Of a stretch of 52,895 bases of DNA, positions 1 through 52,895 are shown piece by piece; the first letter of the stretch is position 1; the number at the start of each line of letters is the position of its first letter. The DNA comes from Escherichia phage LF82-10. A model generated the notes under the pieces. It was not told where the DNA came from and did no database searches. It was given only the letters and a program-made list of their open reading frames with translations. The stretch lies in the sequence record PV660453; one strand, written 5' to 3'. Both the position numbers and the translations under genes were made by a program.

Positions 1-555
1 ATGTCACATGAAGAAGATAACGAATGGAAAAGCACGAGCGGCGCAGCCAATGAAGCGATCAAGAAAGGGAACTTTAAAGCACTGTATAACAAGAAGTATG
101 GCGACTTGTTTACGGTTTCAAAAAACCATGCTTTCACGCCTGAGCAGCTTTTTGATATGGCTGTTAAATACTTCACCTGGGCGGAAGAGAACGCGCTTAA
201 AGCAGCGGAAACGGCAAGCTTTCAGGGCATTGTGACTGAGAACCTCGTGCATAAGGTGCGCGTATTCACCCTTAACGGACTGTGCCTATTTTGCGGAATC
301 ACAGCCAACGCGATCCACAACTGGCGCAAGCAACCCGGATTTGGTGACGTGGTGGAGTTTATCGACAACGTGATCTATGAGCAGAAATTCCAGCTTGCGG
401 CTAACGGCATCATCAACGCCAGCTTTATTGGCAAGGAGATCGGCATTGATAAAGCGCCGGAAATTAACGTTGCAGCGACGGCGGCGGCTTCTGTTTCAGC
501 GCCAACCACTGAGGAAGTTAAAGACGCGGTGCGTGATATCCTGGGGGAATTATGA
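1..555 (+). CDS. putative terminase small subunit
   Basis: ATG at 1 with SD AAGGAGGG at window end; 184 aa; stop overlaps next start (ATGA 552-555); assigned by position upstream of terminase large subunit only. Confidence 0.4.
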   Translation: MSHEEDNEWKSTSGAANEAIKKGNFKALYNKKYGDLFTVSKNHAFTPEQLFDMAVKYFTWAEENALKAAETASFQGIVTENLVHKVRVFTLNGLCLFCGITANAIHNWRKQPGFGDVVEFIDNVIYEQKFQLAANGIINASFIGKEIGIDKAPEINVAATAAASVSAPTTEEVKDAVRDILGEL

Positions 556-2141
556 TCCAGTGGGAAGACTTGACGGCGGCGCATAAAGCCGCCATTAAAG
601 CGATGAGTGAAACATCGTTCGAGAAGATGCTGCGGATCTGGTTCCAGTTATGCCAGGCGCAGAAGTTCCAAAGCAACTGGCACTTTACCTATCTGTGCTG
701 GAAGGTTGAGCAGATCATCAAGGGTGAGGCTCAAAACGTGATATTCAACATCACGCCAGGATCGGGCAAAACTGAAATCTTCTCTATCCACATGCCTGTT
801 TACGGAATGCTGAAGAGTCCGAAGGTTAGAAACCTAAACCTTTCGTTTTCCGATAGCCTCGTGAAAGATAACGGCATTCGCACGCGTGAGATCATCGGCT
901 CTGACGAATTCCAGGAGCTATGGCCTTGCAAGATGGCGAAAGCCAGCGGTGGAGATATCACGGCGCTAAACGACAACCAGAAAGCGTGGCTTACGCTAAC
1001 CTCCCGCGCCATTGGTGGGCAGGTAACGGGTAAGCGTGGCGGTTACATGGATGATCCTAACAAGCCGTGGGAGTTTACCGGGATGTTGACGCTTGACGAC
1101 CCGGATAAGCCAAAGGATATGTTTTCCGCGATCAAGCGCAAGGCCGCGCACACCTTGCTGAAGAACACCGTGCGATCGCGGCGAATGACAGACCGCACGC
1201 CATGTGTTGTGGTTCAGCAGCGCCTACACGTCAACGATTCAACATGGTTCTTGATGAATGGCGGTATGGGCGGTATGAAGTTTGAGCAGGTTATTATTCC
1301 GGCTCTCGTAACTGAGGAATATAGAGACACGCTTCCTGACTGGTTGAAAGAAGAGTTTGACAATGACGTTTTATCGTCCGATCCGGTCTATATTGACGGC
1401 GTGGCGCATTACTCGTTTTGGCCTGCAAAGGAAAGCGCTGAAAGCCTGTTAGCTTTGCGCGAAGCTGATCTCTACACGTTTGAATCTCAGTACCAGCAGA
1501 AGCCGATCGCGCTTGGTGGTAACGCGTTTAAAGCGGAATGGTTCAAGTATTACGGAGAAAGCGAGAAAGCTGATTTTCCAGTGCCTGACCGCTTCGAATA
1601 CCTGTTTACAACGGCTGATACCGCTCAGAAGGCCGAAGAGATTCACGACTTTTCAGTTTTCGTGTTGTGGGGTAAATATCGCGATCGAATCTATTTCGTC
1701 GATGGGATTCGCGGGAAGTGGGAGGCACCTGATCTGGAAAAGGCCGCGCTGGGCTTCTACAACGAGTCATTCCTGAAGGCTAAGAAGATGAAGGTTGCGA
1801 TCAGAAAGGTTTACATCGAAGACAAGGCGAGCGGAACGGGATTGATTCAGTCGATTAACAAGAAATTGCCGATCGACATTACGCCAGTTCAGCGAAACAC
1901 GGATAAGGTAACGCGAGCTATGGATGCAGCGCCGATACTCAAGTCCGGGCGAGTTGTATTCCCTGATGATCACCCAATGCTTACAGAAATGGAGGCGGAG
2001 TTGGTGGGGTTCACCTTCGACGATAGTCACCCTCACGACGATATAGTTGATAACGTGGTTGACGCGGCAAACTTCGAAATGAACTTGCTTGATGATCCGG
2101 TAGAGCGCATGAAACGCTTAGCAGGAATGAAGAAACAGTGA
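552..2141 (+). CDS. terminase large subunit
   Basis: 529 aa; Walker A-like motif ITPGSGKTE; size and position before portal gene. Confidence 0.8.
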   Translation: MIQWEDLTAAHKAAIKAMSETSFEKMLRIWFQLCQAQKFQSNWHFTYLCWKVEQIIKGEAQNVIFNITPGSGKTEIFSIHMPVYGMLKSPKVRNLNLSFSDSLVKDNGIRTREIIGSDEFQELWPCKMAKASGGDITALNDNQKAWLTLTSRAIGGQVTGKRGGYMDDPNKPWEFTGMLTLDDPDKPKDMFSAIKRKAAHTLLKNTVRSRRMTDRTPCVVVQQRLHVNDSTWFLMNGGMGGMKFEQVIIPALVTEEYRDTLPDWLKEEFDNDVLSSDPVYIDGVAHYSFWPAKESAESLLALREADLYTFESQYQQKPIALGGNAFKAEWFKYYGESEKADFPVPDRFEYLFTTADTAQKAEEIHDFSVFVLWGKYRDRIYFVDGIRGKWEAPDLEKAALGFYNESFLKAKKMKVAIRKVYIEDKASGTGLIQSINKKLPIDITPVQRNTDKVTRAMDAAPILKSGRVVFPDDHPMLTEMEAELVGFTFDDSHPHDDIVDNVVDAANFEMNLLDDPVERMKRLAGMKKQ

Positions 2142-2148
2142 TATAATC

Positions 2149-2176
2149 AGCCGGGCTAATAACCCGGCTTTTTTAT
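2149..2176 (+). terminator. intrinsic terminator-like hairpin between terminase and portal genes
   Basis: GCCGGG-CTAATAA-CCCGGC followed by TTTTTTATT. Confidence 0.5.
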
Positions 2177-2189
2177 TGAGGAAATCGCT

Positions 2190-3506
2190 ATGACTAAGCA
2201 GAAAAAGCCCGTCAAAATGGACTCGTACAACGAGACATTCAAGGGCGCAGGTACAGACCGCGCGCACAGCGGCCTAAACTATTATTACAACGTCACGCAG
2301 TTCTACATTGACAACCCGCTAGCCCGTAAGATTATCGACGTTATACCGGAGGAAATGGTTTTTCCTGGGTTCGGTATCGACGGCGAAACGGATGAGAAGG
2401 AATTTAAATCCCGATGGGATGCGCTGAAGATGAACGAGCAGATTGTTGAAGCGTTTGCGTGGGAACGCCTTTACGGTGGCTCAGCAATCGTGGCTGTGAT
2501 CAATGACCGCCGCGCGCTCACTTCGCCAGCCAAAGAGGGTGCCCCGCTTGAGTCTATCCGAGTGTACGAAAAGGAGCAGGTCAAGATCCAGACGCGAGAA
2601 ACCAACCCGCGTAATGTTCGCTACGGTATGCCGAAGACGTACACCATCAACCCTGGTGGCTCTATGCCTGAGTACGAGATCCACTATTCGCGAATCTACA
2701 TCAACGATGGTGATCGCGTGCCCGGTTCGGTTCGCCGTCAAAATGAGGGGTGGGGTGCTTCCGTTCTTTCTCGCGGAATGATTGATGCCATCACGGACTA
2801 TGACTACTGCGAAGAGCTTGCAACTCAGCTTTTACGCCGTAAGCAGCAAGCGGTGTGGAAGGCTCGCGGCCTGGCTGATTTATGCGATGATGATGAAGGG
2901 CGCTACGCGGCACGAATCAGGCTTGCTCAGGTTGACGATAACAGCGGCGTTGGGCGTGCGGTTGGTATTGATGCCACGGATGAAGAGTACGAAATCTTGA
3001 ACTCCGATATCAACGGCGTTGACGCTTTTCTTGATAAGAAAATGGATCGCATCGTGAACTATTCCGGCATCCATGAAATCATCCTGAAGAATAAGAACGT
3101 GGGCGGCGTTTCAGCGAGCCAAAACACGGCGCTTGAGACATTCTACAAGATGATTGACCGCCGCCGTAACGAGCGATACAGGCCGCTTCTGGAGTGGTTG
3201 TTGCCGTTCATGATTCAAGAGCAAGAATGGTCTATCCGGTTCGACCCTCTCTCTATGCCGTCAGAGAAAGAACAGGCTGAGACATTCGAGCGTTACACCA
3301 ATGCGGTTGACAAGCTGATCACGAATCAGGCTATTGACACCGAAGAGGCGCGCGATACACTTGAATCTGTTTCTGATGTGCTCAAGCTGAAATCCGGCTT
3401 GCCGAAGTTGCCGCCGCGCGATAAGACTGGCAAAGATCAGCAGGGTAAAGAGAAAGTAACCACACTGCCAAAAGGGGCTACAGATGAAGGTTCAGGGGAT
3501 AGCTAA
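2190..3506 (+). CDS. portal protein
   Basis: 438 aa directly after terminase; preceded by terminator hairpin 2149-2176. Confidence 0.7.
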   Translation: MTKQKKPVKMDSYNETFKGAGTDRAHSGLNYYYNVTQFYIDNPLARKIIDVIPEEMVFPGFGIDGETDEKEFKSRWDALKMNEQIVEAFAWERLYGGSAIVAVINDRRALTSPAKEGAPLESIRVYEKEQVKIQTRETNPRNVRYGMPKTYTINPGGSMPEYEIHYSRIYINDGDRVPGSVRRQNEGWGASVLSRGMIDAITDYDYCEELATQLLRRKQQAVWKARGLADLCDDDEGRYAARIRLAQVDDNSGVGRAVGIDATDEEYEILNSDINGVDAFLDKKMDRIVNYSGIHEIILKNKNVGGVSASQNTALETFYKMIDRRRNERYRPLLEWLLPFMIQEQEWSIRFDPLSMPSEKEQAETFERYTNAVDKLITNQAIDTEEARDTLESVSDVLKLKSGLPKLPPRDKTGKDQQGKEKVTTLPKGATDEGSGDS

Positions 3507-4248
3507 ACAGTGGCGCTATCCAGAAGCAAGCGAGCGGGAATTATCCCGCTCTCTGGCAACGTTCGCGGGTGAGCTTATCGTGTTTGCTCGCGATCAACTG
3601 GATAAGATGAAGTTTGACGCTAGCGCCGATGAGATAGATCAGGCAGAAAGCGAGCTTGAAGATTACGCCGCGTATCTGATCGCAGGTCTGATGGCCTTGC
3701 TTCCATCGCTGGCGCTGAAGATTTACCGCTTCAACTCGCAGCAGTTTATTGATGTTGCCAAATCTGCTGGCGGGAAAAAGAATCCGGTTGTGGTTCTGCT
3801 TATCGCTCTGGGATATAACGCTAACGAGCCGTGGTATCGTGAGAAAGAAGATAACTGGCTATCTCTCACAGAGGCAAGTTATCGTAAGCTGGCGAATGAT
3901 ATCATTGCTGACTGGTCTAACACCGTAAGGATGGAAAACGCCAAAGGCAAGAGCCGTGAGTATATCGACGATGTGATTGAGCAGCGTTACAAGGTGTATA
4001 CTGGCTGGACGGTAAACAGATCTCGTGGAATCGTTGCGACTTGGAATAGTTTACTGATGCGCGCGCGCCTGGAAGATTCAGGAGTGACGCATTATTTTTG
4101 GCATGGTAAACTTGACGAACGCGAGCGCCTTAAGCACTTGTTATGGGAGAACAAACGAATCGCCATAAACAGCGATCACGTATTCCCAGGTGAAGAATAC
4201 GGTTGCCGATGCTGGGCAACTCCTGACTTTTACAATATCGAGGAATGA
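3484..4248 (+). CDS. minor head protein (Mu F / SPP1 gp7-like head morphogenesis)
   Basis: 254 aa after portal; C-terminal FPGEEYGCRCWATPDF-type motif typical of Mu F-like proteins; overlaps portal stop. Confidence 0.5.
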   Translation: MKVQGIAKQWRYPEASERELSRSLATFAGELIVFARDQLDKMKFDASADEIDQAESELEDYAAYLIAGLMALLPSLALKIYRFNSQQFIDVAKSAGGKKNPVVVLLIALGYNANEPWYREKEDNWLSLTEASYRKLANDIIADWSNTVRMENAKGKSREYIDDVIEQRYKVYTGWTVNRSRGIVATWNSLLMRARLEDSGVTHYFWHGKLDERERLKHLLWENKRIAINSDHVFPGEEYGCRCWATPDFYNIEE

Positions 4249-5375
4249 AAATGACCACTAAACAACGCTATGATAGCGCACCAATCAAGGCACGATTCGA
4301 TTCAAACGGATATCTTCATGATGAGCCAATCATCGCGCGAATCGGCATTCAATCGTACATGAAACCAGATGGAACCATGCAGCGTGAATTTCGCCCGGCT
4401 AGCGAGGTATTCAGCGAGAAGTCAATGAAGTCTTTTCAAGGGATGCCGATTGTTGAAGGTCACAAGGAGATCACCGTTAAGAACGCGCGAGGTGAGGTTG
4501 TTGGCGCGGTGAGCGGAGCGGCGCGCCGTGACGGAATCGGCTTGCTGTGCCCGATCGTAATTCACGATGGTGAATCAATCGAAAGCGCCAAACGAGGCGA
4601 TGCTGCTGAATTATCCGTAGGCTACAAAACAAACGATATTCATCGCGCCGGGTGGGGCAACGTGGTTACTGGTGAGTACGTATTCAAAGACGATGCGGAA
4701 ATGATGGAGAAGATTTTCCCCAGCGGAACCACGATGAGTGACGAATGGGAAGAGTTCGACGTGCTTCAAACAAACATCGTGCCCAACCACATCGCGAAGG
4801 TTCACAAAGGCCGCGCCGGAATCGCTCGTTTAAACCTTGACGGCTCCGAGGAAATCAAGTACGATTCAAGCGTTGACAATCAACCATCAAAGGAAAATGT
4901 TATGACCGTTAAAATTAAGATCGACTCCGCAGAAGTGGAAGTAACACAGGATGTGGCAAACCACATCGAAGCGCTGAAGGCAACCGCAACGGCAGCCAAA
5001 ACAAAGGCTGATACTCTGGAAGCAGAGCGCGACTCACTGAAAGTTAAGGTTGACGGCCTCCCGGCACTGATTGAAGCCGCGATCGCCGAAGCGAAAACAA
5101 AAGCCGATGCAGAAAACGAAATCAAAACTTTCGCCACTGAAATTGGCGTTAAGTGTGACGGCCTGGATAACAAAGCGATTAAAGTTGCAGTTATCAAAGA
5201 GGTGTTAGGTATCGACGCAGCAGAGAAAAGCGATGCTTATATTGATCAGTCATTTGAAATCGCGCGCGATTCTGATAAGATGGCGGCTAATCGCGTTAAA
5301 ATCTCCGGCTCTAACGGCAAGGAAGACGGCGCTGATACTGGCATCCCTGATGCTCAGGCTCGTTTCCGCAAGTAA
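4245..5375 (+). CDS. capsid scaffolding protein (possibly protease-scaffold)
   Basis: 376 aa; C-terminal Ala/Lys/Glu-rich coiled-coil-like region (EALKATATAAKTKADTLEAERDSLKVKV); position between portal/MuF and capsid genes. Confidence 0.5.
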   Translation: MKMTTKQRYDSAPIKARFDSNGYLHDEPIIARIGIQSYMKPDGTMQREFRPASEVFSEKSMKSFQGMPIVEGHKEITVKNARGEVVGAVSGAARRDGIGLLCPIVIHDGESIESAKRGDAAELSVGYKTNDIHRAGWGNVVTGEYVFKDDAEMMEKIFPSGTTMSDEWEEFDVLQTNIVPNHIAKVHKGRAGIARLNLDGSEEIKYDSSVDNQPSKENVMTVKIKIDSAEVEVTQDVANHIEALKATATAAKTKADTLEAERDSLKVKVDGLPALIEAAIAEAKTKADAENEIKTFATEIGVKCDGLDNKAIKVAVIKEVLGIDAAEKSDAYIDQSFEIARDSDKMAANRVKISGSNGKEDGADTGIPDAQARFRK

Positions 5376-5433
5376 TAAAACAAGCGGCTGAAATATGCCG
5401 CTTCACTCTCTCTGAAGAAAAGGAAAAATAATC

Positions 5434-5967
5434 ATGGCACTTATTCAAGCAAGCTACACCGTTCACCGTTCAAAGGCATACGCTGGTATGCACGCCGACA
5501 CCTCAGCTTACAACATCGACGGCACTTGCTGCGCTGGTGTTGACAAACTCCCGGTTGGCGTATTCGTCGCACTCGATCCGGCTGGCGGCGTTGTTGACGG
5601 TCACAAGGTAGTAACCAACGTTATCGACACTGCGGCAAGCAACCCTAATCTGGTTGGCGCAACTCTGATGAGCCACGCTTATTCACCTGAAGGTGTTTAC
5701 GATGAAGGTTCAGCAGTGAACGTAATGACCGCCGGGCGCATTTGGGTGCTGTGTGCTAAGTCTTTGGCTGATGCAAACAAGGCATTCAACGTTCAGGTTA
5801 ACATTAACGCAAAAGGTGAAGTTGTTAACCCTGGCTCCGGCGCAATCGGCACTGTTTACACCACCACTGGCGAATGGCTGAAGACTGACGATCCGAATTA
5901 CGACCTGATCAAGGTTCAGCTTACACAGGCTCAGTTCCAGCTTCCGGCATCCGGTGGCGGCGCGTAA
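5434..5967 (+). CDS. hypothetical capsid accessory/decoration protein
   Basis: 177 aa between scaffold and major capsid gene (lambda D-like position); followed by strong terminator; function by synteny only. Confidence 0.3.
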   Translation: MALIQASYTVHRSKAYAGMHADTSAYNIDGTCCAGVDKLPVGVFVALDPAGGVVDGHKVVTNVIDTAASNPNLVGATLMSHAYSPEGVYDEGSAVNVMTAGRIWVLCAKSLADANKAFNVQVNINAKGEVVNPGSGAIGTVYTTTGEWLKTDDPNYDLIKVQLTQAQFQLPASGGGA

Positions 5968-5974
5968 TTAAACA

Positions 5975-5998
5975 GGGAGCTTCGGCTCCCTTTTTATT
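5975..5998 (+). terminator. intrinsic terminator
   Basis: GGGAGC-TTCG-GCTCCC then TTTTTATTT. Confidence 0.6.
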
Positions 5999-6019
5999 TA
6001 TGTCTACCACAAAAAGATA

Positions 6020-6047
6020 TTGACCGTTTAGCAAAAAGTGCTATTAT
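6020..6047 (+). promoter_or_regulatory. sigma70-like promoter of major capsid gene (TTGACC-16-TATTAT) with TAGCA-box in spacer
   Basis: hexamers at 6020-6025 and 6042-6047; box TAGCAAAAAGTGCTA at 6029-6043. Confidence 0.5.
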
Positions 6048-6090
6048 TGACGCGTGACCTAATCACGCATTCAATCAAAAGGAAAATGTT

Positions 6091-7044
6091 ATGACCATGA
6101 AACTTGATTCATTCGAGCAGAACGAAATTACGGTAGGCCTTCGCAAGATGGGTGTTGCGGCAAGCAAAGCGGATCGCCTGGGTATCTGGACTGTAGAGCA
6201 GATGAAGCAGACGCTTAAGCGTCAGTATGAAGCGGCTTATCCCGAAACATCAGCGCTGGCGCTCTTCCCGGTTACAACCGAAATTGCACCAACAACCCGC
6301 ATCTTCGAATACATGAAGATTGACGGCGTGACCATGGCGAAAATCATCGCGGATTATACTGACGATCTGCCTCTGGTTGATGCGACCCATAGCCTGGAAA
6401 CAGGCCGCGTACACCGCCTGGGTAACGCGTGGATGATTTCCATTGACGAAATCAAAACTGGTGCGGCGCTGGGTTCTTCCCTGTCTGACCGCAAGGCAAC
6501 ACTGGCGCGCGAAGCGCACGAAACGCTGGTGAATACTCTGGTGTTCCAGGGTTCCAAGCCTCACAAAATTCTGTCTGTGTTCGACAACCCGAACATCACC
6601 CGCGTAACTTCAGCGGCTGGCGCGTGGGCTGACCCTGAAAAGGCAAGCGACGAACTGACGGATCTGATTGAGAAAATGGAAACCCTGACCAAAGGCAAGC
6701 ACAAGATCACCGATATTGTGATCCCGCCTTCTCAGCGTAAGATCCTGGCTAAGCGCATGCCGGAAACCACGATGAGTTACTTGCAGTGGTTTGAGTCTCA
6801 GAACGGCGGTATCACAATTAGCTCAATCTCTGAGCTTGAAGATATCGACGGCATCGGTACCAAAGGCATTCTTGCCTACGAGAAAGACCCGATGAACATG
6901 AGCATCGAGATCCCGGAAGCATTCAACATGCTCCCAATGCAGCCTAAAGACCTGCATTTCAAAGTGCCTTGTACGTCCAAGACTACTGGCCTGATCGTTT
7001 ATCGTCCTCTGACGATTATCTTGCTGGTTGGCGTAGGTAAGTAA
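6091..7044 (+). CDS. major capsid protein
   Basis: 317 aa; own promoter (TTGACC-16-TATTAT, 6020-6047) and flanking terminators imply high expression; size and position. Confidence 0.65.
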   Translation: MTMKLDSFEQNEITVGLRKMGVAASKADRLGIWTVEQMKQTLKRQYEAAYPETSALALFPVTTEIAPTTRIFEYMKIDGVTMAKIIADYTDDLPLVDATHSLETGRVHRLGNAWMISIDEIKTGAALGSSLSDRKATLAREAHETLVNTLVFQGSKPHKILSVFDNPNITRVTSAAGAWADPEKASDELTDLIEKMETLTKGKHKITDIVIPPSQRKILAKRMPETTMSYLQWFESQNGGITISSISELEDIDGIGTKGILAYEKDPMNMSIEIPEAFNMLPMQPKDLHFKVPCTSKTTGLIVYRPLTIILLVGVGK

Positions 7045-7049
7045 GACGA

Positions 7050-7079
7050 AGCCCCTGATTAATTTCAGGGGCTTTTTTG
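7050..7079 (+). terminator. intrinsic terminator after major capsid gene
   Basis: AGCCCCTGA-TTAATT-TCAGGGGCT then TTTTTTG. Confidence 0.6.
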
Positions 7080-7147
7080 TTGACACGCTGCCGGAAAGTT
7101 TTGTATATTGACGGCTCACAAACAAGTAAACCAAAAGGTGAATTATC

Positions 7148-7414
7148 ATGGCTGCAAAGAAAAACGTAATGAAGAACATTGGCGCTTGCCTGGTGCGTAT
7201 CGGCATGGTGGATGTTAAGCCGAACGAAACGATTGAGCTGACAGACGAACAGCTAAATTCACAGGGTGTTAAATCCCTGCTACACCGTGAGGTTTTGGAG
7301 TTCGAAGATGATCCGAAGCGCACGCGTGAACTTCTCGAAGTGATTCGCAAGAAGGCGAAACCAAAAGAAGAGAAGACCATTGAACAGCGTGAGAAAGCGC
7401 CGGATATCGAATAA
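7148..7414 (+). CDS. hypothetical head protein
   Basis: 88 aa, ATG with SD AAGGTG, flanked by terminators. Confidence 0.35.
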   Translation: MAAKKNVMKNIGACLVRIGMVDVKPNETIELTDEQLNSQGVKSLLHREVLEFEDDPKRTRELLEVIRKKAKPKEEKTIEQREKAPDIE

Positions 7415-7417
7415 CCG

Positions 7418-7446
7418 AAAGGGGGCGTAATGCTCCCTTTTTTTAT
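7418..7446 (+). terminator. intrinsic terminator
   Basis: AAGGGGGCG-TAA-TGCTCCCTT then TTTTTTT. Confidence 0.6.
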
Positions 7447-7460
7447 ACCTGGAGGAAACC

Positions 7461-7868
7461 ATGAACGAAGATGAAATGAAGATCGCAGAGATTATGCGAA
7501 AGCTTGCGCCAGCGCTAAAGAACGTGCCAGATCAGACGATTGTTGTTTGGATTAACCTTGCGGAAATGTTCGTGTGTGCCAATAAGTTTGGCGACAAGTA
7601 TCACCAGGCCGTCGCACTCTATACGATGCACCTGATGTTCCTTGATGGCGCGATGAAGGGCGAGAAAGAAACTCTTGAGAGTTATTCACGTCGTGTAACG
7701 TCATTCACTCTGAGCGGTGAATTTTCCACGAGCTACGGGGCAGTGACCGCCAATAATACCGGGCGATCAATCCATGATACGCCATGGGGCAAAATGTACG
7801 ATATTCTCAACAAGAAAAAAGGCGGCGGGTTCGGCCTGATTTCAGGAATCAGAGGTTGTGGGCGATGA
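7461..7868 (+). CDS. head-tail connector protein (putative)
   Basis: 135 aa; SD GGAGGAAACC before ATG; synteny. Confidence 0.4.
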   Translation: MNEDEMKIAEIMRKLAPALKNVPDQTIVVWINLAEMFVCANKFGDKYHQAVALYTMHLMFLDGAMKGEKETLESYSRRVTSFTLSGEFSTSYGAVTANNTGRSIHDTPWGKMYDILNKKKGGGFGLISGIRGCGR

Positions 7869-8245
7869 TAAATTATGCAGAGATTCAGAATCTGACCGAT
7901 CAGGGGATCAACGCTTTTGCTGGTGATGGCGGAGAGTTCGACGTGATCTTAACTGGTGGCGGCGTGCGGGTTGGCGACGATGGAAAGGAAATTGTCGTGC
8001 CGCCTCGGATGGGCAAAGTGCATGGCGCGGTTCGTGCGATCTCCTATCGCTACATCGACGGCGAAAACATACGGTTCGGTGACAAGCGCGCATTCTTCTC
8101 GAACGTCACGCCGCTTGAGAATGGAATGATCGTAATCATCGACGGCGAGCACTGGCGCATAGTTGACACGCGCCCGGTTAACCCTACACAAACGCACGTT
8201 ATCGCATATCGTCCTATACTGCGAAAGGTTGCGGCTCATGTCTAA
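7865..8245 (+). CDS. head-tail adaptor / head closure (putative)
   Basis: ATG at 7865 overlaps upstream stop (ATGA); 126 aa; synteny. Confidence 0.4.
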   Translation: MINYAEIQNLTDQGINAFAGDGGEFDVILTGGGVRVGDDGKEIVVPPRMGKVHGAVRAISYRYIDGENIRFGDKRAFFSNVTPLENGMIVIIDGEHWRIVDTRPVNPTQTHVIAYRPILRKVAAHV

Positions 8246-8681
8246 TTACCAGGTGCGCAAGTTTCACGGTGATATTTCTCGTTGGATTCTGCGCACTCAG
8301 AAGGGGCTAGAGGACGTGGTTAGAGAGTTCGTTAAATCGGTTCACGCGGAGCTTGTAAAGACCTCACCAGTAGATACAGGGCGATTCCGAGCTAACTGGC
8401 AGATAACCTATAACCACGTACCGCTATACGCTCTCAATGAGTACGACAAAACCGGAGAGAAAACGATCGCGTCAGGGGTTCGAATTGCAAACGCGTTGCC
8501 GTTGGGCAGAGGTGGCGCGGTTACTTCAATCTACTTTTCGAACATGTTAATCTATGCCAACGCGCTCGAATACGGGCATTCACGGCAAGCGCCAGCGGGT
8601 GTGCTGGGGTTGGTGGCGATACGCTTACGATCTCACATGGCGGCGGCGATTAAACAATCAAGGATTAAAAATGGTTTATGA
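8238..8681 (+). CDS. tail completion / neck protein (putative)
   Basis: in-frame ATG (MSNYQV...) at 8238 within ORF-track 8163..8681; synteny. Confidence 0.4.
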   Translation: MSNYQVRKFHGDISRWILRTQKGLEDVVREFVKSVHAELVKTSPVDTGRFRANWQITYNHVPLYALNEYDKTGEKTIASGVRIANALPLGRGGAVTSIYFSNMLIYANALEYGHSRQAPAGVLGLVAIRLRSHMAAAIKQSRIKNGL

Positions 8682-9081
8682 TGATCTGGATATGTCAGAG
8701 GCGGCGCGCTCCGCTCTCTTCGCTGAGTTCAGGCCGCGATTCGCCATCATGGCTGAAAACGTGGATTTCACAGAGCCTAGCCAGGGTCAGACCTGGCTAA
8801 AGTTCGACTACATCCCGGCTGATAAGATCTACCGCACTATTGACCGCAAGTGCATTTCTTTGCTTGCCATGGTTCAGATCGGCATAGTGTTTGCGCCGGG
8901 CAAGGGCATGACTGAGGCGCGCACCATTGCGAAAGAGATTGCAAACTTTTTCAGTGATGGTAAAATTCTCAACGTGGGTTATGTTTATGAGGGCGCAAGT
9001 TCTAAACCCGTACAGAAATCAGAGCGCGGCTGGATGTTACCAGTACGCTTCACAATGCGATACGATGAAAAGGAGCAGTAA
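8671..9081 (+). CDS. tail terminator-like protein (putative)
   Basis: in-frame ATG (MVYDDLD...) at 8671 preceded by SD-like AGGATT; 136 aa; synteny. Confidence 0.4.
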   Translation: MVYDDLDMSEAARSALFAEFRPRFAIMAENVDFTEPSQGQTWLKFDYIPADKIYRTIDRKCISLLAMVQIGIVFAPGKGMTEARTIAKEIANFFSDGKILNVGYVYEGASSKPVQKSERGWMLPVRFTMRYDEKEQ

Positions 9082-9083
9082 TT

Positions 9084-9764
9084 ATGGCACTTCCTAACGG
9101 TTCACAGGTCTTCATTGAGCAGACACGATCCATAACCGAAGTTGAAGCAACGAGCATCACCAACTCGAAAGAGCCAGTTGCGACGGTTGCCGATATTGGC
9201 GATCTGGTAAATGGTGATTACGTGCTGGTTCTCGAATCAGTATGGGCAGGTCTGAAAAACCGCGTCCTTCGCGTCAAGTCTATTGATGCGCTGAAGGTAA
9301 CTCTTGAGGGTGACGGCAGCACGGACACGAGCAACATCAACAAGTTCCCGGCTGGCGGCGCATCAACGCTGGTGAAGATCACAAGCTGGATTGAAATCCC
9401 ATGTATCAGCGACATCGCCAAAACTGGTGGCGAACAGCAGTTTTACACCAAGCAGTGTTTAGCTGATGAGCGAGAGAAGCAAACGCCAACCTTCAAGTCT
9501 GCAACGTCGATCGGCTACACGTTCGATTTCGACTACGCAAACCCGATTACTCAACTCCTGATCGGTTACGACGAAGACGGCAAAACCCGCGCGATGCGTA
9601 TGTTCGTTCCAAAGGCGAGCTACCCGATCCGCACCTTCTCTGGCGTGCCATCGTTCGACGATGTGCCAAACACGGTGATGAACGAAGACGAAACAACCGT
9701 CCTCAACATTTCCCTTGATGGCAAGTATACGCACATGAAGGAATATGTTGCACCGACACCATAA
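9084..9764 (+). CDS. major tail protein
   Basis: 226 aa immediately upstream of the chaperone-tape measure block; followed by terminator 9768-9797. Confidence 0.6.
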   Translation: MALPNGSQVFIEQTRSITEVEATSITNSKEPVATVADIGDLVNGDYVLVLESVWAGLKNRVLRVKSIDALKVTLEGDGSTDTSNINKFPAGGASTLVKITSWIEIPCISDIAKTGGEQQFYTKQCLADEREKQTPTFKSATSIGYTFDFDYANPITQLLIGYDEDGKTRAMRMFVPKASYPIRTFSGVPSFDDVPNTVMNEDETTVLNISLDGKYTHMKEYVAPTP

Positions 9765-9767
9765 TCC

Positions 9768-9797
9768 GAAGGGGGGCTATTGCTCCCCTTTTTCTTT
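9768..9797 (+). terminator. intrinsic terminator after major tail gene
   Basis: GGGGGGC-TAT-TGCTCCCC then TTTTTCTTTT. Confidence 0.6.
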
Positions 9798-9840
9798 TGT
9801 GATTTAATACGCGAAACACAACCAATCAGAGGATTTAATT

Positions 9841-10158
9841 ATGTCATTCAAAGTTAAACTGTCCGAGCGCCTCCCTGACTTCCCGCTTGATGTGAAATTC
9901 AACCTTCCGAACGGCACCGAGGCCGAAATTAAATTCACCGTCAAATCACTGAAGGCAAGCGAAGTTCAGGAGCTTTACACCAAGGCTGGCGAGGGCACTG
10001 GCGCTGAGTTCATTACCGCGCTGGCTACCGGGTGGAACCTGGAGGATGAATTTAACGAAGCCAACCAGAACGAGCTGGTAGACAGCTACCCGGCTGTAGT
10101 TCTTGCGCTGGTTTCCGCATACATGGAAGCGCTAGCGGGGTATCGAGCAAAAAACTAA
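9841..10158 (+). CDS. tail assembly chaperone (lambda gpG-like)
   Basis: 105 aa, acidic; ends in slippery heptamer A_AAA_AAC (10149-10155) just before TAA; directly upstream of tape measure. Confidence 0.65.
   Translation: MSFKVKLSERLPDFPLDVKFNLPNGTEAEIKFTVKSLKASEVQELYTKAGEGTGAEFITALATGWNLEDEFNEANQNELVDSYPAVVLALVSAYMEALAGYRAKN
10149..10155 (+). other. -1 programmed ribosomal frameshift slippery heptamer A_AAA_AAC
   Basis: X_XXY_YYZ heptamer in frame of 9841..10158, 1 nt before its TAA; -1 frame is open into 10176..10469. Confidence 0.6.
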
Positions 10159-10175
10159 AAAGGGCAGTCGAGCTA

Positions 10176-10469
10176 ATGTATCGACGAGTGCCCACAGAAG
10201 CAGAGCTTGCCGATTACGGCCTGACAATGGAAGATTACCTAAATGAAGACCCTGAGATCTTAGAGTTTGATTCAGAGCTTTATGCGTCATGGGAAATGTT
10301 TTGCGCGATGCAAACACAGTGGCGATCTTCCGGCGTTGGCGCAATTGGCCTTGATTATAACGTGTTGCCTATGTTGTTCCGAATCTATAAAATAGAAGAC
10401 GAAGAACTAGCCTTAAACGACGTGCGAATCATGGAAGCGGAAGCGCTGAAACGTATGCACAAAAAATAA
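10176..10469 (+). CDS. tail assembly chaperone T-like segment (likely made as G-T fusion by -1 frameshift)
   Basis: ORF in -1 frame relative to 9841..10158; frame is open from slippery site 10152 through 10176. Confidence 0.55.
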   Translation: MYRRVPTEAELADYGLTMEDYLNEDPEILEFDSELYASWEMFCAMQTQWRSSGVGAIGLDYNVLPMLFRIYKIEDEELALNDVRIMEAEALKRMHKK

Positions 10470-10490
10470 GCGCCTTCGGGCGCTTTTCTT
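10468..10490 (+). terminator. terminator/attenuator hairpin before tape measure gene
   Basis: AAGCGCC-TTCG-GGCGCTT then TTCTT. Confidence 0.5.
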
Positions 10491-10503
10491 ATATGGGGGT
10501 TTT

Positions 10504-13203
10504 ATGACCGAACAGTATGCAGGTTTGAGCCTTGAAGTTGACGTGTCGCAGGTTGACAAAGCTGCGGTTTCGCTTGAGAACTTCGCGAAGGCGAATGACA
10601 CGGCTGCGAAGGGTGTTGATAAGTTTATCAACCAGGAGCAGGTTGCACGCCAGAAACAAAAGGAATACGTAGAGGAGATCAAGAAGGGTAACGCCGAGTT
10701 TGCCAGGATCGAGAAGGTCATTGACCCGGCAGTGTCAAAGATCAAGCAATTGCAAACCGCTGGCGCAGATCTCGAAAAGCTATGGCAGAAAGGGCTTGTG
10801 CCTGATGAGCGCTTTTTCCAGTTGGGTGACGTTATCGACACTCAGATCGGGGCGCTGAAGAAGTCACAGCAAGCACTGACTGAGGAAGGCCGCGCAGCAC
10901 TGGAAAACGCGAAGGCGAAAGCACAGGCGCAACGTGACGGCGATCGCTTCATCAAGCAGTTGCAGGAGCAAGCCAACGCCGCAACCATGACCAAGACCGA
11001 GATCTTAGAAATGAAGGCCGCGCAGTTGGGCGTTACGGCACAGGCCGCGCCACTGATCGCAGCCATGAACAAGCAGACTAGCGCCATCAATCTTGCTGGC
11101 ATTTCGGCTGGGCAGTACAACCAGGCAATGCGAATGCTTCCGGCGCAGATCACGGACGTTGTGACTTCATTAGCATCAGGGATGCCTGTTTGGCTTGTTG
11201 CCATCCAGCAGGGCGGCCAGATCAAGGACAGCTTCGGCGGAATCGGTAACACGTTCAAAGTGTTGTTGTCTTACCTCAATCCGCTTAATGTTGGCATTGG
11301 CCTGACGGTTGGCGCGCTGGGCGCTCTCATCTTCCAGGTTGTGAAGGCTCGCGGAGAGATTACGGCAGCGCAGAAAGCCGTTGCAGAGTCATTGGGCATG
11401 ACTGGTGATTACGCCGATAAGCTGGCGTTAAACCTTCGCAACATTGCTGACGCTTCAAAGCAGACAGCAGAGGAGGCGGCTAAGGCTTTCATTTCCACGA
11501 AAGATAAAGCGGCAGAGGCACAGGCCAAACTGATTGATGTTGGTTTCAGCTACGACGAAGCGCGCCAGATGGTTGAGAAGTACAAAGGATCGTCTGATTT
11601 CACTTTCCTTAACACGGAGATTGAGCGCCATCGCCTTGAGGTGCTGGGCATTAAAGATGCGTGGAGTGATGCGGCTGAGGAAGTCAAGAACTACTACACC
11701 GGGGCGAAGGAAGGCAAGCAAAGCGTAGCGCTGGGCGGCGCGATTGACCCTATCATCAAGATCATCGAGCGTGCCAAAAATCTCCAGGTTGAGACTAACA
11801 AGGCGCGAATCGAAGGTAACAAGATCGTAAATGATACCGTCAACCTCGTTGAAAAAGAGTACCTTGCAAGCAACCGCGTTGCTGCGGCTAAGAAGGCTCT
11901 TACTGAGGCCGAGAAGTACGCGAAAACAATCGCGGCATCCGGCAACGCTGAGGCGATCAAGCAGTCGAAAGAGCTGATTGAGATTCGCAAGAAGGAGATC
12001 AAGCAAGCTGAGGAGGCTGAAGCGAAGAAGAACAAGCCTAAGAAAGTTTCACAGGGCGCAATTGTTCGATCGCCTGAAGAGCAGCTTGACAAAGAGCTTT
12101 ACACGCTCAAAGCTCAGTTGAAGGTGTTGCAGGAGCATCAAAACATCGGTGAGCGCATTTCAAGCCAGCGTAAATCATTGTGGAGCGTTGAGGCTCAGAT
12201 CTCAATCCTTCAGGAAGCGCAGAGTAAGCGCCGATTGTCGAATGAGGAAAAGGCGTTGCTGACGAGCCAGCAAAAGGTGCTGGCGATGGCTCAGGAGAAA
12301 GCGGAGTTAGGCGATCAGATTTTGGCTCAAGAGAAGTTAAACGCTCTTAATGACAAATCGCTTGCCTTTGTGATCCAAATGAACCAGTCAGCACAAGCCC
12401 TCAACGAAACACGCGCCATGGGCAACCGTGAGGCAGAGCGTGCGGCGGCGAAGGCTAAGATCACCTCTGATTACATGGCGCAGGGTGGCGGCAAGGATGA
12501 TGCAGCGTTGCAGAAGATGATCAAAGCACAGGACGACTACTACGCGGCTGAAGATGCGAAGCGTGCAGACTGGTTAGCCGGGGCGAAAAACGCCTTTGCC
12601 AACTACGGTGACGCGGCAACGGATATGTACTCCAACGTTGGGCAGATTGCCAGCAGCGCGCTTAACGGAATGTCAGATATGATGGCGGAGTTTCTCATGA
12701 CGGGCAAAGCCAACTTTGAGGACTTCGCGAAGAGCATCATCAGCCAGATCATTAAGATGATCACACAGATGGTAATCTTTAACAGCATTTCCGGCATGAT
12801 GGGCGGCGGCGGTTGGTCATTCGCTGGTGCTGGTTTCTCTGGTGGTGGCTACACTGGCGACGGCGGGAAGTATCAGCCAGCCGGAACGGTTCACCGTGGC
12901 GAGTTTGTCATGACCAAGGAAGCAACAAAGAGGATTGGCGTTGACAACCTGTATCGACTGATGCGAGGCTATGCTAACGGCGGTTATGTTGGCGGCTCAT
13001 CTTCCGGCACTGGTGCTGGCGGTAGCTTCGGCGGCGGATTCTCTCTGACGATTGGCAGCATCCCGGTTGACGTGAACAACGGAGGCGATCCGAAAGGCAT
13101 GGAGCAGGGAATTAAGGCAATCTTCCAGCAGATGATTCAGGAGTCATGCGCGCAGGGAGGAGAGGTTTACAACTTCATTCAACAGAAAACAGGAGCGGGT
13201 TAA
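10504..13203 (+). CDS. tail tape measure protein
   Basis: 899 aa, Ala/Gln/Lys-rich coiled-coil-like N-terminal two-thirds, Gly-rich C-terminal part; position. Confidence 0.85.
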   Translation: MTEQYAGLSLEVDVSQVDKAAVSLENFAKANDTAAKGVDKFINQEQVARQKQKEYVEEIKKGNAEFARIEKVIDPAVSKIKQLQTAGADLEKLWQKGLVPDERFFQLGDVIDTQIGALKKSQQALTEEGRAALENAKAKAQAQRDGDRFIKQLQEQANAATMTKTEILEMKAAQLGVTAQAAPLIAAMNKQTSAINLAGISAGQYNQAMRMLPAQITDVVTSLASGMPVWLVAIQQGGQIKDSFGGIGNTFKVLLSYLNPLNVGIGLTVGALGALIFQVVKARGEITAAQKAVAESLGMTGDYADKLALNLRNIADASKQTAEEAAKAFISTKDKAAEAQAKLIDVGFSYDEARQMVEKYKGSSDFTFLNTEIERHRLEVLGIKDAWSDAAEEVKNYYTGAKEGKQSVALGGAIDPIIKIIERAKNLQVETNKARIEGNKIVNDTVNLVEKEYLASNRVAAAKKALTEAEKYAKTIAASGNAEAIKQSKELIEIRKKEIKQAEEAEAKKNKPKKVSQGAIVRSPEEQLDKELYTLKAQLKVLQEHQNIGERISSQRKSLWSVEAQISILQEAQSKRRLSNEEKALLTSQQKVLAMAQEKAELGDQILAQEKLNALNDKSLAFVIQMNQSAQALNETRAMGNREAERAAAKAKITSDYMAQGGGKDDAALQKMIKAQDDYYAAEDAKRADWLAGAKNAFANYGDAATDMYSNVGQIASSALNGMSDMMAEFLMTGKANFEDFAKSIISQIIKMITQMVIFNSISGMMGGGGWSFAGAGFSGGGYTGDGGKYQPAGTVHRGEFVMTKEATKRIGVDNLYRLMRGYANGGYVGGSSSGTGAGGSFGGGFSLTIGSIPVDVNNGGDPKGMEQGIKAIFQQMIQESCAQGGEVYNFIQQKTGAG

Positions 13204-13550
13204 TGGCACTTGATATTTTTAAATGGTGCGTGCAGTTGCAGAATGGCGGTGGCGTGATGAGCGTCACCAACAATGACAGGCAAGTGCAGTTTGGCAACGG
13301 TTTCCGGCAGGTAGGATCTGCTGGGTTCAACACGGAGCGGCGAGAGTATGCGATCGTCTATTTCGGTGAGGACTGGCGCGAGGTTCGGCAATTCCTGCGA
13401 GATCACCGATTGAAACCTTTCGCATTCACGCCACCAGAGGACACGATCGGAATATTCTTGCTGAAGCCTGACACTCTGGCAACCGCACCAAAGGGTAAAG
13501 GTTTGCTTGAGGTAACTTGCACACTTGTAGAACAATTCACAGCAGCGTAA
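13203..13550 (+). CDS. minor tail protein (lambda gpM-like)
   Basis: ATG 13203 overlaps tape measure stop (TAATG); 115 aa; synteny with L/K/I/J. Confidence 0.6.
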   Translation: MALDIFKWCVQLQNGGGVMSVTNNDRQVQFGNGFRQVGSAGFNTERREYAIVYFGEDWREVRQFLRDHRLKPFAFTPPEDTIGIFLLKPDTLATAPKGKGLLEVTCTLVEQFTAA

Positions 13551-13555
13551 AATAA

Positions 13556-13580
13556 AGCCTCCTAACGGGGGCTTTTTTAT
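13556..13580 (+). terminator. intrinsic terminator
   Basis: AGCCTCC-TAAC-GGGGGCT then TTTTTTATT. Confidence 0.55.
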
Positions 13581-13590
13581 TGGGGGTAAT

Positions 13591-14337
13591 ATGTCACCAG
13601 CATTTGAGAACGCACTAGCCAGTTTATACCCTGGCGAAATCATCACATTGATAGAGGTTGACGGCACCAAGTTTGGCGCGCAGGTCTACCGCTTCCACGG
13701 CGAAAACATCGCCTTTACTCCTGAAGAGATTCTTGCGGCTACTCAGCCGGGCGGAAGTCTTCAGCCGAAAACAATCACGTTCCAGGGTAACGAATACGGC
13801 GCGCGCCCGTTCGGGATTTCTGGCGTTAACTTCAACGGCAACGGCAAGGCAGGAAAGGTCACGCTCACGCTGTCAAACATTGATAGCCAGGTATCGGCGC
13901 TTATCCGCTCGTATAACGGGATGATGCAAGCGAAGGTCACTATCTGGATAACTCAGAAAGATTTGCTTGCCGACGATGGCACCGTTTCGCCAGGTGACTT
14001 CAGAAAGCTTGTGTACTTCATCGAGCGACCAAATTTTGTGGATCAGAACGTGGCGCGGTTCGAGCTTACCAGCCCATACGATATGGATGGCATCATGATC
14101 CCGGCGCGAATCACTCAGAGCGTTTGCTATTGGGCGCAGCGCGGTTGGTATCGCTCAGGTAAGGGTTGCAGCTACAACGGCAACCGATATTTCGATAAAG
14201 ACAACAATCCGACAGACGACCCAAGCCAGGACGTTTGCGCAGGAACAGCAACGGCGTGCAAGCTTCGCTTCGGCTCAGATCAGGAACTTGATTTCGGCGG
14301 TTGCGCAGTGGCTTCACTTGACAGAAGGAATCAATGA
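13591..14337 (+). CDS. minor tail protein (lambda gpL-like)
   Basis: 248 aa; C-terminal four-Cys cluster (C..C..C..C) as in gpL-type proteins; synteny. Confidence 0.7.
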   Translation: MSPAFENALASLYPGEIITLIEVDGTKFGAQVYRFHGENIAFTPEEILAATQPGGSLQPKTITFQGNEYGARPFGISGVNFNGNGKAGKVTLTLSNIDSQVSALIRSYNGMMQAKVTIWITQKDLLADDGTVSPGDFRKLVYFIERPNFVDQNVARFELTSPYDMDGIMIPARITQSVCYWAQRGWYRSGKGCSYNGNRYFDKDNNPTDDPSQDVCAGTATACKLRFGSDQELDFGGCAVASLDRRNQ

Positions 14338-15062
14338 TGTTACAGCCAAAAATTAAGATGGCAATCTTCGAACATGCGAAAGAGGTTTACCCGCACGAGT
14401 GTTGCGGCGTGGTGACTCAAAAGGGGCGAGTGCAGAAATATTGGCGAGTGGATAACGTACACTCTGATCCTGAAAATCATTTCCAGATGCATCCTGTGCA
14501 ATACGCCGAAATCGAAGACGACGCGGAGCTAACCACGATCGCCATCGTTCACAGTCACACAGGAGACGGTGCAACAACGCTACCGAGCGCGCACGACAAG
14601 TGCATAATGAATGAAATGCAAGTGCCATGGGTTATCGTTAGCTTGCCGGAGGGTGATTTGAGGGTTGTTAATCCAGAGTCAATCCCTCTGATTGGTAGAC
14701 CCTGGGCGCTTGGATCGTATGATTGCTGGGGGCTGGTGATGGCGTGGCACCGTGAGCAGGGCGTGATCTTGAATGACTTCAGAAAGCCCTACGAGTGGTG
14801 GAAGCCGGAGCATGGAGAAAACCTCTATCAAGAAAACTATCTTGCGGAGGGGTTCGTTGAAACAGGTAAAGATCCAGAGCCAGGGGATATGGTAATATTC
14901 CAGCTACAGGCTAACGTATGGAACCATGCGGGAATCTACGTGGGCAACAACCAAATCCTTCATCACGCATTCGGAAAGCTGTCAAGGCACGATATTTATT
15001 CTGGATGGTATCAGGATCACGCGGTAATGATTTGCAGACATAAGGACTTAAAACCATGCTGA
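14334..15062 (+). CDS. tail assembly protein (lambda gpK-like; JAB/MPN + NlpC/P60)
   Basis: 242 aa; JAMM-like HSHTGDGATTLPSAHD motif and C-terminal Cys/His region (YDCWGLV...NHAGIYVG...LHH) typical of NlpC/P60. Confidence 0.8.
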   Translation: MMLQPKIKMAIFEHAKEVYPHECCGVVTQKGRVQKYWRVDNVHSDPENHFQMHPVQYAEIEDDAELTTIAIVHSHTGDGATTLPSAHDKCIMNEMQVPWVIVSLPEGDLRVVNPESIPLIGRPWALGSYDCWGLVMAWHREQGVILNDFRKPYEWWKPEHGENLYQENYLAEGFVETGKDPEPGDMVIFQLQANVWNHAGIYVGNNQILHHAFGKLSRHDIYSGWYQDHAVMICRHKDLKPC

Positions 15063-15649
15063 AGACGATTAAACTTTCAGGCTCGTTGGGCAAACGCTTT
15101 GGCGTATTCCACAAATTTTGCGTAGACAGCTACCCGGAGGCAATTCGGGCGCTTTCATCCCAGGTTGAAGGATTTAAGGAATACATGCAAAGCGAGGTTG
15201 GATCGCGAATGAGCTACGCAATTTTTGTGGACGGCAAGAACATTGGCGCTACGGATGAGCACGCCTTCGCCATCGCGAAAGAGATTCGCATCATCCCGGT
15301 TCCGACTGGCTCAAAATCTGGCGGACTGTTTCAGATTGTGGTTGGCGCTGTGATCATGGTTGCGGCATTCTATACTGGCGGAGCGTCGCTGGCGCTAATG
15401 GGAACGTTCGCAACGTCAGCTTTCATGATGGGCGGTGCAATGGTGCTGGGCGGCGTGATGCAGATGATCTCACCGCAGCAGGGCGGAATGAAGATGGAAA
15501 TGCAGAGCAGCAAGAACAAGCCATCATACGCATTCGGCGGAGCAGTAAATACCACGGCGGCTGGCTATCCTTTGCCGCTACCATACGGACGACGAACGAA
15601 CGGCGGCGCGGTGTATTCAGCCGCGAGTGTTGCCGAAGATATGAGCTAA
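15056..15649 (+). CDS. tail assembly protein (lambda gpI-like)
   Basis: 197 aa with Gly/Ala/Met-rich hydrophobic C-terminal half; between K-like and J-like genes. Confidence 0.65.
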   Translation: MLKTIKLSGSLGKRFGVFHKFCVDSYPEAIRALSSQVEGFKEYMQSEVGSRMSYAIFVDGKNIGATDEHAFAIAKEIRIIPVPTGSKSGGLFQIVVGAVIMVAAFYTGGASLALMGTFATSAFMMGGAMVLGGVMQMISPQQGGMKMEMQSSKNKPSYAFGGAVNTTAAGYPLPLPYGRRTNGGAVYSAASVAEDMS

Positions 15650-15652
15650 CAG

Positions 15653-15678
15653 AAGCCCGCCTTGCGCGGGTTTTTTTT
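15653..15678 (+). terminator. intrinsic terminator before J-like gene
   Basis: AAGCCCGC-CTTG-CGCGGGTT then TTTTTTTT; followed by -10 TGTATAAT (15683-15690). Confidence 0.6.
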
Positions 15679-15726
15679 CGCCTGTATAATGGGTTCTTCT
15701 ATAAACCGCACGAAAAGGTAAACACA

Positions 15727-18700
15727 ATGAATAAAAAAGTGTTAGTGCATGGCTCAAAGGGTGGTTCACCAAAGCCGCACACGCCACAGGAAATGGAAGA
15801 CAACTTAATTTCAATCAACAAAATTAAGGTGCTTCTGGCTATTTCTGACGGTGAGATTGATCCTGATTTCAGCCTTAAAGATCTGTATCTCAATGACGTT
15901 CCTGTGCAGTCGAAAGAAGGAACGATGAACTACGATGGCGTGATTGCCGAGTTTAGACCGGGAACGCAAACGCAATCTTACATTCAGGGTTTTACTGACA
16001 CGGCAAGCGAGGTGACTGTAAACCGAGCGCTGAAGCAAGATAACCCTTTCATCTTCCCGGTAACGAACAAAAGCATTTCAGCGGTACGCGTTAAGATCTT
16101 CATGCCTCGCGGCGTAAAGACAGAATCAAATGGAGATATGGTTGGCGTTAGGGTTGAATACGCGATTGATTTCGCGGTTGATGGTGGATCATACCAGGAG
16201 GTTCTTAAGGACGTAATCGACGGTAAGACGATGAGCGGCTACGACAGAACCAAACGGATTAACCTTCCTGAATTCAACGATCAGGTATTGGTGCGCGTGC
16301 GTCGTGTAACGATGGATTCAACAGACGCAAGATTGATTGATGAGATCAGCGTGCAATCATATGCTCAAGTTGTCGATGCTAAATTCCGTTACCCCCTGAC
16401 CGGGCTGTTATACGTTGAGCTGAACAGCGCAATGTTCCCACAAATGCCAAATATCAGCGTCAAGAAAAAATGGAAGCTGGTGAAGGTTCCGAGCAACTAC
16501 GATCCAGTAGCGCGCGAGTATCACGGCACATGGGATGGCAGTTTTAAACAGGCATGGAGCAATAACCCTGCATGGGTGCTTTACGACTTGATCACCAATC
16601 AGAGATACGGACTCGACCAGCGCGAATTAGGGATTGATGTTGATAAGTGGAGCTTGTACGAAGCCGGGCAGTATTGCGATCAGCTCGTGCCGGACGGCAA
16701 AGGCGGAACAGAACCGCGCTACCTGTGCGACGTTGTGATTCAGTCTCAGATTGAAGCGTACACGCTAGTGCGTGATATTTGCTCTATCTTCCGTGGGATG
16801 AGCTTTTGGAACGGTGAAAGCCTATCTATCGTGATTGACAGGCCGCGTGATGCGTCTTACATCTTCACGAATGATAACGTGGTGGGCGGTTCATTCTCCT
16901 ACACGTTCGCCAGTGAAAAGAGCATGTACACAACATGCAACGTGACGTTTGACGATGAGCTGAACATGTACCAGCAGGACGTTGAAGCTGTGTTTGATCT
17001 GGATGCGTCTATTCGATTCGGGCACAACCCGACAAGCATAACGGCGATCGGATGCACGCGACGGAGTGAGGCAAACCGCCGAGGGCGCTGGATTCTGAAA
17101 ACGAACTTGCGCAGCACGACAGTTAGCTTTGCTACCGGGCTTGAAGGTATGATCCCAATGGTGGGCGATGTGATTGCGGTTGCGGATAACTTCTGGCAAA
17201 GCAATCTGACGCTTTCCCTTTCCGGGCGATTGATGGAGGTTTCAGGCATTCAGTGCTTCACTCACTTCCGAGTTGATGCGCGGCCAGGTGATTTCATTAT
17301 CGTTAACAAGCCTGATGGTAAGCCAGTGCGCCGCACGATTGCTAACGTATCAGCAGACGGAAAGACCATTGAACTAAATATCGGCTTCGGCTTTGCGGTT
17401 CAGCCAAACGCGGTATTCGCGATTGACCGTCAAGATCTGGCGCTTCAGCAGTATGTTGTTACCGGAATCAGCAAGGGTGATGGAGACGAGGAGTTTACTT
17501 ACTCGATCACGGCGGTTGAGTACGACCCGAACAAGTATGACGAGATTGATTACGGCGTTAACATCGACGACAGGCCGACGAGCATCATCGACCCTGACAA
17601 CATGCAGCCGCCAGAAAATATCAGCGTTTCGTCATATTCCAGGATCGTGCAGGGCATGAGCGTTGAGACGATGGTTATCGGGTGGGATAAGGCGCAGTAC
17701 GCGAGCACATACGATGTTCAATGGCGCAAGGATAATGGTAACTGGATTAACACTCCACGCACCGCAAACACAGAGGTTGAGGTTGAAGGCATCTATGCTG
17801 GCGTTTACCACGTCCGAGTAAGATCGACTTCAGCGGCTGGTAACTCTTCGCCATGGTCAAGCGTAGTGACGGTGAGCTTAACTGGCAAGGTTGGAAAGCC
17901 AGGAGCGCCGACGAGCATCACGGCGAGCACGGATGAGGTGTTTGGTATTCGCGTTAAGTGGGGTATGCCAGCAGGATCAGAGGACACGGCCTACATCGAG
18001 CTTCACCAGTCGAAAGACGGAACGCCGGACAATGCAAGCCTGTTAACGATGATTCCTTATCCTCAGTTTGAATACTGGCACGCGGTGCTCCCGGCTGGTT
18101 ATGTGAACTGGTATCGGGCGCGAGCAGTTGACCGAATCGGCAACGTCTCTGATTGGTCTGACTTCGCACGCGGCATGGCTTCGGATGATGTGGATCAGAT
18201 TTTGGACGTTATCAAGATTGACATTGAGGACAGCGAGATTTTCAAAGAGCTTGCCGAAAATGCAGTTGATACCGCCAACAAGATCAAAGACCAGGCGCAG
18301 ACGGATATTCAGAACGCATTAGCGAATGACTACAACCTGCAATGGACTCGCAAGCAGAACGGCGCACGTAAGGCCGAATACGGTCAAGCGGTGATTCTCA
18401 TTGCCAATGAGACAGAAGCTCGTGTAGCGGCGATTGAGGAGCTTAGAGCGTCAATCAATGACGATATCATTGCTCAAATCAAAACGATTCGAGAAGCGGT
18501 AGCAAATGAGGAGGAGGCACGAGTTAAGGCGGTTCAGGAGCTTGACGCTAAGTTTGCCGGGCAGATTGGAGACTTGCAGACAGCAACAGAGGCGAGCGTA
18601 TCGCGTCTGGATGAGGCGATCGCAAATGAGTCAGAGGCAAGAACTCAGGCAATTTCACAACTCGATGCGAAGTTCCAGGGCGTCATTGATGGAGTTAAGG

Positions 18701-19278
18701 CCGACACTGAAGCCAGCATTACGCGAGTTGATAAAGCCATTGCTAGCGAGACTCAAGCCAGGGTTGAGGCAGATACAGCGCTTGGTGTTCGGGTTGGTAA
18801 CACTGAATCCGCCATCACGCAAAAGCTTGATTCATGGATTCAGAACGGGCAGCCGGGAGCGTCGTATAACGTCAAGTTGGGTATCAAGTACAACGGGCAG
18901 GAGTATAGCGCAGGGATGGGGATGCAGTTGGTTAGCGATCAGTATGGCGTTAGATCGCAAATCCTGTTTGACGCTGACCGATTCGCAGTTGGCAAGATTG
19001 AGAATGGCTCTATTCGTCAGTTGCCGTTTGTGATTGAGGGTAATCAGGTATTCATTCGTGATGCGCTGATTAAAAACGGCTCCATCACTAACGCAATGAT
19101 CGGAAACGTCATTCAGTCAAACAACTATGTTGCTGGTTGGGCTGGTTGGAGAATGGACAAGAACGGAAACCTTGAGATTAACGGCAGCGCCGGAAACGGA
19201 AGGCTGACCATTAACAACAACATCATTGCCGTATATGATGGTAACGGTGTGTTAAGAGTTCGAATGGGATTGTTCTAA
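15727..19278 (+). CDS. tail tip host specificity protein (lambda gpJ-like)
   Basis: 1183 aa; largest tail gene after K/I; C-terminal ~22-aa tandem repeats (EARxxAxxxLDAKFxG); own extended -10 promoter after terminator. Confidence 0.85.
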   Translation: MNKKVLVHGSKGGSPKPHTPQEMEDNLISINKIKVLLAISDGEIDPDFSLKDLYLNDVPVQSKEGTMNYDGVIAEFRPGTQTQSYIQGFTDTASEVTVNRALKQDNPFIFPVTNKSISAVRVKIFMPRGVKTESNGDMVGVRVEYAIDFAVDGGSYQEVLKDVIDGKTMSGYDRTKRINLPEFNDQVLVRVRRVTMDSTDARLIDEISVQSYAQVVDAKFRYPLTGLLYVELNSAMFPQMPNISVKKKWKLVKVPSNYDPVAREYHGTWDGSFKQAWSNNPAWVLYDLITNQRYGLDQRELGIDVDKWSLYEAGQYCDQLVPDGKGGTEPRYLCDVVIQSQIEAYTLVRDICSIFRGMSFWNGESLSIVIDRPRDASYIFTNDNVVGGSFSYTFASEKSMYTTCNVTFDDELNMYQQDVEAVFDLDASIRFGHNPTSITAIGCTRRSEANRRGRWILKTNLRSTTVSFATGLEGMIPMVGDVIAVADNFWQSNLTLSLSGRLMEVSGIQCFTHFRVDARPGDFIIVNKPDGKPVRRTIANVSADGKTIELNIGFGFAVQPNAVFAIDRQDLALQQYVVTGISKGDGDEEFTYSITAVEYDPNKYDEIDYGVNIDDRPTSIIDPDNMQPPENISVSSYSRIVQGMSVETMVIGWDKAQYASTYDVQWRKDNGNWINTPRTANTEVEVEGIYAGVYHVRVRSTSAAGNSSPWSSVVTVSLTGKVGKPGAPTSITASTDEVFGIRVKWGMPAGSEDTAYIELHQSKDGTPDNASLLTMIPYPQFEYWHAVLPAGYVNWYRARAVDRIGNVSDWSDFARGMASDDVDQILDVIKIDIEDSEIFKELAENAVDTANKIKDQAQTDIQNALANDYNLQWTRKQNGARKAEYGQAVILIANETEARVAAIEELRASINDDIIAQIKTIREAVANEEEARVKAVQELDAKFAGQIGDLQTATEASVSRLDEAIANESEARTQAISQLDAKFQGVIDGVKADTEASITRVDKAIASETQARVEADTALGVRVGNTESAITQKLDSWIQNGQPGASYNVKLGIKYNGQEYSAGMGMQLVSDQYGVRSQILFDADRFAVGKIENGSIRQLPFVIEGNQVFIRDALIKNGSITNAMIGNVIQSNNYVAGWAGWRMDKNGNLEINGSAGNGRLTINNNIIAVYDGNGVLRVRMGLF

Positions 19279-19282
19279 TAGA

Positions 19283-19312
19283 AAAGGGAGCCTTGCGGCT
19301 CCCTCTTTTTTT
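19283..19312. terminator. bidirectional terminator between J-like gene and Cor-like gene
   Basis: GGGAGCC-TTGC-GGCTCCC flanked by A-run upstream and T-run downstream. Confidence 0.6.
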
Positions 19313-19643
19313 ACATCACTTTATTGTAGATAACCGGGCTTCGGCTGGTTTGCTGGGTAATCATGTCAAGCTTGTATTCAGCGCCGCGATTCCACTCGAA
19401 GCGTAGCGTATAAGTGTTTACGTCGCCGTAGCACATTACGTGTTTGAACTTGCGCAGGTGCTTATCAAATATCACGTTTGTGCTTTCTTCAATATTCACC
19501 GTCCGATCCTGGCAGTTTACAACCGCCACGGTTGAGCCAGTAAGAGACATTCTGGAAGCGTCAACCGGATATCCGATATTAACGTTCAAAGCCATAGCGT
19601 TTAAAGGAGCTAAGAGAGCCATAGCGAGCATGATTTTTTCCAT
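19311..19643 (-). CDS. secreted protein, possible Cor-like superinfection exclusion factor
   Basis: ATG at 19643 (SD GAGGAA); signal-peptide-like N-terminus MEKIMLAMALLAPLNAMA; sits right after the J-like gene on the opposite strand; function speculative. Confidence 0.3.
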   Translation of the reverse strand: MEKIMLAMALLAPLNAMALNVNIGYPVDASRMSLTGSTVAVVNCQDRTVNIEESTNVIFDKHLRKFKHVMCYGDVNTYTLRFEWNRGAEYKLDMITQQTSRSPVIYNKVM

Positions 19644-19702
19644 TGGTGTTTCCTCGATTCGTTTATTTAAATTGATTATATCCACCAATCAGGGCGCGTG
19701 CT

Positions 19703-19717
19703 TAGCAATTCGTGCTA
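19703..19717 (-). promoter_or_regulatory. TAGCA-box (TAGCACGAATTGCTA) upstream of Cor-like gene
   Basis: -10 TATAAT at 19675-19680 (minus), 37 bp from box start; adjacent to stop of 19718..20368. Confidence 0.55.
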
Positions 19718-20368
19718 TTAGTTCCACCCAAGGAATCGAGCCATTGGAATCTTTAGGTTTCCGCGACCGTTGAAAATATCATTAAACCCTCGCTGATTTC
19801 GTCTGATCCATGTAGTCTGCAACTCCGAGCCAGTCCAGCGCATGAGGTTGCCAGAGTAACCAGAGGCAACGCCATCCGTTGACATTTCACCCATGCAGGA
19901 CTCCCACAGAAAGAATGGGTTGTAACCAGGTGATACGCTGGCAACGTTACCCTCAAGAGGCCAATTCCCGGCAACCTCAAGGAAGCCAGTTACACGAGGC
20001 ATTGAGGCAGCGCCCAAAGCAGACCAGATCAGTTGCCCGGAACCGTCGAACACGTCAAGCACGCCAGATGGAAAGTTTGCGTTTCTGGTTGTCCTGATCA
20101 CGCGGATTGAGTTTGGTAGGAACATATCAGATCCCGGAAACCCCCACGCGCCGTTAGAAAGAAATTGCACCCAATGCAAATATCCGTCTTGCTTCCTCGT
20201 GTTTTGGTTTAGGTAAGCCAGTGAGCTTATGTTGCCAAAAGGTGTGTTTAGGTTGTAGTCACCAGTATTTAAATATGACGGGTTGAAAGATGAGTGGTAG
20301 ATCGTGTGTTTCTGATCTGAGTTAATCATCATCGCCCCGGCGTTATTGTATACCTCAAAACCAGGCAT
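19718..20368 (-). CDS. hypothetical protein (MPG-paralog A)
   Basis: 216 aa, Asn/Gly/Ser/aromatic-rich; SD GAGGGGG; N-terminus paralogous to the next gene. Confidence 0.45.
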   Translation of the reverse strand: MPGFEVYNNAGAMMINSDQKHTIYHSSFNPSYLNTGDYNLNTPFGNISSLAYLNQNTRKQDGYLHWVQFLSNGAWGFPGSDMFLPNSIRVIRTTRNANFPSGVLDVFDGSGQLIWSALGAASMPRVTGFLEVAGNWPLEGNVASVSPGYNPFFLWESCMGEMSTDGVASGYSGNLMRWTGSELQTTWIRRNQRGFNDIFNGRGNLKIPMARFLGWN

Positions 20369-20377
20369 ATTGCCCCC

Positions 20378-20677
20378 TCAGTTAAATTTGTAAATTTCGA
20401 TATCCATCGTCACATCGTTAAACGGGTTGCTTGTTGGTAGGTAGATAACATCAACAGCATTCTCACGCGTTACGCAAGCGTAAGCACTCCCTATGTAGAT
20501 GTTTGCGTATTTGATGCAAGCAAACGAGTTGTAACCGTTTATTCCGACAACAGCAAAAGACACGATCGAAGTCGAGCGCGGGAACACGATTTGCTGACGA
20601 TGCACAAAGCGAGTGCTGAAATCTCCGAGATCCACAATCAGATTTCCCGACCCATCCCATGCTTGTAAACCAGGCAT
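20378..20677 (-). CDS. hypothetical protein (MPG-paralog B)
   Basis: 99 aa; SD GAGGTGG; N-terminus MPGLQAWDGSGNLIVD aligns with MPGFEVYNNAGAMMIN of the downstream gene. Confidence 0.45.
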   Translation of the reverse strand: MPGLQAWDGSGNLIVDLGDFSTRFVHRQQIVFPRSTSIVSFAVVGINGYNSFACIKYANIYIGSAYACVTRENAVDVIYLPTSNPFNDVTMDIEIYKFN

Positions 20678-20795
20678 AATGCCACCTCGTGAGTTTGTTT
20701 GATTGAGTGCAAATAATACACCAGCGAGCAGACAAAATCAAAGTCAACATGTCGTTCCTGTAGTTAGCTGTTAAGAAAATCACTTTCCGGCGATT

Positions 20796-20814
20796 TCGAT
20801 ACACGCAACTACAG
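20796..20814 (+). repeat. direct repeat TCGATACACGCAACTACAG, copy 1
   Basis: identical 19-mer recurs at 21013-21031; related copy AATACGCACTACAAC at 42082-42096. Confidence 0.7.
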
Positions 20815-20838
20815 AAAACTACAGCGTTATACATTGCG

Positions 20839-20880
20839 TAAGTATATATATAATAAGGGTTTATCTAATATTATTATTAT
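20839..20880 (+). repeat. AT-rich element (TAAGTATATATA...GGTTT...ATCTAAT), copy A
   Basis: homologous to 41900-41950. Confidence 0.6.
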
Positions 20881-21012
20881 TACTATATTCATGTTGTAGT
20901 TAGTGTAACGGTATCGTTTGGTGATTCCCGGATATCTTTTCGAATAGTTGAGTTAATTGTGTGGTTATTAGGATGCCGATACCTGGCTACCCCTCCGCAA
21001 TCCGCGTTAAAA

Positions 21013-21031
21013 TCGATACACGCAACTACAG
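21013..21031 (+). repeat. direct repeat TCGATACACGCAACTACAG, copy 2
   Basis: identical to 20796-20814; preceded by CCCCTCCGCAATCCGC which recurs as CCCCTCCGAAATCCGC at 42056-42071. Confidence 0.7.
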
Positions 21032-21115
21032 TCAGCATTCATGCGGGTTTGAAGGGTGTTTTTTGTAACGAATGCCATTATCGACAAAAAATAACACTAA
21101 CGACACGTTATATAT

Positions 21116-21143
21116 TTGACAAAGCGAATGAACCGCGTATACT
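21116..21143 (+). promoter_or_regulatory. sigma70-like promoter TTGACA-16-TATACT for recombination operon
   Basis: near-consensus hexamers 30 bp upstream of 21174 start. Confidence 0.55.
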
Positions 21144-21173
21144 CAGCCACATCAACCACAACTGAGGAATAAA

Positions 21174-22232
21174 GTGATGAATCCAACAAGACCTGAATCA
21201 GATTTTTTCTGGTTCACCAGCGATGAAATGCCGAACGATTTTTACCACGACAAAGAGGCATGGACTTTTGATTTCGTATCAGGCTCCAGCCTTTGCGACA
21301 TTCACCAATCGTCACCCGCTTCATGGTTCTTCGCCAAAAACGAGATCACAAAGGCGCTTGAGTTTGGTACTCAGTCACACACCAACTTTGAATCGAAGTC
21401 GCTGTTTGATGCAACGTATCGACGCGCACCAGCCCCGGAAGACTTCGAAAACTTGATTACGTCTCAGGCAGCGCTGGCTACGAAGTTGAAATCATTCGGC
21501 CTGACTGGTACAAGCGGGAAGCAATATCCAGAGCTGATCAAAATGATGGTTGATTGCGGTGAAGATCTTAACGTGTTGTGGCTTATTGATATGATCGCAC
21601 AGTGCCAGGCTTGGGCTGATGGCGTTGAGTTGGTCAAGGCTGAGGATTACGACAAGTGCAAGATGATGCGCGCCGTTCTGGAATCAGTGCCGGAATACGC
21701 AATGATGATGGAAAGCCCAACGGCAATGCACGAGCTTTCATTGTTCGGAAAGATCAGCGGCGTTGACGTAAAAGTCAGACTTGACTACGTTGACACGGTT
21801 ACTGATCCAAACCTCATTCGTCATTTTGGGTACGATCCAGAGCTACACCCTGAAATCATTGTGATTATGGACTACAAAACGACGAGCAGCGCCAACCCGG
21901 CAGATTTTGACCGAAAGGCATTCGATCTTGGGTATTATCTGAAGATGGCATTGCAGCGTGATTTATTCGTCAAAGTGTACGATGAGAAGCGCCCCGTTTG
22001 CTTGGTTCTGCTTACACAGGAAAAGAAAGAGCCATTCTTGCCACTTGGAAGGCCAATGACGCGCGAGCAGCTTCTTTTAGGCCGCAAGCAGTATATGGGT
22101 GTCATTCACACTTACTCGATCTGCAAGGAATCAAACGTTTGGCCTGGCTATGCAAACGGCGCTCCTTTCGTTAGCCTTGAAACGCCTGACTACATCAAGC
22201 GCCAGCATAAGGATATTTTCGGCGGAGAGTAA
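21174..22232 (+). CDS. recombination exonuclease (PD-(D/E)XK, RecE/YqaJ-like)
   Basis: 352 aa; PD-(D/E)XK-like segment IVIMDYKTT; precedes Erf-like and SSB genes. Confidence 0.5.
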   Translation: MMNPTRPESDFFWFTSDEMPNDFYHDKEAWTFDFVSGSSLCDIHQSSPASWFFAKNEITKALEFGTQSHTNFESKSLFDATYRRAPAPEDFENLITSQAALATKLKSFGLTGTSGKQYPELIKMMVDCGEDLNVLWLIDMIAQCQAWADGVELVKAEDYDKCKMMRAVLESVPEYAMMMESPTAMHELSLFGKISGVDVKVRLDYVDTVTDPNLIRHFGYDPELHPEIIVIMDYKTTSSANPADFDRKAFDLGYYLKMALQRDLFVKVYDEKRPVCLVLLTQEKKEPFLPLGRPMTREQLLLGRKQYMGVIHTYSICKESNVWPGYANGAPFVSLETPDYIKRQHKDIFGGE

Positions 22233-22247
22233 TAGCACTAAAAGCTA
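22233..22247 (+). promoter_or_regulatory. TAGCA-box (TAGCACTAAAAGCTA) upstream of Erf-like gene
   Basis: starts 1 nt after exonuclease stop; -10 TATAAT at 22269-22274 within inverted repeat. Confidence 0.55.
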
Positions 22248-22311
22248 AACAAAAGCGGTGATGTTTGGTATAATCACCGCTCAATCAAACGAACGAAAAG
22301 AGGCATAAGCA

Positions 22312-22971
22312 ATGCGAACTTCAGAAAGTATTATCAATGTTTCAAAGGCTCTCATCGAGGCGAAAAAGAAATTTGCCATCGCCAAAAAATCCGGTTTTAA
22401 CAAACACCTCAACTCCCATTATTCAAACCTGACGGATGTATTGGAGGCGATCGAGCCAGCGCTGAAAGAGCTTGATTTGATGGTTATTCAGTCAAACCTT
22501 GAAAGCACGACAGATAAGGTTATGCACATCGAAACGCTGATCCTTCATACATCCGGCGAATGGCTTGCATTCCAGTACAACATGCCTATAGAGAAAATCC
22601 AGGCTCAGGCATACGGCTCAACAACATCATACGGGCGACGTTATGCACTTTGTGCCGCGCTCAGCATCACTCAGAGCGACGACGACGCAGAGATCGCGAA
22701 ACGCACCGCGTCGGATTACAAAAAGCTGGTAGCAGATTGCAACGATATCGAGGCGCTTGGAACCATTTACCAAAGTGCCAAGCAATCACTCGGAGCGGCA
22801 GAGTGGAAAATTGCAGAGGAGCATTTGCGCAAACGCAAAGCAGAATTGCAAGCCGGAACGGCGCGAGGATTTAACCCACCTCAAAAGCAGGAAGCGCCAA
22901 AGAAACAAAATCAGGTTGAAGAGAAGCCACAACATCCGGTAGACTCTCAAAACATCGAAGACTTTAACTAA
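22312..22971 (+). CDS. single-strand annealing protein (Erf-like)
   Basis: 219 aa; N-terminal region resembles Erf family; between exonuclease and SSB. Confidence 0.55.
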   Translation: MRTSESIINVSKALIEAKKKFAIAKKSGFNKHLNSHYSNLTDVLEAIEPALKELDLMVIQSNLESTTDKVMHIETLILHTSGEWLAFQYNMPIEKIQAQAYGSTTSYGRRYALCAALSITQSDDDAEIAKRTASDYKKLVADCNDIEALGTIYQSAKQSLGAAEWKIAEEHLRKRKAELQAGTARGFNPPQKQEAPKKQNQVEEKPQHPVDSQNIEDFN

Positions 22972-23012
22972 ACCAAAGGGGGCGAAAGCCCCCTCACTAA
23001 CAGGAAATCAAA

Positions 23013-23498
23013 ATGCCGCACATCATCACAGGTGAGATCAAAAAAGCCCCGTACACCAAAGACGGAAGCAACAATAACGGGCGATGGAAAATGTACATTG
23101 TCGATCTGAGTGAGCGCATGAAAGTGCGCAACCCTGACACACAGGCCGATGAAGTTGTTTACACAAACTACAAGGCAACCTTCTTTGCAAAAGAAAACGT
23201 CATGCAGTGGTACGATGAAGCGTTCCAGGTTGGCAAGGTAATCAGCGTAACGTGTGACACGCTGCAAATCACCAGCCGAGATCACAACGGCAATACGTAT
23301 CTTACGGCTGAAATGATCCGGCCTCAACTGACCTTCAGCCAGCGAGAGGCTCAGCAGCAGGGATGGGGGCAACCACAGCAGCCGCAAGGCAATCAGCAAC
23401 AAAGCCAGCACAGACCACCACAGCAGCGACCACAGCAGCGACCACAGCAGCAACAGCCACAGCAGGGAAATCAGTTTGACGATGACATTCCATTCTGA
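23013..23498 (+). CDS. ssb: single-stranded DNA-binding protein
   Basis: 161 aa ending in the canonical acidic SSB tail DDDIPF, preceded by Gln/Pro-rich linker. Confidence 0.8.
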   Translation: MPHIITGEIKKAPYTKDGSNNNGRWKMYIVDLSERMKVRNPDTQADEVVYTNYKATFFAKENVMQWYDEAFQVGKVISVTCDTLQITSRDHNGNTYLTAEMIRPQLTFSQREAQQQGWGQPQQPQGNQQQSQHRPPQQRPQQRPQQQQPQQGNQFDDDIPF

Positions 23499-23503
23499 CG
23501 GGT

Positions 23504-23536
23504 AAAAATAAAGGAGCCTTTCGGCTCCTTTTTTAT
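23504..23536. terminator. bidirectional terminator between ssb and tail fibre gene
   Basis: AAAAATAAA-GGAGCC-TTTC-GGCTCC-TTTTTTATTT. Confidence 0.6.
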
Positions 23537-25899
23537 TTCAGCAATAACGACTCAAGTTTAGCAAGGCGCTCTTCCATTTCCTCCATTCTGTTACCCATGT
23601 AAACCATAGCACAGGCCATATCAGTAAGCATGACGTTTGAATCAAGAGCTAGCGTATCGTCCTTAAATCCAGTCTCGATCTGCCTGGCAACGTACTCCTC
23701 ACCATTCTCGTTGACTCCGATAACATCTTCAAAGATCGGAGCGCCAGGGACTACTTTCACATACTGACTATCAACTTTATTCAAGTCCTGAGCAATCAGA
23801 CCGAATCTCTGTGTGTCAGATCCCTTATACTTGAACATGGTTGGGAGCCACTGCATTACGCGATCATAGCTCTCCTTTCCTTCGGTGTATTTGATATCCC
23901 ACTTAAGATCCCGGTCAGACGTTGGCGCTTTCTGGAATGTATACCCCCCATCCCATCCTCCACCCTGACCCCATGAGATAATATCTGATGATGGTGCATG
24001 GAATTCAAATCCGCGATGGTACGCACCATCACCAAGCATCTTAATTACTGCGCGAGGCCATCCGTTGTTCCCGCTAGAAATCATACCAAGAGAGGTATTC
24101 ATTCGATACCCGCCAGTTGATGTGGTTGCCCCTGAGATCAATGAAGCATATCCGGCATCATTACCCGTTACATCACCAGCAAAGAACGTACTCCCCATGT
24201 AATCATTTGGCTGCGCCCAACCTCCTTGAGTTAACTTACCAAGAAACCCCCTTGGAGAAGATATGTGACCGCCGTATGAGTTTATGAATTTAAACTCCTT
24301 CCAGTCACTTCCTTGGTTGTTCACTCCGATCTTGAAGTGATCAATATCAGTGCCACTACCGCGAACCCCCCCAATCTGCCAGTAACCAGAGTACCAGTTA
24401 CCTTGAACCAGGTTAACCCAACTATTAACAGAGCCATCACCAGCAGCGTTTTGAATCAGGATGTTTTTGTTTCCGCCACTCTGAGTTGAAACAACGATCG
24501 ATTTACCCTGCTTTGCCTCTACGTTTCCGTTTGTTGCAACCAGAGCGCCGCCGCTAATCGTTCCGACGGCTGTCAGCGATGCAACTCCGGTAATGTTCCC
24601 CGCCTCATCAAACTGATAGTAGTTCCCCTTTCCTCCAGCCGTGTTTGCCGTGTGAATCGTTGTCTTTACAACGCCGCCTTGTAGTTCATTGTAAAATCTT
24701 GAGTTTGATTGCAGCGTTGCGCCGTCAGCAGAAAGCCTTTTACTCTCAATCAGCCCCCCACTAGTTGCTGAGCCAAGTGTTGTAGCCTCCACGCCTCCAA
24801 ATCTCACCGCTTGACCCGAGCCGATACCAAGATTGTTTCTTGCTCCGTCAGCAGTTGTTGATCCAGTGCCACCAGATCCGATAGGGATCGGGATTACATT
24901 TCCGTTACTATCCTGCCACTGGAAAATCCCATCATCGCCAATCGTCAGCCTTTTTGTTCTATCTGGCGTGCTAATGTAGTTACGCGTTCCAATGTGGCGC
25001 AGCCAGTCAAGATCAAGGTTCGTCCTCGCGGCTTGTACGTCAGTAAGATCAGATAGGTTATTTGCCTTCTTTAGCTGTTCGTCAGGGTTAGCCGTTGCTG
25101 CGCGGTCTGCTTCAGCCTTGGCTCGTGCTGCATCGTCACGAGCGGCGGCGGCAGATTGCCCGGCGCTGGTTTCGCTGTTTGCTGCATTCGTCTCGCTTAC
25201 CCTGGCGGCATCCTTGCTGGCTCCGGCTTGGGTTGCGGCAACTTCGGCGGCTTGACGATGCGCGGCAGCTTCGCCGTTAGATTGAGCGGCTGAGCTTGCG
25301 CTATTACCCGCATTTGTCTCGCTAGTCTTCGCATTGAATGCAGAATCGGCGGCAGCGTTCTTTGCGCTTGTTGCGGTTGCAGCGTCAGCGGCGGAGCTAG
25401 ATGCAGATGCGGCAGCGGCGTTTTTATCTTGCTGTGCAGACTGAGCAGATCCGGCGGCGGCGTTCTTGCTTGCCTCAGCTTCGTTTGCGTTAACTTCAGT
25501 ACGATCAGCATCAACGCGAACGGCAGACTGAAGATCTTTCAGCTCTTGCAGGTTAAAGTTCTTGAAGAAATCCATAGCCTCCTCGATCACAGTTTCCTTG
25601 CTTTGGTAGTAGCGCAGAGTTTCAGCCACATCTTGAGCAAGGCCATCAACAGTGATTGAGTCATGCAGCAGGATTACATAGTTCGTACCATCCGGCACAA
25701 CTGCATCATCCGTTTGGATCGCTCGCATTTCCGTGTCACTCACGATCGCGGAAATAGTAACCAGCGTTAGTGGTTGAGTTAAAAACACCATCGTTGCCCC
25801 AACGCGAATCAGAGACAGCTTGTCTTGCCATTTCGTATCAACGCCAGTTACAACGCCGTTAGCGGCCAATCCCGCCGTTCCTCTACGATAAATCGCCAT
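23533..25899 (-). CDS. tail fibre with C-terminal intramolecular chaperone (S74-like) domain
   Basis: ATG at 25899 (SD AGGTG); Ala/Ser/Asn-rich low-complexity segment; C-terminal region (DRDLKWDIKY...LIAQDLNKV...LAKLESLL) resembles auto-cleaving fibre chaperone domains. Confidence 0.75.
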   Translation of the reverse strand: MAIYRRGTAGLAANGVVTGVDTKWQDKLSLIRVGATMVFLTQPLTLVTISAIVSDTEMRAIQTDDAVVPDGTNYVILLHDSITVDGLAQDVAETLRYYQSKETVIEEAMDFFKNFNLQELKDLQSAVRVDADRTEVNANEAEASKNAAAGSAQSAQQDKNAAAASASSSAADAATATSAKNAAADSAFNAKTSETNAGNSASSAAQSNGEAAAHRQAAEVAATQAGASKDAARVSETNAANSETSAGQSAAAARDDAARAKAEADRAATANPDEQLKKANNLSDLTDVQAARTNLDLDWLRHIGTRNYISTPDRTKRLTIGDDGIFQWQDSNGNVIPIPIGSGGTGSTTADGARNNLGIGSGQAVRFGGVEATTLGSATSGGLIESKRLSADGATLQSNSRFYNELQGGVVKTTIHTANTAGGKGNYYQFDEAGNITGVASLTAVGTISGGALVATNGNVEAKQGKSIVVSTQSGGNKNILIQNAAGDGSVNSWVNLVQGNWYSGYWQIGGVRGSGTDIDHFKIGVNNQGSDWKEFKFINSYGGHISSPRGFLGKLTQGGWAQPNDYMGSTFFAGDVTGNDAGYASLISGATTSTGGYRMNTSLGMISSGNNGWPRAVIKMLGDGAYHRGFEFHAPSSDIISWGQGGGWDGGYTFQKAPTSDRDLKWDIKYTEGKESYDRVMQWLPTMFKYKGSDTQRFGLIAQDLNKVDSQYVKVVPGAPIFEDVIGVNENGEEYVARQIETGFKDDTLALDSNVMLTDMACAMVYMGNRMEEMEERLAKLESLLLK

Positions 25900-25922
25900 T
25901 GTCAACACCTCTTGTTAGTAAA

Positions 25923-25937
25923 TAGCACGAATTGCTA
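25923..25937 (+). promoter_or_regulatory. TAGCA-box (TAGCACGAATTGCTA) over predicted start site of tail fibre transcript
   Basis: minus-strand -10 TATAAT at 25944-25949 lies upstream of box; operator-like position. Confidence 0.45.
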
Positions 25938-25965
25938 AAACGCATTATATCAGGCATTCAGGCAA

Positions 25966-25990
25966 TAAAAAACCCTCCGAAGAGGGTTGT
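25966..25990 (-). terminator. terminator for primase transcript (minus strand)
   Basis: minus-strand reading CAACCCTCTTCGGAGGGTTTTTT. Confidence 0.5.
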
Positions 25991-25998
25991 TGTTCGAT

Positions 25999-26934
25999 TT
26001 ACTCCAGTCTGTCAATAAGAGATTGCGGATCGTATAGCCTACGCTGCATCCCCTGGCGGAAATTGTCATTGTTCGGCAAGATTACCCTCAGATCCCGATC
26101 GTCAGCCATGCACAGGGTTTGGTAATCGGTAGACAGGCAAGCAACGCGAAGCTCACGATCTCCTTTGTATCGCCAAGCCACAATTTCAAGGTTCTCGGGC
26201 GTGAAAGTGACCCATACTTCCTGATTGGTTGCCGTCGCTACGCGATGCCCTTCGATTATGTCGCACACCAGATAAATAGAGCCAGTGCCAGCACCAAGCT
26301 TAACAACTGAACCGCGAGAATGATCGCGAGCCATAAAAGAATATTCCCCACTTTCATTAACAAACAGGATATTACACATTTCATCATCCAATCCTTCCGG
26401 TTGAGCGAGATAGCACGGATATGCATGAATAAGCGATTCTCCGCCATTCTCGCGAGGTTTTACGCCTACAATGAATGATTCATCCAATAGGCACTCATAA
26501 ACGCTTAGAGGCGTGCTGGCTCGCAATTCAGTGCGCTCCATAACAGCCATACAGGCATCGTGATCAACTTGCTTGCCAATATTGGCATCGGTTGTTCTCG
26601 CTATGCGCTTGTAAGCCTTCACGCGGTACTCTTGCGGAACCTTGCCCAAGAAGCGCCCCAGGATGTTAACCGCCTCGCTGTATGGCTCACCAGTCAGCTT
26701 CATGACCCAGCCAATGCCTTTATCGTTACCGCATGCGTTACAGATCGCCCCGCCGTCACCCTTCGACTCAAGGTTATCAGTCCAGCGGAAGCGGTCATTG
26801 CCGCCACAGTTTGGGCATGGCTGGTGTTTGCCATTGAATACGGTTGAGGGAAGAGCGCATATTGACTGCAACGCCTCGCGCCATAATCCTTTCATGTATG
26901 GCAAAACTTCCTCTTTCTGGTACATCATCGACAT
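25999..26934 (-). CDS. putative DNA primase
   Basis: 311 aa; N-terminal zinc ribbon CPNCGG-(x19)-CNACG like primase zinc-binding domains; adjacent to helicase module. Confidence 0.5.
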   Translation of the reverse strand: MSMMYQKEEVLPYMKGLWREALQSICALPSTVFNGKHQPCPNCGGNDRFRWTDNLESKGDGGAICNACGNDKGIGWVMKLTGEPYSEAVNILGRFLGKVPQEYRVKAYKRIARTTDANIGKQVDHDACMAVMERTELRASTPLSVYECLLDESFIVGVKPRENGGESLIHAYPCYLAQPEGLDDEMCNILFVNESGEYSFMARDHSRGSVVKLGAGTGSIYLVCDIIEGHRVATATNQEVWVTFTPENLEIVAWRYKGDRELRVACLSTDYQTLCMADDRDLRVILPNNDNFRQGMQRRLYDPQSLIDRLE

Positions 26935-26989
26935 CGCAAAAACTCCAGTATAAAAAAGGGTTGCACCGATTATGGCACAACCCGCGAGA

Positions 26990-27448
26990 TCATTGATTAG
27001 CTTTTCGTGCTTTCAGTGTTTTCCAGGATGGTTGCTCCGGCTTGGTTTCTAACTCTTCCTTTCTCACCACGCGCAGCATGTGACGCTTTTTGCATCGGAC
27101 TGTTAGCGGCTTGCCGTTGCCGTCGAATGACAGATCAGGGCGGCACCACGACGCGCGGAAACCTCCGCCATTTCGTTTATATGCGTTGTGCGCCAGTTGC
27201 GCGCCTCGCGCTGAAATCATGCCGCGTTGCCGCCACTCATAAACAACCTGAAGCGAAACGCGCAATTCTTTCGCCAGCTTTGCAGGTGAGCCGTAGAATT
27301 CAAGGATGGTATCTAATCTAGCCTTAAGCCCGGCCTTTACTTCGTCTCGTAAAACATAGTAACCTACTGGACGTTTTCGGCGCTTAGCGTCACTTCCGCG
27401 CTTCGTTCCATTGTTCCCATTAAGCGTGCGTTTATCTACGGTTTCCAT
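26990..27448 (-). CDS. Cro/CI-type HTH DNA-binding protein (candidate regulator)
   Basis: 152 aa, basic; HTH-like segment LAKELRVSLQVVYEWRQRGMIS; its leader contains a TAGCA-box. Confidence 0.55.
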   Translation of the reverse strand: METVDKRTLNGNNGTKRGSDAKRRKRPVGYYVLRDEVKAGLKARLDTILEFYGSPAKLAKELRVSLQVVYEWRQRGMISARGAQLAHNAYKRNGGGFRASWCRPDLSFDGNGKPLTVRCKKRHMLRVVRKEELETKPEQPSWKTLKARKANQ

Positions 27449-27461
27449 AATTATTCCTCAA

Positions 27462-27476
27462 TAGCATTTTTTGTTA
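27462..27476 (+). promoter_or_regulatory. TAGCA-box variant (TAGCATTTTTTGTTA) in divergent HTH-helicase control region
   Basis: -10 TGTATTAT 27496-27503 for helicase at +36; same box lies between minus-strand -10 (27499-27504) and the HTH gene SD. Confidence 0.55.
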
Positions 27477-27540
27477 AAACTGGATTGTTGAGGCGTGTAT
27501 TATATCAATCAAACGAACGAACATCAAAGGCATTAACACG

Positions 27541-29610
27541 ATGAAAATCAAGAGCATCAAGAAGCAGATTGAGGAGTTAGGCGAGGATAAGATCGCAGAG
27601 CTTCAAAAGAAATTCACTTTTGGTGACATTGTTCCTTATGCGTATCAGTGCGTCATGTACGACGAGATCGCAAAGCGCATTTCCGCATACAAACACCCAT
27701 TCTTTGTTAAGGCTTCCGTGTCGGCTGGCAAAACAGTTGGGTTTGCCATGGTGGCGGCGCGGTGCAGGGAAATGACTAGCGCAAAGTTTCCAAAGGGTTT
27801 ATCAATGGCAATCCTCGCTCGCCAGGGTGAGATCGTATCTCAGGATAGCCAGGAGCTAACAAACTTCGGCGTGCCGAATAGCGTTTACTGCGCCGGGCTT
27901 GGTACTAAATCTGCATACTTCCCGATCGTCGTTGGCTCTGAGGGTTCAGTTGCAAACGGGCTTTTCAAGGCTCTCGGAGACTTCGCGCCAATGGTTGTCG
28001 GCATCGACGAATGTCACCAGGTGGATTGGGAAGACCTTGCAGACTCGATCGAGAAGAACGAAAGCTATGAGGAAATGAGCAGACCAAAGGATGAGGCTTA
28101 CATGATCAATGGCGAAGTAGTCGATCGCGGGTTGAAGATATCAAGCCTCATGGAAACCCTGGGAACAGTTGCACCAGGTGCCGGGCGCTCTCAGTACACG
28201 ATAATCATTCGTGAGTTGCAGCGTCGATGCCTGGAAGTTCACGGAAAGGAACTACGCATATTCGGCATGACTGGTTCAGAGTTTCGCGGCACAACTCCGA
28301 TCCTTGTTGAGAATATGAAACTCAAAGGCTTCTGGCGCGAGCAGGTAACGAACATTGATACGAACTACCTCATTGAGTTTGGCTCGGTTGTTCCAACCGT
28401 CTTCGGCTCAACTGGCGGGTTAGGCTACGATCTGGAAGAGTTCAAAGCGTCAAGCGAAGATGGAACAAAAGACTTTGACGCGAAAGTAATGAAGAAGATG
28501 GAGGAGAAGATCCACAAGGATGCTTCCATGACGGCAAGAATTATGGCGGCGGTTGTGGAGGAAGCGAAGAAGCGAAACGGCGTTCTAATTACTTGCTCAG
28601 GGCAACGACACTGTAAAGAGGCGGCTAGTTACCTGCCTGAAGGCTCAACGTATGCGATCATTACTGAGAAGACCGGAACGAAACAGCGCCAGCAAATCCT
28701 TGATGATGCAAACCAGGGAAAGATAAAGTACATCTTCCAGGTTGTGGCATTGACGACTGGCGTTAACGTGCCGTTTTGGGATTTCTCCGTGATACTCCGT
28801 AAGATTGGCTCTCTCACATTGCTGATACAGTTGCTTGGGCGCGGAATGCGACTTTTAAAGGCGTGGCAAATCGCAATGGGGATGGTGAAGACAGATCACC
28901 TTGTTTGGGATTTTGCCGGAACTATGGACGAATTAGGCCAACTTTACTTTGACCCGATTCTTGAGGAAGCTCAGTATCAACGCCGTTTCGACTCGAAGAA
29001 GGAGCCTAAAAAATGCCCTATTTGCGGTCATGAAAACAGTTTCTTTGCTCGTCGCTGTATCAGTCGGGATTTGAACGGAAACAGATGTGAGTATTTCTGG
29101 AAGTCGAGAACGTGCGAGGATCAGGTTGACGATCGAACCGGGAAAGTTATTGTGAAGGGTTGCGGTGTTCAAAATGATGTTGTAGCTCGAATCTGTAGGG
29201 GTTGTGATGCTAGCCTAACAGATCCCAACGCCAACTTAACCGGGAAGGCGTACACAAAAAACGACTGGTGCCAGGTTCTCAGCTTTGAGGTTGGGCTTAC
29301 CAAAAACCAGACCGGGATCATTTATAAATATCGCTTGCGTGATATGCTCGGAGAGGAGTTTAACGCATACGAGAAGTTTTTCCCTGAGTCTCAGGCTCAG
29401 GTATGCCACACGATATGGAAAACAAAAGGCGTGCTTCCACACGTTCACGATTCGAAAGTGGCAAAGCTTATGGCAGCATACAGGAGCGCGCGCCTGATCT
29501 TACAAAACGCGCACCACATCGCGCACCCGGTACGGGTTACGCATCGCAAAAACGCAAAGGGCGAAGATATCATTTCGCGCAAGGACTTCGGTCTTAATGA
29601 GGGCTTATGA
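27541..29610 (+). CDS. ATP-dependent DNA helicase (SF2, DExH)
   Basis: 689 aa; Walker A SVSAGKTVG, DECH box (GIDECHQV); C-terminal Cys-rich zinc-finger-like cluster. Confidence 0.8.
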   Translation: MKIKSIKKQIEELGEDKIAELQKKFTFGDIVPYAYQCVMYDEIAKRISAYKHPFFVKASVSAGKTVGFAMVAARCREMTSAKFPKGLSMAILARQGEIVSQDSQELTNFGVPNSVYCAGLGTKSAYFPIVVGSEGSVANGLFKALGDFAPMVVGIDECHQVDWEDLADSIEKNESYEEMSRPKDEAYMINGEVVDRGLKISSLMETLGTVAPGAGRSQYTIIIRELQRRCLEVHGKELRIFGMTGSEFRGTTPILVENMKLKGFWREQVTNIDTNYLIEFGSVVPTVFGSTGGLGYDLEEFKASSEDGTKDFDAKVMKKMEEKIHKDASMTARIMAAVVEEAKKRNGVLITCSGQRHCKEAASYLPEGSTYAIITEKTGTKQRQQILDDANQGKIKYIFQVVALTTGVNVPFWDFSVILRKIGSLTLLIQLLGRGMRLLKAWQIAMGMVKTDHLVWDFAGTMDELGQLYFDPILEEAQYQRRFDSKKEPKKCPICGHENSFFARRCISRDLNGNRCEYFWKSRTCEDQVDDRTGKVIVKGCGVQNDVVARICRGCDASLTDPNANLTGKAYTKNDWCQVLSFEVGLTKNQTGIIYKYRLRDMLGEEFNAYEKFFPESQAQVCHTIWKTKGVLPHVHDSKVAKLMAAYRSARLILQNAHHIAHPVRVTHRKNAKGEDIISRKDFGLNEGL

Positions 29611-30026
29611 TTACTGACAAGGGCGATTATCTTGAATATTACACCCCTGATAAGGGGTGTACCCTGAAGGAAGAGACTCACCAGGTTAACGGCGTTTCGT
29701 GGCTAAAGTACCACTACCCAAACCTGATGTTTTGGCACACGGTCAACGAGGGGCAGAAGCACATAAACACAGCCCTAAAAGATGAGCAAGCCGGGCTTAA
29801 GAAAGGTGTCAGCGACTTCGTATTTCTGATTGGTCATTTCGATCGGAAATATTGCTTTGGGGCTATTGAGCTGAAGCGCACCAACAAGAGCGGAAAGTAC
29901 AAGGCATCACCAGTCAGTAAGGAGCAGAAAGCTTTCCTTCTCGGTGTGCGTGAACGTGGGGGGTTCGCGGCTGTGGCTTACGGATTCGAGGAGTTGAAGA
30001 AAGCCGTTGAGGACATGATGAAATAG
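29607..30026 (+). CDS. VRR-NUC domain nuclease
   Basis: 139 aa; PD-(D/E)XK-like core (DFVFLIG...GAIELK) consistent with VRR-NUC; overlaps helicase stop. Confidence 0.55.
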   Translation: MITDKGDYLEYYTPDKGCTLKEETHQVNGVSWLKYHYPNLMFWHTVNEGQKHINTALKDEQAGLKKGVSDFVFLIGHFDRKYCFGAIELKRTNKSGKYKASPVSKEQKAFLLGVRERGGFAAVAYGFEELKKAVEDMMK

Positions 30027-30038
30027 CACTATTTGCTA
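30024..30038 (+). promoter_or_regulatory. TAGCA-box (TAGCACTATTTGCTA) upstream of dam
   Basis: TAG is stop of VRR-NUC gene; -10 CATAAT 30061-30066 after hairpin TGCCGG/CCGGCA. Confidence 0.55.
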
Positions 30039-30096
30039 AACCTGTGCCGGAACAATCCGGCATAATGCAACTACACAAACAAACAGGAATGAGATC

Positions 30097-30810
30097 ATGA
30101 TTGACGAGAACGATAAAGACACAATGACGTTTGAAGAAATGGAGCACGGCTTGTATTCAACTCGCGCACTGGTTGCCGGGTGCCACTACCAGCCAGTGAA
30201 GCCGGAAACGTACTATCGCGTTTCAGGGCATCGTTACGTTGGCAGCAAAACGCCTGACGTTGTGCGTGACTTGTGGGCAACCGATCGCGAATTGATTTCG
30301 TGGATGGAAGAGCGTTACGGAAAGTATGATATCGACGCAGCGGCAAGCGCGAATAATGCCGTGTGCGAAAAGTTCTACGACGAGCAACGTAACTGCCTGA
30401 AAATCTGGTGGGGAAAGAATAAGCACATCTGGCTTAACCCTCCGTACTCACATCCTGATCCATTCGTGAAGAAGGCCATTGAGCAGATGGAGCATGACAA
30501 CCAGATTGATATGCTTCTTCCTGGCGACAACTCAACGGCATGGTTTGCAGAGGCGCGCAAAAACGCTGCTGAGATCATCTGGATTGAGGCTGAGATCACA
30601 GAGATTGACCAGCAGGAATATTGCCGAACCGGGCGACTCGCTTTTATTTCCGGCCTAACCGGAAAGCCAGTTGACGGCAACAACAAAGGGAGTGTGATTT
30701 TCATCATGCGCAAACTGAAAGAGGGTGAGACGCAACAAACACACTATGTGAGCGTTTCTGAGATCTGCCCAGGCGTAAGCCGCAAGAAACCACGTAAACG
30801 GAGCGTTTAA
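30097..30810 (+). CDS. dam: DNA N6-adenine methyltransferase (phage Dam-type)
   Basis: 237 aa; catalytic NPPY motif (WLNPPYSHP). Confidence 0.8.
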   Translation: MIDENDKDTMTFEEMEHGLYSTRALVAGCHYQPVKPETYYRVSGHRYVGSKTPDVVRDLWATDRELISWMEERYGKYDIDAAASANNAVCEKFYDEQRNCLKIWWGKNKHIWLNPPYSHPDPFVKKAIEQMEHDNQIDMLLPGDNSTAWFAEARKNAAEIIWIEAEITEIDQQEYCRTGRLAFISGLTGKPVDGNNKGSVIFIMRKLKEGETQQTHYVSVSEICPGVSRKKPRKRSV

Positions 30811-30812
30811 AA

Positions 30813-31025
30813 ATGGCTACTGCATTCGGACTGTATAAGGCAAAAGTTATTCGCGCTCTGATGGCGGCTGGATTCAAGCACAACGCGGAGGAATTCGCTG
30901 ATTGCCTTGATATGAGCTTTGACGAGATCAAGCATCTTCACCACACGCAATGGGGAGAATCAATCAAGCGCGATCTCGAAGAGTACCGGAAAGAGAATCC
31001 GCACGAATTCGCAACACAGCACTAA
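30813..31025 (+). CDS. hypothetical protein
   Basis: 70 aa ORF, ATG immediately after dam. Confidence 0.4.
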   Translation: MATAFGLYKAKVIRALMAAGFKHNAEEFADCLDMSFDEIKHLHHTQWGESIKRDLEEYRKENPHEFATQH

Positions 31026-31031
31026 TTGCTA
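31017..31031 (+). promoter_or_regulatory. TAGCA-box variant (CAGCACTAATTGCTA)
   Basis: -10 TATTAT 31054-31059 after hairpin ACCCGG/CCGGGT. Confidence 0.5.
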
Positions 31032-31087
31032 AACGTACCCGGCGAAAGTCGGGTATTATTATTTTACACCAACAAGAGGAATCACCC

Positions 31088-31336
31088 ATGAAAACCAAAC
31101 TCACCATCAAAGACACCATGAGCACTTACAACTTTACTGAGTCTCGCGGTAAAGTGCTGATGCCTCACATGCTGAAGCTTGCACAGCAGACCGCGCGCGA
31201 GTCCATTGAGCTTGGATCTGATGGCGGCCTTCATGAGGTGATTTCAGTTGTATACCTCCGCGCAGCGTATGGTCACTTGGAGGTTTCCACCCTTGAGCAA
31301 ATGGCGGAGGCGTTCGATCTGTATGGTAATAGTTGA
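31088..31336 (+). CDS. hypothetical protein
   Basis: 82 aa; SD AGAGGAA; downstream of box/-10 at 31017-31059. Confidence 0.45.
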   Translation: MKTKLTIKDTMSTYNFTESRGKVLMPHMLKLAQQTARESIELGSDGGLHEVISVVYLRAAYGHLEVSTLEQMAEAFDLYGNS

Positions 31337-31556
31337 AGAGGGTAAACGCGCCGTTTGGGAGCACTGCAAAGAGGCTGGCATTGACGGCGACATAGCGCTA
31401 ATCGCAAAGTATTTCGATATCAAGGATATTTGCCTGATCTACAATGGCAAAATGACCTACATCGAAGATAGGCCGCGAAAGATGGTTAGGATCGCGGTAG
31501 CCACCAAGCCGGATAAAGACGTAGCGGCGTACATCAAGGAAACAAAGAAAAAATGA
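31323..31556 (+). CDS. hypothetical protein
   Basis: in-frame ATG (MVIVEEGK...) within ORF-track 31248..31556; 77 aa. Confidence 0.35.
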   Translation: MVIVEEGKRAVWEHCKEAGIDGDIALIAKYFDIKDICLIYNGKMTYIEDRPRKMVRIAVATKPDKDVAAYIKETKKK

Positions 31557-31810
31557 ACCTCCCGCACCTGGATTTCAACCCGCATGATTACGATGAATAC
31601 TCAGGGCAGGTAACAGACGGCGATTACCGAATGATTCCGTTCGCTGACTGGTTGCCTCCTGACTTTGAAGACGTTCTATGCAGTCGAGGCGGCGCGTTCA
31701 AACTGATGTACTTTAGCCCGGCTACTGGTATGATGGTTCCCAGCGAAACAGAATGCGCAAGCGAAGCGCTTGAACCTTCACAGCTCACTATATGGTTGAA
31801 AAAGATTTGA
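31553..31810 (+). CDS. hypothetical acidic protein
   Basis: 85 aa, Asp/Glu-rich; ATG overlaps upstream stop. Confidence 0.4.
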   Translation: MNLPHLDFNPHDYDEYSGQVTDGDYRMIPFADWLPPDFEDVLCSRGGAFKLMYFSPATGMMVPSETECASEALEPSQLTIWLKKI

Positions 31811-31893
31811 TGCGCTGTTTAATTCCTGTATTATTACCGCCGATTATCGGTTTTATTATTATCTATCAACTAATTATGAGTTAAGGATTTGTT

Positions 31894-33030
31894 ATGTCAC
31901 TGAAGAAAATCACCGACGAGCAGTTAAACGCCGAGCGAGAGTCGGGTAAAACTTACCGCCAGATCGCGGAAGAGTACGGAATGAACATACGCACCGTCGA
32001 GGCTCGCGGCGCACGCCTGGCTAAGAAAGGTTTCGGTCACGGTAACGGCGATGCATCGCGATTTGTTCCAGAAGGCTTCATGGTTAAGGGCACATCAACC
32101 ATGCACCGCGCGAACGGAGAGGTTATCGTTAGCTGGACGAAAACCAATCAGGATCATGAGAAGTTAGCCGCCATGCTTGAGCACGCGATCGAGGCGTTTT
32201 GCGTTGAGCTTCCACGCGCAGCCGCTACACCTTCCAACGTTGGTGAGGTGATGGAGAACCAGCTCGCGCTTTATCCTGTATTCGATCTGCATATCGGTGC
32301 AATGGCTCATAAGCATGAGTGCGGCGAGAACTACTCAACCGATATTGCCGAGAAGGTTTTGGGCGATTTCTTCAAGTACGCTGTGAACGTTGCGCCGAAG
32401 GCGAAGAAGGCGGTTGTGCTGGTTGGCGGTGACTACCTCCACTCTGACGGCCTGGACGCTGTAACACCCGCAAGCGGTCACGTTCTGGATCAGGACTCAC
32501 GTTACGCTAAGCTGGTTCACGTTGCCATTCGCTCACTCCGTCGCGGCGTTGCGCTTCTGCTTGATAAGCATGAAGAGATTGAGATCCAGATTATCGAAGG
32601 CAACCACGATCAGGCGGGTATGATTTGGCTACGCGCTGCAATGGCGGCATACTTCGAAGATGAGCCGCGCGTCACGGTTGACACATCGCCTATGATCCTT
32701 CACCGTACCAAGTGGGGCAAAACGCTGTTAGGCTACACTCACGGTCACACGATGAAGAAAGCAGAAACCCGCCTCCAGGCGCTGGCTACTGACTTCCGTT
32801 CTGAGTTCGGCACGAGTGAATTCGTTTATACTCACTCAGGGCATTGGCATCACCAGACGCTTACAGAGCACACCTTAGGCATTGACGAGGTTCACGGTCA
32901 GTTAGGTGCCAAAGATGCGTATGCGGCTCGCGGTGGATGGCGCTCATATCGCCAGGCGGCGGTAATTGTCTATGATAAAGAATTTGGCGAGGTAGGCCGA
33001 TTCGTTTATCGTCCTCAGATGAGCAAATAG
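31894..33030 (+). CDS. HTH domain fused to calcineurin-like metallophosphoesterase
   Basis: 378 aa; N-terminal HTH-like KTYRQIAEEYGMNIRTVEARGARL; phosphoesterase motifs DLH, GGDYLHSD, GNHD, HGH, GHWH in canonical order. Confidence 0.7.
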   Translation: MSLKKITDEQLNAERESGKTYRQIAEEYGMNIRTVEARGARLAKKGFGHGNGDASRFVPEGFMVKGTSTMHRANGEVIVSWTKTNQDHEKLAAMLEHAIEAFCVELPRAAATPSNVGEVMENQLALYPVFDLHIGAMAHKHECGENYSTDIAEKVLGDFFKYAVNVAPKAKKAVVLVGGDYLHSDGLDAVTPASGHVLDQDSRYAKLVHVAIRSLRRGVALLLDKHEEIEIQIIEGNHDQAGMIWLRAAMAAYFEDEPRVTVDTSPMILHRTKWGKTLLGYTHGHTMKKAETRLQALATDFRSEFGTSEFVYTHSGHWHHQTLTEHTLGIDEVHGQLGAKDAYAARGGWRSYRQAAVIVYDKEFGEVGRFVYRPQMSK

Positions 33031-33042
33031 CACTTTTTGTTA
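33028..33042 (+). promoter_or_regulatory. TAGCA-box (TAGCACTTTTTGTTA)
   Basis: TAG is stop of 31894..33030; -10 TATACT 33065-33070 after hairpin AGCCGA/TCGGCT. Confidence 0.55.
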
Positions 33043-33099
33043 AAAGCCGATCGCGTTGGTCGGCTATACTCATTTCATCAACTCAGAGGAGTAACGGAA

Positions 33100-33204
33100 A
33101 TGAAATCTATCTTAATCAACGTGGTCTGTTTTGCATTGGGCGCTGGCGTAGTTGCTTCCAGCCTTTGGGTTATCAATCTCGCTTCAGTATTCAAGGGCTT
33201 CTAA
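33100..33204 (+). CDS. small hydrophobic peptide (34 aa)
   Basis: ATG with SD GAGGAG; single predicted TM segment; below ORF-track size cut-off. Confidence 0.3.
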   Translation: MKSILINVVCFALGAGVVASSLWVINLASVFKGF

Positions 33205-33378
33205 ATGAAAGTTAAATGTATTCGCAATGACTCTAAATCGCTCCCGTTCCATGTGAACCAGTTTTACTCTATCGGGTTCGATCACGGCGGCGGGAACTTC
33301 GAAATTTATGACGGTTGCGGCTCCTGTATTATTGCCCCGCTAAATGGGCATTATCTGGAATTCGTTATCGTCAAATAA
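33205..33378 (+). CDS. hypothetical small protein (MKxKC-family)
   Basis: 57 aa; TAAATG coupling to upstream peptide; N-terminus MKVKCIRN shared with 45397..45762. Confidence 0.4.
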   Translation: MKVKCIRNDSKSLPFHVNQFYSIGFDHGGGNFEIYDGCGSCIIAPLNGHYLEFVIVK

Positions 33379-33404
33379 AGCAACACATTCATCACCTTAC
33401 CTAT

Positions 33405-33445
33405 CGGGAGCCTTTTACGGCTCCCTTTTTTGCTTCTTTTTTATT
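33405..33445 (+). terminator. intrinsic terminator before lysis cassette
   Basis: CGGGAGCC-TTTTAC-GGCTCCC then TTTTTTGCTTCTTTTTT. Confidence 0.6.
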
Positions 33446-33510
33446 CCGAGCCGGGTTACAATCCTTTTACTAACTAAATATTGACATTCAAAGAGTTTAA
33501 GGATCTGATC

Positions 33511-33729
33511 ATGAGGGAAGTAATCAATGCAGTAACCAGCGCCACAGGCGGCGCGTCACTAACCGGAGCGGCTACAGGTCAGTTAGTTATTGCTGGCGCA
33601 ACGTTCGTGCTATTCGTTGGCTTCGGTGTTTGGGGTGCTTACTGGAAATACCAGGACAGCAAAGCAATTCGTGAAGCCCTCAAATCCGGCAATCTGGAAG
33701 AGGCGATCAAACTAAACGGGAAAAAGTAA
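33511..33729 (+). CDS. holin (pinholin-like)
   Basis: 72 aa from ATG 33511; Gly/Ala-rich TM1 and hydrophobic TM2; immediately upstream of SAR endolysin. Confidence 0.6.
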
Positions 33730-33730
33730 C

Positions 33731-34216
33731 ATGAAGAGATTAGTAGCCGGGGCTGCATTCGGTGCAGCTCTCGCCTTAACGCCTCCCCTGGTGGAGCAGG
33801 TTGAAGGCATTCATTACGATCCATACAAAGACATTGCCGGGATCTGGACGGTGTGCGCTGGCATTACCGGGAGCGATGTAGTGCTAGGGAAGCGATATAC
33901 TCAGCGCGAGTGCGATGCGTTGCTTTTCAAGCATATCGAGATCGCAAGGAAGGAAGTTGACAAGCGCGTAAACTATCCGATCCCGGACACGATGCGCGCA
34001 GCAATGTACAGCTTCACGTTTAACGCTGGCACTGGCGCTTTTCGTGGCTCTACAATGCTGAAGCTTATCAATCAGGGCAAGTTGCCTGAGGCATGTAATC
34101 AGCTTTGGAGCTGGACTTACTACACCAACCCGAAGACCGGGAAAAAAGAGAAGTCGAAGGGGTTGAAGAACCGCCGCGCCTTTGAATACAACTACTGCAT
34201 GAAGGAATTAAAATGA
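33731..34216 (+). CDS. SAR endolysin (GH24 lysozyme, phage P21 R-like)
   Basis: 161 aa; N-terminal Gly/Ala-rich signal-anchor-release segment; E-D-T catalytic region [23 protein letters not shown] and [13 protein letters not shown] resemble P21 lysozyme from memory. Confidence 0.85.
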
Positions 34217-34644
34217 AACGCGTAAGCAACTCAATGCTGATCTTCGTAACCATCCTCGTGTTCGTTGCAGTGACTTCGCTATCTGGTTGCTCAACGGCTG
34301 GCGCTCTGACTGGTTTGATCGGCAGCAAGCCGGAAATCTCAGCACAGGCCGGAGCGGAAAACACGAAACAGACGGTTGGCCTAAACAACAAAGTGGATCA
34401 GTCAAGCGAGGTGGAAACCACGATTCGTGATTCAAAGGTTGGAAAGGTTGACAGCTCTAACGGAAAGAAGACCAGCGCATCAAGCATCACGGCTGAAACC
34501 ATCAAGGCCGACAAGATCGAGATTCGCAATAGTGATGGAGAGGCGTTTGGTATTGCGGCTGGTTTCTTCGTCGCTGGTCTGATTGCAGGTTCAAGCGCCG
34601 TTGCATACTTAGCAACGAGACGCAGAAACAACAAAGGAGCCTAA
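34213..34644 (+). CDS. unimolecular spanin (u-spanin)
   Basis: 143 aa; N-terminal lipoprotein signal with lipobox LSGC and C-terminal TM segment ([21 protein letters not shown]) followed by RRRNNKGA; architecture as in T1 gp11. Confidence 0.7.
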
Positions 34645-34660
34645 CGGCTCCTTTTTTATT
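34634..34660. terminator. bidirectional terminator between spanin gene and leftward accessory operon
   Basis: AAAGGAGCC-TAAC-GGCTCC-TTTTTTATT; overlaps both stop codons. Confidence 0.6.
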
Positions 34661-34850
34661 TGTAACGCTTTGCCAGTATCAGAAGTTCACCAGCATCATT
34701 GCACAACGTGTGCTCATCCTTCTTCCCGGCTCGCATCGAACTATTCAGCAGTGACAGCAGGGCGTAATTTAACTCGTCCTCCGTCACCCCTTGAGAGGCG
34801 CAAGCCTCAATAATCGCGTTGATTAGGTTTTGAGCAACCAAAAAGTTCAT
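34656..34850 (-). CDS. hypothetical protein
   Basis: in-frame ATG (MNFLVAQ...) at 34850; 64 aa; last gene of leftward accessory operon. Confidence 0.35.
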   Translation of the reverse strand: MNFLVAQNLINAIIEACASQGVTEDELNYALLSLLNSSMRAGKKDEHTLCNDAGELLILAKRYK

Positions 34851-35169
34851 CGTCGCTGAGCTTGTCAATATTCATCATCTCCCATGTGTAACGATCCTCT
34901 TCACCGCCGTAACAGTTGAAATCAAATTCAAAGGGGCGCTTCTGCGCCCCCTTGCTCCAGTACCAGAGGTTTACGCCGTCAAGGTAGCCCAACCCCATCA
35001 TCCTTGCAACAAACTCCTTAGAAGCGCTTGAGGCGAAGTAACGAGGGGTTACGTTAGCGGCCTTTGCAAGCCGCTCGCACTCGTGATGCTTGAAAATGAA
35101 TTGCGCCAAGTGTTGGCGGTTGAATTTCGTGTAACTCTCACAGAACTTATACAGATCCAGAAGGAACAT
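34807..35169 (-). CDS. hypothetical protein
   Basis: 120 aa; ATG 2 nt after upstream stop. Confidence 0.4.
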   Translation of the reverse strand: MFLLDLYKFCESYTKFNRQHLAQFIFKHHECERLAKAANVTPRYFASSASKEFVARMMGLGYLDGVNLWYWSKGAQKRPFEFDFNCYGGEEDRYTWEMMNIDKLSDDELFGCSKPNQRDY

Positions 35170-35171
35170 GA

Positions 35172-36758
35172 TTACCCCAGCAAGCGTGGATTAACGTAAA
35201 TCTTATCACCGATCAGGCAAGTGTAATTCTTCTCGTCAAGCATCGGCAGCAAGTGATCTTTGATTCGTGTCATTGTTCCGGCCTGGCCTTCGAATGGTCG
35301 AACCTTGCGCGCGGCCTCGTAAAGCGCCCGAAGACCAACAACGCCCTTCCCCTGCTTTCCGCTCTTGATCAGCAAGTCAATAAGCTTGTTCATTTCTGCT
35401 GAATCGCCAGCGTGCCCGGCAGACGACGCGGAAGAAAGATAGGTCTTGCTCAGCTCGTTAAACATGATCACGGCCTCCTGCATTGTGTCAAGCTCAATCT
35501 CTCGACTCTTCGGCGCATTGCTTCCGTTTGGTGAGAACCAGTTACGGATCACATGCAGAACCGACGCGATACGAATCGCCTGTTTATCGAACTTGCCCAG
35601 CGCACCGCGTAACATGGTGTGCGAGTATTTCCCGCCGTCTGCCAAGTGTGGCTCCATCGCCTGGCGTGCGTTGTTAAGGTACTTCATCGCGCTCTTGCTC
35701 ACCGTGAGCTTAACGTCAACCTCACTCATGATGGCGTGTATCAGCTTGAAGTAATCAGCTTTCAGGCCGCCGTCAATAGGCTCGTAAGTTGACTCGCCAT
35801 TGTCATTCACGAAAACACGCTCACCAAGGAATGACTTCTCACGAACCAGCAAGAAACGCTCAGAAACACCGATACCGCGCGCACCTGCATTCATGATCGC
35901 GTTGATTGTCTCGTCCTGCGCGATAACCGAAATACAACCCATAGCCACGAATGACATGTTGTTATCAGCGTTCGCACGAGCGATAGACACGTTCCCTGCA
36001 TCCCATGCTTTCAGCACAAGCTCGCTGTTTGTCTTCTTCGAACCGTCACCATACGTCATGCCCAACAGGCTGTTAACGGATGTCGCTTCGTCCGAGATCA
36101 CAGCGAAGTTGCCTTGACGGTTGTTAATGCGTGCCAAGCCTTCAGGCGTGGTATCTGAAACAGGGAAAACGATATCGCAAAGGCGCTCAAGCTTCTCTTC
36201 AAGATCCTCTTTCTCCTCAAACAGCGAGGCCATTTCAGATGGCGCTTTCTCCTGTTTCATTTCCTTCGCCAGCGCAGACAGTTTGGCGAGAATCTTTTTA
36301 CGCTCACGCTTACGAGCCTCGTTGAGTCGCTCAGTCTCCGCGATCATTGGCGCGATGGATAGCGAGTTGATTGCGGATTTCCCCGTTGATGGTGGCTGAC
36401 TGGTTACAACGTAGAGCGCAGTTGGTTGTTGCGTTCCGTGATAGTCAACCGTGAACCTACCCAGCATGGCGGCAGACACGCAACCTACAAAGTGCATATA
36501 GGCTGAAGACTCAGGGAATTGAACCGATCTCGCGGCGTTGCGTGAGAGCTTGCCGACCACATCACTATCGTTGCCCAGGGAAATAACAGGATATTTATCA
36601 TTACCTGAATCAATCTCTACCGGAGCCTTCCAGAAGGATTGGGATTGACGATATCCATTCGCATTTATGGCAACGCGGAGCGGCGGCAACCCTTCGGCCT
36701 TTGCAACCTCGATCACTTGTTCCGGCGAAAGTTTATCATCATTGAAAATATCGAACAT
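35172..36758 (-). CDS. large P-loop-like protein of unknown function
   Basis: 528 aa; strong SD AAGGAG; deviant Walker A-like TSQPPSTGKS; own box/-10 promoter (36815-36829 / 36786-36791). Confidence 0.5.
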   Translation of the reverse strand: MFDIFNDDKLSPEQVIEVAKAEGLPPLRVAINANGYRQSQSFWKAPVEIDSGNDKYPVISLGNDSDVVGKLSRNAARSVQFPESSAYMHFVGCVSAAMLGRFTVDYHGTQQPTALYVVTSQPPSTGKSAINSLSIAPMIAETERLNEARKRERKKILAKLSALAKEMKQEKAPSEMASLFEEKEDLEEKLERLCDIVFPVSDTTPEGLARINNRQGNFAVISDEATSVNSLLGMTYGDGSKKTNSELVLKAWDAGNVSIARANADNNMSFVAMGCISVIAQDETINAIMNAGARGIGVSERFLLVREKSFLGERVFVNDNGESTYEPIDGGLKADYFKLIHAIMSEVDVKLTVSKSAMKYLNNARQAMEPHLADGGKYSHTMLRGALGKFDKQAIRIASVLHVIRNWFSPNGSNAPKSREIELDTMQEAVIMFNELSKTYLSSASSAGHAGDSAEMNKLIDLLIKSGKQGKGVVGLRALYEAARKVRPFEGQAGTMTRIKDHLLPMLDEKNYTCLIGDKIYVNPRLLG

Positions 36759-36814
36759 GTTAAAAACTCCTTGTTTGGTTGCTCAATGATAGAGCAACCA
36801 ATGATAGTGCGTTT

Positions 36815-36829
36815 TGGCAAAAAGTGCTA
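36815..36829 (-). promoter_or_regulatory. TAGCA-box (TAGCACTTTTTGCCA) upstream of 528-aa gene
   Basis: -10 TATCAT at 36786-36791 (minus). Confidence 0.5.
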
Positions 36830-36833
36830 TTGG

Positions 36834-37250
36834 TTATAAATATTTTGCTTCAAATGTTGTGCCGTCTGCGATCGAAAATCCAACCTCCTCGCGGTAAAGG
36901 TTCCACGGTGAGCCGTCCTCGTCAAAGATAAGCCCGGCAACCCCACCAAGCGCCCTGCCTGAATCCACCTGGTAGCGCTTGCCAACCTTAAAGGATTTCT
37001 TCATTGGGTTCTTGTGATCCAGCGTCATGCACTTCAGGGTTTTAGTTTTCATCTCAACGAATGTTGCAGCAACGACGCCATCCGATGAAACGAAAATATC
37101 ACCGCTTACGCCAACCGAAAGCACGATCTTAGCCTTGCCCTTGCCGATTGAAATGTTGCCTTCATCGTCAACTTTCGCCTTATACATGTGGTTAGCGTTG
37201 AAGGTTTTAGTTAATGACATGGTGCATTTGATCTTGATTGACTTTGACAT
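36834..37250 (-). CDS. hypothetical protein (IKIKCT N-terminus, MKxKC-family)
   Basis: in-frame ATG at 37250 (MSKSIKIKCT...), SD AGGA; 138 aa. Confidence 0.45.
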   Translation of the reverse strand: MSKSIKIKCTMSLTKTFNANHMYKAKVDDEGNISIGKGKAKIVLSVGVSGDIFVSSDGVVAATFVEMKTKTLKCMTLDHKNPMKKSFKVGKRYQVDSGRALGGVAGLIFDEDGSPWNLYREEVGFSIADGTTFEAKYL

Positions 37251-37307
37251 TTTTAGTTCCTCGTTGTTGGTGTGAATGAATAATAACAAAACCCGCCGAA
37301 GCGGGTT

Positions 37308-37322
37308 TAACAAAAAGTGCTA
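37308..37322 (-). promoter_or_regulatory. TAGCA-box (TAGCACTTTTTGTTA)
   Basis: TAG is stop of 37320..38012; followed by hairpin CCCGCTTCGGCGGG and -10 TATTAT 37280-37285 (minus). Confidence 0.55.
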
Positions 37323-38012
37323 TTTGTAACGGTTGTACTGGAAGACGGCGCGAGCGAATCCGCGCGGAGTTAGGGAGCGGAGTTGCTTAGTCTTCGCAGA
37401 CTTTCCGCCGAGGAACTTCCAGCCCCAAAAGAAATGCAAGCCTTCCTCTTTTGGTAATGGTGCCTTCTCTGGCTCGCGGAAACCGTTGCCATGCCAGATG
37501 CAAGTTTTTTTCGTGTAGCCGTCTCGCAGTGGCATTTTGGGGTGCCAGGAGCCTTCACGCGCATCGACGTATTGCCCGAAGTCACGAGGATGGAAATAGA
37601 ATTTAGGCTTGCCCAGGTTTTCCGGCTTTGACATTGCCCCTACCGGGTTTTCAATCATCCACGGGATCTGGTAGCGTTCGCCAATCTCAATGACAACCTT
37701 TGCACACTCAAGCGCATATTTCATTTCGGCGTCGTCTCTCTCGTGCTGCGCGCCAGATTGGGCAAACAGAGTGCAATCCGGGAAGCCAAAAACGATATCA
37801 GGCTTGGGCAACCCCAGGATCTCAGCCTTTGTGATGAAATCCTTATCAATCCACGTATTCACATATCGGATATTTGGGTGATTCATCTTCACGGCGTACT
37901 CGCCATGATTGCCGGAGTCAGCGTTGAAGCATATCACCTGACAACCAACCTCAGCCCAAGGCAATCCCATAATGCCGGAGCCGTCAAACAGCGACCATAC
38001 AACACGCTTCAT
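37320..38012 (-). CDS. short C5-cytosine methyltransferase-like SAM-dependent protein
   Basis: 230 aa; motif I-like LFDGSGIMG, motif IV-like GFPDC (Pro-Cys region), motif VI-like ENPVG; no room for a normal target-recognition domain; stop TAG embedded in box 37308-37322. Confidence 0.5.
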   Translation of the reverse strand: MKRVVWSLFDGSGIMGLPWAEVGCQVICFNADSGNHGEYAVKMNHPNIRYVNTWIDKDFITKAEILGLPKPDIVFGFPDCTLFAQSGAQHERDDAEMKYALECAKVVIEIGERYQIPWMIENPVGAMSKPENLGKPKFYFHPRDFGQYVDAREGSWHPKMPLRDGYTKKTCIWHGNGFREPEKAPLPKEEGLHFFWGWKFLGGKSAKTKQLRSLTPRGFARAVFQYNRYK

Positions 38013-38230
38013 TCTGCCACCTCTTCAAATTTAGCCACGCCCAGGATTACCCATCCTTTATGGTGCATAGTAACCGCTTGCCACTCGAATGAGCCGTTGC
38101 GGCGCTTCTCATCGCCAGTGATCACAGCATCACCGCCAACCTTCACGGCATCGTAGATTTTACCTTTCGTGAAGTGTGGCTTTTGCTTCTTATCGGTTGG
38201 CGAAACAGCGCCAGTACATTTCAGTTTCAT
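38009..38230 (-). CDS. hypothetical small protein (MKLKCT, MKxKC-family)
   Basis: 73 aa; SD AAGGA; stop overlaps next start (ATGA). Confidence 0.45.
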   Translation of the reverse strand: MKLKCTGAVSPTDKKQKPHFTKGKIYDAVKVGGDAVITGDEKRRNGSFEWQAVTMHHKGWVILGVAKFEEVAE

Positions 38231-38239
38231 TGCAGATCC

Positions 38240-38479
38240 TTAAAATGGAATTTCATCTTTGCAAGCTTGACATACTTTCTCAGGCGTGCATGAGCAGTTA
38301 TAAGCGCAAACAGAAACCGGATTATTGCCGATAACCTTGCTTTCTGATTGGTGATCCATTCCACCAAGAGCATCATCAAGCTCTATGCACCCATAGGCAA
38401 CCATCATTGCCCACTCGTCGTTAAGCCCGGCATCCTTAGCCGCGCGGTGGCGGCTCCAGAAGTTATTGACGTTCTTCAT
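38240..38479 (-). CDS. hypothetical Cys-containing small protein
   Basis: in-frame ATG (MKNVNNFW...) with SD GGGAG inside ORF-track 38240..38770; 79 aa. Confidence 0.35.
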   Translation of the reverse strand: MKNVNNFWSRHRAAKDAGLNDEWAMMVAYGCIELDDALGGMDHQSESKVIGNNPVSVCAYNCSCTPEKVCQACKDEIPF

Positions 38480-38705
38480 TCTCGCGCTCCCGATCCTGAT
38501 AGCCGATTTCAACGAGCGCGGAGCCAGCAGCCTCGACGAATTCCATGTTGCAGCACATAAAGAAAAGTTCCTTGTATTGCTGAGGAACATCAAGCGCATC
38601 GATAATCTCTCTTGCGCGATCTTCATCGATATCGTTGCGATATAGCCCGATCTGGCGCGAATGCATACGGAACGTCGCGCCAGCTTCAATCTTGTTGATA
38701 GCCAT
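38463..38705 (-). CDS. hypothetical protein
   Basis: 80 aa; ATG directly after upstream stop codons, SD GGAG. Confidence 0.4.
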   Translation of the reverse strand: MAINKIEAGATFRMHSRQIGLYRNDIDEDRAREIIDALDVPQQYKELFFMCCNMEFVEAAGSALVEIGYQDRERENEERQ

Positions 38706-38708
38706 TTA

Positions 38709-38933
38709 TTAGCTCCAGGAGTTGATAAACATTGCGTTACCTTCAAGAACCTGAATAACTTCAAACTCACTGTATTTCGTCAGGCCGGAACCTGGGGTTT
38801 TGCCAACCACAAAGGAGCCATCACGGCGAGCGGTAATGCAAATCTGAGTCAGGCCGGATGCGCGATCCAATTTCACGCGAACGGAGCCAGTTTTATCCAG
38901 GTGTGCCATGATATTTGCGGTTTTAACTTTCAT
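38709..38933 (-). CDS. hypothetical protein
   Basis: start placed at in-frame ATG (MKVKTANIM...) with SD AAGGAA; downstream of box 38992-39006. Confidence 0.4.
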   Translation of the reverse strand: MKVKTANIMAHLDKTGSVRVKLDRASGLTQICITARRDGSFVVGKTPGSGLTKYSEFEVIQVLEGNAMFINSWS

Positions 38934-38991
38934 CTTCATTTCCTTGTTTGTTGGTGTAACTGCATTATTGCAGATCACGCCGATTTAGTTT

Positions 38992-39006
38992 TAACAAAAA
39001 GTGCTA
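38992..39006 (-). promoter_or_regulatory. TAGCA-box (TAGCACTTTTTGTTA)
   Basis: TAG is stop of 39004..39351; weak -10 AATAAT at 38964-38969 (minus). Confidence 0.5.
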
Positions 39007-39351
39007 TTTGATGCCGTCAAAGGTTGTGTATTTCAGGTTCACACTGACCTTGCCATCATCGAAATGGAAAGCGGGAGCCTCAAAGCGGATGATGTTATTC
39101 ATCGTTCCGGCCTCTACGTAGCGTCGTGCGCCATTTCTCATGGGGATAACGCTGACTCTCTTTGCCGCATCGAATGGATTTGAAACGCCAAAGTATCGAC
39201 ATACAGCGCCGCGCAACGCCTCATCTTCATGCTTATGCATATCACGGATGAGGCGATTTTTAGCGTCCATCATCACATCATAGCTTGCACAGCTAGAGCC
39301 GATGTTGCTATATTCGCGCATTCCGCCAACCTTGAATTGATTGTTGTTCAT
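39004..39351 (-). CDS. hypothetical protein
   Basis: 115 aa; stop TAG embedded in box 38992-39006. Confidence 0.4.
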   Translation of the reverse strand: MNNNQFKVGGMREYSNIGSSCASYDVMMDAKNRLIRDMHKHEDEALRGAVCRYFGVSNPFDAAKRVSVIPMRNGARRYVEAGTMNNIIRFEAPAFHFDDGKVSVNLKYTTFDGIK

Positions 39352-39596
39352 GGTAACTTTACCTCGTTGTATTCACAGAATTCGATTACATATTCACAGC
39401 TATCGGTTGACTCAGTGCCGCGCAGAACATCACAGCCGCCATCACTACCCAAGAAGGCCGGGCATGAAGCGCACAGCGCGCCGCCGCAATTCGATTCGAC
39501 GATTGACATTCCGTTACACCTTCCGCCGCCGAATCGGTGCGGAAAGTCATAGGCGCGGCAGTCGCACGTAACCTGGTGTCGCTTACGCTTTTGCAT
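39348..39596 (-). CDS. cysteine-rich small protein
   Basis: 82 aa with ~10 Cys in CxC / CxxC-like spacing. Confidence 0.4.
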   Translation of the reverse strand: MQKRKRHQVTCDCRAYDFPHRFGGGRCNGMSIVESNCGGALCASCPAFLGSDGGCDVLRGTESTDSCEYVIEFCEYNEVKLP

Positions 39597-39807
39597 CTGC
39601 CAGCCACTTAGCGTATTTTGCGCGCTGATTCATTGAGCAGGTGATCCCCTCTTCCTTCATGTTGCTCGCGCGGTAGATCTCAACCTGTGATTCCGTGTTT
39701 AACTTGCCATCACGAACGTAAACGGAGCCACGGAAGGTGTGGAAAACTACATCTTTCATGGTTGCAGCCAGCGCCAGGAATTCAGACTTTTTCATCATAT
39801 GTGCCAT
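39583..39807 (-). CDS. hypothetical protein
   Basis: 74 aa; downstream of box 39867-39881 and -10 CATAAT. Confidence 0.4.
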   Translation of the reverse strand: MAHMMKKSEFLALAATMKDVVFHTFRGSVYVRDGKLNTESQVEIYRASNMKEEGITCSMNQRAKYAKWLADAKA

Positions 39808-39866
39808 TTGCTTATCTCCGTTTCGTTTTAGTGGTTACATTATGCCGGGTTTCCGCCCGGCACGTT

Positions 39867-39881
39867 TAGCAATTAGTGCTA
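39867..39881 (-). promoter_or_regulatory. TAGCA-box (TAGCACTAATTGCTA)
   Basis: abuts stop of 39882..40088; -10 CATAAT 39839-39844 (minus) after hairpin. Confidence 0.55.
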
Positions 39882-40088
39882 TCAGATTGATTCGATTACC
39901 GCGTGGAAATCTTTGCGGGTTTTGCAGTCTGCCAGGCGTGCATAACATGCTTTAGCGTAGTCAGTATCGGCCTGAGTTTCGAAGATGCCACACTCTTTGG
40001 CGATAGCTTTTAATGTACGCTTTCCGCTTTCGATATCAGCCTTGATGCCGTTGATGGTGTTGATGTCGATGATGTTAAGAGTTGTCAT
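39882..40088 (-). CDS. hypothetical protein
   Basis: 68 aa; downstream of box 40155-40169. Confidence 0.4.
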   Translation of the reverse strand: MTTLNIIDINTINGIKADIESGKRTLKAIAKECGIFETQADTDYAKACYARLADCKTRKDFHAVIESI

Positions 40089-40154
40089 TTTGCTATCCTT
40101 TTGTGTGCTTCGTTTCGATGGAGTAATAATAGCAAAAGCCAGATCGGGAGTTTT

Positions 40155-40169
40155 AGCAAAAAGTGCTAT
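40155..40169 (-). promoter_or_regulatory. TAGCA-box (TAGCACTTTTTGCTA)
   Basis: -10 TATTAT 40126-40131 (minus). Confidence 0.5.
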
Positions 40170-40230
40170 TTTCCCGATCCGGCGCGCGGAACATCTGCCC
40201 CATGGTTTGGGGTGTTAACCAGTCAGAGCG

Positions 40231-40659
40231 TCATGCGTAATAAAGCCCTGATGTTAGTTTCTCAACGTCAACCTTCGCCTTGTACGGCTTATCACACCCA
40301 AGGCACCAGGCTATATAATCAGCGCCATGATCACAAGACGAAATCCAGACGCGCCATTGCTTTGACCCGGCGTGCCAGCGATACAGAACCTTGTAATCCT
40401 CACTATGGAAGTAAACGCCATCATCATCATCGCGGATGATATGCCCACGCTCAAACAGCTTGAAGCGCTTCACGGTTTCGATGATGTAGCGCGCCTGAGG
40501 GTTAGCGCTCCCGGTTTTGTACACGCGCCCGGCTGACATTTTGCCTTCACTATCACTGATGCGAACCATCGTCATTCCACCATCGACGTGCTGACGGGTA
40601 ACAGTGGCACCACGGCTTTTGGCGAACTCCAGCGCCTTGATCAGATGTTTGTTTTTCAC
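40231..40659 (-). CDS. hypothetical protein
   Basis: 142 aa ORF. Confidence 0.4.
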   Translation of the reverse strand: MKNKHLIKALEFAKSRGATVTRQHVDGGMTMVRISDSEGKMSAGRVYKTGSANPQARYIIETVKRFKLFERGHIIRDDDDGVYFHSEDYKVLYRWHAGSKQWRVWISSCDHGADYIAWCLGCDKPYKAKVDVEKLTSGLYYA

Positions 40660-40871
40660 GCTTTATTCCTCGTTAATTTGAAAGTCAATTCAACCTCGCC
40701 CACAACCTCCGCCATCCCATGATTTACCATGTAACGAAACTCTTCATAGGTAAATGCGGTTTGCGCTGGCAGGCCATCCATGATGCGCATACAAGGCAAC
40801 TCACTGTAGCGCGTCATTGGGATCGCGTACTCGCGCCCGGTTGTCTTAATGCGGATAAGTTTCATTTTCAT
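40656..40871 (-). CDS. hypothetical protein
   Basis: 71 aa; stop overlaps downstream start. Confidence 0.4.
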   Translation of the reverse strand: MKMKLIRIKTTGREYAIPMTRYSELPCMRIMDGLPAQTAFTYEEFRYMVNHGMAEVVGEVELTFKLTRNKA

Positions 40872-41026
40872 TGCGCCTCCATCTCCTCAACTGAACCACA
40901 GTACCCTTTCTCATTGTTGATCTCATCCTCACGAGCAACCGCATCACTCTCTTTAAGCCATACGCTATCAACCTCTGAGTCTCCGCCACTAAAGAACTCG
41001 TGACGCATCACAACGTATACGATCAT
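40868..41026 (-). CDS. hypothetical small protein
   Basis: start placed at in-frame ATG (MIVYVV...) adjacent to upstream stop; acidic C-terminus; weak. Confidence 0.25.
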   Translation of the reverse strand: MIVYVVMRHEFFSGGDSEVDSVWLKESDAVAREDEINNEKGYCGSVEEMEAQ

Positions 41027-41271
41027 AACCACTCCATTGCTTTGATGATGCACTCTGCCTGTGAGCCGATAAACGAGTTGTCTTTGGTATCAGCTCTCCA
41101 CTGACGCGATCCTTTTGCCACCTGGGTGCACGTAATCATAACGCCACCACGATAACCAACCTTGAACGCGTTTGATGTCTTGCCATTACTGCGCTTACGG
41201 AAATGGTCAGTAACGATTACTCCGTTGTCAGTTGCAGCGTCGATTGCTTGCTGAATGGTTAACTTGCTCAT
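41023..41271 (-). CDS. hypothetical basic protein
   Basis: 82 aa, 3 nt after upstream stop. Confidence 0.4.
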   Translation of the reverse strand: MSKLTIQQAIDAATDNGVIVTDHFRKRSNGKTSNAFKVGYRGGVMITCTQVAKGSRQWRADTKDNSFIGSQAECIIKAMEWL

Positions 41272-41274
41272 AAA

Positions 41275-41514
41275 TTACCCCTTGATAGTCAGGCCGAAAG
41301 CCTCAACCAGAATGTCACTTGCAGCGTGCATTTCGCAACGAGCAACCTCACGGTCATCAAAATTCTCTACAGCGTACATCACAACACCACGAGCCTGATC
41401 AGCTTCTACAAACTGGTTGCAACGGTCATTCAGTTCTTTCGCTAACTCAGCGTCAAAATCAGCCGTTACGCCTTCGATAAACTCCGCCTCGGTGATGATG
41501 TTCATGTAGCGCAT
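41275..41514 (-). CDS. hypothetical acidic protein (first gene of leftward accessory operon)
   Basis: 79 aa; downstream of box 41575-41589 and -10 TATAGT. Confidence 0.4.
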   Translation of the reverse strand: MRYMNIITEAEFIEGVTADFDAELAKELNDRCNQFVEADQARGVVMYAVENFDDREVARCEMHAASDILVEAFGLTIKG

Positions 41515-41574
41515 TGCTGTTTCCTCAGTTCGTTTCGTTGAGATAACTATAGCCGAAACATCCTGAGTGGTTTT

Positions 41575-41589
41575 AGCAAAAAGTGCTAT
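41575..41589 (-). promoter_or_regulatory. TAGCA-box (TAGCACTTTTTGCTA), first of leftward accessory operon
   Basis: -10 TATAGT 41546-41551 (minus). Confidence 0.55.
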
Positions 41590-41602
41590 TGATTCGATTT
41601 AT

Positions 41603-41664
41603 CCAATTATTCCATTATTCCAACTATTCTGGAATATTCCTGAATAACCGAATATCTGGAATAG
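41603..41664. repeat. cluster of GGAATA/TATTCC motifs including perfect palindrome GGAATATTCC (41631-41640)
   Basis: ATTATTCCA x2, GGAATATTCC, CTGGAATAG in 62 bp; GGAATAATTGGAATAG recurs at 42931-42946. Confidence 0.6.
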
Positions 41665-41709
41665 TCAAAATGACTATGGCTCTCCGTTCGTTTTAGCGAA
41701 CAAACGTTC

Positions 41710-41730
41710 GATGTGATGTGATGTGATGTG
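41710..41730 (+). repeat. (GATGT)4 microsatellite
   Basis: GATGTGATGTGATGTGATGTG. Confidence 0.8.
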
Positions 41731-41899
41731 AATGAGGGTGAGGAGGCGATCAGATCTGATCCCGAAACTTTTTCCCTCACCGCACGATTTGCTAATGAAT
41801 TGTCGTGCCTGTAGTTGTATGTTGTGTTTTACGTTTTCCGTGGAAATCGGTACGCGCTACTACGCGGAATAACAATGTTATGCTTTATATATAGATATA

Positions 41900-41950
41900 T
41901 AAGTATATATAAAATAAAGGTTTTTTATTATATATATTATCTAATTTCAT
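41900..41950 (+). repeat. AT-rich element (TAAGTATATATA...GGTTTTTT...ATCTAAT), copy B
   Basis: homologous to 20839-20880. Confidence 0.6.
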
Positions 41951-42162
41951 AACACTTTATAACGTGTTGTGTTTGTTCCGCCGGACGCGGAGTGATTGAT
42001 ATGTTTCGCGGCCTATTTATGCCTATATTGTGAAATATGGGTAGGGGGATATATACCCCTCCGAAATCCGCAACAAACGCTTAATACGCACTACAACCCA
42101 GCAGGAATGCACCATGTAGAGGAGATTTTGTTGATAATGGCAATAATCGACACAAATTAATC

Positions 42163-42191
42163 TTGACTACAATTAAGCTTTTCCGCATTAT
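42163..42191 (+). promoter_or_regulatory. sigma70-like promoter TTGACT-17-CATTAT for rightward accessory operon
   Basis: hexamers at 42163-42168 and 42186-42191, 33 bp upstream of 42224. Confidence 0.55.
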
Positions 42192-42223
42192 GGCGGCTCA
42201 ACCAATCAGATGAGGTATCACCC

Positions 42224-42721
42224 ATGACACTTGCAGAAGTATTGCGCTATATGGCAACCGAAGCCATGAAATCCCCTGAGAAGGAGATCACCGTGCCAGT
42301 GTGGCAAATCCTGGTTCAGGCACACAATCTGGACGCTGACGAGCGCCGCGCATTACAGGCAGACTTTGACAAGCGCGTTGAGCTGGTAGCAAGTGAGAAG
42401 CGCCTGACCAACTCGTACATCACCAACACCTGCAACCGCATGAAGGAAATGATCGCGGCTGACCTATCCATCACCACAAAGCGTGGCGAGGACGACGGCG
42501 GGAATCGGACGCTCACCCTGGGCGTTAAGCCCGGCGCAATGAAGCTGGGCAGTCGGAGCAAGTCGGAGAACATCGCGGCGAAGAATGCAGTGCAGGATTT
42601 TGCCCGGCGCATCATGGAGATTGCCCCAGCACTAGATAGCCTGAGCGATGATCGCGTTGCTGGTGCCGTCGATGGCGTGCGCATGATGAAAGAGCTGATT
42701 GCCAGGGAGGCCGGACTATGA
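42224..42721 (+). CDS. hypothetical protein (first gene of rightward accessory operon)
   Basis: 165 aa; SD GAGGT; downstream of sigma70-like promoter TTGACT-17-CATTAT (42163-42191). Confidence 0.45.
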   Translation: MTLAEVLRYMATEAMKSPEKEITVPVWQILVQAHNLDADERRALQADFDKRVELVASEKRLTNSYITNTCNRMKEMIAADLSITTKRGEDDGGNRTLTLGVKPGAMKLGSRSKSENIAAKNAVQDFARRIMEIAPALDSLSDDRVAGAVDGVRMMKELIAREAGL

Positions 42722-42930
42722 AGCTTCGAATAGCTATCGTTTCCGTTGTGCTGCCATTCAGCGGCGAGCGCAAAAACACATACGCCGTTCAAAAGCGGAT
42801 CGGCTTCTTCTGGTGGCAGACGCTTACCCTGTGTGACAGCTTGCCCCAGGCGCGCCACTATGTACGCCACACCCTGGAAGATCGCAGTGGTGAAAAGCTG
42901 GTCAAGGTTCTGAATCGTTATTCCTCTTGA
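42718..42930 (+). CDS. hypothetical protein
   Basis: 70 aa; ATGA coupling. Confidence 0.35.
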   Translation: MKLRIAIVSVVLPFSGERKNTYAVQKRIGFFWWQTLTLCDSLPQARHYVRHTLEDRSGEKLVKVLNRYSS

Positions 42931-42945
42931 ATGGAATAATTGGAA

Positions 42946-42960
42946 TAGCACGAACTGCTA
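42946..42960 (+). promoter_or_regulatory. TAGCA-box (TAGCACGAACTGCTA)
   Basis: preceded by GGAATA repeats; -10 CATAAT 42983-42988 inside palindrome GGGGCTATGCCATAATAGCCCC. Confidence 0.55.
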
Positions 42961-43019
42961 AAACACCAGATCGGGGCTATGCCATAATAGCCCTACACCA
43001 ACAAAACGAGGTTAGCACA

Positions 43020-43235
43020 ATGGAAACTGTAACAATCGGCGCTAAGCCGCCATCATTTGACAACTTCCCGTCGCAATTCGTTGAGGATGAATACGGTGAC
43101 GAAACAGAGGTGTCTTTAATTCACTCGTCAGGCAACAAGTCTGTACTCATGGAAAGCGGCAACATGATTTTCACGCCAGATCAGGCGCGCGAACTGGCTG
43201 CGGCTCTCATCAAGGCGGCTGAGGTGTGCGAATGA
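43020..43235 (+). CDS. hypothetical acidic protein
   Basis: in-frame ATG (METVTIG...) after box 42946-42960; 71 aa, Asp/Glu-rich. Confidence 0.4.
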   Translation: METVTIGAKPPSFDNFPSQFVEDEYGDETEVSLIHSSGNKSVLMESGNMIFTPDQARELAAALIKAAEVCE

Positions 43236-43441
43236 AGTTCAAAACTACATACGTATCACCGCGCGCTCGCGTTGCATTCAACCTGCGCAAGGGTATGACA
43301 TACGACGCTGAGAAGATTGGCAATCAGATTTCGGTGCGCGTGCCTATCGGTAGGCTCATCATCAAGCTCCAGGGAGAGAGGTTCATGAGTCGCTCAATGA
43401 CGGGCGAATTACTCGCGGCATGGGAGGAAGTGAAAAAATGA
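43232..43441 (+). CDS. hypothetical protein
   Basis: ATG 43232 overlaps upstream stop (ATGA); 69 aa. Confidence 0.4.
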   Translation: MKFKTTYVSPRARVAFNLRKGMTYDAEKIGNQISVRVPIGRLIIKLQGERFMSRSMTGELLAAWEEVKK

Positions 43442-43746
43442 TGATTTTGAATGACCGAGAGGAGCTACAGGAAGCCGTGAGACTGGCGCTAAAATCAGAC
43501 GTGCCATTTATCGAAGTTGTGCTTTGCGTGGCTGCCAGCCTCGATGTACGGCCCCGTGTGGCTGCTTTCATGGTTCACTCTAACACCTTCGATATGGCTG
43601 GCACATTCCAGGGTGATAAATTCCTTGAATTCTTGATGCAGCTAACCGATAAGTTCGAAGCCATGCATCCTGACCGGATAAGCGCCAGTGGGCAGATCCT
43701 GATCGAGGAGTTCACCAACTTTGTGATTCGCGGTACATGGCGATAG
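43438..43746 (+). CDS. hypothetical protein
   Basis: ATG 43438 overlaps upstream stop; 102 aa; stop TAG embedded in box 43744-43758. Confidence 0.4.
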   Translation: MMILNDREELQEAVRLALKSDVPFIEVVLCVAASLDVRPRVAAFMVHSNTFDMAGTFQGDKFLEFLMQLTDKFEAMHPDRISASGQILIEEFTNFVIRGTWR

Positions 43747-43758
43747 CACTTTTTGTTA
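43744..43758 (+). promoter_or_regulatory. TAGCA-box (TAGCACTTTTTGTTA)
   Basis: TAG is stop of upstream gene; -10 CATACT 43781-43786 after hairpin TGCCGG/CCGGCA. Confidence 0.55.
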
Positions 43759-43816
43759 AACGTGTGCCGGGCTAATCCGGCATACTGTCACCACACCAAC
43801 CAATCAAGAAGTCAAC

Positions 43817-44095
43817 ATGAAGACGTTAAAAGAGATTTTGGCAGAAATTGACGAGGCTGCGCTCAAGGATAATGACGACGAGGCCACAACAAGCAAGAAG
43901 ATCCTGACTTGCGGAGCCACTCACATTGCGCAAGATGCAGACGGCGCAGTATTCGCATTCAGGGGTAAGCCAACCGCCACGAAAATTGAGGATATGACGG
44001 AGTGGTTTAGCGGCGAAAAAGGTGAAGTGCTGTTATTCTGCGCAGACCTGGAAAAGCCAGAAGATTGGACGCAGTGCATTTGGGAGCTGCCATAA
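43817..44095 (+). CDS. hypothetical protein
   Basis: 92 aa. Confidence 0.4.
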   Translation: MKTLKEILAEIDEAALKDNDDEATTSKKILTCGATHIAQDADGAVFAFRGKPTATKIEDMTEWFSGEKGEVLLFCADLEKPEDWTQCIWELP

Positions 44096-44415
44096 TGAAA
44101 AAGTTTGTCGGATCGTGTTTGCTGGTTTCTGTCCTGGCGCTGGCGTTCATCGCTCTCGCAGGGTGTGACGACTCAACCCGCGTGCCTCGTGAGCAGCGTA
44201 GCAAGGTGCGGGTCACAACGGCTGAATCCGGGCGCGTGCAGGTGCGCAAGATCAGCGAATTCCGTGACGACCTGGCTTATGACAGCTATCGAGGCGTGTA
44301 CATCATCACGGACACTGAAACCGGGCAGGAGTTCATAGGCGTTAGCGGTGTTGGTATCAGTGCTATCGGGCAACACAATTGCGGCAAAAACTGCTGGAAG
44401 AAAGATGAGAGATAG
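44095..44415 (+). CDS. putative lipoprotein
   Basis: ATG overlaps upstream stop (TAATG); signal peptide with lipobox LAGC. Confidence 0.5.
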   Translation: MKKFVGSCLLVSVLALAFIALAGCDDSTRVPREQRSKVRVTTAESGRVQVRKISEFRDDLAYDSYRGVYIITDTETGQEFIGVSGVGISAIGQHNCGKNCWKKDER

Positions 44416-44427
44416 CACTTTTTGTTA
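44413..44427 (+). promoter_or_regulatory. TAGCA-box (TAGCACTTTTTGTTA)
   Basis: TAG is stop of lipoprotein gene; -10 CATAAT 44450-44455. Confidence 0.55.
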
Positions 44428-44484
44428 AAACTGCCCGGAGCGATTCGGGCATAATGATTTCACACCAAACGAGAGGAAGTGAAA

Positions 44485-45099
44485 ATGTTTAAATTAGTTC
44501 GCGGCGTAACAACTCCAAATGACATTCTTATCCATGTTGCATCCGGCGCACGCTATGACGTTCCTGACAACACCAAACAGGTTGCAGTAGATCAGGATGG
44601 AGAAATATACGCCTATGAATCCGGCATGGCTAAAGTAGAGCACGGGCACACCGGATGGAGTGATAACGGATATGATGGTTTTGTCAAGTGCATCGGTAAG
44701 ATTCCGAGCGATCAGGAAAACATGCCGAAAGGTGTATTCCCTGGATGGCTGGACTCATTGACAAGCATCGACGCGCTTAAGCTTTCGCCGGAATACGCCC
44801 CGCTAGGCAGTAAGAAAAAGATTGAGATCGCAACACCCGTTCGCATTGGCGGCTCACAACTCCGCGCTCGTGTCACGGAATATCTTGACCGCAAGATGAA
44901 GGATAACGTTGTCGGATCTGTTCGGGCGCGCCACTTCCTTTCTGACATTCGAAGCGAGGGCTTCACGTTCGAGAACTACCGCACAGCCGATCTCGTCCTG
45001 GCTCTGGTTACTATCGGGTGCGATCTCAAGCTGGCTCGTGACTATGCAGCATTCCGCGCCATTGATGATGCGGTTCACTTTGTGCGAGGTGAGGCATGA
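44485..45099 (+). CDS. hypothetical protein
   Basis: 204 aa from ATG 44485, SD GAGGAAG. Confidence 0.45.
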   Translation: MFKLVRGVTTPNDILIHVASGARYDVPDNTKQVAVDQDGEIYAYESGMAKVEHGHTGWSDNGYDGFVKCIGKIPSDQENMPKGVFPGWLDSLTSIDALKLSPEYAPLGSKKKIEIATPVRIGGSQLRARVTEYLDRKMKDNVVGSVRARHFLSDIRSEGFTFENYRTADLVLALVTIGCDLKLARDYAAFRAIDDAVHFVRGEA

Positions 45100-45227
45100 A
45101 CCTAACAACTCTTGAGGCGATCATTGTCGCTACCGCTGGCTTACTCGTTGCTGGCATCATCATTGAGCAAATTGCCTATACCTGGTTGCAGATTGTTAAG
45201 CGCCGGAAGGAGAAAGGTGATGATTAA
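45096..45227 (+). CDS. small hydrophobic peptide (43 aa)
   Basis: ATGA coupling to upstream gene; one TM segment followed by KRRKEK. Confidence 0.3.
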   Translation: MNLTTLEAIIVATAGLLVAGIIIEQIAYTWLQIVKRRKEKGDD

Positions 45228-45324
45228 TGCAATCGGCGCGGCATGTCTTCTTGCTTCCGTCACTGTGGTTGCGGTTGGCGCTGTTTGGCTAATGGCAAAA
45301 ATATTGCGTGAGATTGACGAATAG
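45220..45324 (+). CDS. small hydrophobic peptide (34 aa)
   Basis: ATG overlapping upstream stop; one TM segment; stop TAG embedded in box 45322-45336; alternative is a 70-aa TTG-initiated ORF 45112..45324. Confidence 0.25.
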   Translation: MINAIGAACLLASVTVVAVGAVWLMAKILREIDE

Positions 45325-45336
45325 CACGAATTGCTA
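45322..45336 (+). promoter_or_regulatory. TAGCA-box (TAGCACGAATTGCTA)
   Basis: -10 TATCAT 45359-45364 inside inverted repeat CGGCATG/CATGCCG. Confidence 0.55.
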
Positions 45337-45396
45337 AAACGGCATGGCTCCTGAGTGGTATCATGCCGTTACACCAAACAAACAGGAGTCACCCAA

Positions 45397-45762
45397 ATGA
45401 AAGTTAAATGCATTAGTTCAGACGTTTTGCTTGATGGTTACTACACCCCAGGTAGAGTCTACCGATTAAGGCGAGAAAGGGGCAAAAGCTATAGAACCGT
45501 TAAATCAAACAGAGGCGTTGATCTTGGTGTTATCCACGACCCATTAAAAAGAGGTCGGTTTTTCGTTGCTGGATTTGAACGTTGTGTGTTTGATTCGGCT
45601 CCGCACCGATTCGTGAAGCGCAACCAAAGCGCCGCGCTGGGGCAGATTGAGATCGACTATACGCGATGCAAGCGCAGCATTCGCAATCAGGCTCGCAACA
45701 TCGCAAAAGAGCACTTCTCGTGCGGCAAGCTTGAGAAGATTGCGCGAGGCTATAAGCGATAG
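45397..45762 (+). CDS. hypothetical basic protein (MKVKCI, MKxKC-family)
   Basis: 121 aa from ATG 45397, SD CAGGAG. Confidence 0.45.
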   Translation: MKVKCISSDVLLDGYYTPGRVYRLRRERGKSYRTVKSNRGVDLGVIHDPLKRGRFFVAGFERCVFDSAPHRFVKRNQSAALGQIEIDYTRCKRSIRNQARNIAKEHFSCGKLEKIARGYKR

Positions 45763-45774
45763 CACTTTTTGCTA
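45760..45774 (+). promoter_or_regulatory. TAGCA-box (TAGCACTTTTTGCTA)
   Basis: -10 TATAGT 45797-45802 inside inverted repeat AAGGGCA/TGCCCTT. Confidence 0.55.
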
Positions 45775-45842
45775 AAACTTCCGCAAGGGCATTTGATATA
45801 GTGCCCTTATTGAAGCAGAGCAAACCAATCAGAGGATTCAAC

Positions 45843-46052
45843 ATGGCAATACCAACATTTACCCGTAAGCAGTTTACCGAGTTCTTCCGCCTGGTTAACA
45901 TGAGCGGCAGCCCGCACCAGATGGATCGCATCACTAGCCGCCTTGAAATGCCCAAGTTCGTTGAGGCAGTCGGGCGCAAGAATTGCAATAGCATGTGGGC
46001 GCTGATTAATGGCGGCGTTACACCATCAACCTTAGACCCGGAGATCAAATAA
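45843..46052 (+). CDS. hypothetical protein
   Basis: 69 aa, SD AGAGGA. Confidence 0.4.
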   Translation: MAIPTFTRKQFTEFFRLVNMSGSPHQMDRITSRLEMPKFVEAVGRKNCNSMWALINGGVTPSTLDPEIK

Positions 46053-46417
46053 TGCGCATTCGTTTATTAAACCCGTCAATCTATACCGGAATGGAGCTGA
46101 GCAAATACAACTCAGATCCTATGCACGACGAAAGCAACTACCCGGTTATTGTTGAAGCGTCAGAGAAGGATCACAACGGCTTTGAATTCACAGGCCGGGC
46201 GCATGTAAGCTACAAGGAGCTTGATCGCGTATTCCCATACGGATTCGAGCGCGACAAGTGCGAACCTGGGAAGGGCATTGGCTGGTGGAATAACCCGGTA
46301 AAACGAGACGCTAAAACGCCTCAAATCTCATGGGAGCCAGTATCACCGTTTGACTACTGGAACAAGCTGAAATCATCCCGCCCGGTTGGTGACGTGGTTC
46401 CGGCGGGGTACTTATGA
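46052..46417 (+). CDS. hypothetical protein
   Basis: 121 aa; TAATG coupling. Confidence 0.4.
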   Translation: MRIRLLNPSIYTGMELSKYNSDPMHDESNYPVIVEASEKDHNGFEFTGRAHVSYKELDRVFPYGFERDKCEPGKGIGWWNNPVKRDAKTPQISWEPVSPFDYWNKLKSSRPVGDVVPAGYL

Positions 46418-46665
46418 GAAAATTAACCCGCGATGAGGAGCGTTTTAAATCGTGCCTCAAGAAGTCAAAGCAGAAGGCTATCATCATGGATCGCAACTCA
46501 TCCGGTCAAGCCTTCTGGCATTTCCCGGACGTTGAGCAAACGGGATGGCACCCGGACACTATACGAGATCTCATGCGTGATGATCTTGTTGAGTTCGGGT
46601 TAATGGATAGTGGGCACCCTAACGGACAGCCGCGATACAGTAACGCAAAGTGGATAGGGGGTTGA
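46414..46665 (+). CDS. hypothetical protein
   Basis: 83 aa; ATGA coupling. Confidence 0.4.
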   Translation: MRKLTRDEERFKSCLKKSKQKAIIMDRNSSGQAFWHFPDVEQTGWHPDTIRDLMRDDLVEFGLMDSGHPNGQPRYSNAKWIGG

Positions 46666-46666
46666 T

Positions 46667-46855
46667 ATGCAGATCTACAAATCGCCAGGCGGAGCAAGAT
46701 ATGTCGTTGTTGATGGCGTTGTTTACTGCAAGCCAGCAGATGGAAGCATGGTTTACAGGCCGCGCATGACGGTTGAGCGATATCTTGAGCTTATCGCTGG
46801 CGGTCTTCTGACATTCCATTGCGTTATTCGCCCGGTAATGTTCAAAAAGCACTAA
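46667..46855 (+). CDS. hypothetical protein
   Basis: 62 aa. Confidence 0.35.
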   Translation: MQIYKSPGGARYVVVDGVVYCKPADGSMVYRPRMTVERYLELIAGGLLTFHCVIRPVMFKKH

Positions 46856-46861
46856 TTGCTA
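46847..46861 (+). promoter_or_regulatory. TAGCA-box variant (AAGCACTAATTGCTA)
   Basis: -10 TATAGT 46884-46889 inside inverted repeat AAGAGGCA/TGCCTCTT. Confidence 0.5.
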
Positions 46862-46927
46862 AAACTTGCTAAGAGGCATTTGTTATAGTGCCTCTTGTCG
46901 AGTTAACACAAATACAGAGGATTTGAA

Positions 46928-47632
46928 ATGAGCATTCAACGCTACTACCCTGAAGTGAAGTACACAGTGCGGGAAACTCGCGTTAATATGGCTCCACACG
47001 AGCGCGGAAGCTATGTGACCTATGAATCACACATCGAAGAATTGCGCCGCGTACAGGCCGAATTAGACGCCTTAAAAGCGATGCAAAAAAGCGATTTTTT
47101 CTATCACCTAAAGCCAGTCTTCGAAAAGGCGCTTGAAGAGGCGATTGCTATCGTCGTGAAGCAAGCCAGCCAATCAGTTTTCAAGGTTGACGCTGAGGCG
47201 CTAATTGCTGCTGACGTTGGCCGTTGGATGGAGAAGCACATGAACGAGCGCGCCGGATTTGCAACTGGCAGCCTGTTTGTGGGTGATGTAGAGGTTGATT
47301 TCGACAACAACAAAGTCAAGATCACCGATGCGCTAATCAAGAGCGGCGTTGTGACTGAAAGCGAATTATTCTCTTTCCCTAAGGCACGAAAGAACATTGT
47401 CGTTTGCACAAGCGCCGATGAAGGTAGCGGTTTCACTATTGGAAAGAAATACGCATTCGATCGCAATGAAGGGAACATTATCCGAATCTGCCAGGATGAT
47501 TTTGTTTCAGATCTCGCAGAGGATGATTGCTGGATTGCAAGCCGCCGCCGAAACCTGGTAAGCGGTGAATTCAGATACTTCTTACAGGGGCATACAGAAG
47601 GCAAGCGCGCATCTTTCGAGATCGTTGAATAG
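46928..47632 (+). CDS. hypothetical protein
   Basis: 234 aa; contains internal CT...GKKY motif of the MKxKC family; stop TAG embedded in box. Confidence 0.45.
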   Translation: MSIQRYYPEVKYTVRETRVNMAPHERGSYVTYESHIEELRRVQAELDALKAMQKSDFFYHLKPVFEKALEEAIAIVVKQASQSVFKVDAEALIAADVGRWMEKHMNERAGFATGSLFVGDVEVDFDNNKVKITDALIKSGVVTESELFSFPKARKNIVVCTSADEGSGFTIGKKYAFDRNEGNIIRICQDDFVSDLAEDDCWIASRRRNLVSGEFRYFLQGHTEGKRASFEIVE

Positions 47633-47644
47633 CACGAATTGTTA
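47630..47644 (+). promoter_or_regulatory. TAGCA-box (TAGCACGAATTGTTA)
   Basis: -10 TATCAT 47667-47672 inside inverted repeat GGCATGTG/CATGTGCC. Confidence 0.55.
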
Positions 47645-47702
47645 AACGGGCATGTGTTCCGACTGGTATCATGTGCCAACACAAACAAGCAAGGGGCTTT
47701 AA

Positions 47703-47870
47703 ATGTTCGAAGAAAAGAAACACAGGCCGGAACAAGCTTACTCAAGGGTATCACGCACCGTTAAAGAGCGTAGGCGCTGGGTTAAGTATTTCATGAATCA
47801 AGGCCACACCAGATCGGTTGCGATTGGCCTGGCTAAGTGGGCAACAAACAACTACAACGGGAAAAACTGA
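47703..47870 (+). CDS. hypothetical basic small protein
   Basis: 55 aa; stop overlaps next start; below ORF-track cut-off. Confidence 0.3.
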   Translation: MFEEKKHRPEQAYSRVSRTVKERRRWVKYFMNQGHTRSVAIGLAKWATNNYNGKN

Positions 47871-48502
47871 TGAACTTTCAAATGTACACTATGATCAAGC
47901 ATCACTTACTTACTCATCCAGATCAGCCAGTCTACATCTTCGACTATGACGGCACGCTTTCGGATGGCTCTCACCGACTGGACAAGTTGCCAACAAAAGA
48001 TTTGCACCTCACCGAAAGCTGGGAAGAGTTCAATCGCCTTGCTTCATTCGATGAGCCGATCGAAACAACCATTCAGGTGATGAATTCACTTTATAAGGCT
48101 GGCGCTTTCGTTATCGTGTTAACCGGGCGCGCCGATAGCGTTGTTGAAGAGTCAACACAATGGCTGCATGATGCTGGGGCGAAATATACAGTGATGGTGA
48201 TGCGTGGGCGTGACGACAATCGCAAGGACACGATCATCAAGGAGGAATTCTTGCGCTACATCGGACTTGAGCGAATTACAGCGGCGTGGGATGATAGCCC
48301 AAAAGTGATCGAGCATTTCCGATCGCTGGGCATCACAACCTACCAGGTTTGTGATTATGGCGATAAGACTCACGCGCATCTACAGTCACACGGCGTGAAA
48401 GATGCTGGCGGAGAGTGTGAGCATATTTGGGAGCGTCACAGTATTGGTGACGATTATTATGAATGCTGTGTTTCATGCGGCAGATCAAGAGGCATTAAGT
48501 AA
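47870..48502 (+). CDS. HAD-family phosphatase (T4 Pnk 3'-phosphatase-domain-like)
   Basis: 210 aa; HAD motif I FDYDGTL; later segments (VLTGRAD, RGRDDNRKDTIIKEEF, AWDDSPKVIEHFRSLGITTYQV) resemble the T4 polynucleotide kinase phosphatase domain from memory. Confidence 0.6.
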   Translation: MNFQMYTMIKHHLLTHPDQPVYIFDYDGTLSDGSHRLDKLPTKDLHLTESWEEFNRLASFDEPIETTIQVMNSLYKAGAFVIVLTGRADSVVEESTQWLHDAGAKYTVMVMRGRDDNRKDTIIKEEFLRYIGLERITAAWDDSPKVIEHFRSLGITTYQVCDYGDKTHAHLQSHGVKDAGGECEHIWERHSIGDDYYECCVSCGRSRGIK

Positions 48503-49110
48503 TGGCAACTATCATCATTCTGAATGCGCCGCCGCGCGCCGGGAAAGACACGATCGCGAAAATCATCGACGAGCAATACGGCTTGCCAGTTGTGAGCTTC
48601 AAAACTCCGATGTTCAACATTGCTCGCGGCATCTTGGGCGAAGCGGATTTTAAAGAGTTCATGGCGGTTTACGAAACAGACCGCAAGGACACACAGCCGT
48701 TAAGTATTCTGCATGGCAGCACTTGCCGCGAGTTTATGATCTGGATTAGCGAATCCGTGATTAAGCCTCATTTCGGCAAGAAGCATTTCGGCTGGCTTAT
48801 GGCTGATTTGCTCAGCGAAATGGAGGATGATGTTGATCTCACAATTTGCAGCGATGGCGGGTTCCCGGATGAGGTAGAGGCGTTGATTGACTTCGGGCAC
48901 CGTGTCAAGCTGGTTCGTATGCACCGTGAAGGCTTCGACTTCTCGAAAGATAGCCGTGACTACATCTACCTTTCCGAAGAGTACAAGAGCAAGCCTGGTG
49001 TTGTTGAGTTCGATCTGACATTGCAGGACGGTTGCCCTAATCTGGCTGCTGAGACTATCGCGTCATTGTTCATTGCCCATCATAAACCAGATAACGAGAT
49101 CCCTTGGTAA
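48502..49110 (+). CDS. P-loop kinase (T4 gp1 dNMP-kinase-like)
   Basis: 202 aa; Walker A LNAPPRAGKDT and later ICSDGGFPDEVEA resemble T4 dNMP kinase; start overlaps phosphatase stop (TAATG). Confidence 0.55.
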   Translation: MATIIILNAPPRAGKDTIAKIIDEQYGLPVVSFKTPMFNIARGILGEADFKEFMAVYETDRKDTQPLSILHGSTCREFMIWISESVIKPHFGKKHFGWLMADLLSEMEDDVDLTICSDGGFPDEVEALIDFGHRVKLVRMHREGFDFSKDSRDYIYLSEEYKSKPGVVEFDLTLQDGCPNLAAETIASLFIAHHKPDNEIPW

Positions 49111-49111
49111 A

Positions 49112-49126
49112 TAGCACTTTTTGTTA
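49112..49126 (+). promoter_or_regulatory. TAGCA-box (TAGCACTTTTTGTTA) fused to terminator-like hairpin
   Basis: 41 bp identical (inverted) to 37282-37322; hairpin CCCGCTTCGGCGGG 49129-49142 then TTTTGTTATTC. Confidence 0.5.
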
Positions 49127-49183
49127 AACCCGCTTCGGCGGGTTTTGTTATTCTTGCTTTAACGAAACGAAATGGAGTGAAGA

Positions 49184-49414
49184 ATGAAAACTTTATCAGA
49201 GCTGAAGTCGATCGCGGCTGACTTGCAGGAGCGAATGAAGCCACTAAACCACAAGCTGGAAAACTCGCGCATTACTATAGCCTCAAGAATGTCTATCGAG
49301 TGCTCACTGCGCGAACTTAAAATCATGTGGCATGATGCCATGTGCGACGTTCACGCTCACCCTGAGTACGAAGGTGAGTTTAAATTCCAGAAAGAAAACA
49401 ACCCATACCGATAA
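49184..49414 (+). CDS. hypothetical protein
   Basis: 76 aa. Confidence 0.4.
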   Translation: MKTLSELKSIAADLQERMKPLNHKLENSRITIASRMSIECSLRELKIMWHDAMCDVHAHPEYEGEFKFQKENNPYR

Positions 49415-49424
49415 GGATTCAATA

Positions 49425-49721
49425 ATGAACACTATCAAAAAGTTGACTCCAAACATGGCAACCAAAATCAAGTACGAGATCCCGGAGGATGGCACATTCT
49501 TAGCCGTCTGGACTTATCGCGAGATCCCGTACTCCGGTACTTATCAATGGCGAAACGGCGAGCTTGCCGTGTGGGTTGATGGCGTTGGCTGGGAAATTGC
49601 CGGGCATGGAGCGGCGGAGGACTATTACGATTTCAACTGCCTCGTGTCTATGGCTAGTGGTGAGAATTACGGCGGTGCTTGTCACTTTGTTGCGGTTGTA
49701 GTGGTTGAGGAAACAGCGTGA
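49425..49721 (+). CDS. hypothetical protein
   Basis: 98 aa from in-frame ATG (MNTIKK...). Confidence 0.4.
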   Translation: MNTIKKLTPNMATKIKYEIPEDGTFLAVWTYREIPYSGTYQWRNGELAVWVDGVGWEIAGHGAAEDYYDFNCLVSMASGENYGGACHFVAVVVVEETA

Positions 49722-49891
49722 AGACTTTTATTATTTTCCTAGTTGGCGCTTGCATGGTTAGCGTTTCTGATAACTTCACAGTTTTCGTTGGCGCTGCGAT
49801 GGTGTCGTGGGCTTACTACCGATGCGGAAAGGCTGACGGAATAGCGGAAGGTAAACGCCAGGCGCTGGCATCCGGCACTAAGTTAAAGTAG
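49718..49891 (+). CDS. small membrane protein (GTG start)
   Basis: 57 aa, two hydrophobic segments; GTGA overlap with upstream stop; TAG embedded in box 49889-49903. Confidence 0.25.
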   Translation: MKTFIIFLVGACMVSVSDNFTVFVGAAMVSWAYYRCGKADGIAEGKRQALASGTKLK

Positions 49892-49903
49892 CACGATTTG
49901 TTA
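49889..49903 (+). promoter_or_regulatory. TAGCA-box (TAGCACGATTTGTTA)
   Basis: -10 TGGTATAAT 49923-49931 inside inverted repeat GGGGAT/ATCCCC. Confidence 0.55.
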
Positions 49904-49961
49904 AAAGGGGATTCGTCCTGACTGGTATAATCCCCACATCAACCAAGCAGAGGAAACGATC

Positions 49962-50414
49962 ATGAAATTAGTTTGCACATCATCACGCGTCAAAAGCTTC
50001 ACCGTTGGAAAGAAATATGAAAGCCGCACAGTCGAGCATTACGGAATTGTTACGCACGAGGTGGACGGAGACACCGCTTGCGGCTGGGTGATTAACGATG
50101 GCCTGAGCATTTGCGGAGCTGATCACTCAAACCCAATGGCAACTTTCCGCAAGGATAAGAGCATGATGAAGATGCTTGTTCGCGCATTCGTATTGGTTGC
50201 AAAGGCTCGCGGTTGGGGTGATAGCAAGAGCGGGGCTTACAAATCCTGGAGCGGCACACCTTACAAAAACTCCAGAGATTGGGCGCGAGCTATTGCCTTC
50301 AGCTACGATGTTGGGAGTGTTGCGCGCGAGATAATTGATGAAGATCCTAACGTGAAACTCATCGACCAGGAAGCGGTAAACCTGTTTGCCGAAAACGAGA
50401 TCGACAACTGGTAA
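49962..50414 (+). CDS. hypothetical protein (MKLVCT, MKxKC-family)
   Basis: 150 aa; SD GAGGAA. Confidence 0.45.
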   Translation: MKLVCTSSRVKSFTVGKKYESRTVEHYGIVTHEVDGDTACGWVINDGLSICGADHSNPMATFRKDKSMMKMLVRAFVLVAKARGWGDSKSGAYKSWSGTPYKNSRDWARAIAFSYDVGSVAREIIDEDPNVKLIDQEAVNLFAENEIDNW

Positions 50415-50476
50415 TTTGCGCAAGGCCGTTTATAATAGCGGCCTTACTCAGACAAACCAATCAGAAGGAAATCACC

Positions 50477-50905
50477 ATGAAATTACGTTGCACATTCCTT
50501 GAGCCAGCTTTCGCAAAAGCTCTGGCTGAGTTCTACACCATCGGCAAAACTTACGCCGCATCCATCAAGCCGGGATCAAAGGTTGGCGCTGTGCTGGTGG
50601 AGTCAAACGAAGGCAATGAAGGCGATCAGCTTGCAGCAGTTCCGAGCCGCTCAGGGTTCGAGGTTCAAATTAAGAACCAAATTCCGATCGCAAAGTTCGA
50701 GGTTGTTGGCAAGCGTGCGGTGAAGCTTGTTAAGACTGAGAAGCGCGTAACGCTGAAACTTGATGGCGTGGGGAAATCAGATAAGCGCCGATTCCGCCGT
50801 GTTTGCCGCCAGTATCGAAAGTTGAAATTCATCAACCCTGGATTCTATTATGATCTGGAATCCGATCGCCACATGGCTAAACTTGCGCGACATCACCGCC
50901 GATAG
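50477..50905 (+). CDS. hypothetical basic protein (MKLRCT, MKxKC-family)
   Basis: 142 aa; SD AGAAGGAA. Confidence 0.45.
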   Translation: MKLRCTFLEPAFAKALAEFYTIGKTYAASIKPGSKVGAVLVESNEGNEGDQLAAVPSRSGFEVQIKNQIPIAKFEVVGKRAVKLVKTEKRVTLKLDGVGKSDKRRFRRVCRQYRKLKFINPGFYYDLESDRHMAKLARHHRR

Positions 50906-50917
50906 CACTTTTTGCTA
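50903..50917 (+). promoter_or_regulatory. TAGCA-box (TAGCACTTTTTGCTA)
   Basis: -10 TATAGT 50940-50945 inside inverted repeat CGGGGTT/AACCCCATCG. Confidence 0.55.
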
Positions 50918-50978
50918 AAACTCGAAATCGGGGTTGCGATATAGTAACCCCATCGAAACGCAACGGAGCAAACGAAAA

Positions 50979-51209
50979 ATGAAAAAGTACCCAACTGCGA
51001 TGATTATCCGCACCACTAACCGCGTAGAAGCCGATGCACTCACCCTGGCCGAATGTGGTTTCAAGGTTGGTGATATCATCGAGCTTGACGGATGCTACTG
51101 CGACGGCACAGCAAGTGCAAAAGCGATTCGCGAAGGGCTTGGGATTCGCGTAGGCGATAACGTCAGCCTTGAGGCTTGCGAATATGTTGTTGTGGAGGGT
51201 TCTATATGA
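50979..51209 (+). CDS. hypothetical protein
   Basis: 76 aa from in-frame ATG (MKKYPT...). Confidence 0.4.
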   Translation: MKKYPTAMIIRTTNRVEADALTLAECGFKVGDIIELDGCYCDGTASAKAIREGLGIRVGDNVSLEACEYVVVEGSI

Positions 51210-51511
51210 TTTGGGTTCACACTTACGGCGTGGGCAAGTTCGGCAAGCGCATTATAAAAACCATCCACGAGAGCGCCGAAAGCGCTGAGGACTCACAAAA
51301 AGTCCTTGGTGGAACGGTTGAGCAGTTCATGAGCACAGAAGAGGTTGCGATCGAGAAATACCATATCGCCAACGCTGCGCGCCAGGAAGTTAGCGATATC
51401 ATTGACGACTTCAGCAAGCACGATCCGGCATCCTACGGTTCGCCGGGATGGGATGCGAAAAAGCTGAAGGCGTGCAACATGATCAACCAGATTATCGAAG
51501 GGGATTTTTGA
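51206..51511 (+). CDS. hypothetical protein
   Basis: 101 aa; ATGA coupling. Confidence 0.4.
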   Translation: MIWVHTYGVGKFGKRIIKTIHESAESAEDSQKVLGGTVEQFMSTEEVAIEKYHIANAARQEVSDIIDDFSKHDPASYGSPGWDAKKLKACNMINQIIEGDF

Positions 51512-51745
51512 ATGTTCGGACTGAGTGAGCCGCACTGGAACATAGTTAAGAGCCAGGCGCGAAAGCTGAATGAAGCGGTTAAAGCAATGCCGGAGAAAGA
51601 TCGCAAAAATGACCGCCTGATGATTCAGGTTATCGACAAGCATCACCAGCCGATCGCCACCATCATTGAGCGCTTGAAATTCACTTGGACGGCTGGATAT
51701 TTAGCCGGGCGCGTGGGAAATAAAACTAACGGAGATTATGAGTAA
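51512..51745 (+). CDS. hypothetical protein
   Basis: 77 aa. Confidence 0.4.
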   Translation: MFGLSEPHWNIVKSQARKLNEAVKAMPEKDRKNDRLMIQVIDKHHQPIATIIERLKFTWTAGYLAGRVGNKTNGDYE

Positions 51746-51927
51746 TGGCAGGATTTGACAGCACGAAAAAAGACGCTACGCAAGAAGAGTGGAAGGAACA
51801 GCTTGATTGCATCGTCGAACTAAACGGCTACAACCCTGATTTCATCCCTGATTCATGGCTTGATGCATATGATGGCGGCGCTGAAGTGGCTGATTTCTTT
51901 TACGATAACTATGACTCGGAGGAATAA
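51745..51927 (+). CDS. highly acidic small protein
   Basis: 60 aa, ~30% Asp/Glu with aromatic residues; TAATG coupling. Confidence 0.4.
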   Translation: MAGFDSTKKDATQEEWKEQLDCIVELNGYNPDFIPDSWLDAYDGGAEVADFFYDNYDSEE

Positions 51928-52133
51928 TGTTTAAGCATCTGCCAAAGAAAGGCGAAATCATTCGCTGTGATTCAGTAGTTGGAGCCGCGCCGTTTATGGT
52001 TGGCGTTGAGTACACCGTTGAACATGTTGATCGCAAAGTTGGTCACATCTACGTTTACGGTGACGAAGGCAACCTCGAGGCGATCGACTACCCGCAAGAC
52101 GCTGTACACGGAAAGTTTTCAAAAGTTGATTGA
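51927..52133 (+). CDS. hypothetical protein
   Basis: 68 aa; TAATG coupling. Confidence 0.4.
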   Translation: MFKHLPKKGEIIRCDSVVGAAPFMVGVEYTVEHVDRKVGHIYVYGDEGNLEAIDYPQDAVHGKFSKVD

Positions 52134-52297
52134 CGACACCTTCGCTGAGTGGTAAATTAAAAAGCGTAGACAGAAGAGGCGCTTAGAGCGCAACGGGCAT
52201 CACGTTTGATGCAACTTAGTTTACAGCGTCATTGATGGCGCTTTCATTCGGTGCATAGTGGTAAGCACGCCGTAGACCCGTAAGCGGCACAAATTCA

Positions 52298-52385
52298 GGA
52301 AGGTTGGCAGAGTGGACGATCGCGCACGGTTGCTAACCGTCAAGCCGGAAACGGCTCAAGGGTTCGAATCCCTTACCTTCCACCA
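52298..52385 (+). tRNA. type II tRNA, probably tRNA-Ser (anticodon GCU)
   Basis: perfect 7-bp acceptor stem GGAAGGT/ACCTTCC, discriminator A and encoded CCA; T-arm AAGGG-TTCGAAT-CCCTT; long variable arm GCCG-GAAA-CGGC; anticodon loop TTGCTAA; one C-C mismatch at base of anticodon stem. Confidence 0.7.
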
Positions 52386-52400
52386 ATCAAAGAGGTTTGC

Positions 52401-52580
52401 ATGTTTGATGTTAAACTCACTATCTTGTTAATGGGGCGCTCATGCGCATCATGCAAGCAACACTTCGAGTGCACCGTTGAGGCGGAAACATCCGAAGATG
52501 CCGTGTCAAAGGCAAAGGCAATGGCGGGAGCCGATCCCACTACTCACAAGTTTTTAGTTAACTACGTAAGGAAAAAGTAA
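52401..52580 (+). CDS. hypothetical Cys-containing small protein
   Basis: 59 aa; SD AGAGG; below ORF-track cut-off. Confidence 0.3.
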   Translation: MFDVKLTILLMGRSCASCKQHFECTVEAETSEDAVSKAKAMAGADPTTHKFLVNYVRKK

Positions 52581-52581
52581 A

Positions 52582-52815
52582 ATGCTGAATTCAATTTTGT
52601 TTATCGTCCTGGGTGTGATTATTGGCGTTATCGTCGTTGTTGCGTGGGCTGGCCTGTGGTCGCGAAAGCTACTGGCAAAGAACCAATTCGCCTCAGCGCG
52701 CTTCGATACGAAATCAAAAGAATGGCGCATTTGCGGCAAGTACGCAAAGATCGCACAGGAGTTGGTAGACATTCGCGAAGGACGAAAGCCTGGCGCGATT
52801 AAGTACATCGACTGA
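52582..52815 (+). CDS. small membrane protein
   Basis: 77 aa; N-terminal TM segment LFIVLGVIIGVIVVVAWAGLW; followed by terminator 52820-52843. Confidence 0.45.
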   Translation: MLNSILFIVLGVIIGVIVVVAWAGLWSRKLLAKNQFASARFDTKSKEWRICGKYAKIAQELVDIREGRKPGAIKYID

Positions 52816-52819
52816 TAAA

Positions 52820-52843
52820 CAACCCGCTTCGGCGGGTTTTTTT
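52820..52843 (+). terminator. intrinsic terminator at end of rightward accessory operon
   Basis: AACCCGCTTCGGCGGG then TTTTTTT. Confidence 0.6.
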
Positions 52844-52855
52844 GCGTCTGCAATC

Positions 52856-52864
52856 TGGTATAAT
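52856..52864 (+). promoter_or_regulatory. extended -10 promoter (TGGTATAAT) for terminase operon
   Basis: follows terminator 52820-52843; precedes SD and the ATG at position 1. Confidence 0.5.
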
Positions 52865-52895
52865 CGAACCTCATCAACAAAGGAGGGAAGGAACA

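Follow-up and report, generated by a model that had tools for sequence, protein, structure and literature searches.

The replication origins of Bacillus phage SPP1 consist of repeats and an AT-rich segment. Satellite phage P4 has two homologous cis regions several kb apart, ori and crr, which carry the same short repeat (TGTTCACC type) and are bound by the alpha primase-helicase. SaPI/PICI elements and archaeal ORB-DUE-ORB origins rely on helicases or AAA+ proteins as initiators, whose sites lie on both sides of an AT-rich region that unwinds; each SaPI has repeats of its own sequence, matched to a variable part of its initiator. T4 oriF/oriG and the T7 primary origin combine a promoter with a downstream AT-rich DNA-unwinding element (DUE). 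For T1-like phages, no replication origin is known from the literature.

Here, we analysed a stretch of 52,895 nucleotides (the window; record PV660453) from Escherichia phage LF82-10, a T1-like coliphage with ~100% identity to Escherichia phage LF82-11. The two largest non-coding gaps of this genome each hold one copy of a ~350-bp module, and in each copy short phage-specific repeats border the DNA that melts most readily in the whole genome. We give about an even chance to the reading, drawn from sequence, that these modules are iteron-plus-unwinding-element replication origins, or a single origin accompanied by an auxiliary site, in either case coupled to immediate-early promoters. Among candidates to date for the unmapped origin(s) of replication in T1-type phages, the module is the strongest.

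Two paralogous modules in the largest intergenic regions

Both regions lie between a leftward and a rightward gene block, as the original prediction had noted, and the homology that it proposed held up well above shuffled sequence: the local alignment scored 53, whereas dinucleotide-shuffled sequences scored 21.9 +/- 2.6, with a maximum of 33 (z = 12). Aligned globally, 20749-21143 and 41803-42191 are 60.7% identical (z = 9.8 against shuffles), and since z was still 9.8 without the TA-rich cores, the similarity is not due to low complexity. The modules and their shared blocks are the following:

20750..21094, no strand: module 1, non-coding and paralogous, between a leftward 99-aa gene and recE
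41801..42160, no strand: module 2, paralogue of module 1, right two-thirds of the second intergenic region (region 2)
20750/41801: shared block TGTCGT(T/G)CCTGTAGTT
20784/41835: shared block TTTCCG..GA..TCG.TAC.CGC.ACTAC
21080/42146: shared block ATCGACA.AAA.TAA
20988..21005, twin at 42054-42071, no strand: block D, TACCCCTCCGCAATCCGC, 17/18 positions identical between the modules

The first three blocks had escaped the original prediction, whose own elements were all found where it had placed them, namely the AT-rich element (TAAGTATATATA at 20839-20850 and 41900-41911; ATCTAAT at 20863-20869 and 41939-41945), the segment CCCCTCCG(C/A)AATCCGC (20990-21005 and 42056-42071) and the exact 19-mer TCGATACACGCAACTACAG (20796-20814 and 21013-21031, plus a degenerate version at 42084-42095). 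The blocks are collinear, with block-to-block spacings of 34, 55, 151 and 90 bp in module 1 and 34, 65, 156 and 90 bp in module 2. Each module has a central TA-rich core, flanking AACTACAR copies aimed at the core and a sigma70 promoter after the module. Module 1 is ~90% conserved in the relative L119 (~90% identity over this region), which also keeps block D, and ATACCCCTCCGCA from this block occurs in Vilniusvirus too.

Modules that occupy the largest non-coding gaps of a genome might encode paralogous small RNAs or micro-proteins, and in NBD2 and HazelMika some annotators have placed small ORFs there. We hold this to be the least probable explanation: Rfam gave no match (best GcvB, E = 0.9, 15.5 bits vs a gathering score of 42), the only ORFs over shared blocks start with GTG or TTG and cover block D in a frame that differs between the modules, and the modules differ by indels whose lengths are not multiples of three.

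Family-wide conservation of the layout

T1, TLS, Vilniusvirus and ~50 metagenomic relatives have this layout at the same two genomic places, as does every Drexlerviridae lineage examined; the TLS module lies in a region that is not divergent. While the arrangement repeats-core-repeats recurs among lineages, the flanking repeat itself differs by lineage and is common to both modules within one genome. The repeats found in both regions are GTGTAACA in T1 (4/4), GTGAACA/AGAACAA in TLS, ATAACAA in Vilniusvirus and TGGGACAAA (~11 times) in the rearranged L066, where perfect palindromic pairs TTTGTCC-TT-GGACAAA also occur. Matched region pairs shared 68 GC-containing 7-mers versus 49 for mismatched pairs (permutation p = 5e-5), and a G-to-A change from TLS to L034 is found in the repeats on both core flanks. 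The module pair is older than the family, and its repeats show concerted evolution.

TA-rich cores

20839..20889, no strand: TA-rich core 1, candidate DNA-unwinding element, second least stable 50-bp duplex in the window
41886..41950, no strand: TA-rich core 2, candidate DNA-unwinding element, least stable duplex in the window

Core 1 has a dG of -46.1 kcal/mol (z = 5.7; 50-bp window), and core 2 ranks lowest in stability at 30-, 50- and 100-bp windows (z = 5.4 to 6.3); at all three sizes the cores are the two least stable duplexes of the window (z = 5 to 6), a low stability like that of the AT-rich segment in an iteron-plus-DUE origin. ATATATA heptamers lie inside the two intergenic regions in 14/14 cases in the window, 5/5 in HazelMika and 18/20 in T1, and the AT-richest 60 nt of every related 20-kb locus is within these regions as well. 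The core, ~60 bp long and conserved in sequence, can be aligned across the phage family; many lineages keep a perfect TATAAT at its left edge, for which a search found no -35 partner. DnaA boxes (TTWTNCACA), the IHF core and GATC were found in neither module (GATC occurs 349 times in the window), so that the modules are not of the oriC type; the lack of DnaA and IHF sites also counts against the origin reading. GC skew tracks gene orientation only and lends the origin reading no support.

Promoters beside the modules

21116..21143, plus strand: sigma70 promoter of the recE-erf-ssb operon, TTGACA-16-TATACT, 11/12 consensus positions (= TLS promoter P51)
20713..20741, minus strand: sigma70-like promoter of the leftward genes, TTGATT-17-TATTAT, hexamers kept in L119, spacer varies
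42163..42191, plus strand: sigma70-like promoter of the rightward early operon, TTGACT-17-CATTAT, 9/12 consensus positions (= TLS promoter P01)
27499..27527, minus strand: sigma70 promoter of the regulator-primase genes, TTGATG-17-TATAAT preceded by TG (= TLS promoter P57)
41540..41591, minus strand: leftward TAGCA-box promoter of region 2, outside the shared module, 78-85% conserved in many Drexlerviridae

The predicted sigma70 promoters have -35/-10 hexamers at a spacing of 16-18 bp that are conserved in relatives; both hexamers of the recE promoter, for instance, are conserved in L119, Vilniusvirus and T1. The rightward early operon begins with a gene for a DUF7174 protein. According to the TLS paper, TLS has only three intergenic sigma70 promoters, located before gp01, before recE and before the Cro-like regulator, of which the gp01 promoter is the region-2 equivalent and the recE promoter the region-1 equivalent. 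Two of the three host-type promoters each have a module immediately upstream, an observation that speaks against an origin insofar as transcription control fits it equally well.

Both rightward promoters are sigma70-like and lack a TAGCA-box, in agreement with the original prediction. Its suggestion of immediate-early promoters with shared cis elements stands for the promoters, which are canonical, but not for the shared elements: these sit 20-370 bp upstream of the -35 hexamers and are a separate 350-bp module with its own architecture rather than promoter parts.

The regions could still be plain host-RNAP early promoter regions that combine an old duplication with host-factor sites (UP elements, curved DNA, Fis/IHF/H-NS) and involve no phage-specific binder. 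Strong sigma70 promoters at the right edge of both modules agree with this, promoters are often stimulated by AT-rich upstream DNA, and in several other lineages the centre of the TA core fits the IHF consensus WATCAANNNNTTR. We nevertheless judge it improbable, given that the repeats differ among lineages with the same hosts and match within a genome, unlike host-factor sites, that the TA core is ~250 bp from the -35 hexamers and hence too distant for an UP element, and that IHF, DnaA and Fis consensus sequences are absent from the modules of the window.

Repeats flanking the cores

20807..20824 (20807-20814 and 20817-20824), plus strand: two direct AACTACAG repeats aimed into core 1, within the TACA series
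20894..20901, minus strand: inverted repeat AACTACAA, right flank of core 1, in a stretch 100% conserved in L119
20758..20765, minus strand: distal left AACTACAG of module 1, positional counterpart of 41809-41816 in module 2
21024..21031, plus strand: distal right AACTACAG of module 1, in the second 19-mer copy
41809..41816, minus strand: sole strong AACTACAG copy in module 2 (12.6 bits with a weight matrix trained on module 1)
41857..41863, plus strand: degenerate repeat CTACTAC, counterpart of 20807-20814 by block alignment, below the matrix threshold
42089..42096, plus strand: degenerate repeat CACTACAA, positional counterpart of 21024-21031
42165..42172, plus strand: degenerate repeat GACTACAA, in overlap with the rightward promoter's -35 hexamer

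AACTACAR occurs 10 times in the window, where 1.9 copies are expected, and 6/10 copies fall within the 2.3% of the window made up by the two regions; for AACTACAG this holds for 5/6 copies (p = 3.6e-8). Repeat clustering as in an iteron-plus-DUE origin is strong in module 1, with five strong sites, and weak in module 2, with one. On the left flank of core 1, TACA recurs at 20800, 20810, 20820 and 20830, a 10-bp phase that includes the direct AACTACAG repeats, and the L119 equivalent of 20807-20824 keeps the AACTACA core with altered flanks. To the right of core 1, the longer site CCGTTACACTAACTACAAC is the mirror of the left 19-mer site. The exact duplication of this 19-mer is a peculiarity of the LF82 lineage; the two L119 copies differ from each other and from LF82. 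Two observations count against an origin, namely the single strong copy in module 2 of this phage and the lack of conservation of the module-1 copy at 21024-21031 in L119, which reads AGTTACAA there. No other repeat arrays were found in the genome, and the repeats are restricted to these loci and missing from the ~20 TAGCA-box promoters.

A different function for such repeats would be that of operator arrays for a Cro-like early regulator, the virulent-phage counterpart of lambda OL/OR. A 152-aa protein (see below) made from one immediate-early promoter would then silence or re-programme the other two, and the TA core would be only bent or flexible spacer DNA. We see this as a possible, though clearly less probable, explanation. 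It would suit the fact that the family's three canonical sigma70 promoters are the two beside the modules and the regulator's own, that repeat-like words reach into the core of the region-2 promoter in three genera (LF82; T1, GTGTAACAC; TLS, AGAACAAA), that the L066 palindromes are typical of dimeric helix-turn-helix operators, and that a promoter-like minus-strand site at 20909-20882 has a repeat inside its spacer. The geometry of module 1, however, is at odds with it: the -35/-10 elements of both flanking promoters are free of repeats, the nearest repeats lie 85 bp away from the -35 of 21116-21143 and 17 bp upstream of the leftward promoter's -35, and most sites are 85-370 bp upstream. Overlap of the OL/OR type is therefore not seen, with just one degenerate word over the -35 in module 2. 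Moreover, directly phased repeats that converge on an AT-rich core are unlike an operator layout, a 350-bp module with extra conserved blocks and a conserved 60-bp TA core far exceeds what operators need, and the regulator's own promoter is without a site.

A probable packaging region outside the module

41597..41761, no strand: region-2-only repeats TTATTCCA/TGGAATA, (GATGT)4 and GATCAGATCTGATC, outside the shared module

Because the T1 and TLS records begin (pac end) within the stretch homologous to 41597-41761, we consider the latter the probable pac region. That the pac end of T1 and TLS maps within the region-2 equivalent, and that the recE-erf-ssb operon adjoins module 1, could suggest that the shared module serves packaging (as pac or for terminase binding) or is a RecE/Erf recombination hotspot. 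This strikes us as very improbable, since the T1 and TLS genome ends fall in a GATGTGAT-type stretch to the left of module 2, rather than in the module, and this stretch is missing from region 1, as are the pac-associated repeats, TTATTCCA/TGGAATA and the GATGT run, which are likewise to the left of module 2; furthermore, a single pac site starts the packaging series of T1-type phages.

A candidate repeat-binding protein

26990..27448, minus strand: gene for a 152-aa Cro-fold helix-turn-helix protein, T1 gp23 homologue, candidate repeat binder

The primase gene (25999-26934) is directly downstream of this gene, and the helicase gene is adjacent too. In the rearranged L066, helicase, regulator and primase are followed by the module and then by recE, erf and ssb, which places the module within the replication cluster. 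The AlphaFold model of the 152-aa protein (pLDDT 88) had Xfaso1 Cro (3bd1; probability 1.00, TM 0.73 on target) and N15 Cro as best PDB matches in Foldseek, and Pfam matched P22_Cro and YdaS weakly. The origin-binding winged-helix domain of P4 alpha was not among the Foldseek hits, so that homology to it is unsupported. A phage-encoded Cro/CI-type helix-turn-helix protein, as in an OL/OR-type system, is thus present by predicted fold. This fold, which fits the operator explanation, is that of a transcription regulator and not of a known initiator, a point against the origin reading.

The helix-turn-helix is the most variable structured part of the protein (entropy 1.7 bits vs 0.85 in the flanking parts), with 58 variants of residues 63-75 among 62 sequences. 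Lineage by lineage, a distinct helix pairs with a distinct repeat, a correspondence that is confounded by shared ancestry and noisy in A-rich lineages. The extra N- and C-terminal parts are strongly conserved, which argues against a mere operator-binding repressor. We regard the Cro-fold protein as the best candidate for the repeat binder.

A putative origin

As for the duplicated origin-like modules also put forward in the original prediction, the anatomy fits them better than it fits promoters, because the repeats converge on the least stable DNA, the layout is family-wide, the repeats are lineage-specific and there is a link to replication genes; 'duplicated' would apply only in an ancient sense. 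At such an origin, an ancient, family-wide non-coding module would assemble a phage-encoded DNA-binding protein around an unwinding element. The Cro-fold protein, whose gene stands beside that for the primase, would be expressed early from one of the only three promoters of the host type, bind the repeats via its fast-evolving helix-turn-helix, oligomerise on the phased sites and open the TA core. Recruitment of the phage helicase and primase might fall to its conserved N- and C-terminal parts, and the neighbouring immediate-early promoters might contribute negative supercoiling that aids opening. In module 2, the repeat-like word over the -35 hexamer could mean feedback repression. Module 1, with its five strong sites, is probably the main site, and module 2, with one, may serve as an additional origin or in an auxiliary role, by analogy with SPP1 oriR or P4 crr.

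Comparison with known systems

With lambda OL/OR and Cro, the locus shares two homologous control regions beside early promoters and a phage-encoded Cro-fold protein. The lambda operators, however, are 17-bp palindromes over the -35/-10, while here most sites are not palindromes and lie far upstream, grouped around an AT-rich core. The coupling of an easily melted AT-rich segment to promoters recalls the T4 and T7 origins, except that the flanking sigma70 promoters here point away from the core. Sets of sites surround an AT-rich unwinding region in SaPI/PICI and ORB-DUE-ORB origins, much as the repeats here surround the candidate unwinding elements, although the taxa and proteins are unrelated. 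With P4, the locus shares a pair of homologous cis regions that have a short repeat in common; the TLS repeat CGTGAACA is nearly the complement of the TGTTCACC-type repeat, and T1-type primases have a P4/T7-type zinc ribbon; the candidate binder here, by contrast, is a separate small Cro-fold protein. SPP1 differs in that G38P, its replisome organiser, is not of the Cro fold and oriL lies inside G38P's own gene, whereas both of our candidate origins are intergenic and upstream of host-type promoters. Like the phage studied here, however, SPP1 is a virulent pac-type siphovirus. Its two separate origin-type sites (oriL/oriR), both bound by one phage protein, G38P, resemble our candidate pair, and it encodes an exonuclease/annealing-protein/SSB recombination set, which brings about its switch to concatemeric replication.

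Two intergenic regions carry copies of one non-coding module

LF82-10 is a T1-like siphovirus whose 52,895 bp represent essentially the whole genome. Over the stretches tested it is 100% identical to Escherichia phage LF82-11 (PV660454); among named genera, Vilniusvirus is the closest (approximately 72%). The LF82-11 record exceeds the window by 84 bp, a difference located within the tail-fibre gene (23533-25908, 791 aa, in the window; 23533-25983 in the LF82-11 record), and it carries a tRNA-Ser (GCU) gene at 52298-52385, as NBD2 also has one. The original prediction proposed that two divergent intergenic regions of this genome are homologous and share a series of motifs, all of which we found at the predicted positions. 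The two regions and their main features are as follows.

20678-21173, region 1, flanked by a 99-aa gene (leftward) and the recE-erf-ssb operon (rightward)
20758 (-) and 21024 (+), distal copies of the repeat AACTACAR in module 1
20807 and 20817, two direct copies of AACTACAR, left of core 1
20839-20889, TA-rich core 1, centre of module 1
20894, inverted copy of AACTACAR, right of core 1
21116-21143, sigma70-type promoter right of module 1 (11/12)
41515-42223, region 2, flanked by two arms of small early genes, one leftward and one rightward
41886-41950, TA-rich core 2, centre of module 2
42163-42191, sigma70-type promoter right of module 2 (9/12)

Local alignment of the two regions gave a score of 53, compared with 21.9 ± 2.6 for dinucleotide shuffles, and in both regions the blocks agree in order and orientation, being spaced 34/34, 55/65, 151/156 and 90/90 bp apart. 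Global alignment of 20749-21143 with 41803-42191 yielded 60.7% identity (z = 9.8), and z was still 9.8 when the TA-rich cores were cut out. Given that the shared blocks are collinear, that their spacing is matched and that the alignment is far above shuffles, 20750-21094 (module 1) and 41801-42160 (module 2) are two copies of one non-coding module of approximately 350 bp. Further blocks common to both are TTTCCG..GA..TCG, TACCCCTCCG.AATCCGC and ATCGACA.AAA.TAA. No small open reading frame in the modules has a frame conserved between the two copies, the only ones covering shared blocks using different frames in each, and Rfam searches at gathering and E-value thresholds returned no family match for the modules.

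When IMG/VR was searched via RecE and DUF7174 for close relatives, only NBD2 was recovered; one useful relative came from Logan (contig L119), with a regulator protein 98% identical and a region 1 approximately 90% identical to the window. L119 retains both hexamers of each flanking promoter, along with the TA core, block D (20988-21005/42054-42071), block G, the right-flank repeat and its surroundings, and the AACTACA core of each left repeat, while the promoter spacers and the sequence around the repeat cores vary. The repeat copy at 21024 is not kept, and the exact 19-mer duplication singled out in the original prediction is therefore a local peculiarity. Within L119:16473-16971, block B of module 1 reads TTCCGTGGAAATCG, which is identical to the LF82 module-2 version (41835-41851) and unlike that of LF82 module 1 (TTCCGGCGATTTCG, 20784-20800), and this hints at gene conversion or sequence exchange between the two modules.

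Repeats converge on the least stable DNA of the genome

Nearest-neighbour energies place the two cores first and second in the window for duplex instability, whether computed over 30, 50 or 100 bp (z = 5 to 6). None of the 14 ATATATA heptamers in the window lies outside the two regions; the corresponding counts inside the regions are 5/5 in HazelMika and 18/20 in T1, and in each of 10 additional 20-kb IMG/VR loci the AT-richest 60 nt fell within these regions. An alignment of 26 cores gave TATAAT..., followed by ARGTTTA, TTATT and TATATATCTATA, and the TA core is accordingly conserved sequence, more than AT-rich filler. The IHF consensus WATCAANNNNTTR was matched exactly mid-core in several other lineages (TA cores of the IMG/VR loci L045, L016, L020 and L032; for example AATCAATAGTTTA); the window's cores read AATAAGGGTTTA or AATAAAGGTTTT at this position and do not match.

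The core of module 1 is framed by AACTACAR, which occurs 10 times in the window (1.9 expected), with six of these copies in the two regions that make up 2.3% of the sequence. In the left array TACA recurs at 20800, 20810, 20820 and 20830, that is, with one helical turn between copies, and the longer left site TCGATACACGCAACTACAG has a right-hand mirror, CCGTTACACTAACTACAAC. Module 2 is the weaker one, with a single strong site (41809-41816) when scored by a weight matrix derived from module 1; at the positions corresponding to the remaining sites it has the degenerate words CTACTAC, CACTACAA and GACTACAA. The third of these overlaps the -35 hexamer; in module 1, the sites lack the promoter overlap expected of operators.

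Scans of the window's modules for DnaA, IHF and Fis consensus sequences found zero sites. GATC is abundant genome-wide (349 sites in the window, approximately 3.3 per 500 bp), and none lies in region 1 (20678-21173) or in module 2 (41801-42223). An oriC-type origin is ruled out, as the modules are devoid of DnaA sites, IHF sites and GATC. GC and AT skew follow gene orientation only, with no origin signal.

A family-wide layout with lineage-specific repeats

Both regions, with the same layout, also occur in T1, TLS, NBD2 and HazelMika, and the pattern recurring in schematic maps is rightward-pointing repeats, a TA core and leftward-pointing repeats. Divergent transcription, part of the original prediction, holds for both regions of the window; TLS region 1 sits between two rightward genes, and divergence is therefore not the conserved property. 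The flanking repeat differs among lineages.

T1: GTGTAACA, with all copies in the genome (4/4) located in the two regions
TLS: GTGAACA/AGAACAA
Vilniusvirus: ATAACAA
IME347 (locus L031): CGTGACA
Locus L034: RTAAACAA
Locus L066: TGGGACAAA, approximately 11 copies including perfect palindromes, all but one within 480 bp

Between TLS and L034, GAACAA is replaced by AAACAA in the repeats on both core flanks. Across nine genomes, matched region pairs had 68 GC-containing 7-mers in common versus 49 for mismatched pairs (permutation p = 5e-5). Pairs within a genome reached z = 13 in LF82 and in T1, compared with z = 1.6 for region 1 of LF82 versus T1, and orthologous regions of different genera are scarcely alignable.

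A Cro-fold protein is the best candidate binder

Because these lineage-specific sites evolve in concert at two places, they would call for a phage-encoded binding protein. The best candidate is the 152-aa 'transcriptional regulator' encoded at 26990-27448 (-), a homologue of T1 gp23. Its model is an all-alpha Cro fold (pLDDT 88), with Xfaso1 Cro and N15 Cro as best PDB matches. In a set of 62 homologues, entropy among the structured parts peaks at the helix-turn-helix (1.7 bits versus 0.85 in the flanks) and residues 63-75 occur in 58 variants; conservation is strong in the basic N-terminal arm and in a C-terminal segment of 35 residues. A distinct recognition helix goes with a distinct repeat in clear-cut lineages, a correspondence that is confounded by shared ancestry and that rests on clear cases only, since automatic extraction of one repeat per lineage from the core flanks was noisy in A-rich lineages. 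A binder homologous to the origin-binding domain of P4 alpha, which the P4-type primase and TLS, with its TGTTCAC-like repeat, had suggested, is unsupported, with no PDB sequence match and a Cro-like fold.

The regulator gene immediately precedes the primase gene, is arranged back-to-back with a helicase gene and has a host-type promoter. In the rearranged lineage L066 (regulator 46% identical), helicase, regulator, primase, repeat module, recE, erf and ssb occupy one stretch (L066:7858-14264) without a tail-fibre gene in between, and because L066 keeps these genes and the module together, the LF82/T1 arrangement looks like the product of rearrangement.

Promoters and the left part of region 2

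The regulator and helicase genes are separated by a third divergent control region, 92 bp long (27449-27540). The further control elements considered are listed here.

27527-27499 (-), sigma70 promoter with extended -10 of the regulator-primase genes, matching TLS promoter P57
27462 (+), TAGCA-box promoter of the helicase operon
41606-41665, copies of TTATTCCA/TGGAATA, region 2 only
41715-41735 (approximately), (GATGT)4, region 2 only
41748-41761, palindromic GATCAGATCTGATC, region 2 only
30024, 33028, 42946, 43744, 45760 and 49112 (+), TAGCA-box examples
41588, 40168, 39006, 37322 and 19717 (-), TAGCA-box examples

The TAGCA-box family (AATAGCAC-N4-TTG(C/T)TAAA(A/C), approximately 20 sites in the window) is the 21-nt repeat already reported for TLS. 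A -10-like hexamer always lies 22 nt downstream, often with a GC-rich hairpin between; the TAGCA-N5-TGCTA palindrome has its centre near -42, where class II activator sites lie, and the spacing of TTGCTA is too long for the role of a -35 hexamer. The left part of region 2 has no counterpart in region 1 and contains the TAGCA-box promoter of the leftward genes and the repeat-rich stretch 41597-41761. Because the T1 and TLS records start, with their pac end, inside the homologous stretch, 41597-41761 is probably the pac region. The module itself was rejected as pac, as the pac-associated repeats fall outside the shared part.

The TLS paper reports exactly three intergenic sigma70 promoters, before gp01, recE and the regulator gene. 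This promoter census, like the Cro fold, would fit a protein that is simply an early regulator of the other two immediate-early promoters, and repeat-like words do lie over the region-2 promoter in three genera; however, where most of the sites lie speaks against this explanation, as do the module's size and structure; it is the main rival, and we regard it as less likely than origin function. Regulation and origin function are not exclusive, since replication initiators often autoregulate.

The modules as candidate replication origins

Judged by its sequence, the module has the design of a standard initiator-dependent origin, with convergent, helically phased, lineage-specific sites around the genome's most meltable DNA. 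These sites occur at two loci only, most of them well away from core promoters, and are linked to replication genes; the genome has no other repeat arrays. The layout, this confinement, the link to replication genes, the precedent of phage SPP1, the lack of a known origin and the absence of any other array favor origin function, to which we give an even chance for at least module 1. Binding, melting and initiation at the modules are throughout what we infer. In a broader and more tentative scheme, which we consider possible, T1-type phages would start replication at two paralogous origins with a Cro-fold initiator, a recruited transcription-factor fold that also feeds back on the immediate-early promoters, and its specificity and the repeats would diversify together by lineage. 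The two modules might pair or exchange sequence, as block B of L119 module 1 suggests.

T1 belongs to the classical T phages, and phages related to it often contaminate laboratories and are candidates for therapy. The T1-like family has no known replication origin: a 2024 re-analysis of TLS looked for one, found none, and listed basic regulatory questions on these phages as open. We found no description of the modules in the literature searched. Together with the neighboring Cro-fold protein they are concrete candidates for the family's origin(s) and initiator, and they account for the persistence of two large gaps where the rest of the genome is tightly packed. Lineage-specific pairs of repeat and helix-turn-helix would be a natural system for the evolution of DNA-binding specificity, and would bear on replication incompatibility or cross-talk among co-infecting T1-like phages and any satellites exploiting them.

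By layout, the modules would work like the iteron-plus-DUE origins of lambda, SPP1, P4 (ori/crr) and SaPI, with clustered repeats and a candidate unwinding element both present. SPP1 provides the precedent for two such sites: it is a virulent siphovirus of the pac type and has an exonuclease, annealing-protein and SSB set.

Follow-up and report, generated by a model that had tools for sequence, protein, structure and literature searches.

The 52,895-nt record PV660453 of Escherichia phage LF82-10 was analysed as one window, and it contains 23 copies of a compact cassette (Table 1). Each cassette begins with a conserved box; a 20-nt spacer leads to a -10 element that has G at -14, and transcription is predicted to start at CA, ahead of a leader rich in A and C, the RBS and the ATG. 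The stop codon of the preceding gene often lies inside or beside the box, and the RBS and ATG follow ~25-30 nt past +1. Escherichia phage LF82-11, a T1-like siphovirus, is 100% identical to the window over the regions searched. For comparison, 206 unique cassettes were collected from ~30 related genomes and contigs.

Table 1 Cassettes of the window with their predicted promoter elements and hairpins (class A ends at the -10; class B encloses it).
Cassette	Strand	Context	Box	-10 element	Hairpin class and position	Stem, loop and tail	E
19668..19716	-		19701-19716	TATAAT 19675-19680	none significant	weak 4-bp hairpin only	-4.0 (p 0.46)
22234..22281	+	upstream of Erf-like recombinase gene; predicted +1 ~22281	22234-22249	TATAAT 22269-22274, in loop	B, 22254-22281	AGCGGTGAT/ATCACCGCT	-14.2 (0/300 shuffles equally stable)
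26958..27011	-	between regulator and primase genes	26996-27011	CATAAT 26969-26974, in loop	B, 26958-26983	GGGTTGTGCC/GGTGCAACCC, then TTTTTT	-12.6 to -17.3
27463..27510	+	upstream of helicase gene	27463-27478 (AGCAT variant)	TATTAT 27498-27503	none significant		-2.9 (z +0.4 to +0.8)
30025..30073	+	upstream of dam gene	30025-30040	CATAAT 30061-30066	A, 30043-30064	TGTGCCGGA-ACAA-TCCGGCATA	-14.5 (as RNA)
31018..31066	+		31018-31033	TATTAT 31054-31059, then T-rich run	A, 31035-31056	GAAA tetraloop, G.U pair	-14.7 (antisense -8.6)
33029..33077	+		33029-33044	TATACT 33065-33070	A, 33045-33065	GCCGATC/GGTCGGC	-12.5 (antisense -7.9)
36775..36828	-	upstream of 528-aa helicase gene	36813-36828	TATCAT 36786-36791, in loop	B, 36775-36801	TTGGTTGCTC/GAGCAACCAA	-14.3 to -15.8
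37273..37321	-		37306-37321	TATTAT 37280-37285	A, 37292-37305	CCCGC-UUCG-GCGGG, then TTTTGTTATTATT; terminator-like	
38953..39005	-		38990-39005	AATAAT 38964-38969	B, 38953-38981	core CTGCA-AUAA-UGCAG with extensions	-8.8 to -12.5
39832..39880	-		39865-39880	CATAAT 39839-39844	A, 39842-39863	GTGCCGGG/CCCGGCAT	-15.2
40119..40167	-		40152-40167	TATTAT 40126-40131	none significant		-3.3 (p 0.13)
41539..41587	-	first of leftward early gene block	41572-41587	TATAGT 41546-41551	none		-1.0 (z +1.3 to +1.5)
42947..42995	+		42947-42962	CATAAT 42983-42988, across loop and 3' arm	B, 42973-42994	GGGGCTAT/ATAGCCCT	-13.0
43745..43793	+		43745-43760	CATACT 43781-43786	A, 43762-43785	GTGTGCCGG/CCGGCATAC	-16.6
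44414..44462	+		44414-44429	CATAAT 44450-44455	A, 44432-44451	GCGA tetraloop	-13.2
45323..45371	+		45323-45338	extended, TGGTATCAT, in loop and 3' arm	B, 45339-45369	ACGGCATGG/TCATGCCGT, G.U closing pair	-16.0
45761..45809	+		45761-45776	TATAGT 45797-45802	B, 45785-45808	AAGGGCA/TGCCCTT, 3' end at -1; outer helix CTTC/GAAG to +4..+7	-12.9
46848..46901	+		46848-46863	TATAGT 46884-46889	B, core 46870-46897, outer pairs to 46901	AAGAGGCA/TGCCTCTT	-15.1 to -20.1 by folded length
47631..47679	+		47631-47646	extended, TGGTATCAT	B, 47649-47677	GGCATGTG/CATGTGCC, pairs only with two G.U wobbles	-12.0 as sense RNA (p ~0.07-0.10); antisense -6.0
49113..49161	+		49113-49128	TATTCT 49149-49154, inside T-rich tail	A, 49129-49142	CCCGC-UUCG-GCGGG, then TTTTGTTATTCTT; terminator-like	
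49890..49938	+		49890-49905	extended, TGGTATAAT 49923-49931	B, 49907-49935	GGGGAT/ATCCCC	
50904..50956	+		50904-50919	TATAGT 50940-50945	B, core 50930-50951 (ends -1), outer pairs 50922-50956	GGGGTTGC/GTAACCCC	-14.9 to -16.6

The box (AAATAGCAC-N3-TTGYTAAAA, -52 to -31) contains the palindrome TAGCA-N5-TGCTA, centred at ~-42, and 261 of 279 cassettes place it 20 nt from the -10. In the cassette logo, for which the start-site and G-14 positions had played no part in selection, G-14 reaches 95%, T-15 61%, C-1 72% and A+1 88%; the leader is A/C-rich and U-poor. The sequence agrees with an extended -10 of sigma70 type (TGn plus a TATAAT-like hexamer, with the start 6-8 nt downstream). TGn is present in about half of all cassettes, and the full TG occurs in 78/127 class-B cassettes versus only 7/41 of class A. 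No -35 element is found at 16-18 nt from the cassette -10, and a canonical promoter scan misses the cassettes; in that scan, canonical -35/-10 promoters in the early region were not above chance. In the predicted promoter the box takes the place of the -35. A sigma54 promoter (TGGCAC-N5-TTGCW, GG and GC 11 nt apart, -24/-12) was considered and rejected, since the box (TAGCAC-N3-TTGC) has AG rather than GG and a spacing 2 nt too short.

Elsewhere in the window, canonical terminators alternate with -35/-10 promoters in the late region. A canonical sigma70-type promoter (TTGACC, 16 nt, TATTAT; 6020..6047, plus strand), which is not a cassette, precedes the major capsid gene, and its spacer is an inverted box copy (6027-6042, minus strand), an arrangement shared by T1. 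With a UUCG terminator upstream of it and the tail-fibre gene downstream, a related feature at 25924..25952 consists of TGATATAAT on the minus strand and, 3 nt further on, an inverted copy of the box (25924-25939).

A clear inverted repeat lies between box and +1 in 19 of the 23 cassettes. The earlier note had cited eight such repeats, all of which are present, and the pattern is wider than it described. Its coordinates contained small slips: CGGCATG/CATGCCG ends at 45368, not 45367, AAGAGGCA/TGCCTCTT occupies 46871-46896, and the two TGCCGG/CCGGCA copies lie at 30045-30062 and 43765-43782. One of the eight, GGCATGTG/CATGTGCC at 47649-47677, does pair, with two G.T(U) wobbles, but is no strict inverted repeat, and its antisense strand stays unfolded. 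The proposed division into two classes by the position of the -10 is real: in eight window hairpins the helix stops at the -10 (class A), and in eleven the -10 lies inside the hairpin, which in most cases ends at -1 (class B). The 3' ends of helices cluster around two positions, -12/-10 and -3/-1, and 54/156 class-B cases end exactly at -1. Class-B arms are ~6-17 unpaired nt apart. Class-A tetraloops are of the GNRA or UNCG type in 15/16 cases on the sense strand and in 0/16 on the antisense strand.

The classes also differ in what follows the stem. Class A has a mean of 3.7 T in the next 8 nt and class B a mean of 1.4, so that most class-B stems would not be expected to terminate transcription in the classical intrinsic way. 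A strict terminator rule (a G+C-rich hairpin directly followed by at least 5 T in 8 nt) was passed in our scan by only two cassette hairpins, 37308- (37292-37305) and 49126+ (49129-49142). The 26958-26983 hairpin has the canonical shape of a terminator with a U6 tail and fits the rule by eye; it lay outside the ranges scanned.

The stems are more stable than expected from composition. Against dinucleotide shuffles, 18 of the 23 window cassettes fold better at p<=0.05 (mean -11.4 vs -5.5 kcal/mol, mean z -2.8), and the 206 unique cassettes give a mean z of -2.64, p-values here overstating independence because cassettes share descent and recombination. A significant hairpin is absent at four window cassettes (19716-, 27463+, 40167- and 41587-), and across cassettes a convincing one is missing in ~18%. 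The hairpins hold up when folded in a 111-nt RNA context. When the spacer of one cassette is joined to the -10 and discriminator of another, the resulting chimeras reach -6.97 kcal/mol, compared with -11.44 for native cassettes; for class B, native arms give -13.8 and arms swapped between cassettes -6.5 kcal/mol. An exact complement of a 5-mer from -8..-1 occurs in the spacer of 84/191 cassettes, versus 16.3+/-3.4 with spacers swapped. The pairing is cassette-specific and amounts to more than a G-rich spacer set against a C-rich discriminator. In a curated covariance-model search of Rfam, the cassette hairpins had no match, and only a tRNA (52298-52382) reached its gathering score.

Orthologous and paralogous cassettes retain a hairpin while the stem sequence differs. 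At the site orthologous to the 22234 cassette, KLB19, NBD2 and HazelMika carry the stem GAGGCTCAT/ATGAGCCTC; T1 and TLS-type orthologues of the 36828- cassette have other 10-11-bp stems in the same position; and the site of the hairpin-poor 19716- cassette has GCCCC/GGGGC (-12.0) in KLB19 and HazelMika. Single compensatory steps are seen between otherwise identical cassettes: GGGGAT/ATCCCC vs GGGCAT/ATGCCC, GGGGTT/AACCCC vs GGGGTA/TACCCC, AAGGGCA/TGCCCTT vs AAGGCCA/TGGCCTT, and CCCGC/GCGGG vs CCCTC/GAGGG, the last with the intermediate CCCTC/GCGGG also present. Double-sided changes exceed shuffles both in set A1 (both sides change in 6/7 pairs; score 0.727 vs 0.269) and in the selection-free set A3 (0.263 vs 0.126, reached by 0/500 shuffles), although in A3 partners slid by -1 still score 0.225, close to the real register. 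Helices run on into the -10, where the pair (-15,-8) is C-G in 15 cases and T-A in 4. Pairing also survives in 66-72% of cells when partners are shuffled, and a strict count of internal G.T versus A.C appositions (7 vs 4) was not significant. Taken with the shuffled controls, these data support selection on pairing, which the earlier note had deduced from compensatory change.

Several observations bear on whether that selection concerns RNA or DNA. Across the 206 unique cassettes, sense minus antisense folding energy is -1.76 kcal/mol, compared with +0.36 in shuffles; the sense strand is the more stable, opposite to the composition trend. Of 685 pairs on the sense strand 74 are G.U, and of 655 on the antisense strand 34. 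Cassettes without an upstream co-directional gene mostly have no hairpin. Operon-first cassettes average -4.9 kcal/mol and all others -11.6; of the six operon-first cassettes, two do fold, in T1 and KLB19. Within the window, both 41587- and 27463+, the latter divergent from the regulator gene, lack an upstream co-directional gene. Selection looks to act on the sense-strand RNA. Of the mechanisms put forward earlier, hairpins in read-through RNA fit these data and the sense-strand tetraloops better than cruciform DNA does.

Cassettes and genes have exchanged partners. Near-identical cassettes stand before non-homologous genes in 13 instances for the 45761 cassette (copies at other loci), 16 for 49890 and 3 for 50904. 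Over ~75 nt the 49890 cassette is near 90% identical to its T1 counterpart (88% by megablast), and the downstream proteins are unrelated; the same 40 nt of the 49113 cassette is found again at 37321(-). Conversely, homologous genes carry different cassettes, and hairpin position, even class, shifts at orthologous genes: the gene orthologous to that of the class-A 44414 cassette has a class-B cassette in KLB19 and HazelMika. The cassettes act like portable modules that are combined anew with genes. Much of the stem difference between sites is whole-cassette reassortment rather than point-by-point compensation, a correction to the earlier interpretation, which as a whole is partly supported.

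Reading the sequence in this light, we propose with moderate confidence that every copy combines promoter and attenuator in one composite cassette, fitted tightly between a gene's stop codon and the start codon of its successor. The box, the -10 with G-14 and the CA start form a predicted promoter for host sigma70 RNA polymerase, probably assisted by a putative box-binding protein. The inverted repeat would be written in the variable parts of this promoter, namely the spacer, -10 positions -9 and -8, and the discriminator. The stem-loop would form in RNA started upstream and reading into the cassette; RNA from the cassette's own +1 would not include it. The hairpin probably stops or caps the transcript of the upstream gene. 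In class A, a G+C-rich stem, often with a GNRA/UNCG tetraloop, followed by the T-rich -10 may work as an intrinsic terminator that is leaky and in some cases strong. Class B, enclosing the -10, ending at -1 or -3 and usually without a U-tract, may give less efficient read-through attenuation, or may shield the upstream message by a barrier at its 3' end. If this is true, the expression of each gene would be set mainly by its own cassette.

A related but unlikely alternative is that the RNA hairpins are mainly 3'-end barriers or processing landmarks: read-through RNA would be cut in the leader or terminated further down, 3' exonucleases would halt at the stem, and the upstream cistron would be stabilised. 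It shares the sense-strand evidence with our main explanation and suits the class-B stems that lack a U-tract, and with class-B ends at -1 a processed upstream 3' end would abut the downstream mRNA unit. However, the A/C-rich, U-poor leader suits RNase E poorly, RNase III-type processing is unlikely on stems of only 6-15 bp, too short for that enzyme, and class A and some class-B sites do show terminator shape. This alternative is also compatible with attenuation and hence not exclusive of it.

It is quite improbable that the stem-loops are mainly recombination sites for modular gene shuffling, with pairing kept for that purpose, as proposed for the PeSL cassettes of T4-type phages. The exchange of partners between cassettes and genes speaks for it, and one RB49 PeSL crossover was mapped within the loop (PMC2839356). 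Yet homologous recombination needs shared sequence, and this comes from the box and leader, not from the variable stems; the reading would leave strand asymmetry and RNA tetraloops unexplained, and shuffling is more readily understood as following from the conserved ends of the cassettes.

We consider a role in DNA very improbable, in which cruciform or hairpin extrusion in supercoiled phage DNA would alter box-to-(-10) geometry or expose a single-stranded -10 and so tune promoter strength. The arms do lie on either side of the -10 or directly against it, in positions fixed relative to the promoter, and many perfect Watson-Crick stems fold alike on both DNA strands (e.g. 49906-49941 and 30041-30076). 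The energies nevertheless favour the sense strand against the composition trend, RNA-type tetraloops occur on that strand only, and the antisense strand of site 47647-47682 does not fold as DNA. Folded as DNA, the hairpins reach only -4.5 to -8.6 kcal/mol, and such weak hairpins with widely separated arms make extrusion costly. Shifts of hairpin position and class at orthologous genes argue against a precise geometric role, and hairpin-poor operon-first cassettes are not predicted by a promoter-intrinsic one. A cruciform or N4-type hairpin promoter, with symmetric pairing and a short loop, was rejected on the favoured sense strand, the unfolded antisense strand at 47647-47682 and the class-B arm separation. 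Finally, it is hardly credible that pairing is a by-product of promoter selection, which would have made the spacer G-rich and the discriminator C-rich, the two being complementary by chance: the logo is enriched in G at -23..-21 and in C at -4..-1, and shuffled partners often pair, but native arms match far better than swapped ones, double-sided changes exceed shuffles, and class-A hairpins lie entirely within the spacer.

In the literature searched, no promoter cassette with a built-in hairpin was found described for T1-like phages, and parts of the element are on record. An account of phage TLS (PMC11447400) gives a 21-nt intergenic direct repeat, aaATAGCACnnnTTGnTAAAA, also present in T1, Rtp and Rogue1. 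The repeat is the LF82-10 box: the consensus is the same, it is intergenic, has the same orientation to transcription and lies ~76 nt from start codons. Its function is listed there as an open question, with a stoperator, enhancer site or UP element suggested, and the account's passages on transcription and on the repeat report neither a -10 with G-14 at a fixed 20 nt, nor a CA start, nor a variable hairpin. The T1 RefSeq record annotates orthologues of several class-A hairpins, including that of the 30025 cassette, as rho-independent terminators (38973-39001, 39998-40024 and 41980-42007 are so listed); class-B hairpins enclosing the -10 are absent from the annotation, and the T1 description includes neither terminator-promoter overlap in one 50-nt unit nor covariation.

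Like the cassettes, T4 middle promoters (MotA box plus -10, no -35) replace the -35 by a phage-specific upstream box, and the PmSL cassettes of phage nt-1 add a stem-loop to such a promoter (PMC4122927). The likeness is architectural only, the MotA box TGCTT being centred near -30 and the LF82-10 box being palindromic and centred at -42; among seven small window proteins scanned against Pfam/PHROGs, none matched MotA or AsiA. Lambda-type nut sites likewise place a hairpin (boxB) after a conserved linear box (boxA), but they occur once or twice per genome and act in RNA with N and Nus factors through a specific GNRA-like boxB loop, whereas the cassettes number 23 and have a -10 at a fixed distance. 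Early promoters of the N4 virion RNA polymerase contain a hairpin with 5-7-bp stems and 3-nt loops and work with the phage RNA polymerase and SSB. They resemble the cassettes in having an inverted repeat with a variable stem and conserved flanks inside the promoter; the cassettes differ in their loops of 4-15 nt, sigma70-type elements and an asymmetry pointing to RNA.

The closest known kind is the PeSL (promoter-early stem-loop) promoter-terminator cassette of T4-type myoviruses (Arbiol et al. 2010, PMC2839356; Comeau et al. 2014, PMC4122927), for which terminator and promoter activities were measured with reporters (PMC2839356); the LF82-10 cassettes share their layout and belong to a Drexlerviridae siphovirus. 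PeSLs have -35 and -10 hexamers, whereas the LF82-10 cassettes have only the -10, G-14 and CA start. In place of a -35 hexamer they carry a conserved palindromic box of 21 nt with its centre at -42, together with G-14 or an extended -10, and their box-to-(-10) spacing is rigid at 20 nt. Both kinds combine a host sigma70-type promoter, predicted in LF82-10, with a stable stem-loop in or over it at variable positions, in PeSLs most often between -35 and -10 or overlapping the -10, and stems are often poly-G/poly-C with G-T pairs. Both are repeated many times amid small early genes whose function is unknown, and in both the cassettes stand at boundaries of gene replacement and shuffling, where cassettes and genes reassort.

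The intergenic box of T1-like phages, taken as AGCAC-N5-GYTAAA, matches the window 28 times at no more than one mismatch, where 1.85 matches are expected. Twenty-three copies are followed 19-21 nt further on by a -10-like hexamer and then by an A/C-rich leader, an RBS and an ATG, and we refer to each such unit as a cassette. By megablast of 42000-50000 and 21000-45000, the Escherichia phages LF82-11, LF82-12, LF82-19 and LF82-40 show 100% identity to the window. The nearest distinct relatives are the Vilniusvirus phages KLB19, HazelMika and NBD2 (~75% identity across roughly half the region), and T1 is more distant than these. For comparison we used KLB19, NBD2, HazelMika and T1, complete or nearly so, plus 24 T1-like IMG/VR contigs, the latter retrieved with a pattern that constrained the box, a loop motif and the -10 but no stem position. 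This gathered 279 cassettes, 206 of them unique, and the spacing was 20 nt in 261.

In a sequence logo of 227 cassettes, the box spans -52 to -31 and has at its core a palindrome, TAGCA-N5-TGCTA, with its centre at -42. Further features are the -10 hexamer, G at -14 (95%), T at -15 (61%), C at -1 (72%), A at +1 (88%) and an A/C-rich, U-poor leader. Cassettes were picked without regard to G-14, T-15 or the CA start, so these features independently mark a sigma70 extended -10 promoter. A -35 element at 16-18 nt is absent from the cassettes. Scanning for canonical sigma70 -35/-10 promoters gave matches at chance level and missed the cassettes, and a sigma54 reading of the box (TGGCAC-N5-TTGC) was rejected, its spacing being 2 nt short with AG in place of GG. 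The sole common variation in the box arms is C or T at -37, which would preserve a G-C or G.U pair; in the majority of 111-nt RNA folds the box pairs with itself as a 5-bp hairpin, and covariation is absent there. From +1 to +20 the leaders contain hardly any U or G, as in ACACCAACAAAC and ATCGAAACGAA, and belong to a few conserved types common across genera; they may act as unstructured, nuclease-resistant translation leaders.

The available text of the paper that reannotated TLS gives 18-21 intergenic copies of aaATAGCACnnnTTGnTAAAA ~76 nt 5' of start codons, places the repeat also in T1, Rtp and Rogue1, reports just three sigma70-like promoters and counts the repeat's function among the open questions (PMC11447400). 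That text mentions neither a -10 fixed 20 nt downstream nor an intervening hairpin (PMC11447400), and literature searches for transcript mapping or promoter descriptions in T1-like phages gave nothing apart from this paper.

An earlier note had listed eight inverted repeats between box and gene, differing in stem sequence and alike in pairing. All eight were found, four of them shifted by one or two bases; at GGCATGTG/CATGTGCC (47649-47677), pairing depends on two G.T(U) wobbles. The pattern is wider than that list, with 19 clear hairpins, under half of which the note had seen. Folding the 35-37 nt from the box end to 10 nt past the -10 against dinucleotide shuffles gave p<=0.05 at 18 of the 23 sites, with a mean of -11.4 versus -5.5 kcal/mol and a mean z of -2.8. 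The two hairpin positions relative to the -10 described in the note were recovered when the cassettes were sorted by hand (8 class A, 11 class B).

Hairpin classes of the cassettes, named by box start coordinate (A, hairpin inside the spacer, 3' end at or within the first -10 bases; B, hairpin enclosing the -10, 3' arm in the discriminator; none, no significant hairpin)
Cassette	Strand	Hairpin
30025	+	A
31018	+	A
33029	+	A
43745	+	A
44414	+	A
49113	+	A
37321	-	A
39880	-	A
22234	+	B
42947	+	B
45323	+	B
45761	+	B
46848	+	B
47631	+	B
49890	+	B
50904	+	B
27011	-	B
36828	-	B
39005	-	B
19716	-	none
27463	+	none
40167	-	none
41587	-	none

Among the 206 unique cassettes, sense-strand folding averaged -11.37 kcal/mol versus -5.85 kcal/mol for shuffles (z -2.64), with p<=0.05 in 68%. 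Because the logo showed a G-rich spacer and a C-rich discriminator, we built a chimera control, in which one cassette's spacer was joined to another's -10 and discriminator. Native cassettes reached -11.44 kcal/mol versus -6.97 kcal/mol for chimeras, and class B alone -13.83 versus -6.51 kcal/mol. An exact complement of a 5-mer from -8 to -1 lies within the spacer in 84 of 191 cassettes, spanning 27 different discriminator hexamers, whereas swapped spacers gave 16.3+/-3.4. Native folding far beyond the chimeras and the excess of complements therefore indicate that the pairing is specific to each cassette.

The largest register class, A1 (48 sequences, gapless alignment), was picked by pairing, and its percentage paired is therefore no test. 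Both-sided changes occur in six of its seven pairs, doubly changed cells number 85 versus 26 after shuffling, and the covariation score is 0.727 versus 0.269, with slid partners reaching at most 0.22. A fairer and harder test is A3, 28 sequences picked only by the loop and -10 pattern, in which 76.8% versus 66.3% were paired and 15 versus 3.9 cells were doubly changed. The A3 score was 0.263 versus 0.126 (0 of 500 shuffles as high, though very small p-values overstate independence because cassettes are related by descent), and the -1 slide was nearly equal at 0.225; this signal is positive but modest, since registers vary among its members and poly-G/poly-C stems are prone to slippage.

When cassettes were grouped by homology of the downstream protein, stems were found replaced and the hairpin kept. 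At the Erf-like gene the stem is AGCGGTGAT/ATCACCGCT in the window and GAGGCTCAT/ATGAGCCTC in KLB19, NBD2 and HazelMika. Upstream of the 528-aa helicase, the window, T1 and a TLS-type contig each have a 10-11-bp stem of their own, the three being unrelated, and the hairpin upstream of the gene at 44479 switches from class A in the window to class B in relatives. Clear single compensatory steps are seen in cassettes otherwise identical: GGGGAT/ATCCCC (window, T1) versus GGGCAT/ATGCCC (KLB19, NBD2); CCCGC/GCGGG versus CCCTC/GAGGG, with the intermediate CCCTC/GCGGG; GGGGTT/AACCCC versus GGGGTA/TACCCC; and AAGGGCA/TGCCCTT versus AAGGCCA/TGGCCTT. Helices picked solely on discriminator pairing run on into the -10 hexamer, and in one register the -8/-15 pair is C-G (15) or T-A (4) and the -7/-16 pair G.T (14) or A-T (5). 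Selection on structure, already proposed from the inverted repeats, is supported by fold excess, cassette-specific pairing and covariation across related phages.

Several lines of evidence point to the sense-strand RNA as the target of selection. Sense folds are stabler than antisense folds by 1.76 kcal/mol, where shuffles predict the opposite (+0.36), and in class B the gap is 2.68 kcal/mol. G.U pairs in minimum-energy folds number 74/685 in the sense and 34/655 in the antisense, and the four-base loops of class A are GNRA or UNCG in 15 of 16 sense cases versus 0 of 16 antisense. A strict count of single internal non-Watson-Crick appositions (G.T 7 versus A.C 4) was underpowered and not significant, so the asymmetry claim rests on energies, G.U counts and tetraloops. 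In a 111-nt RNA context, the hairpin is a local structure at 19 of the 19 window sites tested. Since +1 lies seven bases past the -10, RNA from a cassette's own start would be without its own hairpin, which only upstream transcripts would carry. Helix 3' ends cluster at -12/-10 and -3/-1 (exactly -1 in 54 of 156), and the structure therefore belongs to the tail of the upstream transcript, outside the downstream leader. Six unique cassettes, hand-picked as having no co-directional upstream gene (helicase and first leftward early cassettes of several phages), averaged -4.9 kcal/mol (z -0.5) versus -11.6 kcal/mol (z -2.7) for the rest, in a small set whose T1 and KLB19 helicase cassettes are exceptions and fold. 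Classifying by an upstream open frame of at least 60 codons separated the groups (-12.3 versus -7.8) but misclassified short genes, and was dropped.

We consider it somewhat probable that these units are composite promoter/attenuator cassettes whose hairpin acts on transcripts arriving from upstream; the start sites, the termination and a box-binding factor are what we infer from sequence. Class A has the shape of an intrinsic terminator, with the -10 itself as the U-rich tail. CCCGC-UUCG-GCGGG followed by TTTTGTTATTAT, at 37292-37305 and 49129-49142, passes a strict terminator rule, and orthologous class-A hairpins are listed as rho-independent terminators in the RefSeq record of T1. Most class-A hairpins are likely leaky, because the next 8 bases contain a mean of just 3.7 T. 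Classical termination is not expected of class B, because it usually has no U-tract (1.4 T in 8); one exception, 26958-26983, has the -10 in the loop and then U6. The extended -10 TG occurs in 7 of 41 class-A and 78 of 127 class-B cassettes, and the class-A hexamer often starts with C. From this scarcity of TG and these hexamers we infer a stop/restart contrast between the classes, which suggests a stronger stop and weaker restart in class A and the reverse in class B. Separately, 37282-37321 (-) and 49113-49152 (+) are identical over ~40 nt (box plus CCCGCTTCGGCGGGTTTTGTTATT) on opposite strands, which indicates that one cassette was recently copied from the other, or converted by it, within one genome.

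The main alternative to attenuation, a pure role of the hairpins as 3'-end stabilisers, is compatible with it and seems to us rather unlikely. We give far less credence to a class-B hairpin that is a terminator or reset device needing no U-tract. The enclosed extended -10 would be a sigma70-dependent pause signal for upstream polymerases still carrying sigma70, and the pause would fall a few nt past +1, where a stem ending at -1 or -3 could invade the RNA-DNA hybrid. The same stretch would thus have two roles, as the promoter -10 at which polymerases initiate and, for those already elongating, as the pausing component of a terminator. In a second unconventional reading, the sense-strand hairpin could present the -10 single-stranded to sigma70. 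The earlier note had offered RNA hairpins or cruciform DNA as mechanisms. The sense-strand signature favours the former, whereas the cruciform is disfavoured: class-B arms lie ~6-17 nt apart, DNA energies are just -4.5 to -8.6 kcal/mol, the antisense strand at 47647-47682 does not fold, and hairpin position relative to the -10 is free to shift at orthologous genes. RNase III processing was rejected as unlikely on length, the stems being 6-15 bp.

Genes are arranged as in a T1-like siphovirus (Drexlerviridae), with terminase to tail genes on the plus strand up to ~19.3 kb and, beyond, DNA-metabolism genes and numerous small genes on both strands. In the late region, canonical terminators are followed by canonical -35/-10 promoters, and these pairs are an uncompressed version of the cassette logic. 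A stretch of ~700 nt (41515-42223) that separates the diverging leftward and rightward early gene blocks contains no long ORF. No box precedes the first gene of the rightward block, 42224-42721 (DUF7174), and upstream of it stands a canonical-looking TTGACT, 17 nt, CATTAT at 42163-42191. A tRNA gene at 52298-52382 (+; 44.9 bits), where NBD2 and HazelMika have an annotated tRNA-Ser at the matching place, was the sole match in an Rfam scan of the window, which gave no family for the cassettes.

Pfam and PHROGs searches of candidate early proteins gave a 152-aa HTH 'transcriptional regulator' (weak Pfam Cro/HTH matches; phrog_2856) as the sole DNA-binding candidate, and nothing was found connecting it to the box. 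Its gene, 26990-27448 (-), has its own extended -10, TGATATAAT, back to back with the overlapping helicase-cassette -10, and its 5' UTR crosses the box at 27463-27478 (within 27449-27540, both strands). This layout would allow autoregulation if the regulator protein binds the box. At 6020-6047 (+), a canonical sigma70-type promoter (TTGACC, 16 nt, TATTAT) has a terminator just 5' and the major capsid gene 3', and its spacer is an inverted box copy (6027-6042); T1 has a like arrangement at 15062-15091 (TTGACG, CTTTAACAAAAAGTGC, TATTAT). The inverted box looks like an operator inside a late promoter, which suggests that the box may be a protein-binding site working in either orientation. At 25924-25952 (-), 3' of the primase gene's UUCG terminator, TGATATAAT is followed by 3 nt, an inverted box and the tail-fibre RBS; here the inverted box would overlie the start site of a late gene. 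At the syntenic position, KLB19, NBD2 and T1 have a plus-strand (inverted) box and then a terminator-like hairpin.

Copies matching at least 34 of 38 nt stand before non-homologous genes 13 times for cassette 45761, 16 times for 49890 and 3 times for 50904, and before homologous genes 1, 2 and 0 times, respectively. From box to ATG, cassette 49890 and its T1 counterpart share close to 90% identity (megablast 88%); the flanking DNA is unaligned and the downstream proteins are without similarity.

The box is published, the class-A hairpins are annotated in T1, and the promoter-early stem-loop cassettes (PeSLs) of T4-type phages are a close precedent. What is new within the searchable literature is the promoter layout as a whole, together with class-B hairpins whose covariation extends into the -10 and a connection to a stated question: the TLS text available poses the repeat's function as open (PMC11447400). 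Canonical promoters are scarce in T1-like genomes. The repeat is placed at -52 to -31 of a rigid promoter layout, giving 23 predicted transcription start sites in the phage, among them 22281, 30073, 45371, 45809, 49938 and 50952 on the plus strand and 37273 and 36779 on the minus strand. The promoter's variable part doubles as a selected RNA stem-loop, so DNA promoter elements and RNA structure form overlapping codes within one 40-nt stretch. A testable model follows, in which T1-like early and middle transcription would consist of many short insulated units, and phage engineering could gain compact self-insulating expression parts.

In the T4-type phages phi1 and RB49, a PeSL combines -35 and -10 boxes with an AT-rich stretch and a stem-loop, which is frequently poly-G/poly-C, includes G-T pairs and mostly sits between the -35 and -10 or overlaps the -10; one such stem-loop lowered lacZ expression to a similar extent as rrnB T1, complete cassettes were strong promoters, and PeSLs mediate modular gene shuffling (PMC2839356). 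A follow-up described PeSLs in further T4-like phages and Mot-box variants (PMC4122927). The T1-like cassettes share the layout, the variable stem-loop placement and the behaviour of a portable unit. Unlike PeSLs, they come from an unrelated phage family and have no -35, its place being taken by the palindromic box, centred at -42 and rigidly spaced. Since the -35 feature is absent, they fall outside strict PeSL membership, and by analogy we file them as probably working like PeSLs. The idea of portable cassettes is thereby carried from T4-type myoviruses to an unrelated siphovirus family, and the comparison suggests that virulent phages rich in small accessory genes share a design that is either convergent or general.

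Follow-up and report, generated by a model that had tools for sequence, protein, structure and literature searches.

The open reading frame at 23533-25899 of Escherichia phage LF82-10, a member of the Drexlerviridae, is identified by homology as the lateral tail fibre gene of a T1-like phage, with a product of four-part architecture. Sequence and comparison with related loci show that the gene owns a sigma-70 extended -10 promoter, located right after the primase terminator. Between this -10 and the ribosome-binding site lies an inverted copy of the 21-nt repeat of T1-like phages; its reversed orientation and its place just after the -10 suggest that a phage regulator binds the repeat and can repress as well as activate. 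We tentatively propose, giving it slightly less than an even chance, that the repeat (box) is the operator of a regulator that activates from -42 and represses the fibre, capsid and its own promoters.

The window, as we refer to the whole stretch analysed (52,895 nt), contains the fibre gene in the following setting.

23013-23498, + strand: ssb, a neighbour of the lateral tail fibre gene
23510-23531, both strands: bidirectional terminator between the converging ssb and fibre genes (terminator scan)
23533-25899, - strand: lateral tail fibre gene, 788 aa, 83.1-kDa precursor (ORF, sibling annotation, PHROG)
25999-26934, - strand: primase, the other neighbour of the fibre gene

The coordinates agree with the initial annotation that the gene is transcribed leftward between ssb and primase, about 4 kb from the tail operon (4.25 kb from the end of the tail-tip gene at 19278). 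That annotation also implied that a position in the replication module, on the opposite strand, is odd, a view that we do not retain, as this location is the norm across most of the Drexlerviridae. The order regulator, primase, fibre, then converging ssb/erf/recE is found in T1, Tlsvirus and Changchunvirus (T1, KMB25 and PaulSarasin compared), and a figure legend reports the same order for 13 Drexlerviridae (S1C Fig, PMC8594841). As is characteristic of the family, recombination genes and primase/helicase genes flank the locus, and the T1 annotation has the same terminator pair between ssb and the fibre gene. The block is rearranged in Webervirus, where ssb and the fibre gene share a strand, ssb coming first. 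Judged by gene order, a fibre gene between primase and ssb is nothing peculiar, and this is an ordinary T1-like gene.

Translation of the called ORF gives 788 aa from the ATG at 25899. The proposal of a fibre with an Ala/Ser/Asn-rich shaft is borne out by this frame and by the composition of aa 130-275 (A 38%, S 13%, N 8%). In the sibling phages LF82-11 and LF82-19 the same gene is annotated 'tail fiber protein', and the product matches PHROG tail-fibre families with E-values down to 1.5e-142. Its four parts are:

25513-25899, - strand: N-terminal anchor domain, aa 1-129 (tblastn, identity, PDB matches)
25075-25512, - strand: Ala/Ser/Asn-rich shaft, aa 130-275 (composition)
23920-25074, - strand: distal receptor-binding region, aa 276-660, Gly-rich and T5-pb1-like (homology)
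23536-23919, - strand: C-terminal intramolecular chaperone domain, aa 661-788, 14.8 kDa (Pfam PF13884, profile)

The anchor is the sole part of the fibre conserved across the Drexlerviridae. It was matched by tblastn in 880 phage records, with lambdoid side tail fibres matched weakly, and is 58-69% identical to representatives of T1, Tlsvirus, Changchunvirus and Webervirus. Among solved structures it resembles the N-termini of depolymerases from Klebsiella phages (7vz3, 7vyv and 7lzj; E about 1e-45), and a phmmer search of the PDB with the full-length fibre matched the anchor alone. The shaft is polymorphic in length, always in frame, among the siblings (28 aa longer in LF82-11, 49 aa shorter in LF82-19), with deletions flanked by microhomologies of 7 bp and 5 bp. 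The distal region matches phrog_5481 (E 1.5e-142) and is 40-50% identical both to other Drexlerviridae lateral tail fibres (JohannLBurckhardt, FritzSarasin) and to T5-like fibres (DaisyDussoix, ECOP18).

A domain search upholds the chaperone-like character ascribed to the C-terminus: Peptidase_S74 (PF13884) matches aa 661-714 with E 3.3e-7 and 30.9 bits, where the cut-off is 22 bits, and all seven close C-terminus homologues found carry the domain except one truncated fragment. Structural matches required the isolated C-terminus and a profile; the latter, built from eight sequences, matches the C-terminus of the L-shaped tail fibre 8hqz_d (E 2.6e-4) and the distal subunit of a phage long tail fibre, 6f45_A (E 1e-3). 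The DNA of the domain is 74% identical to the L-shaped fibre genes of T5-like Salmonella phages. It begins with S661-D-R-D-L-K666, in which Ser661 and Lys666 align with the S and K of 8hqz_d and 6f45_A, and the SDRxxK motif is present in all six homologues that cover this region. Such a Ser...Lys pair five residues apart, as in endoNF (S911/K916) and T5 pb1, presumably marks the cleavage site. Autocleavage before Ser661 is predicted and should yield a mature fibre of 68.3 kDa and a 14.8-kDa fragment.

The protein is thus like other Drexlerviridae lateral fibres (T1 ST26, TLS gp55, the 'lateral tail fiber protein' of the BASEL phages), which passages of PMC8594841 likewise describe with a conserved N-terminal 130 aa, a variable distal part, and a position from primase to ssb/erf/recE on the opposite strand. 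It differs from them only in the allelic way usual for these fibres, the distal part being at most about 50% identical to that of any other record. The chaperones of T5 pb1 and of endosialidases (PF13884) also form C-terminal domains of about 128 aa beginning with S-D-R-x-x-K, whereas the similarity to solved chaperone-bearing fibres is weak (E 2.6e-4 at best) and autocleavage is here a prediction.

Upstream of the gene, the following elements precede the start codon.

25971-25988, - strand: intrinsic terminator of the primase gene (terminator scan)
25944-25952, - strand: extended -10 TGaTATAAT of the fibre promoter, lacking a good -35 (sequence)
25923-25937, + strand: inverted copy of the 21-nt repeat (sequence, orientation scoring)
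25908-25913, - strand: Shine-Dalgarno sequence AAGAGG, 8 nt before the ATG (sequence)

The -10 is of the extended type because TG (25952-25951) precedes TATAAT (25949-25944, - strand). TGnTAnnAT is found directly 3' of the terminator in nearly all of 80 related loci, and T1 has an extra TTGCAA 17 nt upstream. The terminator, whose T-run is invariant among 14 aligned lineages, is predicted to insulate the fibre promoter from upstream transcription. The TGCTAtttac of the box was considered as a second extended -10, as at the capsid gene, and rejected: the hexamer TATTTA is missing its last T, a -35 is absent, and transcription would start inside the Shine-Dalgarno sequence.

The box itself, TAGCAN5TGCTA, is the 21-nt direct repeat, aaATAGCACnnnTTGnTAAAA, published for T1-like phages (German et al. 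2024, PMC11447400). Allowing up to one mismatch, the window contains 24 matches to this pattern where 1.18 are expected, a number reached in none of 100 shuffles, and the box is the same in all lineages compared. A -10 hexamer begins exactly 22 nt after the box at 19 of the 24 copies, as it does at 13 of 21 in T1 and 13 of 16 in KP1801; this spacing puts the centre of the box near -42. The canonical copies are all co-directed with transcription, in units ordered as the stop codon of the upstream gene, repeat, hairpin (an annotated terminator in T1), -10 and leader. The notion that Weberviruses lack the regulon, raised by the 0-2 boxes in each 12-kb locus, was dismissed, as the early arms of the KP1801 genome contain 15 canonical copies. 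A literature search for binding, transcription start site or expression data from T1 or any other member of the Drexlerviridae returned nothing usable.

At the fibre gene the - strand reads TAGCAATTCGTGCTA at 25937-25923, a perfect copy 6 nt downstream of the extended -10 and at about +1 to +15 of the predicted promoter. This agrees with the initial annotation, which saw a -10 at 25944-25949 followed by a TAGCA-box over the predicted start, and which took this placement to suggest that the fibre is regulated differently from the rest of the regulon. The geometry does differ: here the box is after the -10 and inverted, whereas canonical copies end 22 nt before the -10. Orientation scoring shows the fibre copy reversed relative to all canonical copies, a feature that the initial annotation had not noted; on the + strand it spans 25920-25940 (AAATAGCACGAATTGCTAAAA), directed away from the fibre gene, and is identical at 21 of 21 positions to repeat DR2 of TLS. 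Repeats in TLS are described as running with transcription and lying about 76 nt ahead of start codons (PMC11447400), whereas this box has the opposite direction, with its near edge 23 nt from the ATG, and follows the -10; the TLS fibre gene has no copy.

As its + strand is a perfect canonical repeat (AAATAGCACGAATTGCTAAAAC), the fibre box could in principle start antisense or divergent transcription that enters primase from its 3' end. We regard this as extremely improbable and reject it. Neither strand has a -10-like hexamer 22 nt after the box; at that offset the + strand holds AGGCAA in the window or TACCTG in T1, the lineages with a 12-nt gap between -10 and box lack such a hexamer as well, and it is absent in every lineage examined. 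Moreover, no plausible + strand ORF follows, and the primase terminator hairpin stands in the path.

The fibre box is kept in the lineage of the window, L008, L029, L019/L034, the T1 group, L069, L079/82, L084-87 and L042, while the surrounding spacer diverges. Conservation of the arrangement in T1 and at least six other lineages speaks for a function. The box is also dispensable, as far as comparison can tell, being missing or decayed in Tlsvirus, L020, Changchunvirus-like phages (TAACATGCAACACGG) and all Weberviruses. It might accordingly be a neutral leftover of a mobile or recombinogenic intergenic repeat that landed ancestrally and has no effect on expression, a reading we consider unlikely. 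Phages without an intact box still make the fibre from a similar extended -10 promoter, and PeSLs, the composite promoter-terminator repeats of T4-like phages, are described as shuffling points in parts of PMC2839356 and PMC4122927. Against neutrality, no other block from the terminator T-run to the Shine-Dalgarno sequence is as well conserved as the box, which is retained although fibre N-termini are just 53-70% identical across lineages, and which stays of consensus quality, always inverted, despite subtype changes (AATTCG, AAAAAG, AAAACG). The variable part of the locus, according to a passage of PMC8594841, starts about 400 nt within the gene, not at the box; on this ground we also discarded the box as a recombination boundary of the locus. 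PeSL cassettes share the composite promoter-terminator layout of the canonical box units, but they are unrelated in sequence and belong to another phage family, and the fibre copy is no such unit.

Alternatively, the box might act in RNA, as a 5'-terminal hairpin formed by the first 15 nt of the fibre mRNA that affects message stability or access to the Shine-Dalgarno sequence. In all lineages it lies inside the predicted transcript, 4-10 nt from the Shine-Dalgarno sequence and at a nearly constant distance of 17-23 nt from the ATG, and alone it folds as a 5-bp hairpin (-3.8 kcal/mol). This stem is weak, however, and absent from the minimum-energy fold of the leader (z-score +0.36), and in L069, L084-87 and L042 the first arm is TAACA, creating an uncompensated A.C mismatch. 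The rigid 22-nt spacing of canonical boxes to their -10 is, in addition, a property at the DNA level. We judge an RNA role improbable and have rejected it.

A candidate for the protein that binds the repeat, and two further boxes of similar placement, are encoded elsewhere in the window.

26990-27448, - strand: Cro/CI-like HTH regulator, 152 aa, candidate box-binding protein (PHROG, fold)
27462-27476, + strand: box common to the divergent regulator and helicase genes (sequence)
6029-6043, - strand: second inverted box, in the spacer of the major-capsid promoter (sequence, orientation scoring)

The regulator matches phrog_2856 'transcriptional regulator' (E 2.7e-75) and, weakly, the Pfam families P22_Cro, YdaS and HTH_17. 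Its AF2 model (pLDDT 87.6) finds its best folds in Xfaso-1 Cro, N15 Cro-DNA, 186 CI and lambda cI. Its 95 homologues with at least 50% identity are all on contigs that are either short or about 50 kb long; by this measure the regulator is confined to the T1-like phage family and, like the box, highly conserved. The box at 27462-27476 is canonical for the helicase promoter (-49 to -35) and at the same time lies inverted 13 nt from the regulator ATG, within the leader of that gene; a box next to the regulator start is present in every lineage examined, Webervirus included. The capsid promoter reads TTGACC-gtt-TAGCAAAAAGTGCTAttat, its extended -10 being supplied by the TGCTA half of the box. Of 80 Drexlerviridae loci, almost all keep this box ahead of the capsid gene, and it corresponds to DR7 (negative strand) in TLS Suppl. 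Table S1. In these two parallels to the fibre, the capsid promoter and the regulator leader, a strong sigma-70 promoter has an inverted box within it or behind it, and two placements of the repeat can be told apart by predicted promoter positions: a forward one at -42 and, for the capsid, fibre and regulator genes, an inverted one inside the core promoter or behind it.

An element shared by fibre and capsid genes, whose proteins are needed in quantity late, might be expected to raise expression, and the box could be positive at the fibre too, through a factor acting from downstream, a modified polymerase or a late loading site. We find this hard to credit. The capsid TTGACC-16-TGcTATTAT and the fibre TGaTATAAT already look strong unaided, and the phase between -10 and box is not conserved. 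Among class I/II and MerR-type mechanisms, no bacterial activator is known to act from +1 to +15 or inside a 16-nt spacer, and activation of the MerR type requires over-long spacers. The gap between -10 and box is 6, 7, 12 or 15 nt among lineages, a variation in helical phase that suits steric blocking better than stereospecific activation.

An operator role for the box, our tentatively preferred reading, would work as follows. The protein binding the repeat would most likely be the Cro/CI-like regulator encoded 1 kb upstream of the fibre gene, and the inverted box between the fibre -10 and the ribosome-binding site would be its operator; a site formed by a 5-N5-5 inverted repeat suits a dimer. 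Bound at about +1 to +15, the regulator would block binding or escape of RNA polymerase, so that the fibre would be transcribed less or later. The major-capsid promoter, with its box in the spacer, and the regulator leader would be repressed in the same manner, while at about 20 other promoters the same protein at -42 would assist polymerase, as lambda cI does at PRM. More speculatively, release could come by titration of the regulator, as replicating genomes each add about 24 boxes. Against this reading, a repressor made by the phage is absent at time zero, and the strong capsid and fibre promoters would consequently fire before it accumulates. The geometry agrees with that of a dual-regulator operator, as measured relative to predicted -10 elements. 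The link from regulator to box is drawn from co-location and fold; the binder could instead be a host factor or a different phage protein.

Lambda cI at OR activates PRM from -42 and represses PR by overlap. By analogy, lambda cI and the controller C-proteins of restriction-modification systems combine, as may be the case here, a Cro/CI-fold HTH with an inverted-repeat site that lies near -42 of promoters without a -35 and elsewhere overlaps or follows the core promoter, that of their own gene included. LF82-10 differs from lambda in being virulent, in having about 24 dispersed single sites instead of tandem operators, and in that its site is asymmetric, with strict orientation at the putatively activated promoters. 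Instead of activator sites, the canonical boxes could also be elements of an UP-like or stoperator-like kind, roles suggested for the repeats by the TLS authors (PMC11447400). The stoperators of mycobacteriophage L5, the analogy drawn there, are likewise many short, asymmetric intergenic sites co-oriented with transcription. L5, however, is temperate and its sites silence the prophage, whereas the T1-like family is virulent and its boxes fall outside that definition; unlike L5 stoperators, the canonical boxes are fixed 22 nt from the -10, which points to initiation and not elongation.

In its most far-reaching form, which we think unlikely, one Cro-like protein (the T1 gp23 family), with the 21-nt repeat as its sole operator, would run the entire developmental programme as an early-to-late switch titrated by replication. 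If so, the forward box at -42 would activate about 20 promoters without a -35, early or middle in timing, and the backward box in or after strong sigma-70 promoters would restrain the capsid, side-fibre and regulator genes. Titration by about 24 sites per genome copy would then let early genes fade and release the virion genes, amounting to an early-to-late switch that counts replication and needs no late activator. For phage engineering, the fibre promoter and a shaft tolerant of in-frame deletions may be of practical use in swapping host range. The comparative results narrow the question of how T1, a classic phage, controls its genes to a few experiments.

The fibre gene of LF82-10 (Escherichia phage; Drexlerviridae) is an ordinary one for its family, as are its domains and its location.

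23533-25899, minus strand: lateral tail fibre open reading frame, 788 aa, ATG at 25899 with AAGAGG 8 nt upstream

All coordinates in the initial annotation were correct when re-checked on the sequence, and the Ala/Ser/Asn-rich shaft that it described is evident in the composition of residues 130-275 (Ala 38%, Ser 13%, Asn 8%). The chaperone-like C-terminus was likewise recovered by domain search, as a Pfam Peptidase_S74 match over the curated threshold (residues 661-714, E 3.3e-7). In isolation, this region matches the C-terminus of the L-shaped tail fibre 8hqz_d (E 0.0066); with a C-terminal profile of eight sequences the match improves to E 2.6e-4 and the long-tail-fibre distal subunit 6f45_A is added. 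Both structures have the equivalent Ser and Lys aligned to Ser661 and Lys666, which lie five residues apart, and all six homologues covering that site retain the pair; a pair of this type is catalytic in endosialidase-type intramolecular chaperones. From the sequence, a cut at the Ser661 site would leave a fibre of 68.3 kDa and release a fragment of 14.8 kDa. The N-terminal 130 aa are found in 880 phage records, nearly all of them from T1-like phages, with a faint signal in lambdoid side tail fibres, and match the N-terminus of solved Klebsiella-phage depolymerases (E about 1e-45). Over the distal 385 aa, identity to the lateral tail fibres of other Drexlerviridae and T5-like phages is 40-50%, and the DNA encoding the chaperone domain shares 74% identity with L-shaped fibre genes of T5-like Salmonella phages. 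The protein is the modular lateral tail fibre already known for Drexlerviridae. The closest relatives of its chaperone domain (proteins P0096-P0101) are mostly of 150-250 aa and consist of fibre tip plus chaperone domain, some of them in bacterial genomes (Citrobacter, E. coli); the module therefore also occurs as a separate gene.

The initial annotation implied that the gene is oddly placed, but T1, a Tlsvirus and a Changchunvirus all carry regulator, primase and fibre in this order, followed by ssb, erf and recE converging on them, and the placement is therefore usual in most of the family; the Webervirus locus is rearranged, with the fibre gene after ssb on the same strand. T1 gene order is that of the window. 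According to a figure legend, the lateral tail fibre gene is conserved at its 5' end only, with syntenic flanks of recombination genes on one side and primase/helicase on the other (PMC8594841, S1C Fig).

E. coli LF82 is the isolation host of five 53-kb phages, LF82-10 included, assigned to a new Drexlerviridae genus cluster (PMC12509680). LF82-11, -12, -40 and -19 are 100% identical to a 2.7-kb query around the fibre locus. Across the 20.8 kb compared, LF82-10 and LF82-11 differ solely by an in-frame indel in the Ala-rich shaft (25252-25460), and LF82-19 has a different in-frame indel. Between 7-bp repeats CCGCCGC the window has lost 84 bp (28 aa), and between 5-bp repeats GCCGC an overlapping segment of 231 bp (77 aa) is gone from LF82-19; because an 816-aa form of the fibre has both segments, these are two independent deletions. 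The indels, which rest on short-read assemblies, agree in size with the genome-size differences among LF82-10, -11 and -19. The early region encodes a single tRNA-Ser (anticodon GCT; 52298-52385, plus strand), in agreement with the one tRNA listed for LF82 phages.

The window has 24 copies of the repeat TAGCAN5TGCTA (the box) when up to one mismatch is allowed, versus 1.18 expected. The box is an already published element, the 21-nt repeat aaATAGCACnnnTTGnTAAAA described for phage TLS and noted also in T1, Rtp and Rogue1; its function was posed as an open question, with stoperators, enhancer sites and UP elements as candidates (PMC11447400). Canonical boxes orient with transcription, and in about a dozen units the gene upstream ends on the TAG of the box.

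Box starts 30024, 33028, 37308, 38992, 43744 and 44413: units in which the box TAG is the stop codon
Box starts 45322, 45760, 47630, 49889 and 50903: further such units

Because TAG doubles as a stop, the stop codon, repeat, hairpin, -10 and leader fit into ~75 nt between genes. The hairpin lies 3' of the box, and such hairpins are annotated as terminators in T1. Outside the fibre copy, the box family is tied stereospecifically to -10 elements: the start of a -10-like hexamer falls exactly 22 nt past the box in 19 of the 24 window copies, 13 of the 21 copies in T1 and 13 of the 16 in the Webervirus genome KP1801. In canonical units, which have no -35 hexamer at the right distance, the box extends from about -49 to -35 and is centred near -42. 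This is a class II activator position, and lambda cI likewise activates PRM from -42. Past the canonical -10s, two kinds of conserved C/A-rich leader occur, (t)ACACCAACAAAC...AGGA and CATCGAAACGAA...GGAG; they may be unstructured and enhance translation, or serve as processing sites.

42990-43010, 44455-44475, 40090-40110 and 50945-50965: examples of leaders after canonical -10s

One canonical unit (box at 19703-19717) lies between the second and third of three small leftward genes (19311-20677, minus strand); these genes come right behind the tail-tip gene J homologue, where Drexlerviridae have their receptor-binding/cor locus.

The fibre gene is served by an extended -10 promoter of its own, located behind a terminator, and here the repeat runs backwards relative to the gene.

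25952-25944, minus strand: extended -10, TGaTATAAT, read from the sequence
25937-25923, minus strand: fibre box, TAGCAATTCGTGCTA, 6 nt downstream of the -10

The plus strand at 25920-25940 matches TLS repeat DR2 at 21 of 21 positions. Lying downstream of the -10, at roughly +1 to +15, the box covers the predicted start site, as first annotated. The T1 promoter has the same layout (TTGCAA-17-TGaTAAAAT, 7 nt, TAGCAATTCGTGCTA, SD). Among 80 IMG/VR loci carrying the fibre N-terminus, an inverted box lies between extended -10 and SD in L008 (the window's nearest relative), L029, L019/L034, the whole T1 group, L069, L079/82, L084-87 and L042, and in an alignment of 14 such regions it is the most conserved block from terminator T-run to SD. 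The fibre box is under purifying selection in several lineages. Helical phase is not conserved, as the gap between -10 and box is 6, 7, 12 or 15 nt. In the same 80 loci the box is missing in Tlsvirus, absent in Weberviruses and decayed in Changchunvirus-like phages, all of which retain the extended -10 promoter. Loss in three lineages is what a neutral relic would predict, but others conserve the box in fixed orientation, and we consider a relic unlikely. That it works as a 5' hairpin in the RNA is improbable, as the hairpin reaches only -3.8 kcal/mol, is unused in the best fold of the leader and has A.C mismatches without compensation. An antisense promoter is scarcely credible, the -10 being absent at the fixed offset, and we give little chance to a positive element working from downstream.

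Two further boxes are, like the fibre copy, inverted and within or after core promoters.

6020-6047, upstream of the capsid gene: major-capsid promoter, TTGACC-gtt-TAGCAAAAAGTGCTAttat
27462-27476: regulator/helicase box, canonical for the helicase promoter
27498-27503: helicase -10, TATTAT
27527-27499, leftward: strong regulator promoter, TTGATG-17-TATAAT

The capsid promoter is near-consensus sigma-70, with its 16-nt spacer occupied by the inverted box, whose TGCTA half forms the extended -10. This arrangement is nearly family-wide, found in almost all of 80 capsid loci (L088-L167); in Weberviruses the box is degenerate (TAACGATTCGTGATA). In the TLS supplementary table (PMC11447400) the capsid box is entered without discussion as DR7, negative strand. 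The helicase and regulator promoters point towards each other; their -10 hexamers overlap (TATTATA, 27498-27504), and one box is common to both. As the regulator promoter is leftward, the box is inverted with respect to it, in the regulator leader 13 nt from the ATG. A box occupies this position in every lineage examined, Weberviruses included, and the double -10 TATTATA recurs in T1 and KP1801. T1 and KP1801 share the face-to-face design with a common box (at 36445 and 20688, respectively). Polymerase recruited at the helicase promoter would exclude the regulator promoter. T1 has a third inverted box (18835-18849), upstream of the tail-assembly gene after the major tail protein; the equivalent place in the window (9764-9841) has no box, only a terminator and a TGaTTTAAT-like element.

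The regulator gene (26990-27448) encodes a 152-aa protein in a "transcriptional regulator" PHROG (E 2.7e-75), with weak Pfam matches to Cro, YdaS and HTH families; its 95 homologues of at least 50% identity are on contigs of about 50 kb or fragments. In a structure model (pLDDT 87.6) the helical core resembles Xfaso-1 Cro (TM 0.73 on target), and other Foldseek matches include N15 Cro on its operator, 186 CI, lambda cI and restriction-modification controller proteins. E values are weak (0.02 at best), so the model shows a Cro/CI-type HTH protein and nothing more specific. Quite possibly, though we hold this tentatively, the box is an operator for the Cro-like protein, which would activate from -42 and, at the three inverted sites, impede polymerase binding or escape; more speculatively, as box copies multiply with replication, the protein could be titrated and repression lifted. 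As far as the searchable literature goes, what is new is the division of the repeat into two classes by position and orientation, the place of the fibre copy in an operator-like class with the capsid and regulator copies, and a named, testable candidate regulator.

Follow-up and report, generated by a model that had tools for sequence, protein, structure and literature searches.

Between the leftward gene of a 152-aa helix-turn-helix (HTH) protein and the rightward helicase gene of Escherichia phage LF82-10 lie 92 bp of DNA with two back-to-back promoters and one 15-bp box, and this locus raises the question of which protein reads the box. The first-pass annotation of this DNA had taken the box for the palindromic site of a dimer of the neighboring Cro-like protein, which would repress its own gene and activate that of the helicase, in the manner of lambda OR. 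The window considered here, that is the whole stretch of 52,895 nucleotides that was analyzed (PV660453), comes from a T1-like siphovirus and is nearly the same as Escherichia phage LF82-11 (PV660454), with 3.7 kb at 100% identity. The 152-aa ORF is the only one annotated as a "transcriptional regulator" in the genome record, where its neighbors are a primase gene and an unnamed 689-aa protein, an SF2 helicase according to Pfam (Table 1).

Table 1. Features of the divergent HTH/helicase region and marbox sites of the window (positions count from its first nucleotide).
Feature	Position	Strand	Basis
HTH gene, 152 aa, Cro-type HTH	26990..27448	-	ORF check
SF2 helicase gene, 689 aa	27541..29610	+	Pfam Helicase_C (E 1.1e-10) and ResIII
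Shine-Dalgarno GAGGAA of the HTH gene	27454..27459	-	sequence reading
15-bp box TAGCATTTTTTGTTA	27462..27476	+	
Marbox core GCATTTTTTGTTAAA, perfect match to GCAHWWWWTGYYAAA, directed at the helicase gene	27464..27478	+	
Helicase promoter -10 TATTAT, 19 nt past the marbox core	27498..27503	+	
HTH promoter -10 TATAAT, preceded by TG (TGaTATAAT)	27499..27504	-	
HTH promoter -35 TTGATG, 17-nt spacer	27522..27527	-	consensus scan
Reversed marbox filling the 16-nt spacer of the major head promoter, TTGACC(6020)-16-TATTAT(6047)	6027..6041	-	
Marbox reversed relative to the leftward tail-fiber gene	25925..25939	+	
Class II-type marbox promoter, Erf gene, -10 TATAAT 19 nt downstream	22235..22249	+	
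Class II-type marbox promoter, -10 at 20 nt	30026..30040	+	
Class II-type marbox promoter, -10 at 20 nt, caGCAC without TA	31019..31033	+	
Class II-type marbox promoter, -10 at 20 nt	33030..33044	+	
Class II-type marbox promoter, -10 at 21 nt	36813..36827	-	
Class II-type marbox promoter, -10 at 20 nt	37306..37320	-	
Class II-type marbox promoter, -10 at 20 nt	38990..39004	-	
Class II-type marbox promoter, -10 at 20 nt	39865..39879	-	
Class II-type marbox promoter, -10 at 20 nt	40152..40166	-	
Class II-type marbox promoter, -10 at 20 nt, first promoter of the leftward early arm	41572..41586	-	
Class II-type marbox promoter, -10 at 20 nt	43746..43760	+	
Class II-type marbox promoter, -10 at 20 nt	44415..44429	+	
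Class II-type marbox promoter, -10 at 20 nt	45324..45338	+	
Class II-type marbox promoter, -10 at 20 nt	45762..45776	+	
Class II-type marbox promoter, -10 at 20 nt, aaGCAC without TA	46849..46863	+	
Class II-type marbox promoter, -10 at 20 nt	47632..47646	+	
Class II-type marbox promoter, -10 at 20 nt	49114..49128	+	
Class II-type marbox promoter, -10 at 20 nt	49891..49905	+	
Class II-type marbox promoter, -10 at 20 nt	50905..50919	+	
Weaker marbox, 2 mismatches, TATAAT downstream, before the leftward gene starting at 19559	19701..19715	-	
Weaker marbox, 2 mismatches, CATAAT downstream	42948..42962	+	

The starts of the HTH gene (27448) and of the helicase gene (27541), the box (27462-27476) and both -10 hexamers were all confirmed at the positions first assigned to them. 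The region is indeed a divergent promoter pair, in which a near-consensus HTH promoter overlaps the helicase -10 by five bases, the two hexamers sharing 5 bp on opposite strands. With its TG extension, the HTH promoter reached 10 of 12 consensus matches in a consensus scan; this arrangement, TTGATG-17-TGaTATAAT, is near the sigma-70 consensus and is predicted to be activator-independent. The helicase -10 is included in TGTATTAT (27496-27503), and no usable -35 was found for this promoter, the hexamer at 17-bp spacing, TAAAAC, matching at only 2 of 6 positions. Relative to the helicase promoter, the box is centered at about -40/-41 (-42 in the first-pass annotation), which is the class II activator position, and, if transcription of the HTH gene starts about 7 nt past its -10, the same box occupies about +17 to +31, in the leader of that gene, in close agreement with the +16 to +30 proposed earlier. 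A search for inverted repeats in the divergent region gave none besides the 5+5 bp partial palindrome of the box, the only symmetric element in the HTH leader and promoter, and a separate operator for the HTH protein was rejected on that ground. Among repeated 10-mers in intergenic DNA, none was found beyond leader and terminator motifs.

By its sequence, the box is an asymmetric marbox, the type of site bound by monomers of the host AraC-family activators MarA, SoxS, Rob and RamA, and not a dimer palindrome, since its sequence, its pattern of degeneracy, its orientation and the distance that separates it from the -10 match those of the marbox. The ChIP-derived marbox motif is 5'-GCAHWWWWTGYYAAA-3' (PMC6900184), and an older consensus of 19-20 nt reads AYnGCACnnWnnRYYAAAY (PMC3709825). 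The 20-bp form, AYnGCAC..AAAY, spans 27461-27480 at the helicase promoter, and this marbox is the single one in 27449-27540, downstream of the HTH promoter core. Consensus matches were found genome-wide: the ChIP-derived motif matched 22 times in the whole window within 1 mismatch (17 exact matches and five with one mismatch), where 1.28 matches would be expected by chance and none of 100 shuffles reached 22. The box itself gave 15 matches within 3 mismatches against 2.0 expected, a number likewise reached by none of 100 shuffles, and seven further copies carry a different central 5-mer.

The degeneracy of the site follows the marbox as well. In 245 distinct promoters of the family, the bases at -3 and -2 before GCAC, two positions that lay outside the search pattern, were A in 98% and Y in 97% (T 83%, C 14%), as predicted by the older consensus, and core position 11, which coincides with a Y of the consensus, was C in 55% and T in 44%. 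The left half-site TAGCAC is invariant in the family, while the right half reads TGTTA in 44% of promoters and TGCTA in the others; box position 6 (core position 4) is C and its mirror position is T; conservation runs on past the 3' end into AAA(A)C, and on the 5' side A prevails instead of T, both flanks of the box being A-rich. Between the invariant flanks, the center is variable (TTT, GAA, TAA). Moreover, the sites at 31019 (caGCAC) and 46849 (aaGCAC) are devoid of the TA of the palindrome and keep an otherwise complete promoter architecture, which argues against a reader of the palindrome. The view of the box as a 15-bp dimer palindrome is not supported, in light of the asymmetric marbox match, of these two sites and of the partial occurrence of TGTTA. 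It should be noted that the A directly before GCAC is invariant in the phage boxes, whereas the marbox consensus does not demand it; this A, together with the 5+5 palindrome, may leave room for a second reader.

Twenty of the 22 sites are directed at the next gene. At these forward sites, the -10 hexamer stands 20 nt from the marbox in 17 cases, 19 nt in two (the helicase and Erf promoters) and 21 nt in one, the marbox is centered at -39 to -41, and 54-67 nt separate the marbox from the start codon. In each of the 20 promoters, the second base of the -10 is A and the sixth is T; half of the promoters have a TG-extended -10. No recognizable -35 hexamer was found, the mean match to TTGACA being 1.35/6. 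The first three bases of the marbox are often shared with the upstream stop codon, and a hairpin is usually nested in the spacer. Orientation, a center near -41 and a missing -35 beside a canonical -10 are features of class II promoters, in which the marbox lies in forward orientation over the -35 region and clusters near -41 (PMC8811837; PMC10268841; PMC6900184). In Salmonella, such promoters have a mean TTGACA match of 1.9/6.

The E. coli micF promoter offers a direct comparison, as it reads GCACTGAATGTCAAA-N20-TAGAAT, with the annotated +1 at 8 nt past the hexamer. Promoters of the micF type share with the phage promoters the core GCAHWWWWTGYYAAA, the forward orientation, the 20-nt distance to the -10, the center near -41, the lack of a -35 and a frequent TG extension. 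Unlike them, the phage sites number about 20 per 53 kb in a virulent genome and, compared with host marboxes, are much nearer to the consensus and more alike among themselves; the binding of host proteins to them is a prediction. The more interesting reading of this likeness is that a virulent phage family would use host-type class II marbox promoters in its early and middle regions.

The element had already been described in phage TLS, as a 21-nt direct repeat, aaATAGCACnnnTTGnTAAAA, present at 21 places, co-directional with transcription, and found also in T1, Rtp and Rogue1 (PMC11447400). It is the same element as the LF82-10 box, intergenic and about 76 nt before start codons. Its function was left open between a stoperator, an enhancer site and a UP element, and the TLS paper draws no link to the marbox, to the fixed -10 distance, to reversed late copies or to the HTH/helicase region (PMC11447400). 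Beyond that description, the literature searched gave no report that connects the repeat with the marbox, with Rob, MarA or SoxS, or with the HTH gene, and the marbox identity of the repeat appears to be unreported.

The two remaining marboxes have the reverse orientation and are found within strong late promoters. The first takes up the spacer of the major head promoter, an arrangement that T1 shows too, at 15071; the second, at the tail-fiber gene, begins 4 nt after TGaTATAAT, over the expected start site, and is kept in relatives. Marboxes mediate repression at rob, purA and hdeA. At pbpG, a marbox located inside the promoter spacer is also reported to repress (PMC12052159). By analogy, the reversed marboxes at the major head and tail-fiber promoters would repress these late genes: as in pbpG-type repression, the marbox occupies the spacer or core of a sigma-70 promoter (major head 6020-6047, tail fiber), with the difference that the phage marboxes belong to late promoters and are conserved between LF82-10 and T1. 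The reader of the box thus seems to be an activator of early and middle genes and a repressor of late ones. Such a factor would be needed at time zero, a requirement that a host protein would satisfy more readily than one made by the phage.

Conservation was assessed in 83 sequences, namely the analyzed stretch, T1 and 81 IMG/VR loci, which comprise 58 distinct upstream sequences. The box in the HTH leader, the helicase-strand -10 and the overlapping HTH-strand -10 were present in 83/83, and the divergent architecture with overlapping promoters is thus real and under selection. In 80 of the 83 sequences, 13-16 nt separate the leader box from the HTH start codon; in the relatives, the helicase-strand -10 lies at 19-20 nt past the marbox and the HTH-strand -10 is paired with a fair -35. 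T1 carries the box at no fewer than 19 sites, that is at least 19, one of them 13 nt before its HTH gene. In IMG/VR, exact matches to the 19-mer were almost all in T1-like contigs (about 46-53 kb), with single matches in two large contigs, a distribution that is compatible with a host reader and with a phage reader alike. Covariation of box and HTH across relatives was uninformative as well, the box being invariant in T1, in Klebsiella phages and in 80 IMG/VR loci.

The 152-aa protein deserves its Cro-like label: in its AF2 model (pLDDT 86.9), the core is a Cro-type all-alpha HTH, at about residues 47-81, and Foldseek and a PDB profile search agree on a fold of the Cro/P22 Cro type. The fold search gave Cro-type matches and no AraC/MarA fold in this protein. 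Pfam scans gave no HTH_18/AraC match in it or in 40 other phage proteins, and no other DNA-binding domain among these 40; a phage-encoded activator of the AraC/MarA type was not found. The gene is a core gene of T1-like phages (828 phage records, 50-75% identity) and is found together with the box across the family. Within the protein, conservation is highest in a disordered basic N-terminus (DKRTxNGNNGTxRG, with conserved residues D5, R7, N10-T15 and R17) and in a C-terminal extension. A distant homologue in Pseudoalteromonas phage C7 shares the HTH domain only. From the position of the gene beside those of primase and helicase, a role in replication is as plausible for this protein as one in transcription.

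Could a dimer of this protein nonetheless bind TAGCA-N5-TG(C/T)TA, activating the helicase and about 20 box promoters from about -41 and repressing its own gene from the leader? For a dimer of the Cro type, a 15-bp site whose half-sites are spaced by one helical turn would be suitable. The protein has the Cro fold and is the only annotated regulator, its core gene accompanies the box across the family, the box is the one symmetric element in its leader and promoter, and its near-consensus, activator-independent promoter could allow it to be made first. This explanation is nevertheless unlikely. A dimer would not account for asymmetric conservation (invariant TAGCAC, TGTTA in 44%, C against T at mirror positions, A-rich flanks) or for the full architecture of the two sites without TA, and all degenerate positions agree with the marbox, the site of an unrelated host family; coincidence is a very unlikely source of such a match, which amounts to 22 bits. 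The early-arm promoters and the repressed late promoters would, furthermore, be left without their factor at time zero. The recognition helix comes in 21 variants, which diverge where base contacts are predicted (QQ, EE, WG, NQ, YE, TI, etc.), whereas the leader box has 3 variants only across the family, all of them perfect marboxes. A variable helix facing an invariant box argues against the 152-aa protein as the reader, and the role of box-binding factor that it had been given is not supported.

A host protein is more likely to be the switch of the helicase/regulator pair than the Cro-like protein of the phage, and we give slightly better than even credence to the proposal that a host MarA-family monomer on the marbox switches this promoter pair. 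The HTH-primase operon would be expressed from its activator-independent promoter from DNA entry onward. A MarA-family monomer on the marbox would bring RNA polymerase to the helicase promoter in class II fashion, and, given the overlap of the -10 hexamers, polymerase at this promoter would keep the HTH-primase promoter closed to other polymerase; the bound monomer, at +17 to +31 of the HTH transcript, may add a weak block. Helicase transcription would then rise at the expense of HTH-primase transcription, and the consensus-like HTH promoter would win when no factor is present. The same element would drive about 20 other early and middle promoters of the genome. The sequence identity, geometry and conservation of the element are direct observations, from which we infer both the binding protein and the promoter competition. 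The idea of one factor that favors one promoter over the other remains plausible, as the -10 hexamers overlap; what did not hold is the parallel with a lambda operator array. As in lambda OR, where cI and Cro act at PR and PRM, the promoters are divergent, a single protein bound near -42 of one of them would interfere with its partner, and the neighboring gene encodes a Cro fold. Lambda, by contrast, has three cooperative operators, and here a single asymmetric site was found in place of several adjacent operators; it lies at +17 to +31, downstream of the HTH promoter core and not over it, and its likely reader is a host monomer and not the product of the adjacent gene.

The proposed host MarA-family switch meets some difficulties. 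At the helicase promoter, the gap is of 19 nt instead of 20 and the marbox reads GCAT instead of GCAC in 42 of the 83 relatives, and both features count against it. Rob is the only abundant member of the family in unstressed cells, where MarA and SoxS are scarce. Rob is, however, reported to be largely sequestered in inactive aggregates without inducers (PMC12052159; PMC10268841), and the good growth of T1-like phages under standard conditions was counted against a host factor. RamA, a family member in Klebsiella and Salmonella, is available as a further candidate binder in Klebsiella. The literature searched gave no phenotype that would mark marA, soxS or rob as host factors of T1-like phages.

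Both proteins may also act in succession, with the host MarA-family protein reading the marboxes early and the Cro-like protein later competing for the palindromic core, or acting on the host factor, to shut early promoters and alter the transcription program. Such a scheme would make use of a site that is at once a perfect marbox and a partial palindrome of 5+5 bp, of an HTH gene placed on a constitutive promoter beside the marbox, and of a conserved disordered N-terminus that resembles a protein- or DNA-contacting arm. We regard it as improbable, for it is purely inferential, a second protein on the reversed late marboxes would still block them, and the variable recognition helix would again have to face an invariant DNA target.

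An element without any dedicated factor, either a UP-like or -35-substitute element contacted by RNA polymerase or an element of the stoperator type, is just as hard to credit as this succession of readers. The T-rich center near -40 and the A-tracts resemble UP-element subsites. Half of the promoters, with their TG-extended -10, may have basal activity of their own, and the published TLS description leaves room for this explanation (PMC11447400). UP elements, on the other hand, do not require an invariant GCAC...TG..AAA, a variable center between invariant flanks is typical of a protein reading two major grooves, the reversed copies in late promoters would be senseless as UP elements, and the fixed 20-nt distance to the -10 speaks against a stoperator. 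Finally, TTGYTA at the 3' end of the box was rejected as a -35 (21-23 bp from the -10), as were a sigma-54 promoter (TGGCAC-N5-TTGCW, with GG and GC 10 nt apart; AG for GG, spacing 2 nt too short, and a sigma-70 -10 at fixed distance) and sites for Fis, IHF, CRP and FNR, none of which fits in a by-eye comparison with consensus sequences.

Reading of the marboxes by a host protein can be extended, more tentatively, to the whole phage. The T1-like family (Drexlerviridae) may build its transcription program on host MarA, SoxS or Rob, regulators of the antibiotic and stress response, with about 20 class II marbox promoters per genome for early and middle genes and the reversed late marboxes repressing; as a whole, we see this scheme as possible but somewhat doubtful. 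The early-to-late switch would come about when the limited host factor is titrated by replicating genomes or neutralized by a phage protein, for example the 152-aa protein, and the divergent helicase/HTH region would be the node at which occupancy by the host factor decides between the replication operons.

For annotation, these results are a warning that a repeated intergenic motif should not be credited to the nearest HTH gene. If host MarA-family proteins do read the sites, a function would be assigned to the repeat described in 2024, and titration would offer a simple model of early and late timing in a phage that encodes neither a polymerase nor a sigma factor. Phage gene expression would then be tied to multidrug-resistance regulators, among whose signals are salicylate, bile salts, redox drugs and some antibiotics. 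T1-like phages are often candidates for therapy against E. coli and Klebsiella, and their success would in that case hinge on how stressed and how resistant the host is, which would have a bearing on phage-antibiotic combinations.

The near-consensus promoter of the major head gene, TTGACC-16-TGcTATTAT (6020-6047), has a spacer that is wholly a reversed marbox (marbox: the asymmetric site of host MarA/SoxS/Rob/RamA monomers, assigned here from sequence match and geometry), and T1 keeps a reversed marbox in the spacer of its own major head promoter (locus L002, about 15058-15090). Judging from the major head promoter, this suggests that the factor which activates early genes also represses late ones. 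In the tail-fibre gene, the 5' order (25925-25965) is terminator, extended -10 TGnTA(T/C)AAT, reversed marbox and ribosome-binding site, the marbox lying 4-6 nt past the extended -10 and immediately ahead of the ribosome-binding site, and this layout of terminator, -10 and reversed marbox is kept across several genera (see table).

Differences from related phages were also observed. The tail-fibre gene of the near-identical phage PV660454 (23533-25983) contains 84 bp missing from that of the window (23533-25908), and every coordinate downstream of this gap is offset by 84 between the two. In T1, a forward box lies just 18 nt ahead of the small terminase start codon (locus L002, 8363-8377), with no space for a -10, whereas the window has a plain TGgTATAAT promoter (52853-52864) for this gene.

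The neighbourhood of the gene encoding the 152-aa Cro-like HTH protein (26990-27448) varies among relatives: in many of them an additional forward marbox lies in the gap that separates this gene from the primase gene, so that primase has a box promoter to itself; no marbox was found in the corresponding 55-bp gap of the window (26935-26989). A second promoter-like match (10/12), composed of TTAACA, the reverse complement of the marbox, and AATAAT, was found at 27450-27477 (minus strand); its predicted start falls within the HTH coding sequence, and the match is probably incidental. Conservation of the 152-aa protein peaks in residues 5-24 and 96-119, not in the HTH recognition helix, the conserved segments being DKRTxNGNNGTxRG (N-terminal, disordered) and GFRAS.CRPDL.FD.NGKP.

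The two divergent early arms are separated by a non-coding stretch of 709 bp (41515-42223) that contains several repeats. Since the genome ends of T1 map here, the stretch is a possible site of pac, terminal or origin functions.

Coordinates of features in the window and in related loci
Feature	Coordinates or loci	Position or scope
42-nt stretches after marbox (examples)	30041-30082, 33045-33086, 45777-45818, 46864-46905	hairpin scan
Tail-fibre layout in relatives	L005, L007, L010-L012, L017, L033	about +1500 to +2000 from HTH start
Extra HTH-primase marbox	L018, L048 and L074, among others	+400 to +600 from HTH start
(GATGT)x4.4	41710-41731	non-coding region
TA-rich array	41886-41912	non-coding region
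Short repeats	41602-41629	non-coding region
C/A-rich leaders (examples)	27505-27525, 22281-22300, 31065-31075	
TAG stop/box overlaps	30024, 33028, 37322, 39006, 43744, 44413, 45322, 45760, 47630, 50903	

Past the -10s, the 5' leaders of the window are C/A-rich and have the motifs TCAATCAAACGAACGAA, ACACCAACAA and AACCAATCAGAGG in common, which suggests shared translation-initiation or stability signals. Upstream, a stable GC-rich hairpin is nested between marbox and -10, or around the -10, in 16 of the 20 marbox promoters, with a mean z of -3.0 when the 42 nt 3' of each marbox were scored against shuffles. No such hairpin was found at the helicase promoter (z +1.3) or at the promoters at 41572 and 40152. 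In appearance, the hairpins resemble terminators or processing sites that belong to the upstream co-directional gene and sit in the spacer of the next promoter.

At ten sites of the window, the upstream ORF terminates on the TAG with which the 15-bp box begins; gene end and next promoter therefore form one compact cassette. This overlap could be the reason why 'TA' ahead of GCAC is additionally conserved, and such cassettes may provide sites for module exchange.
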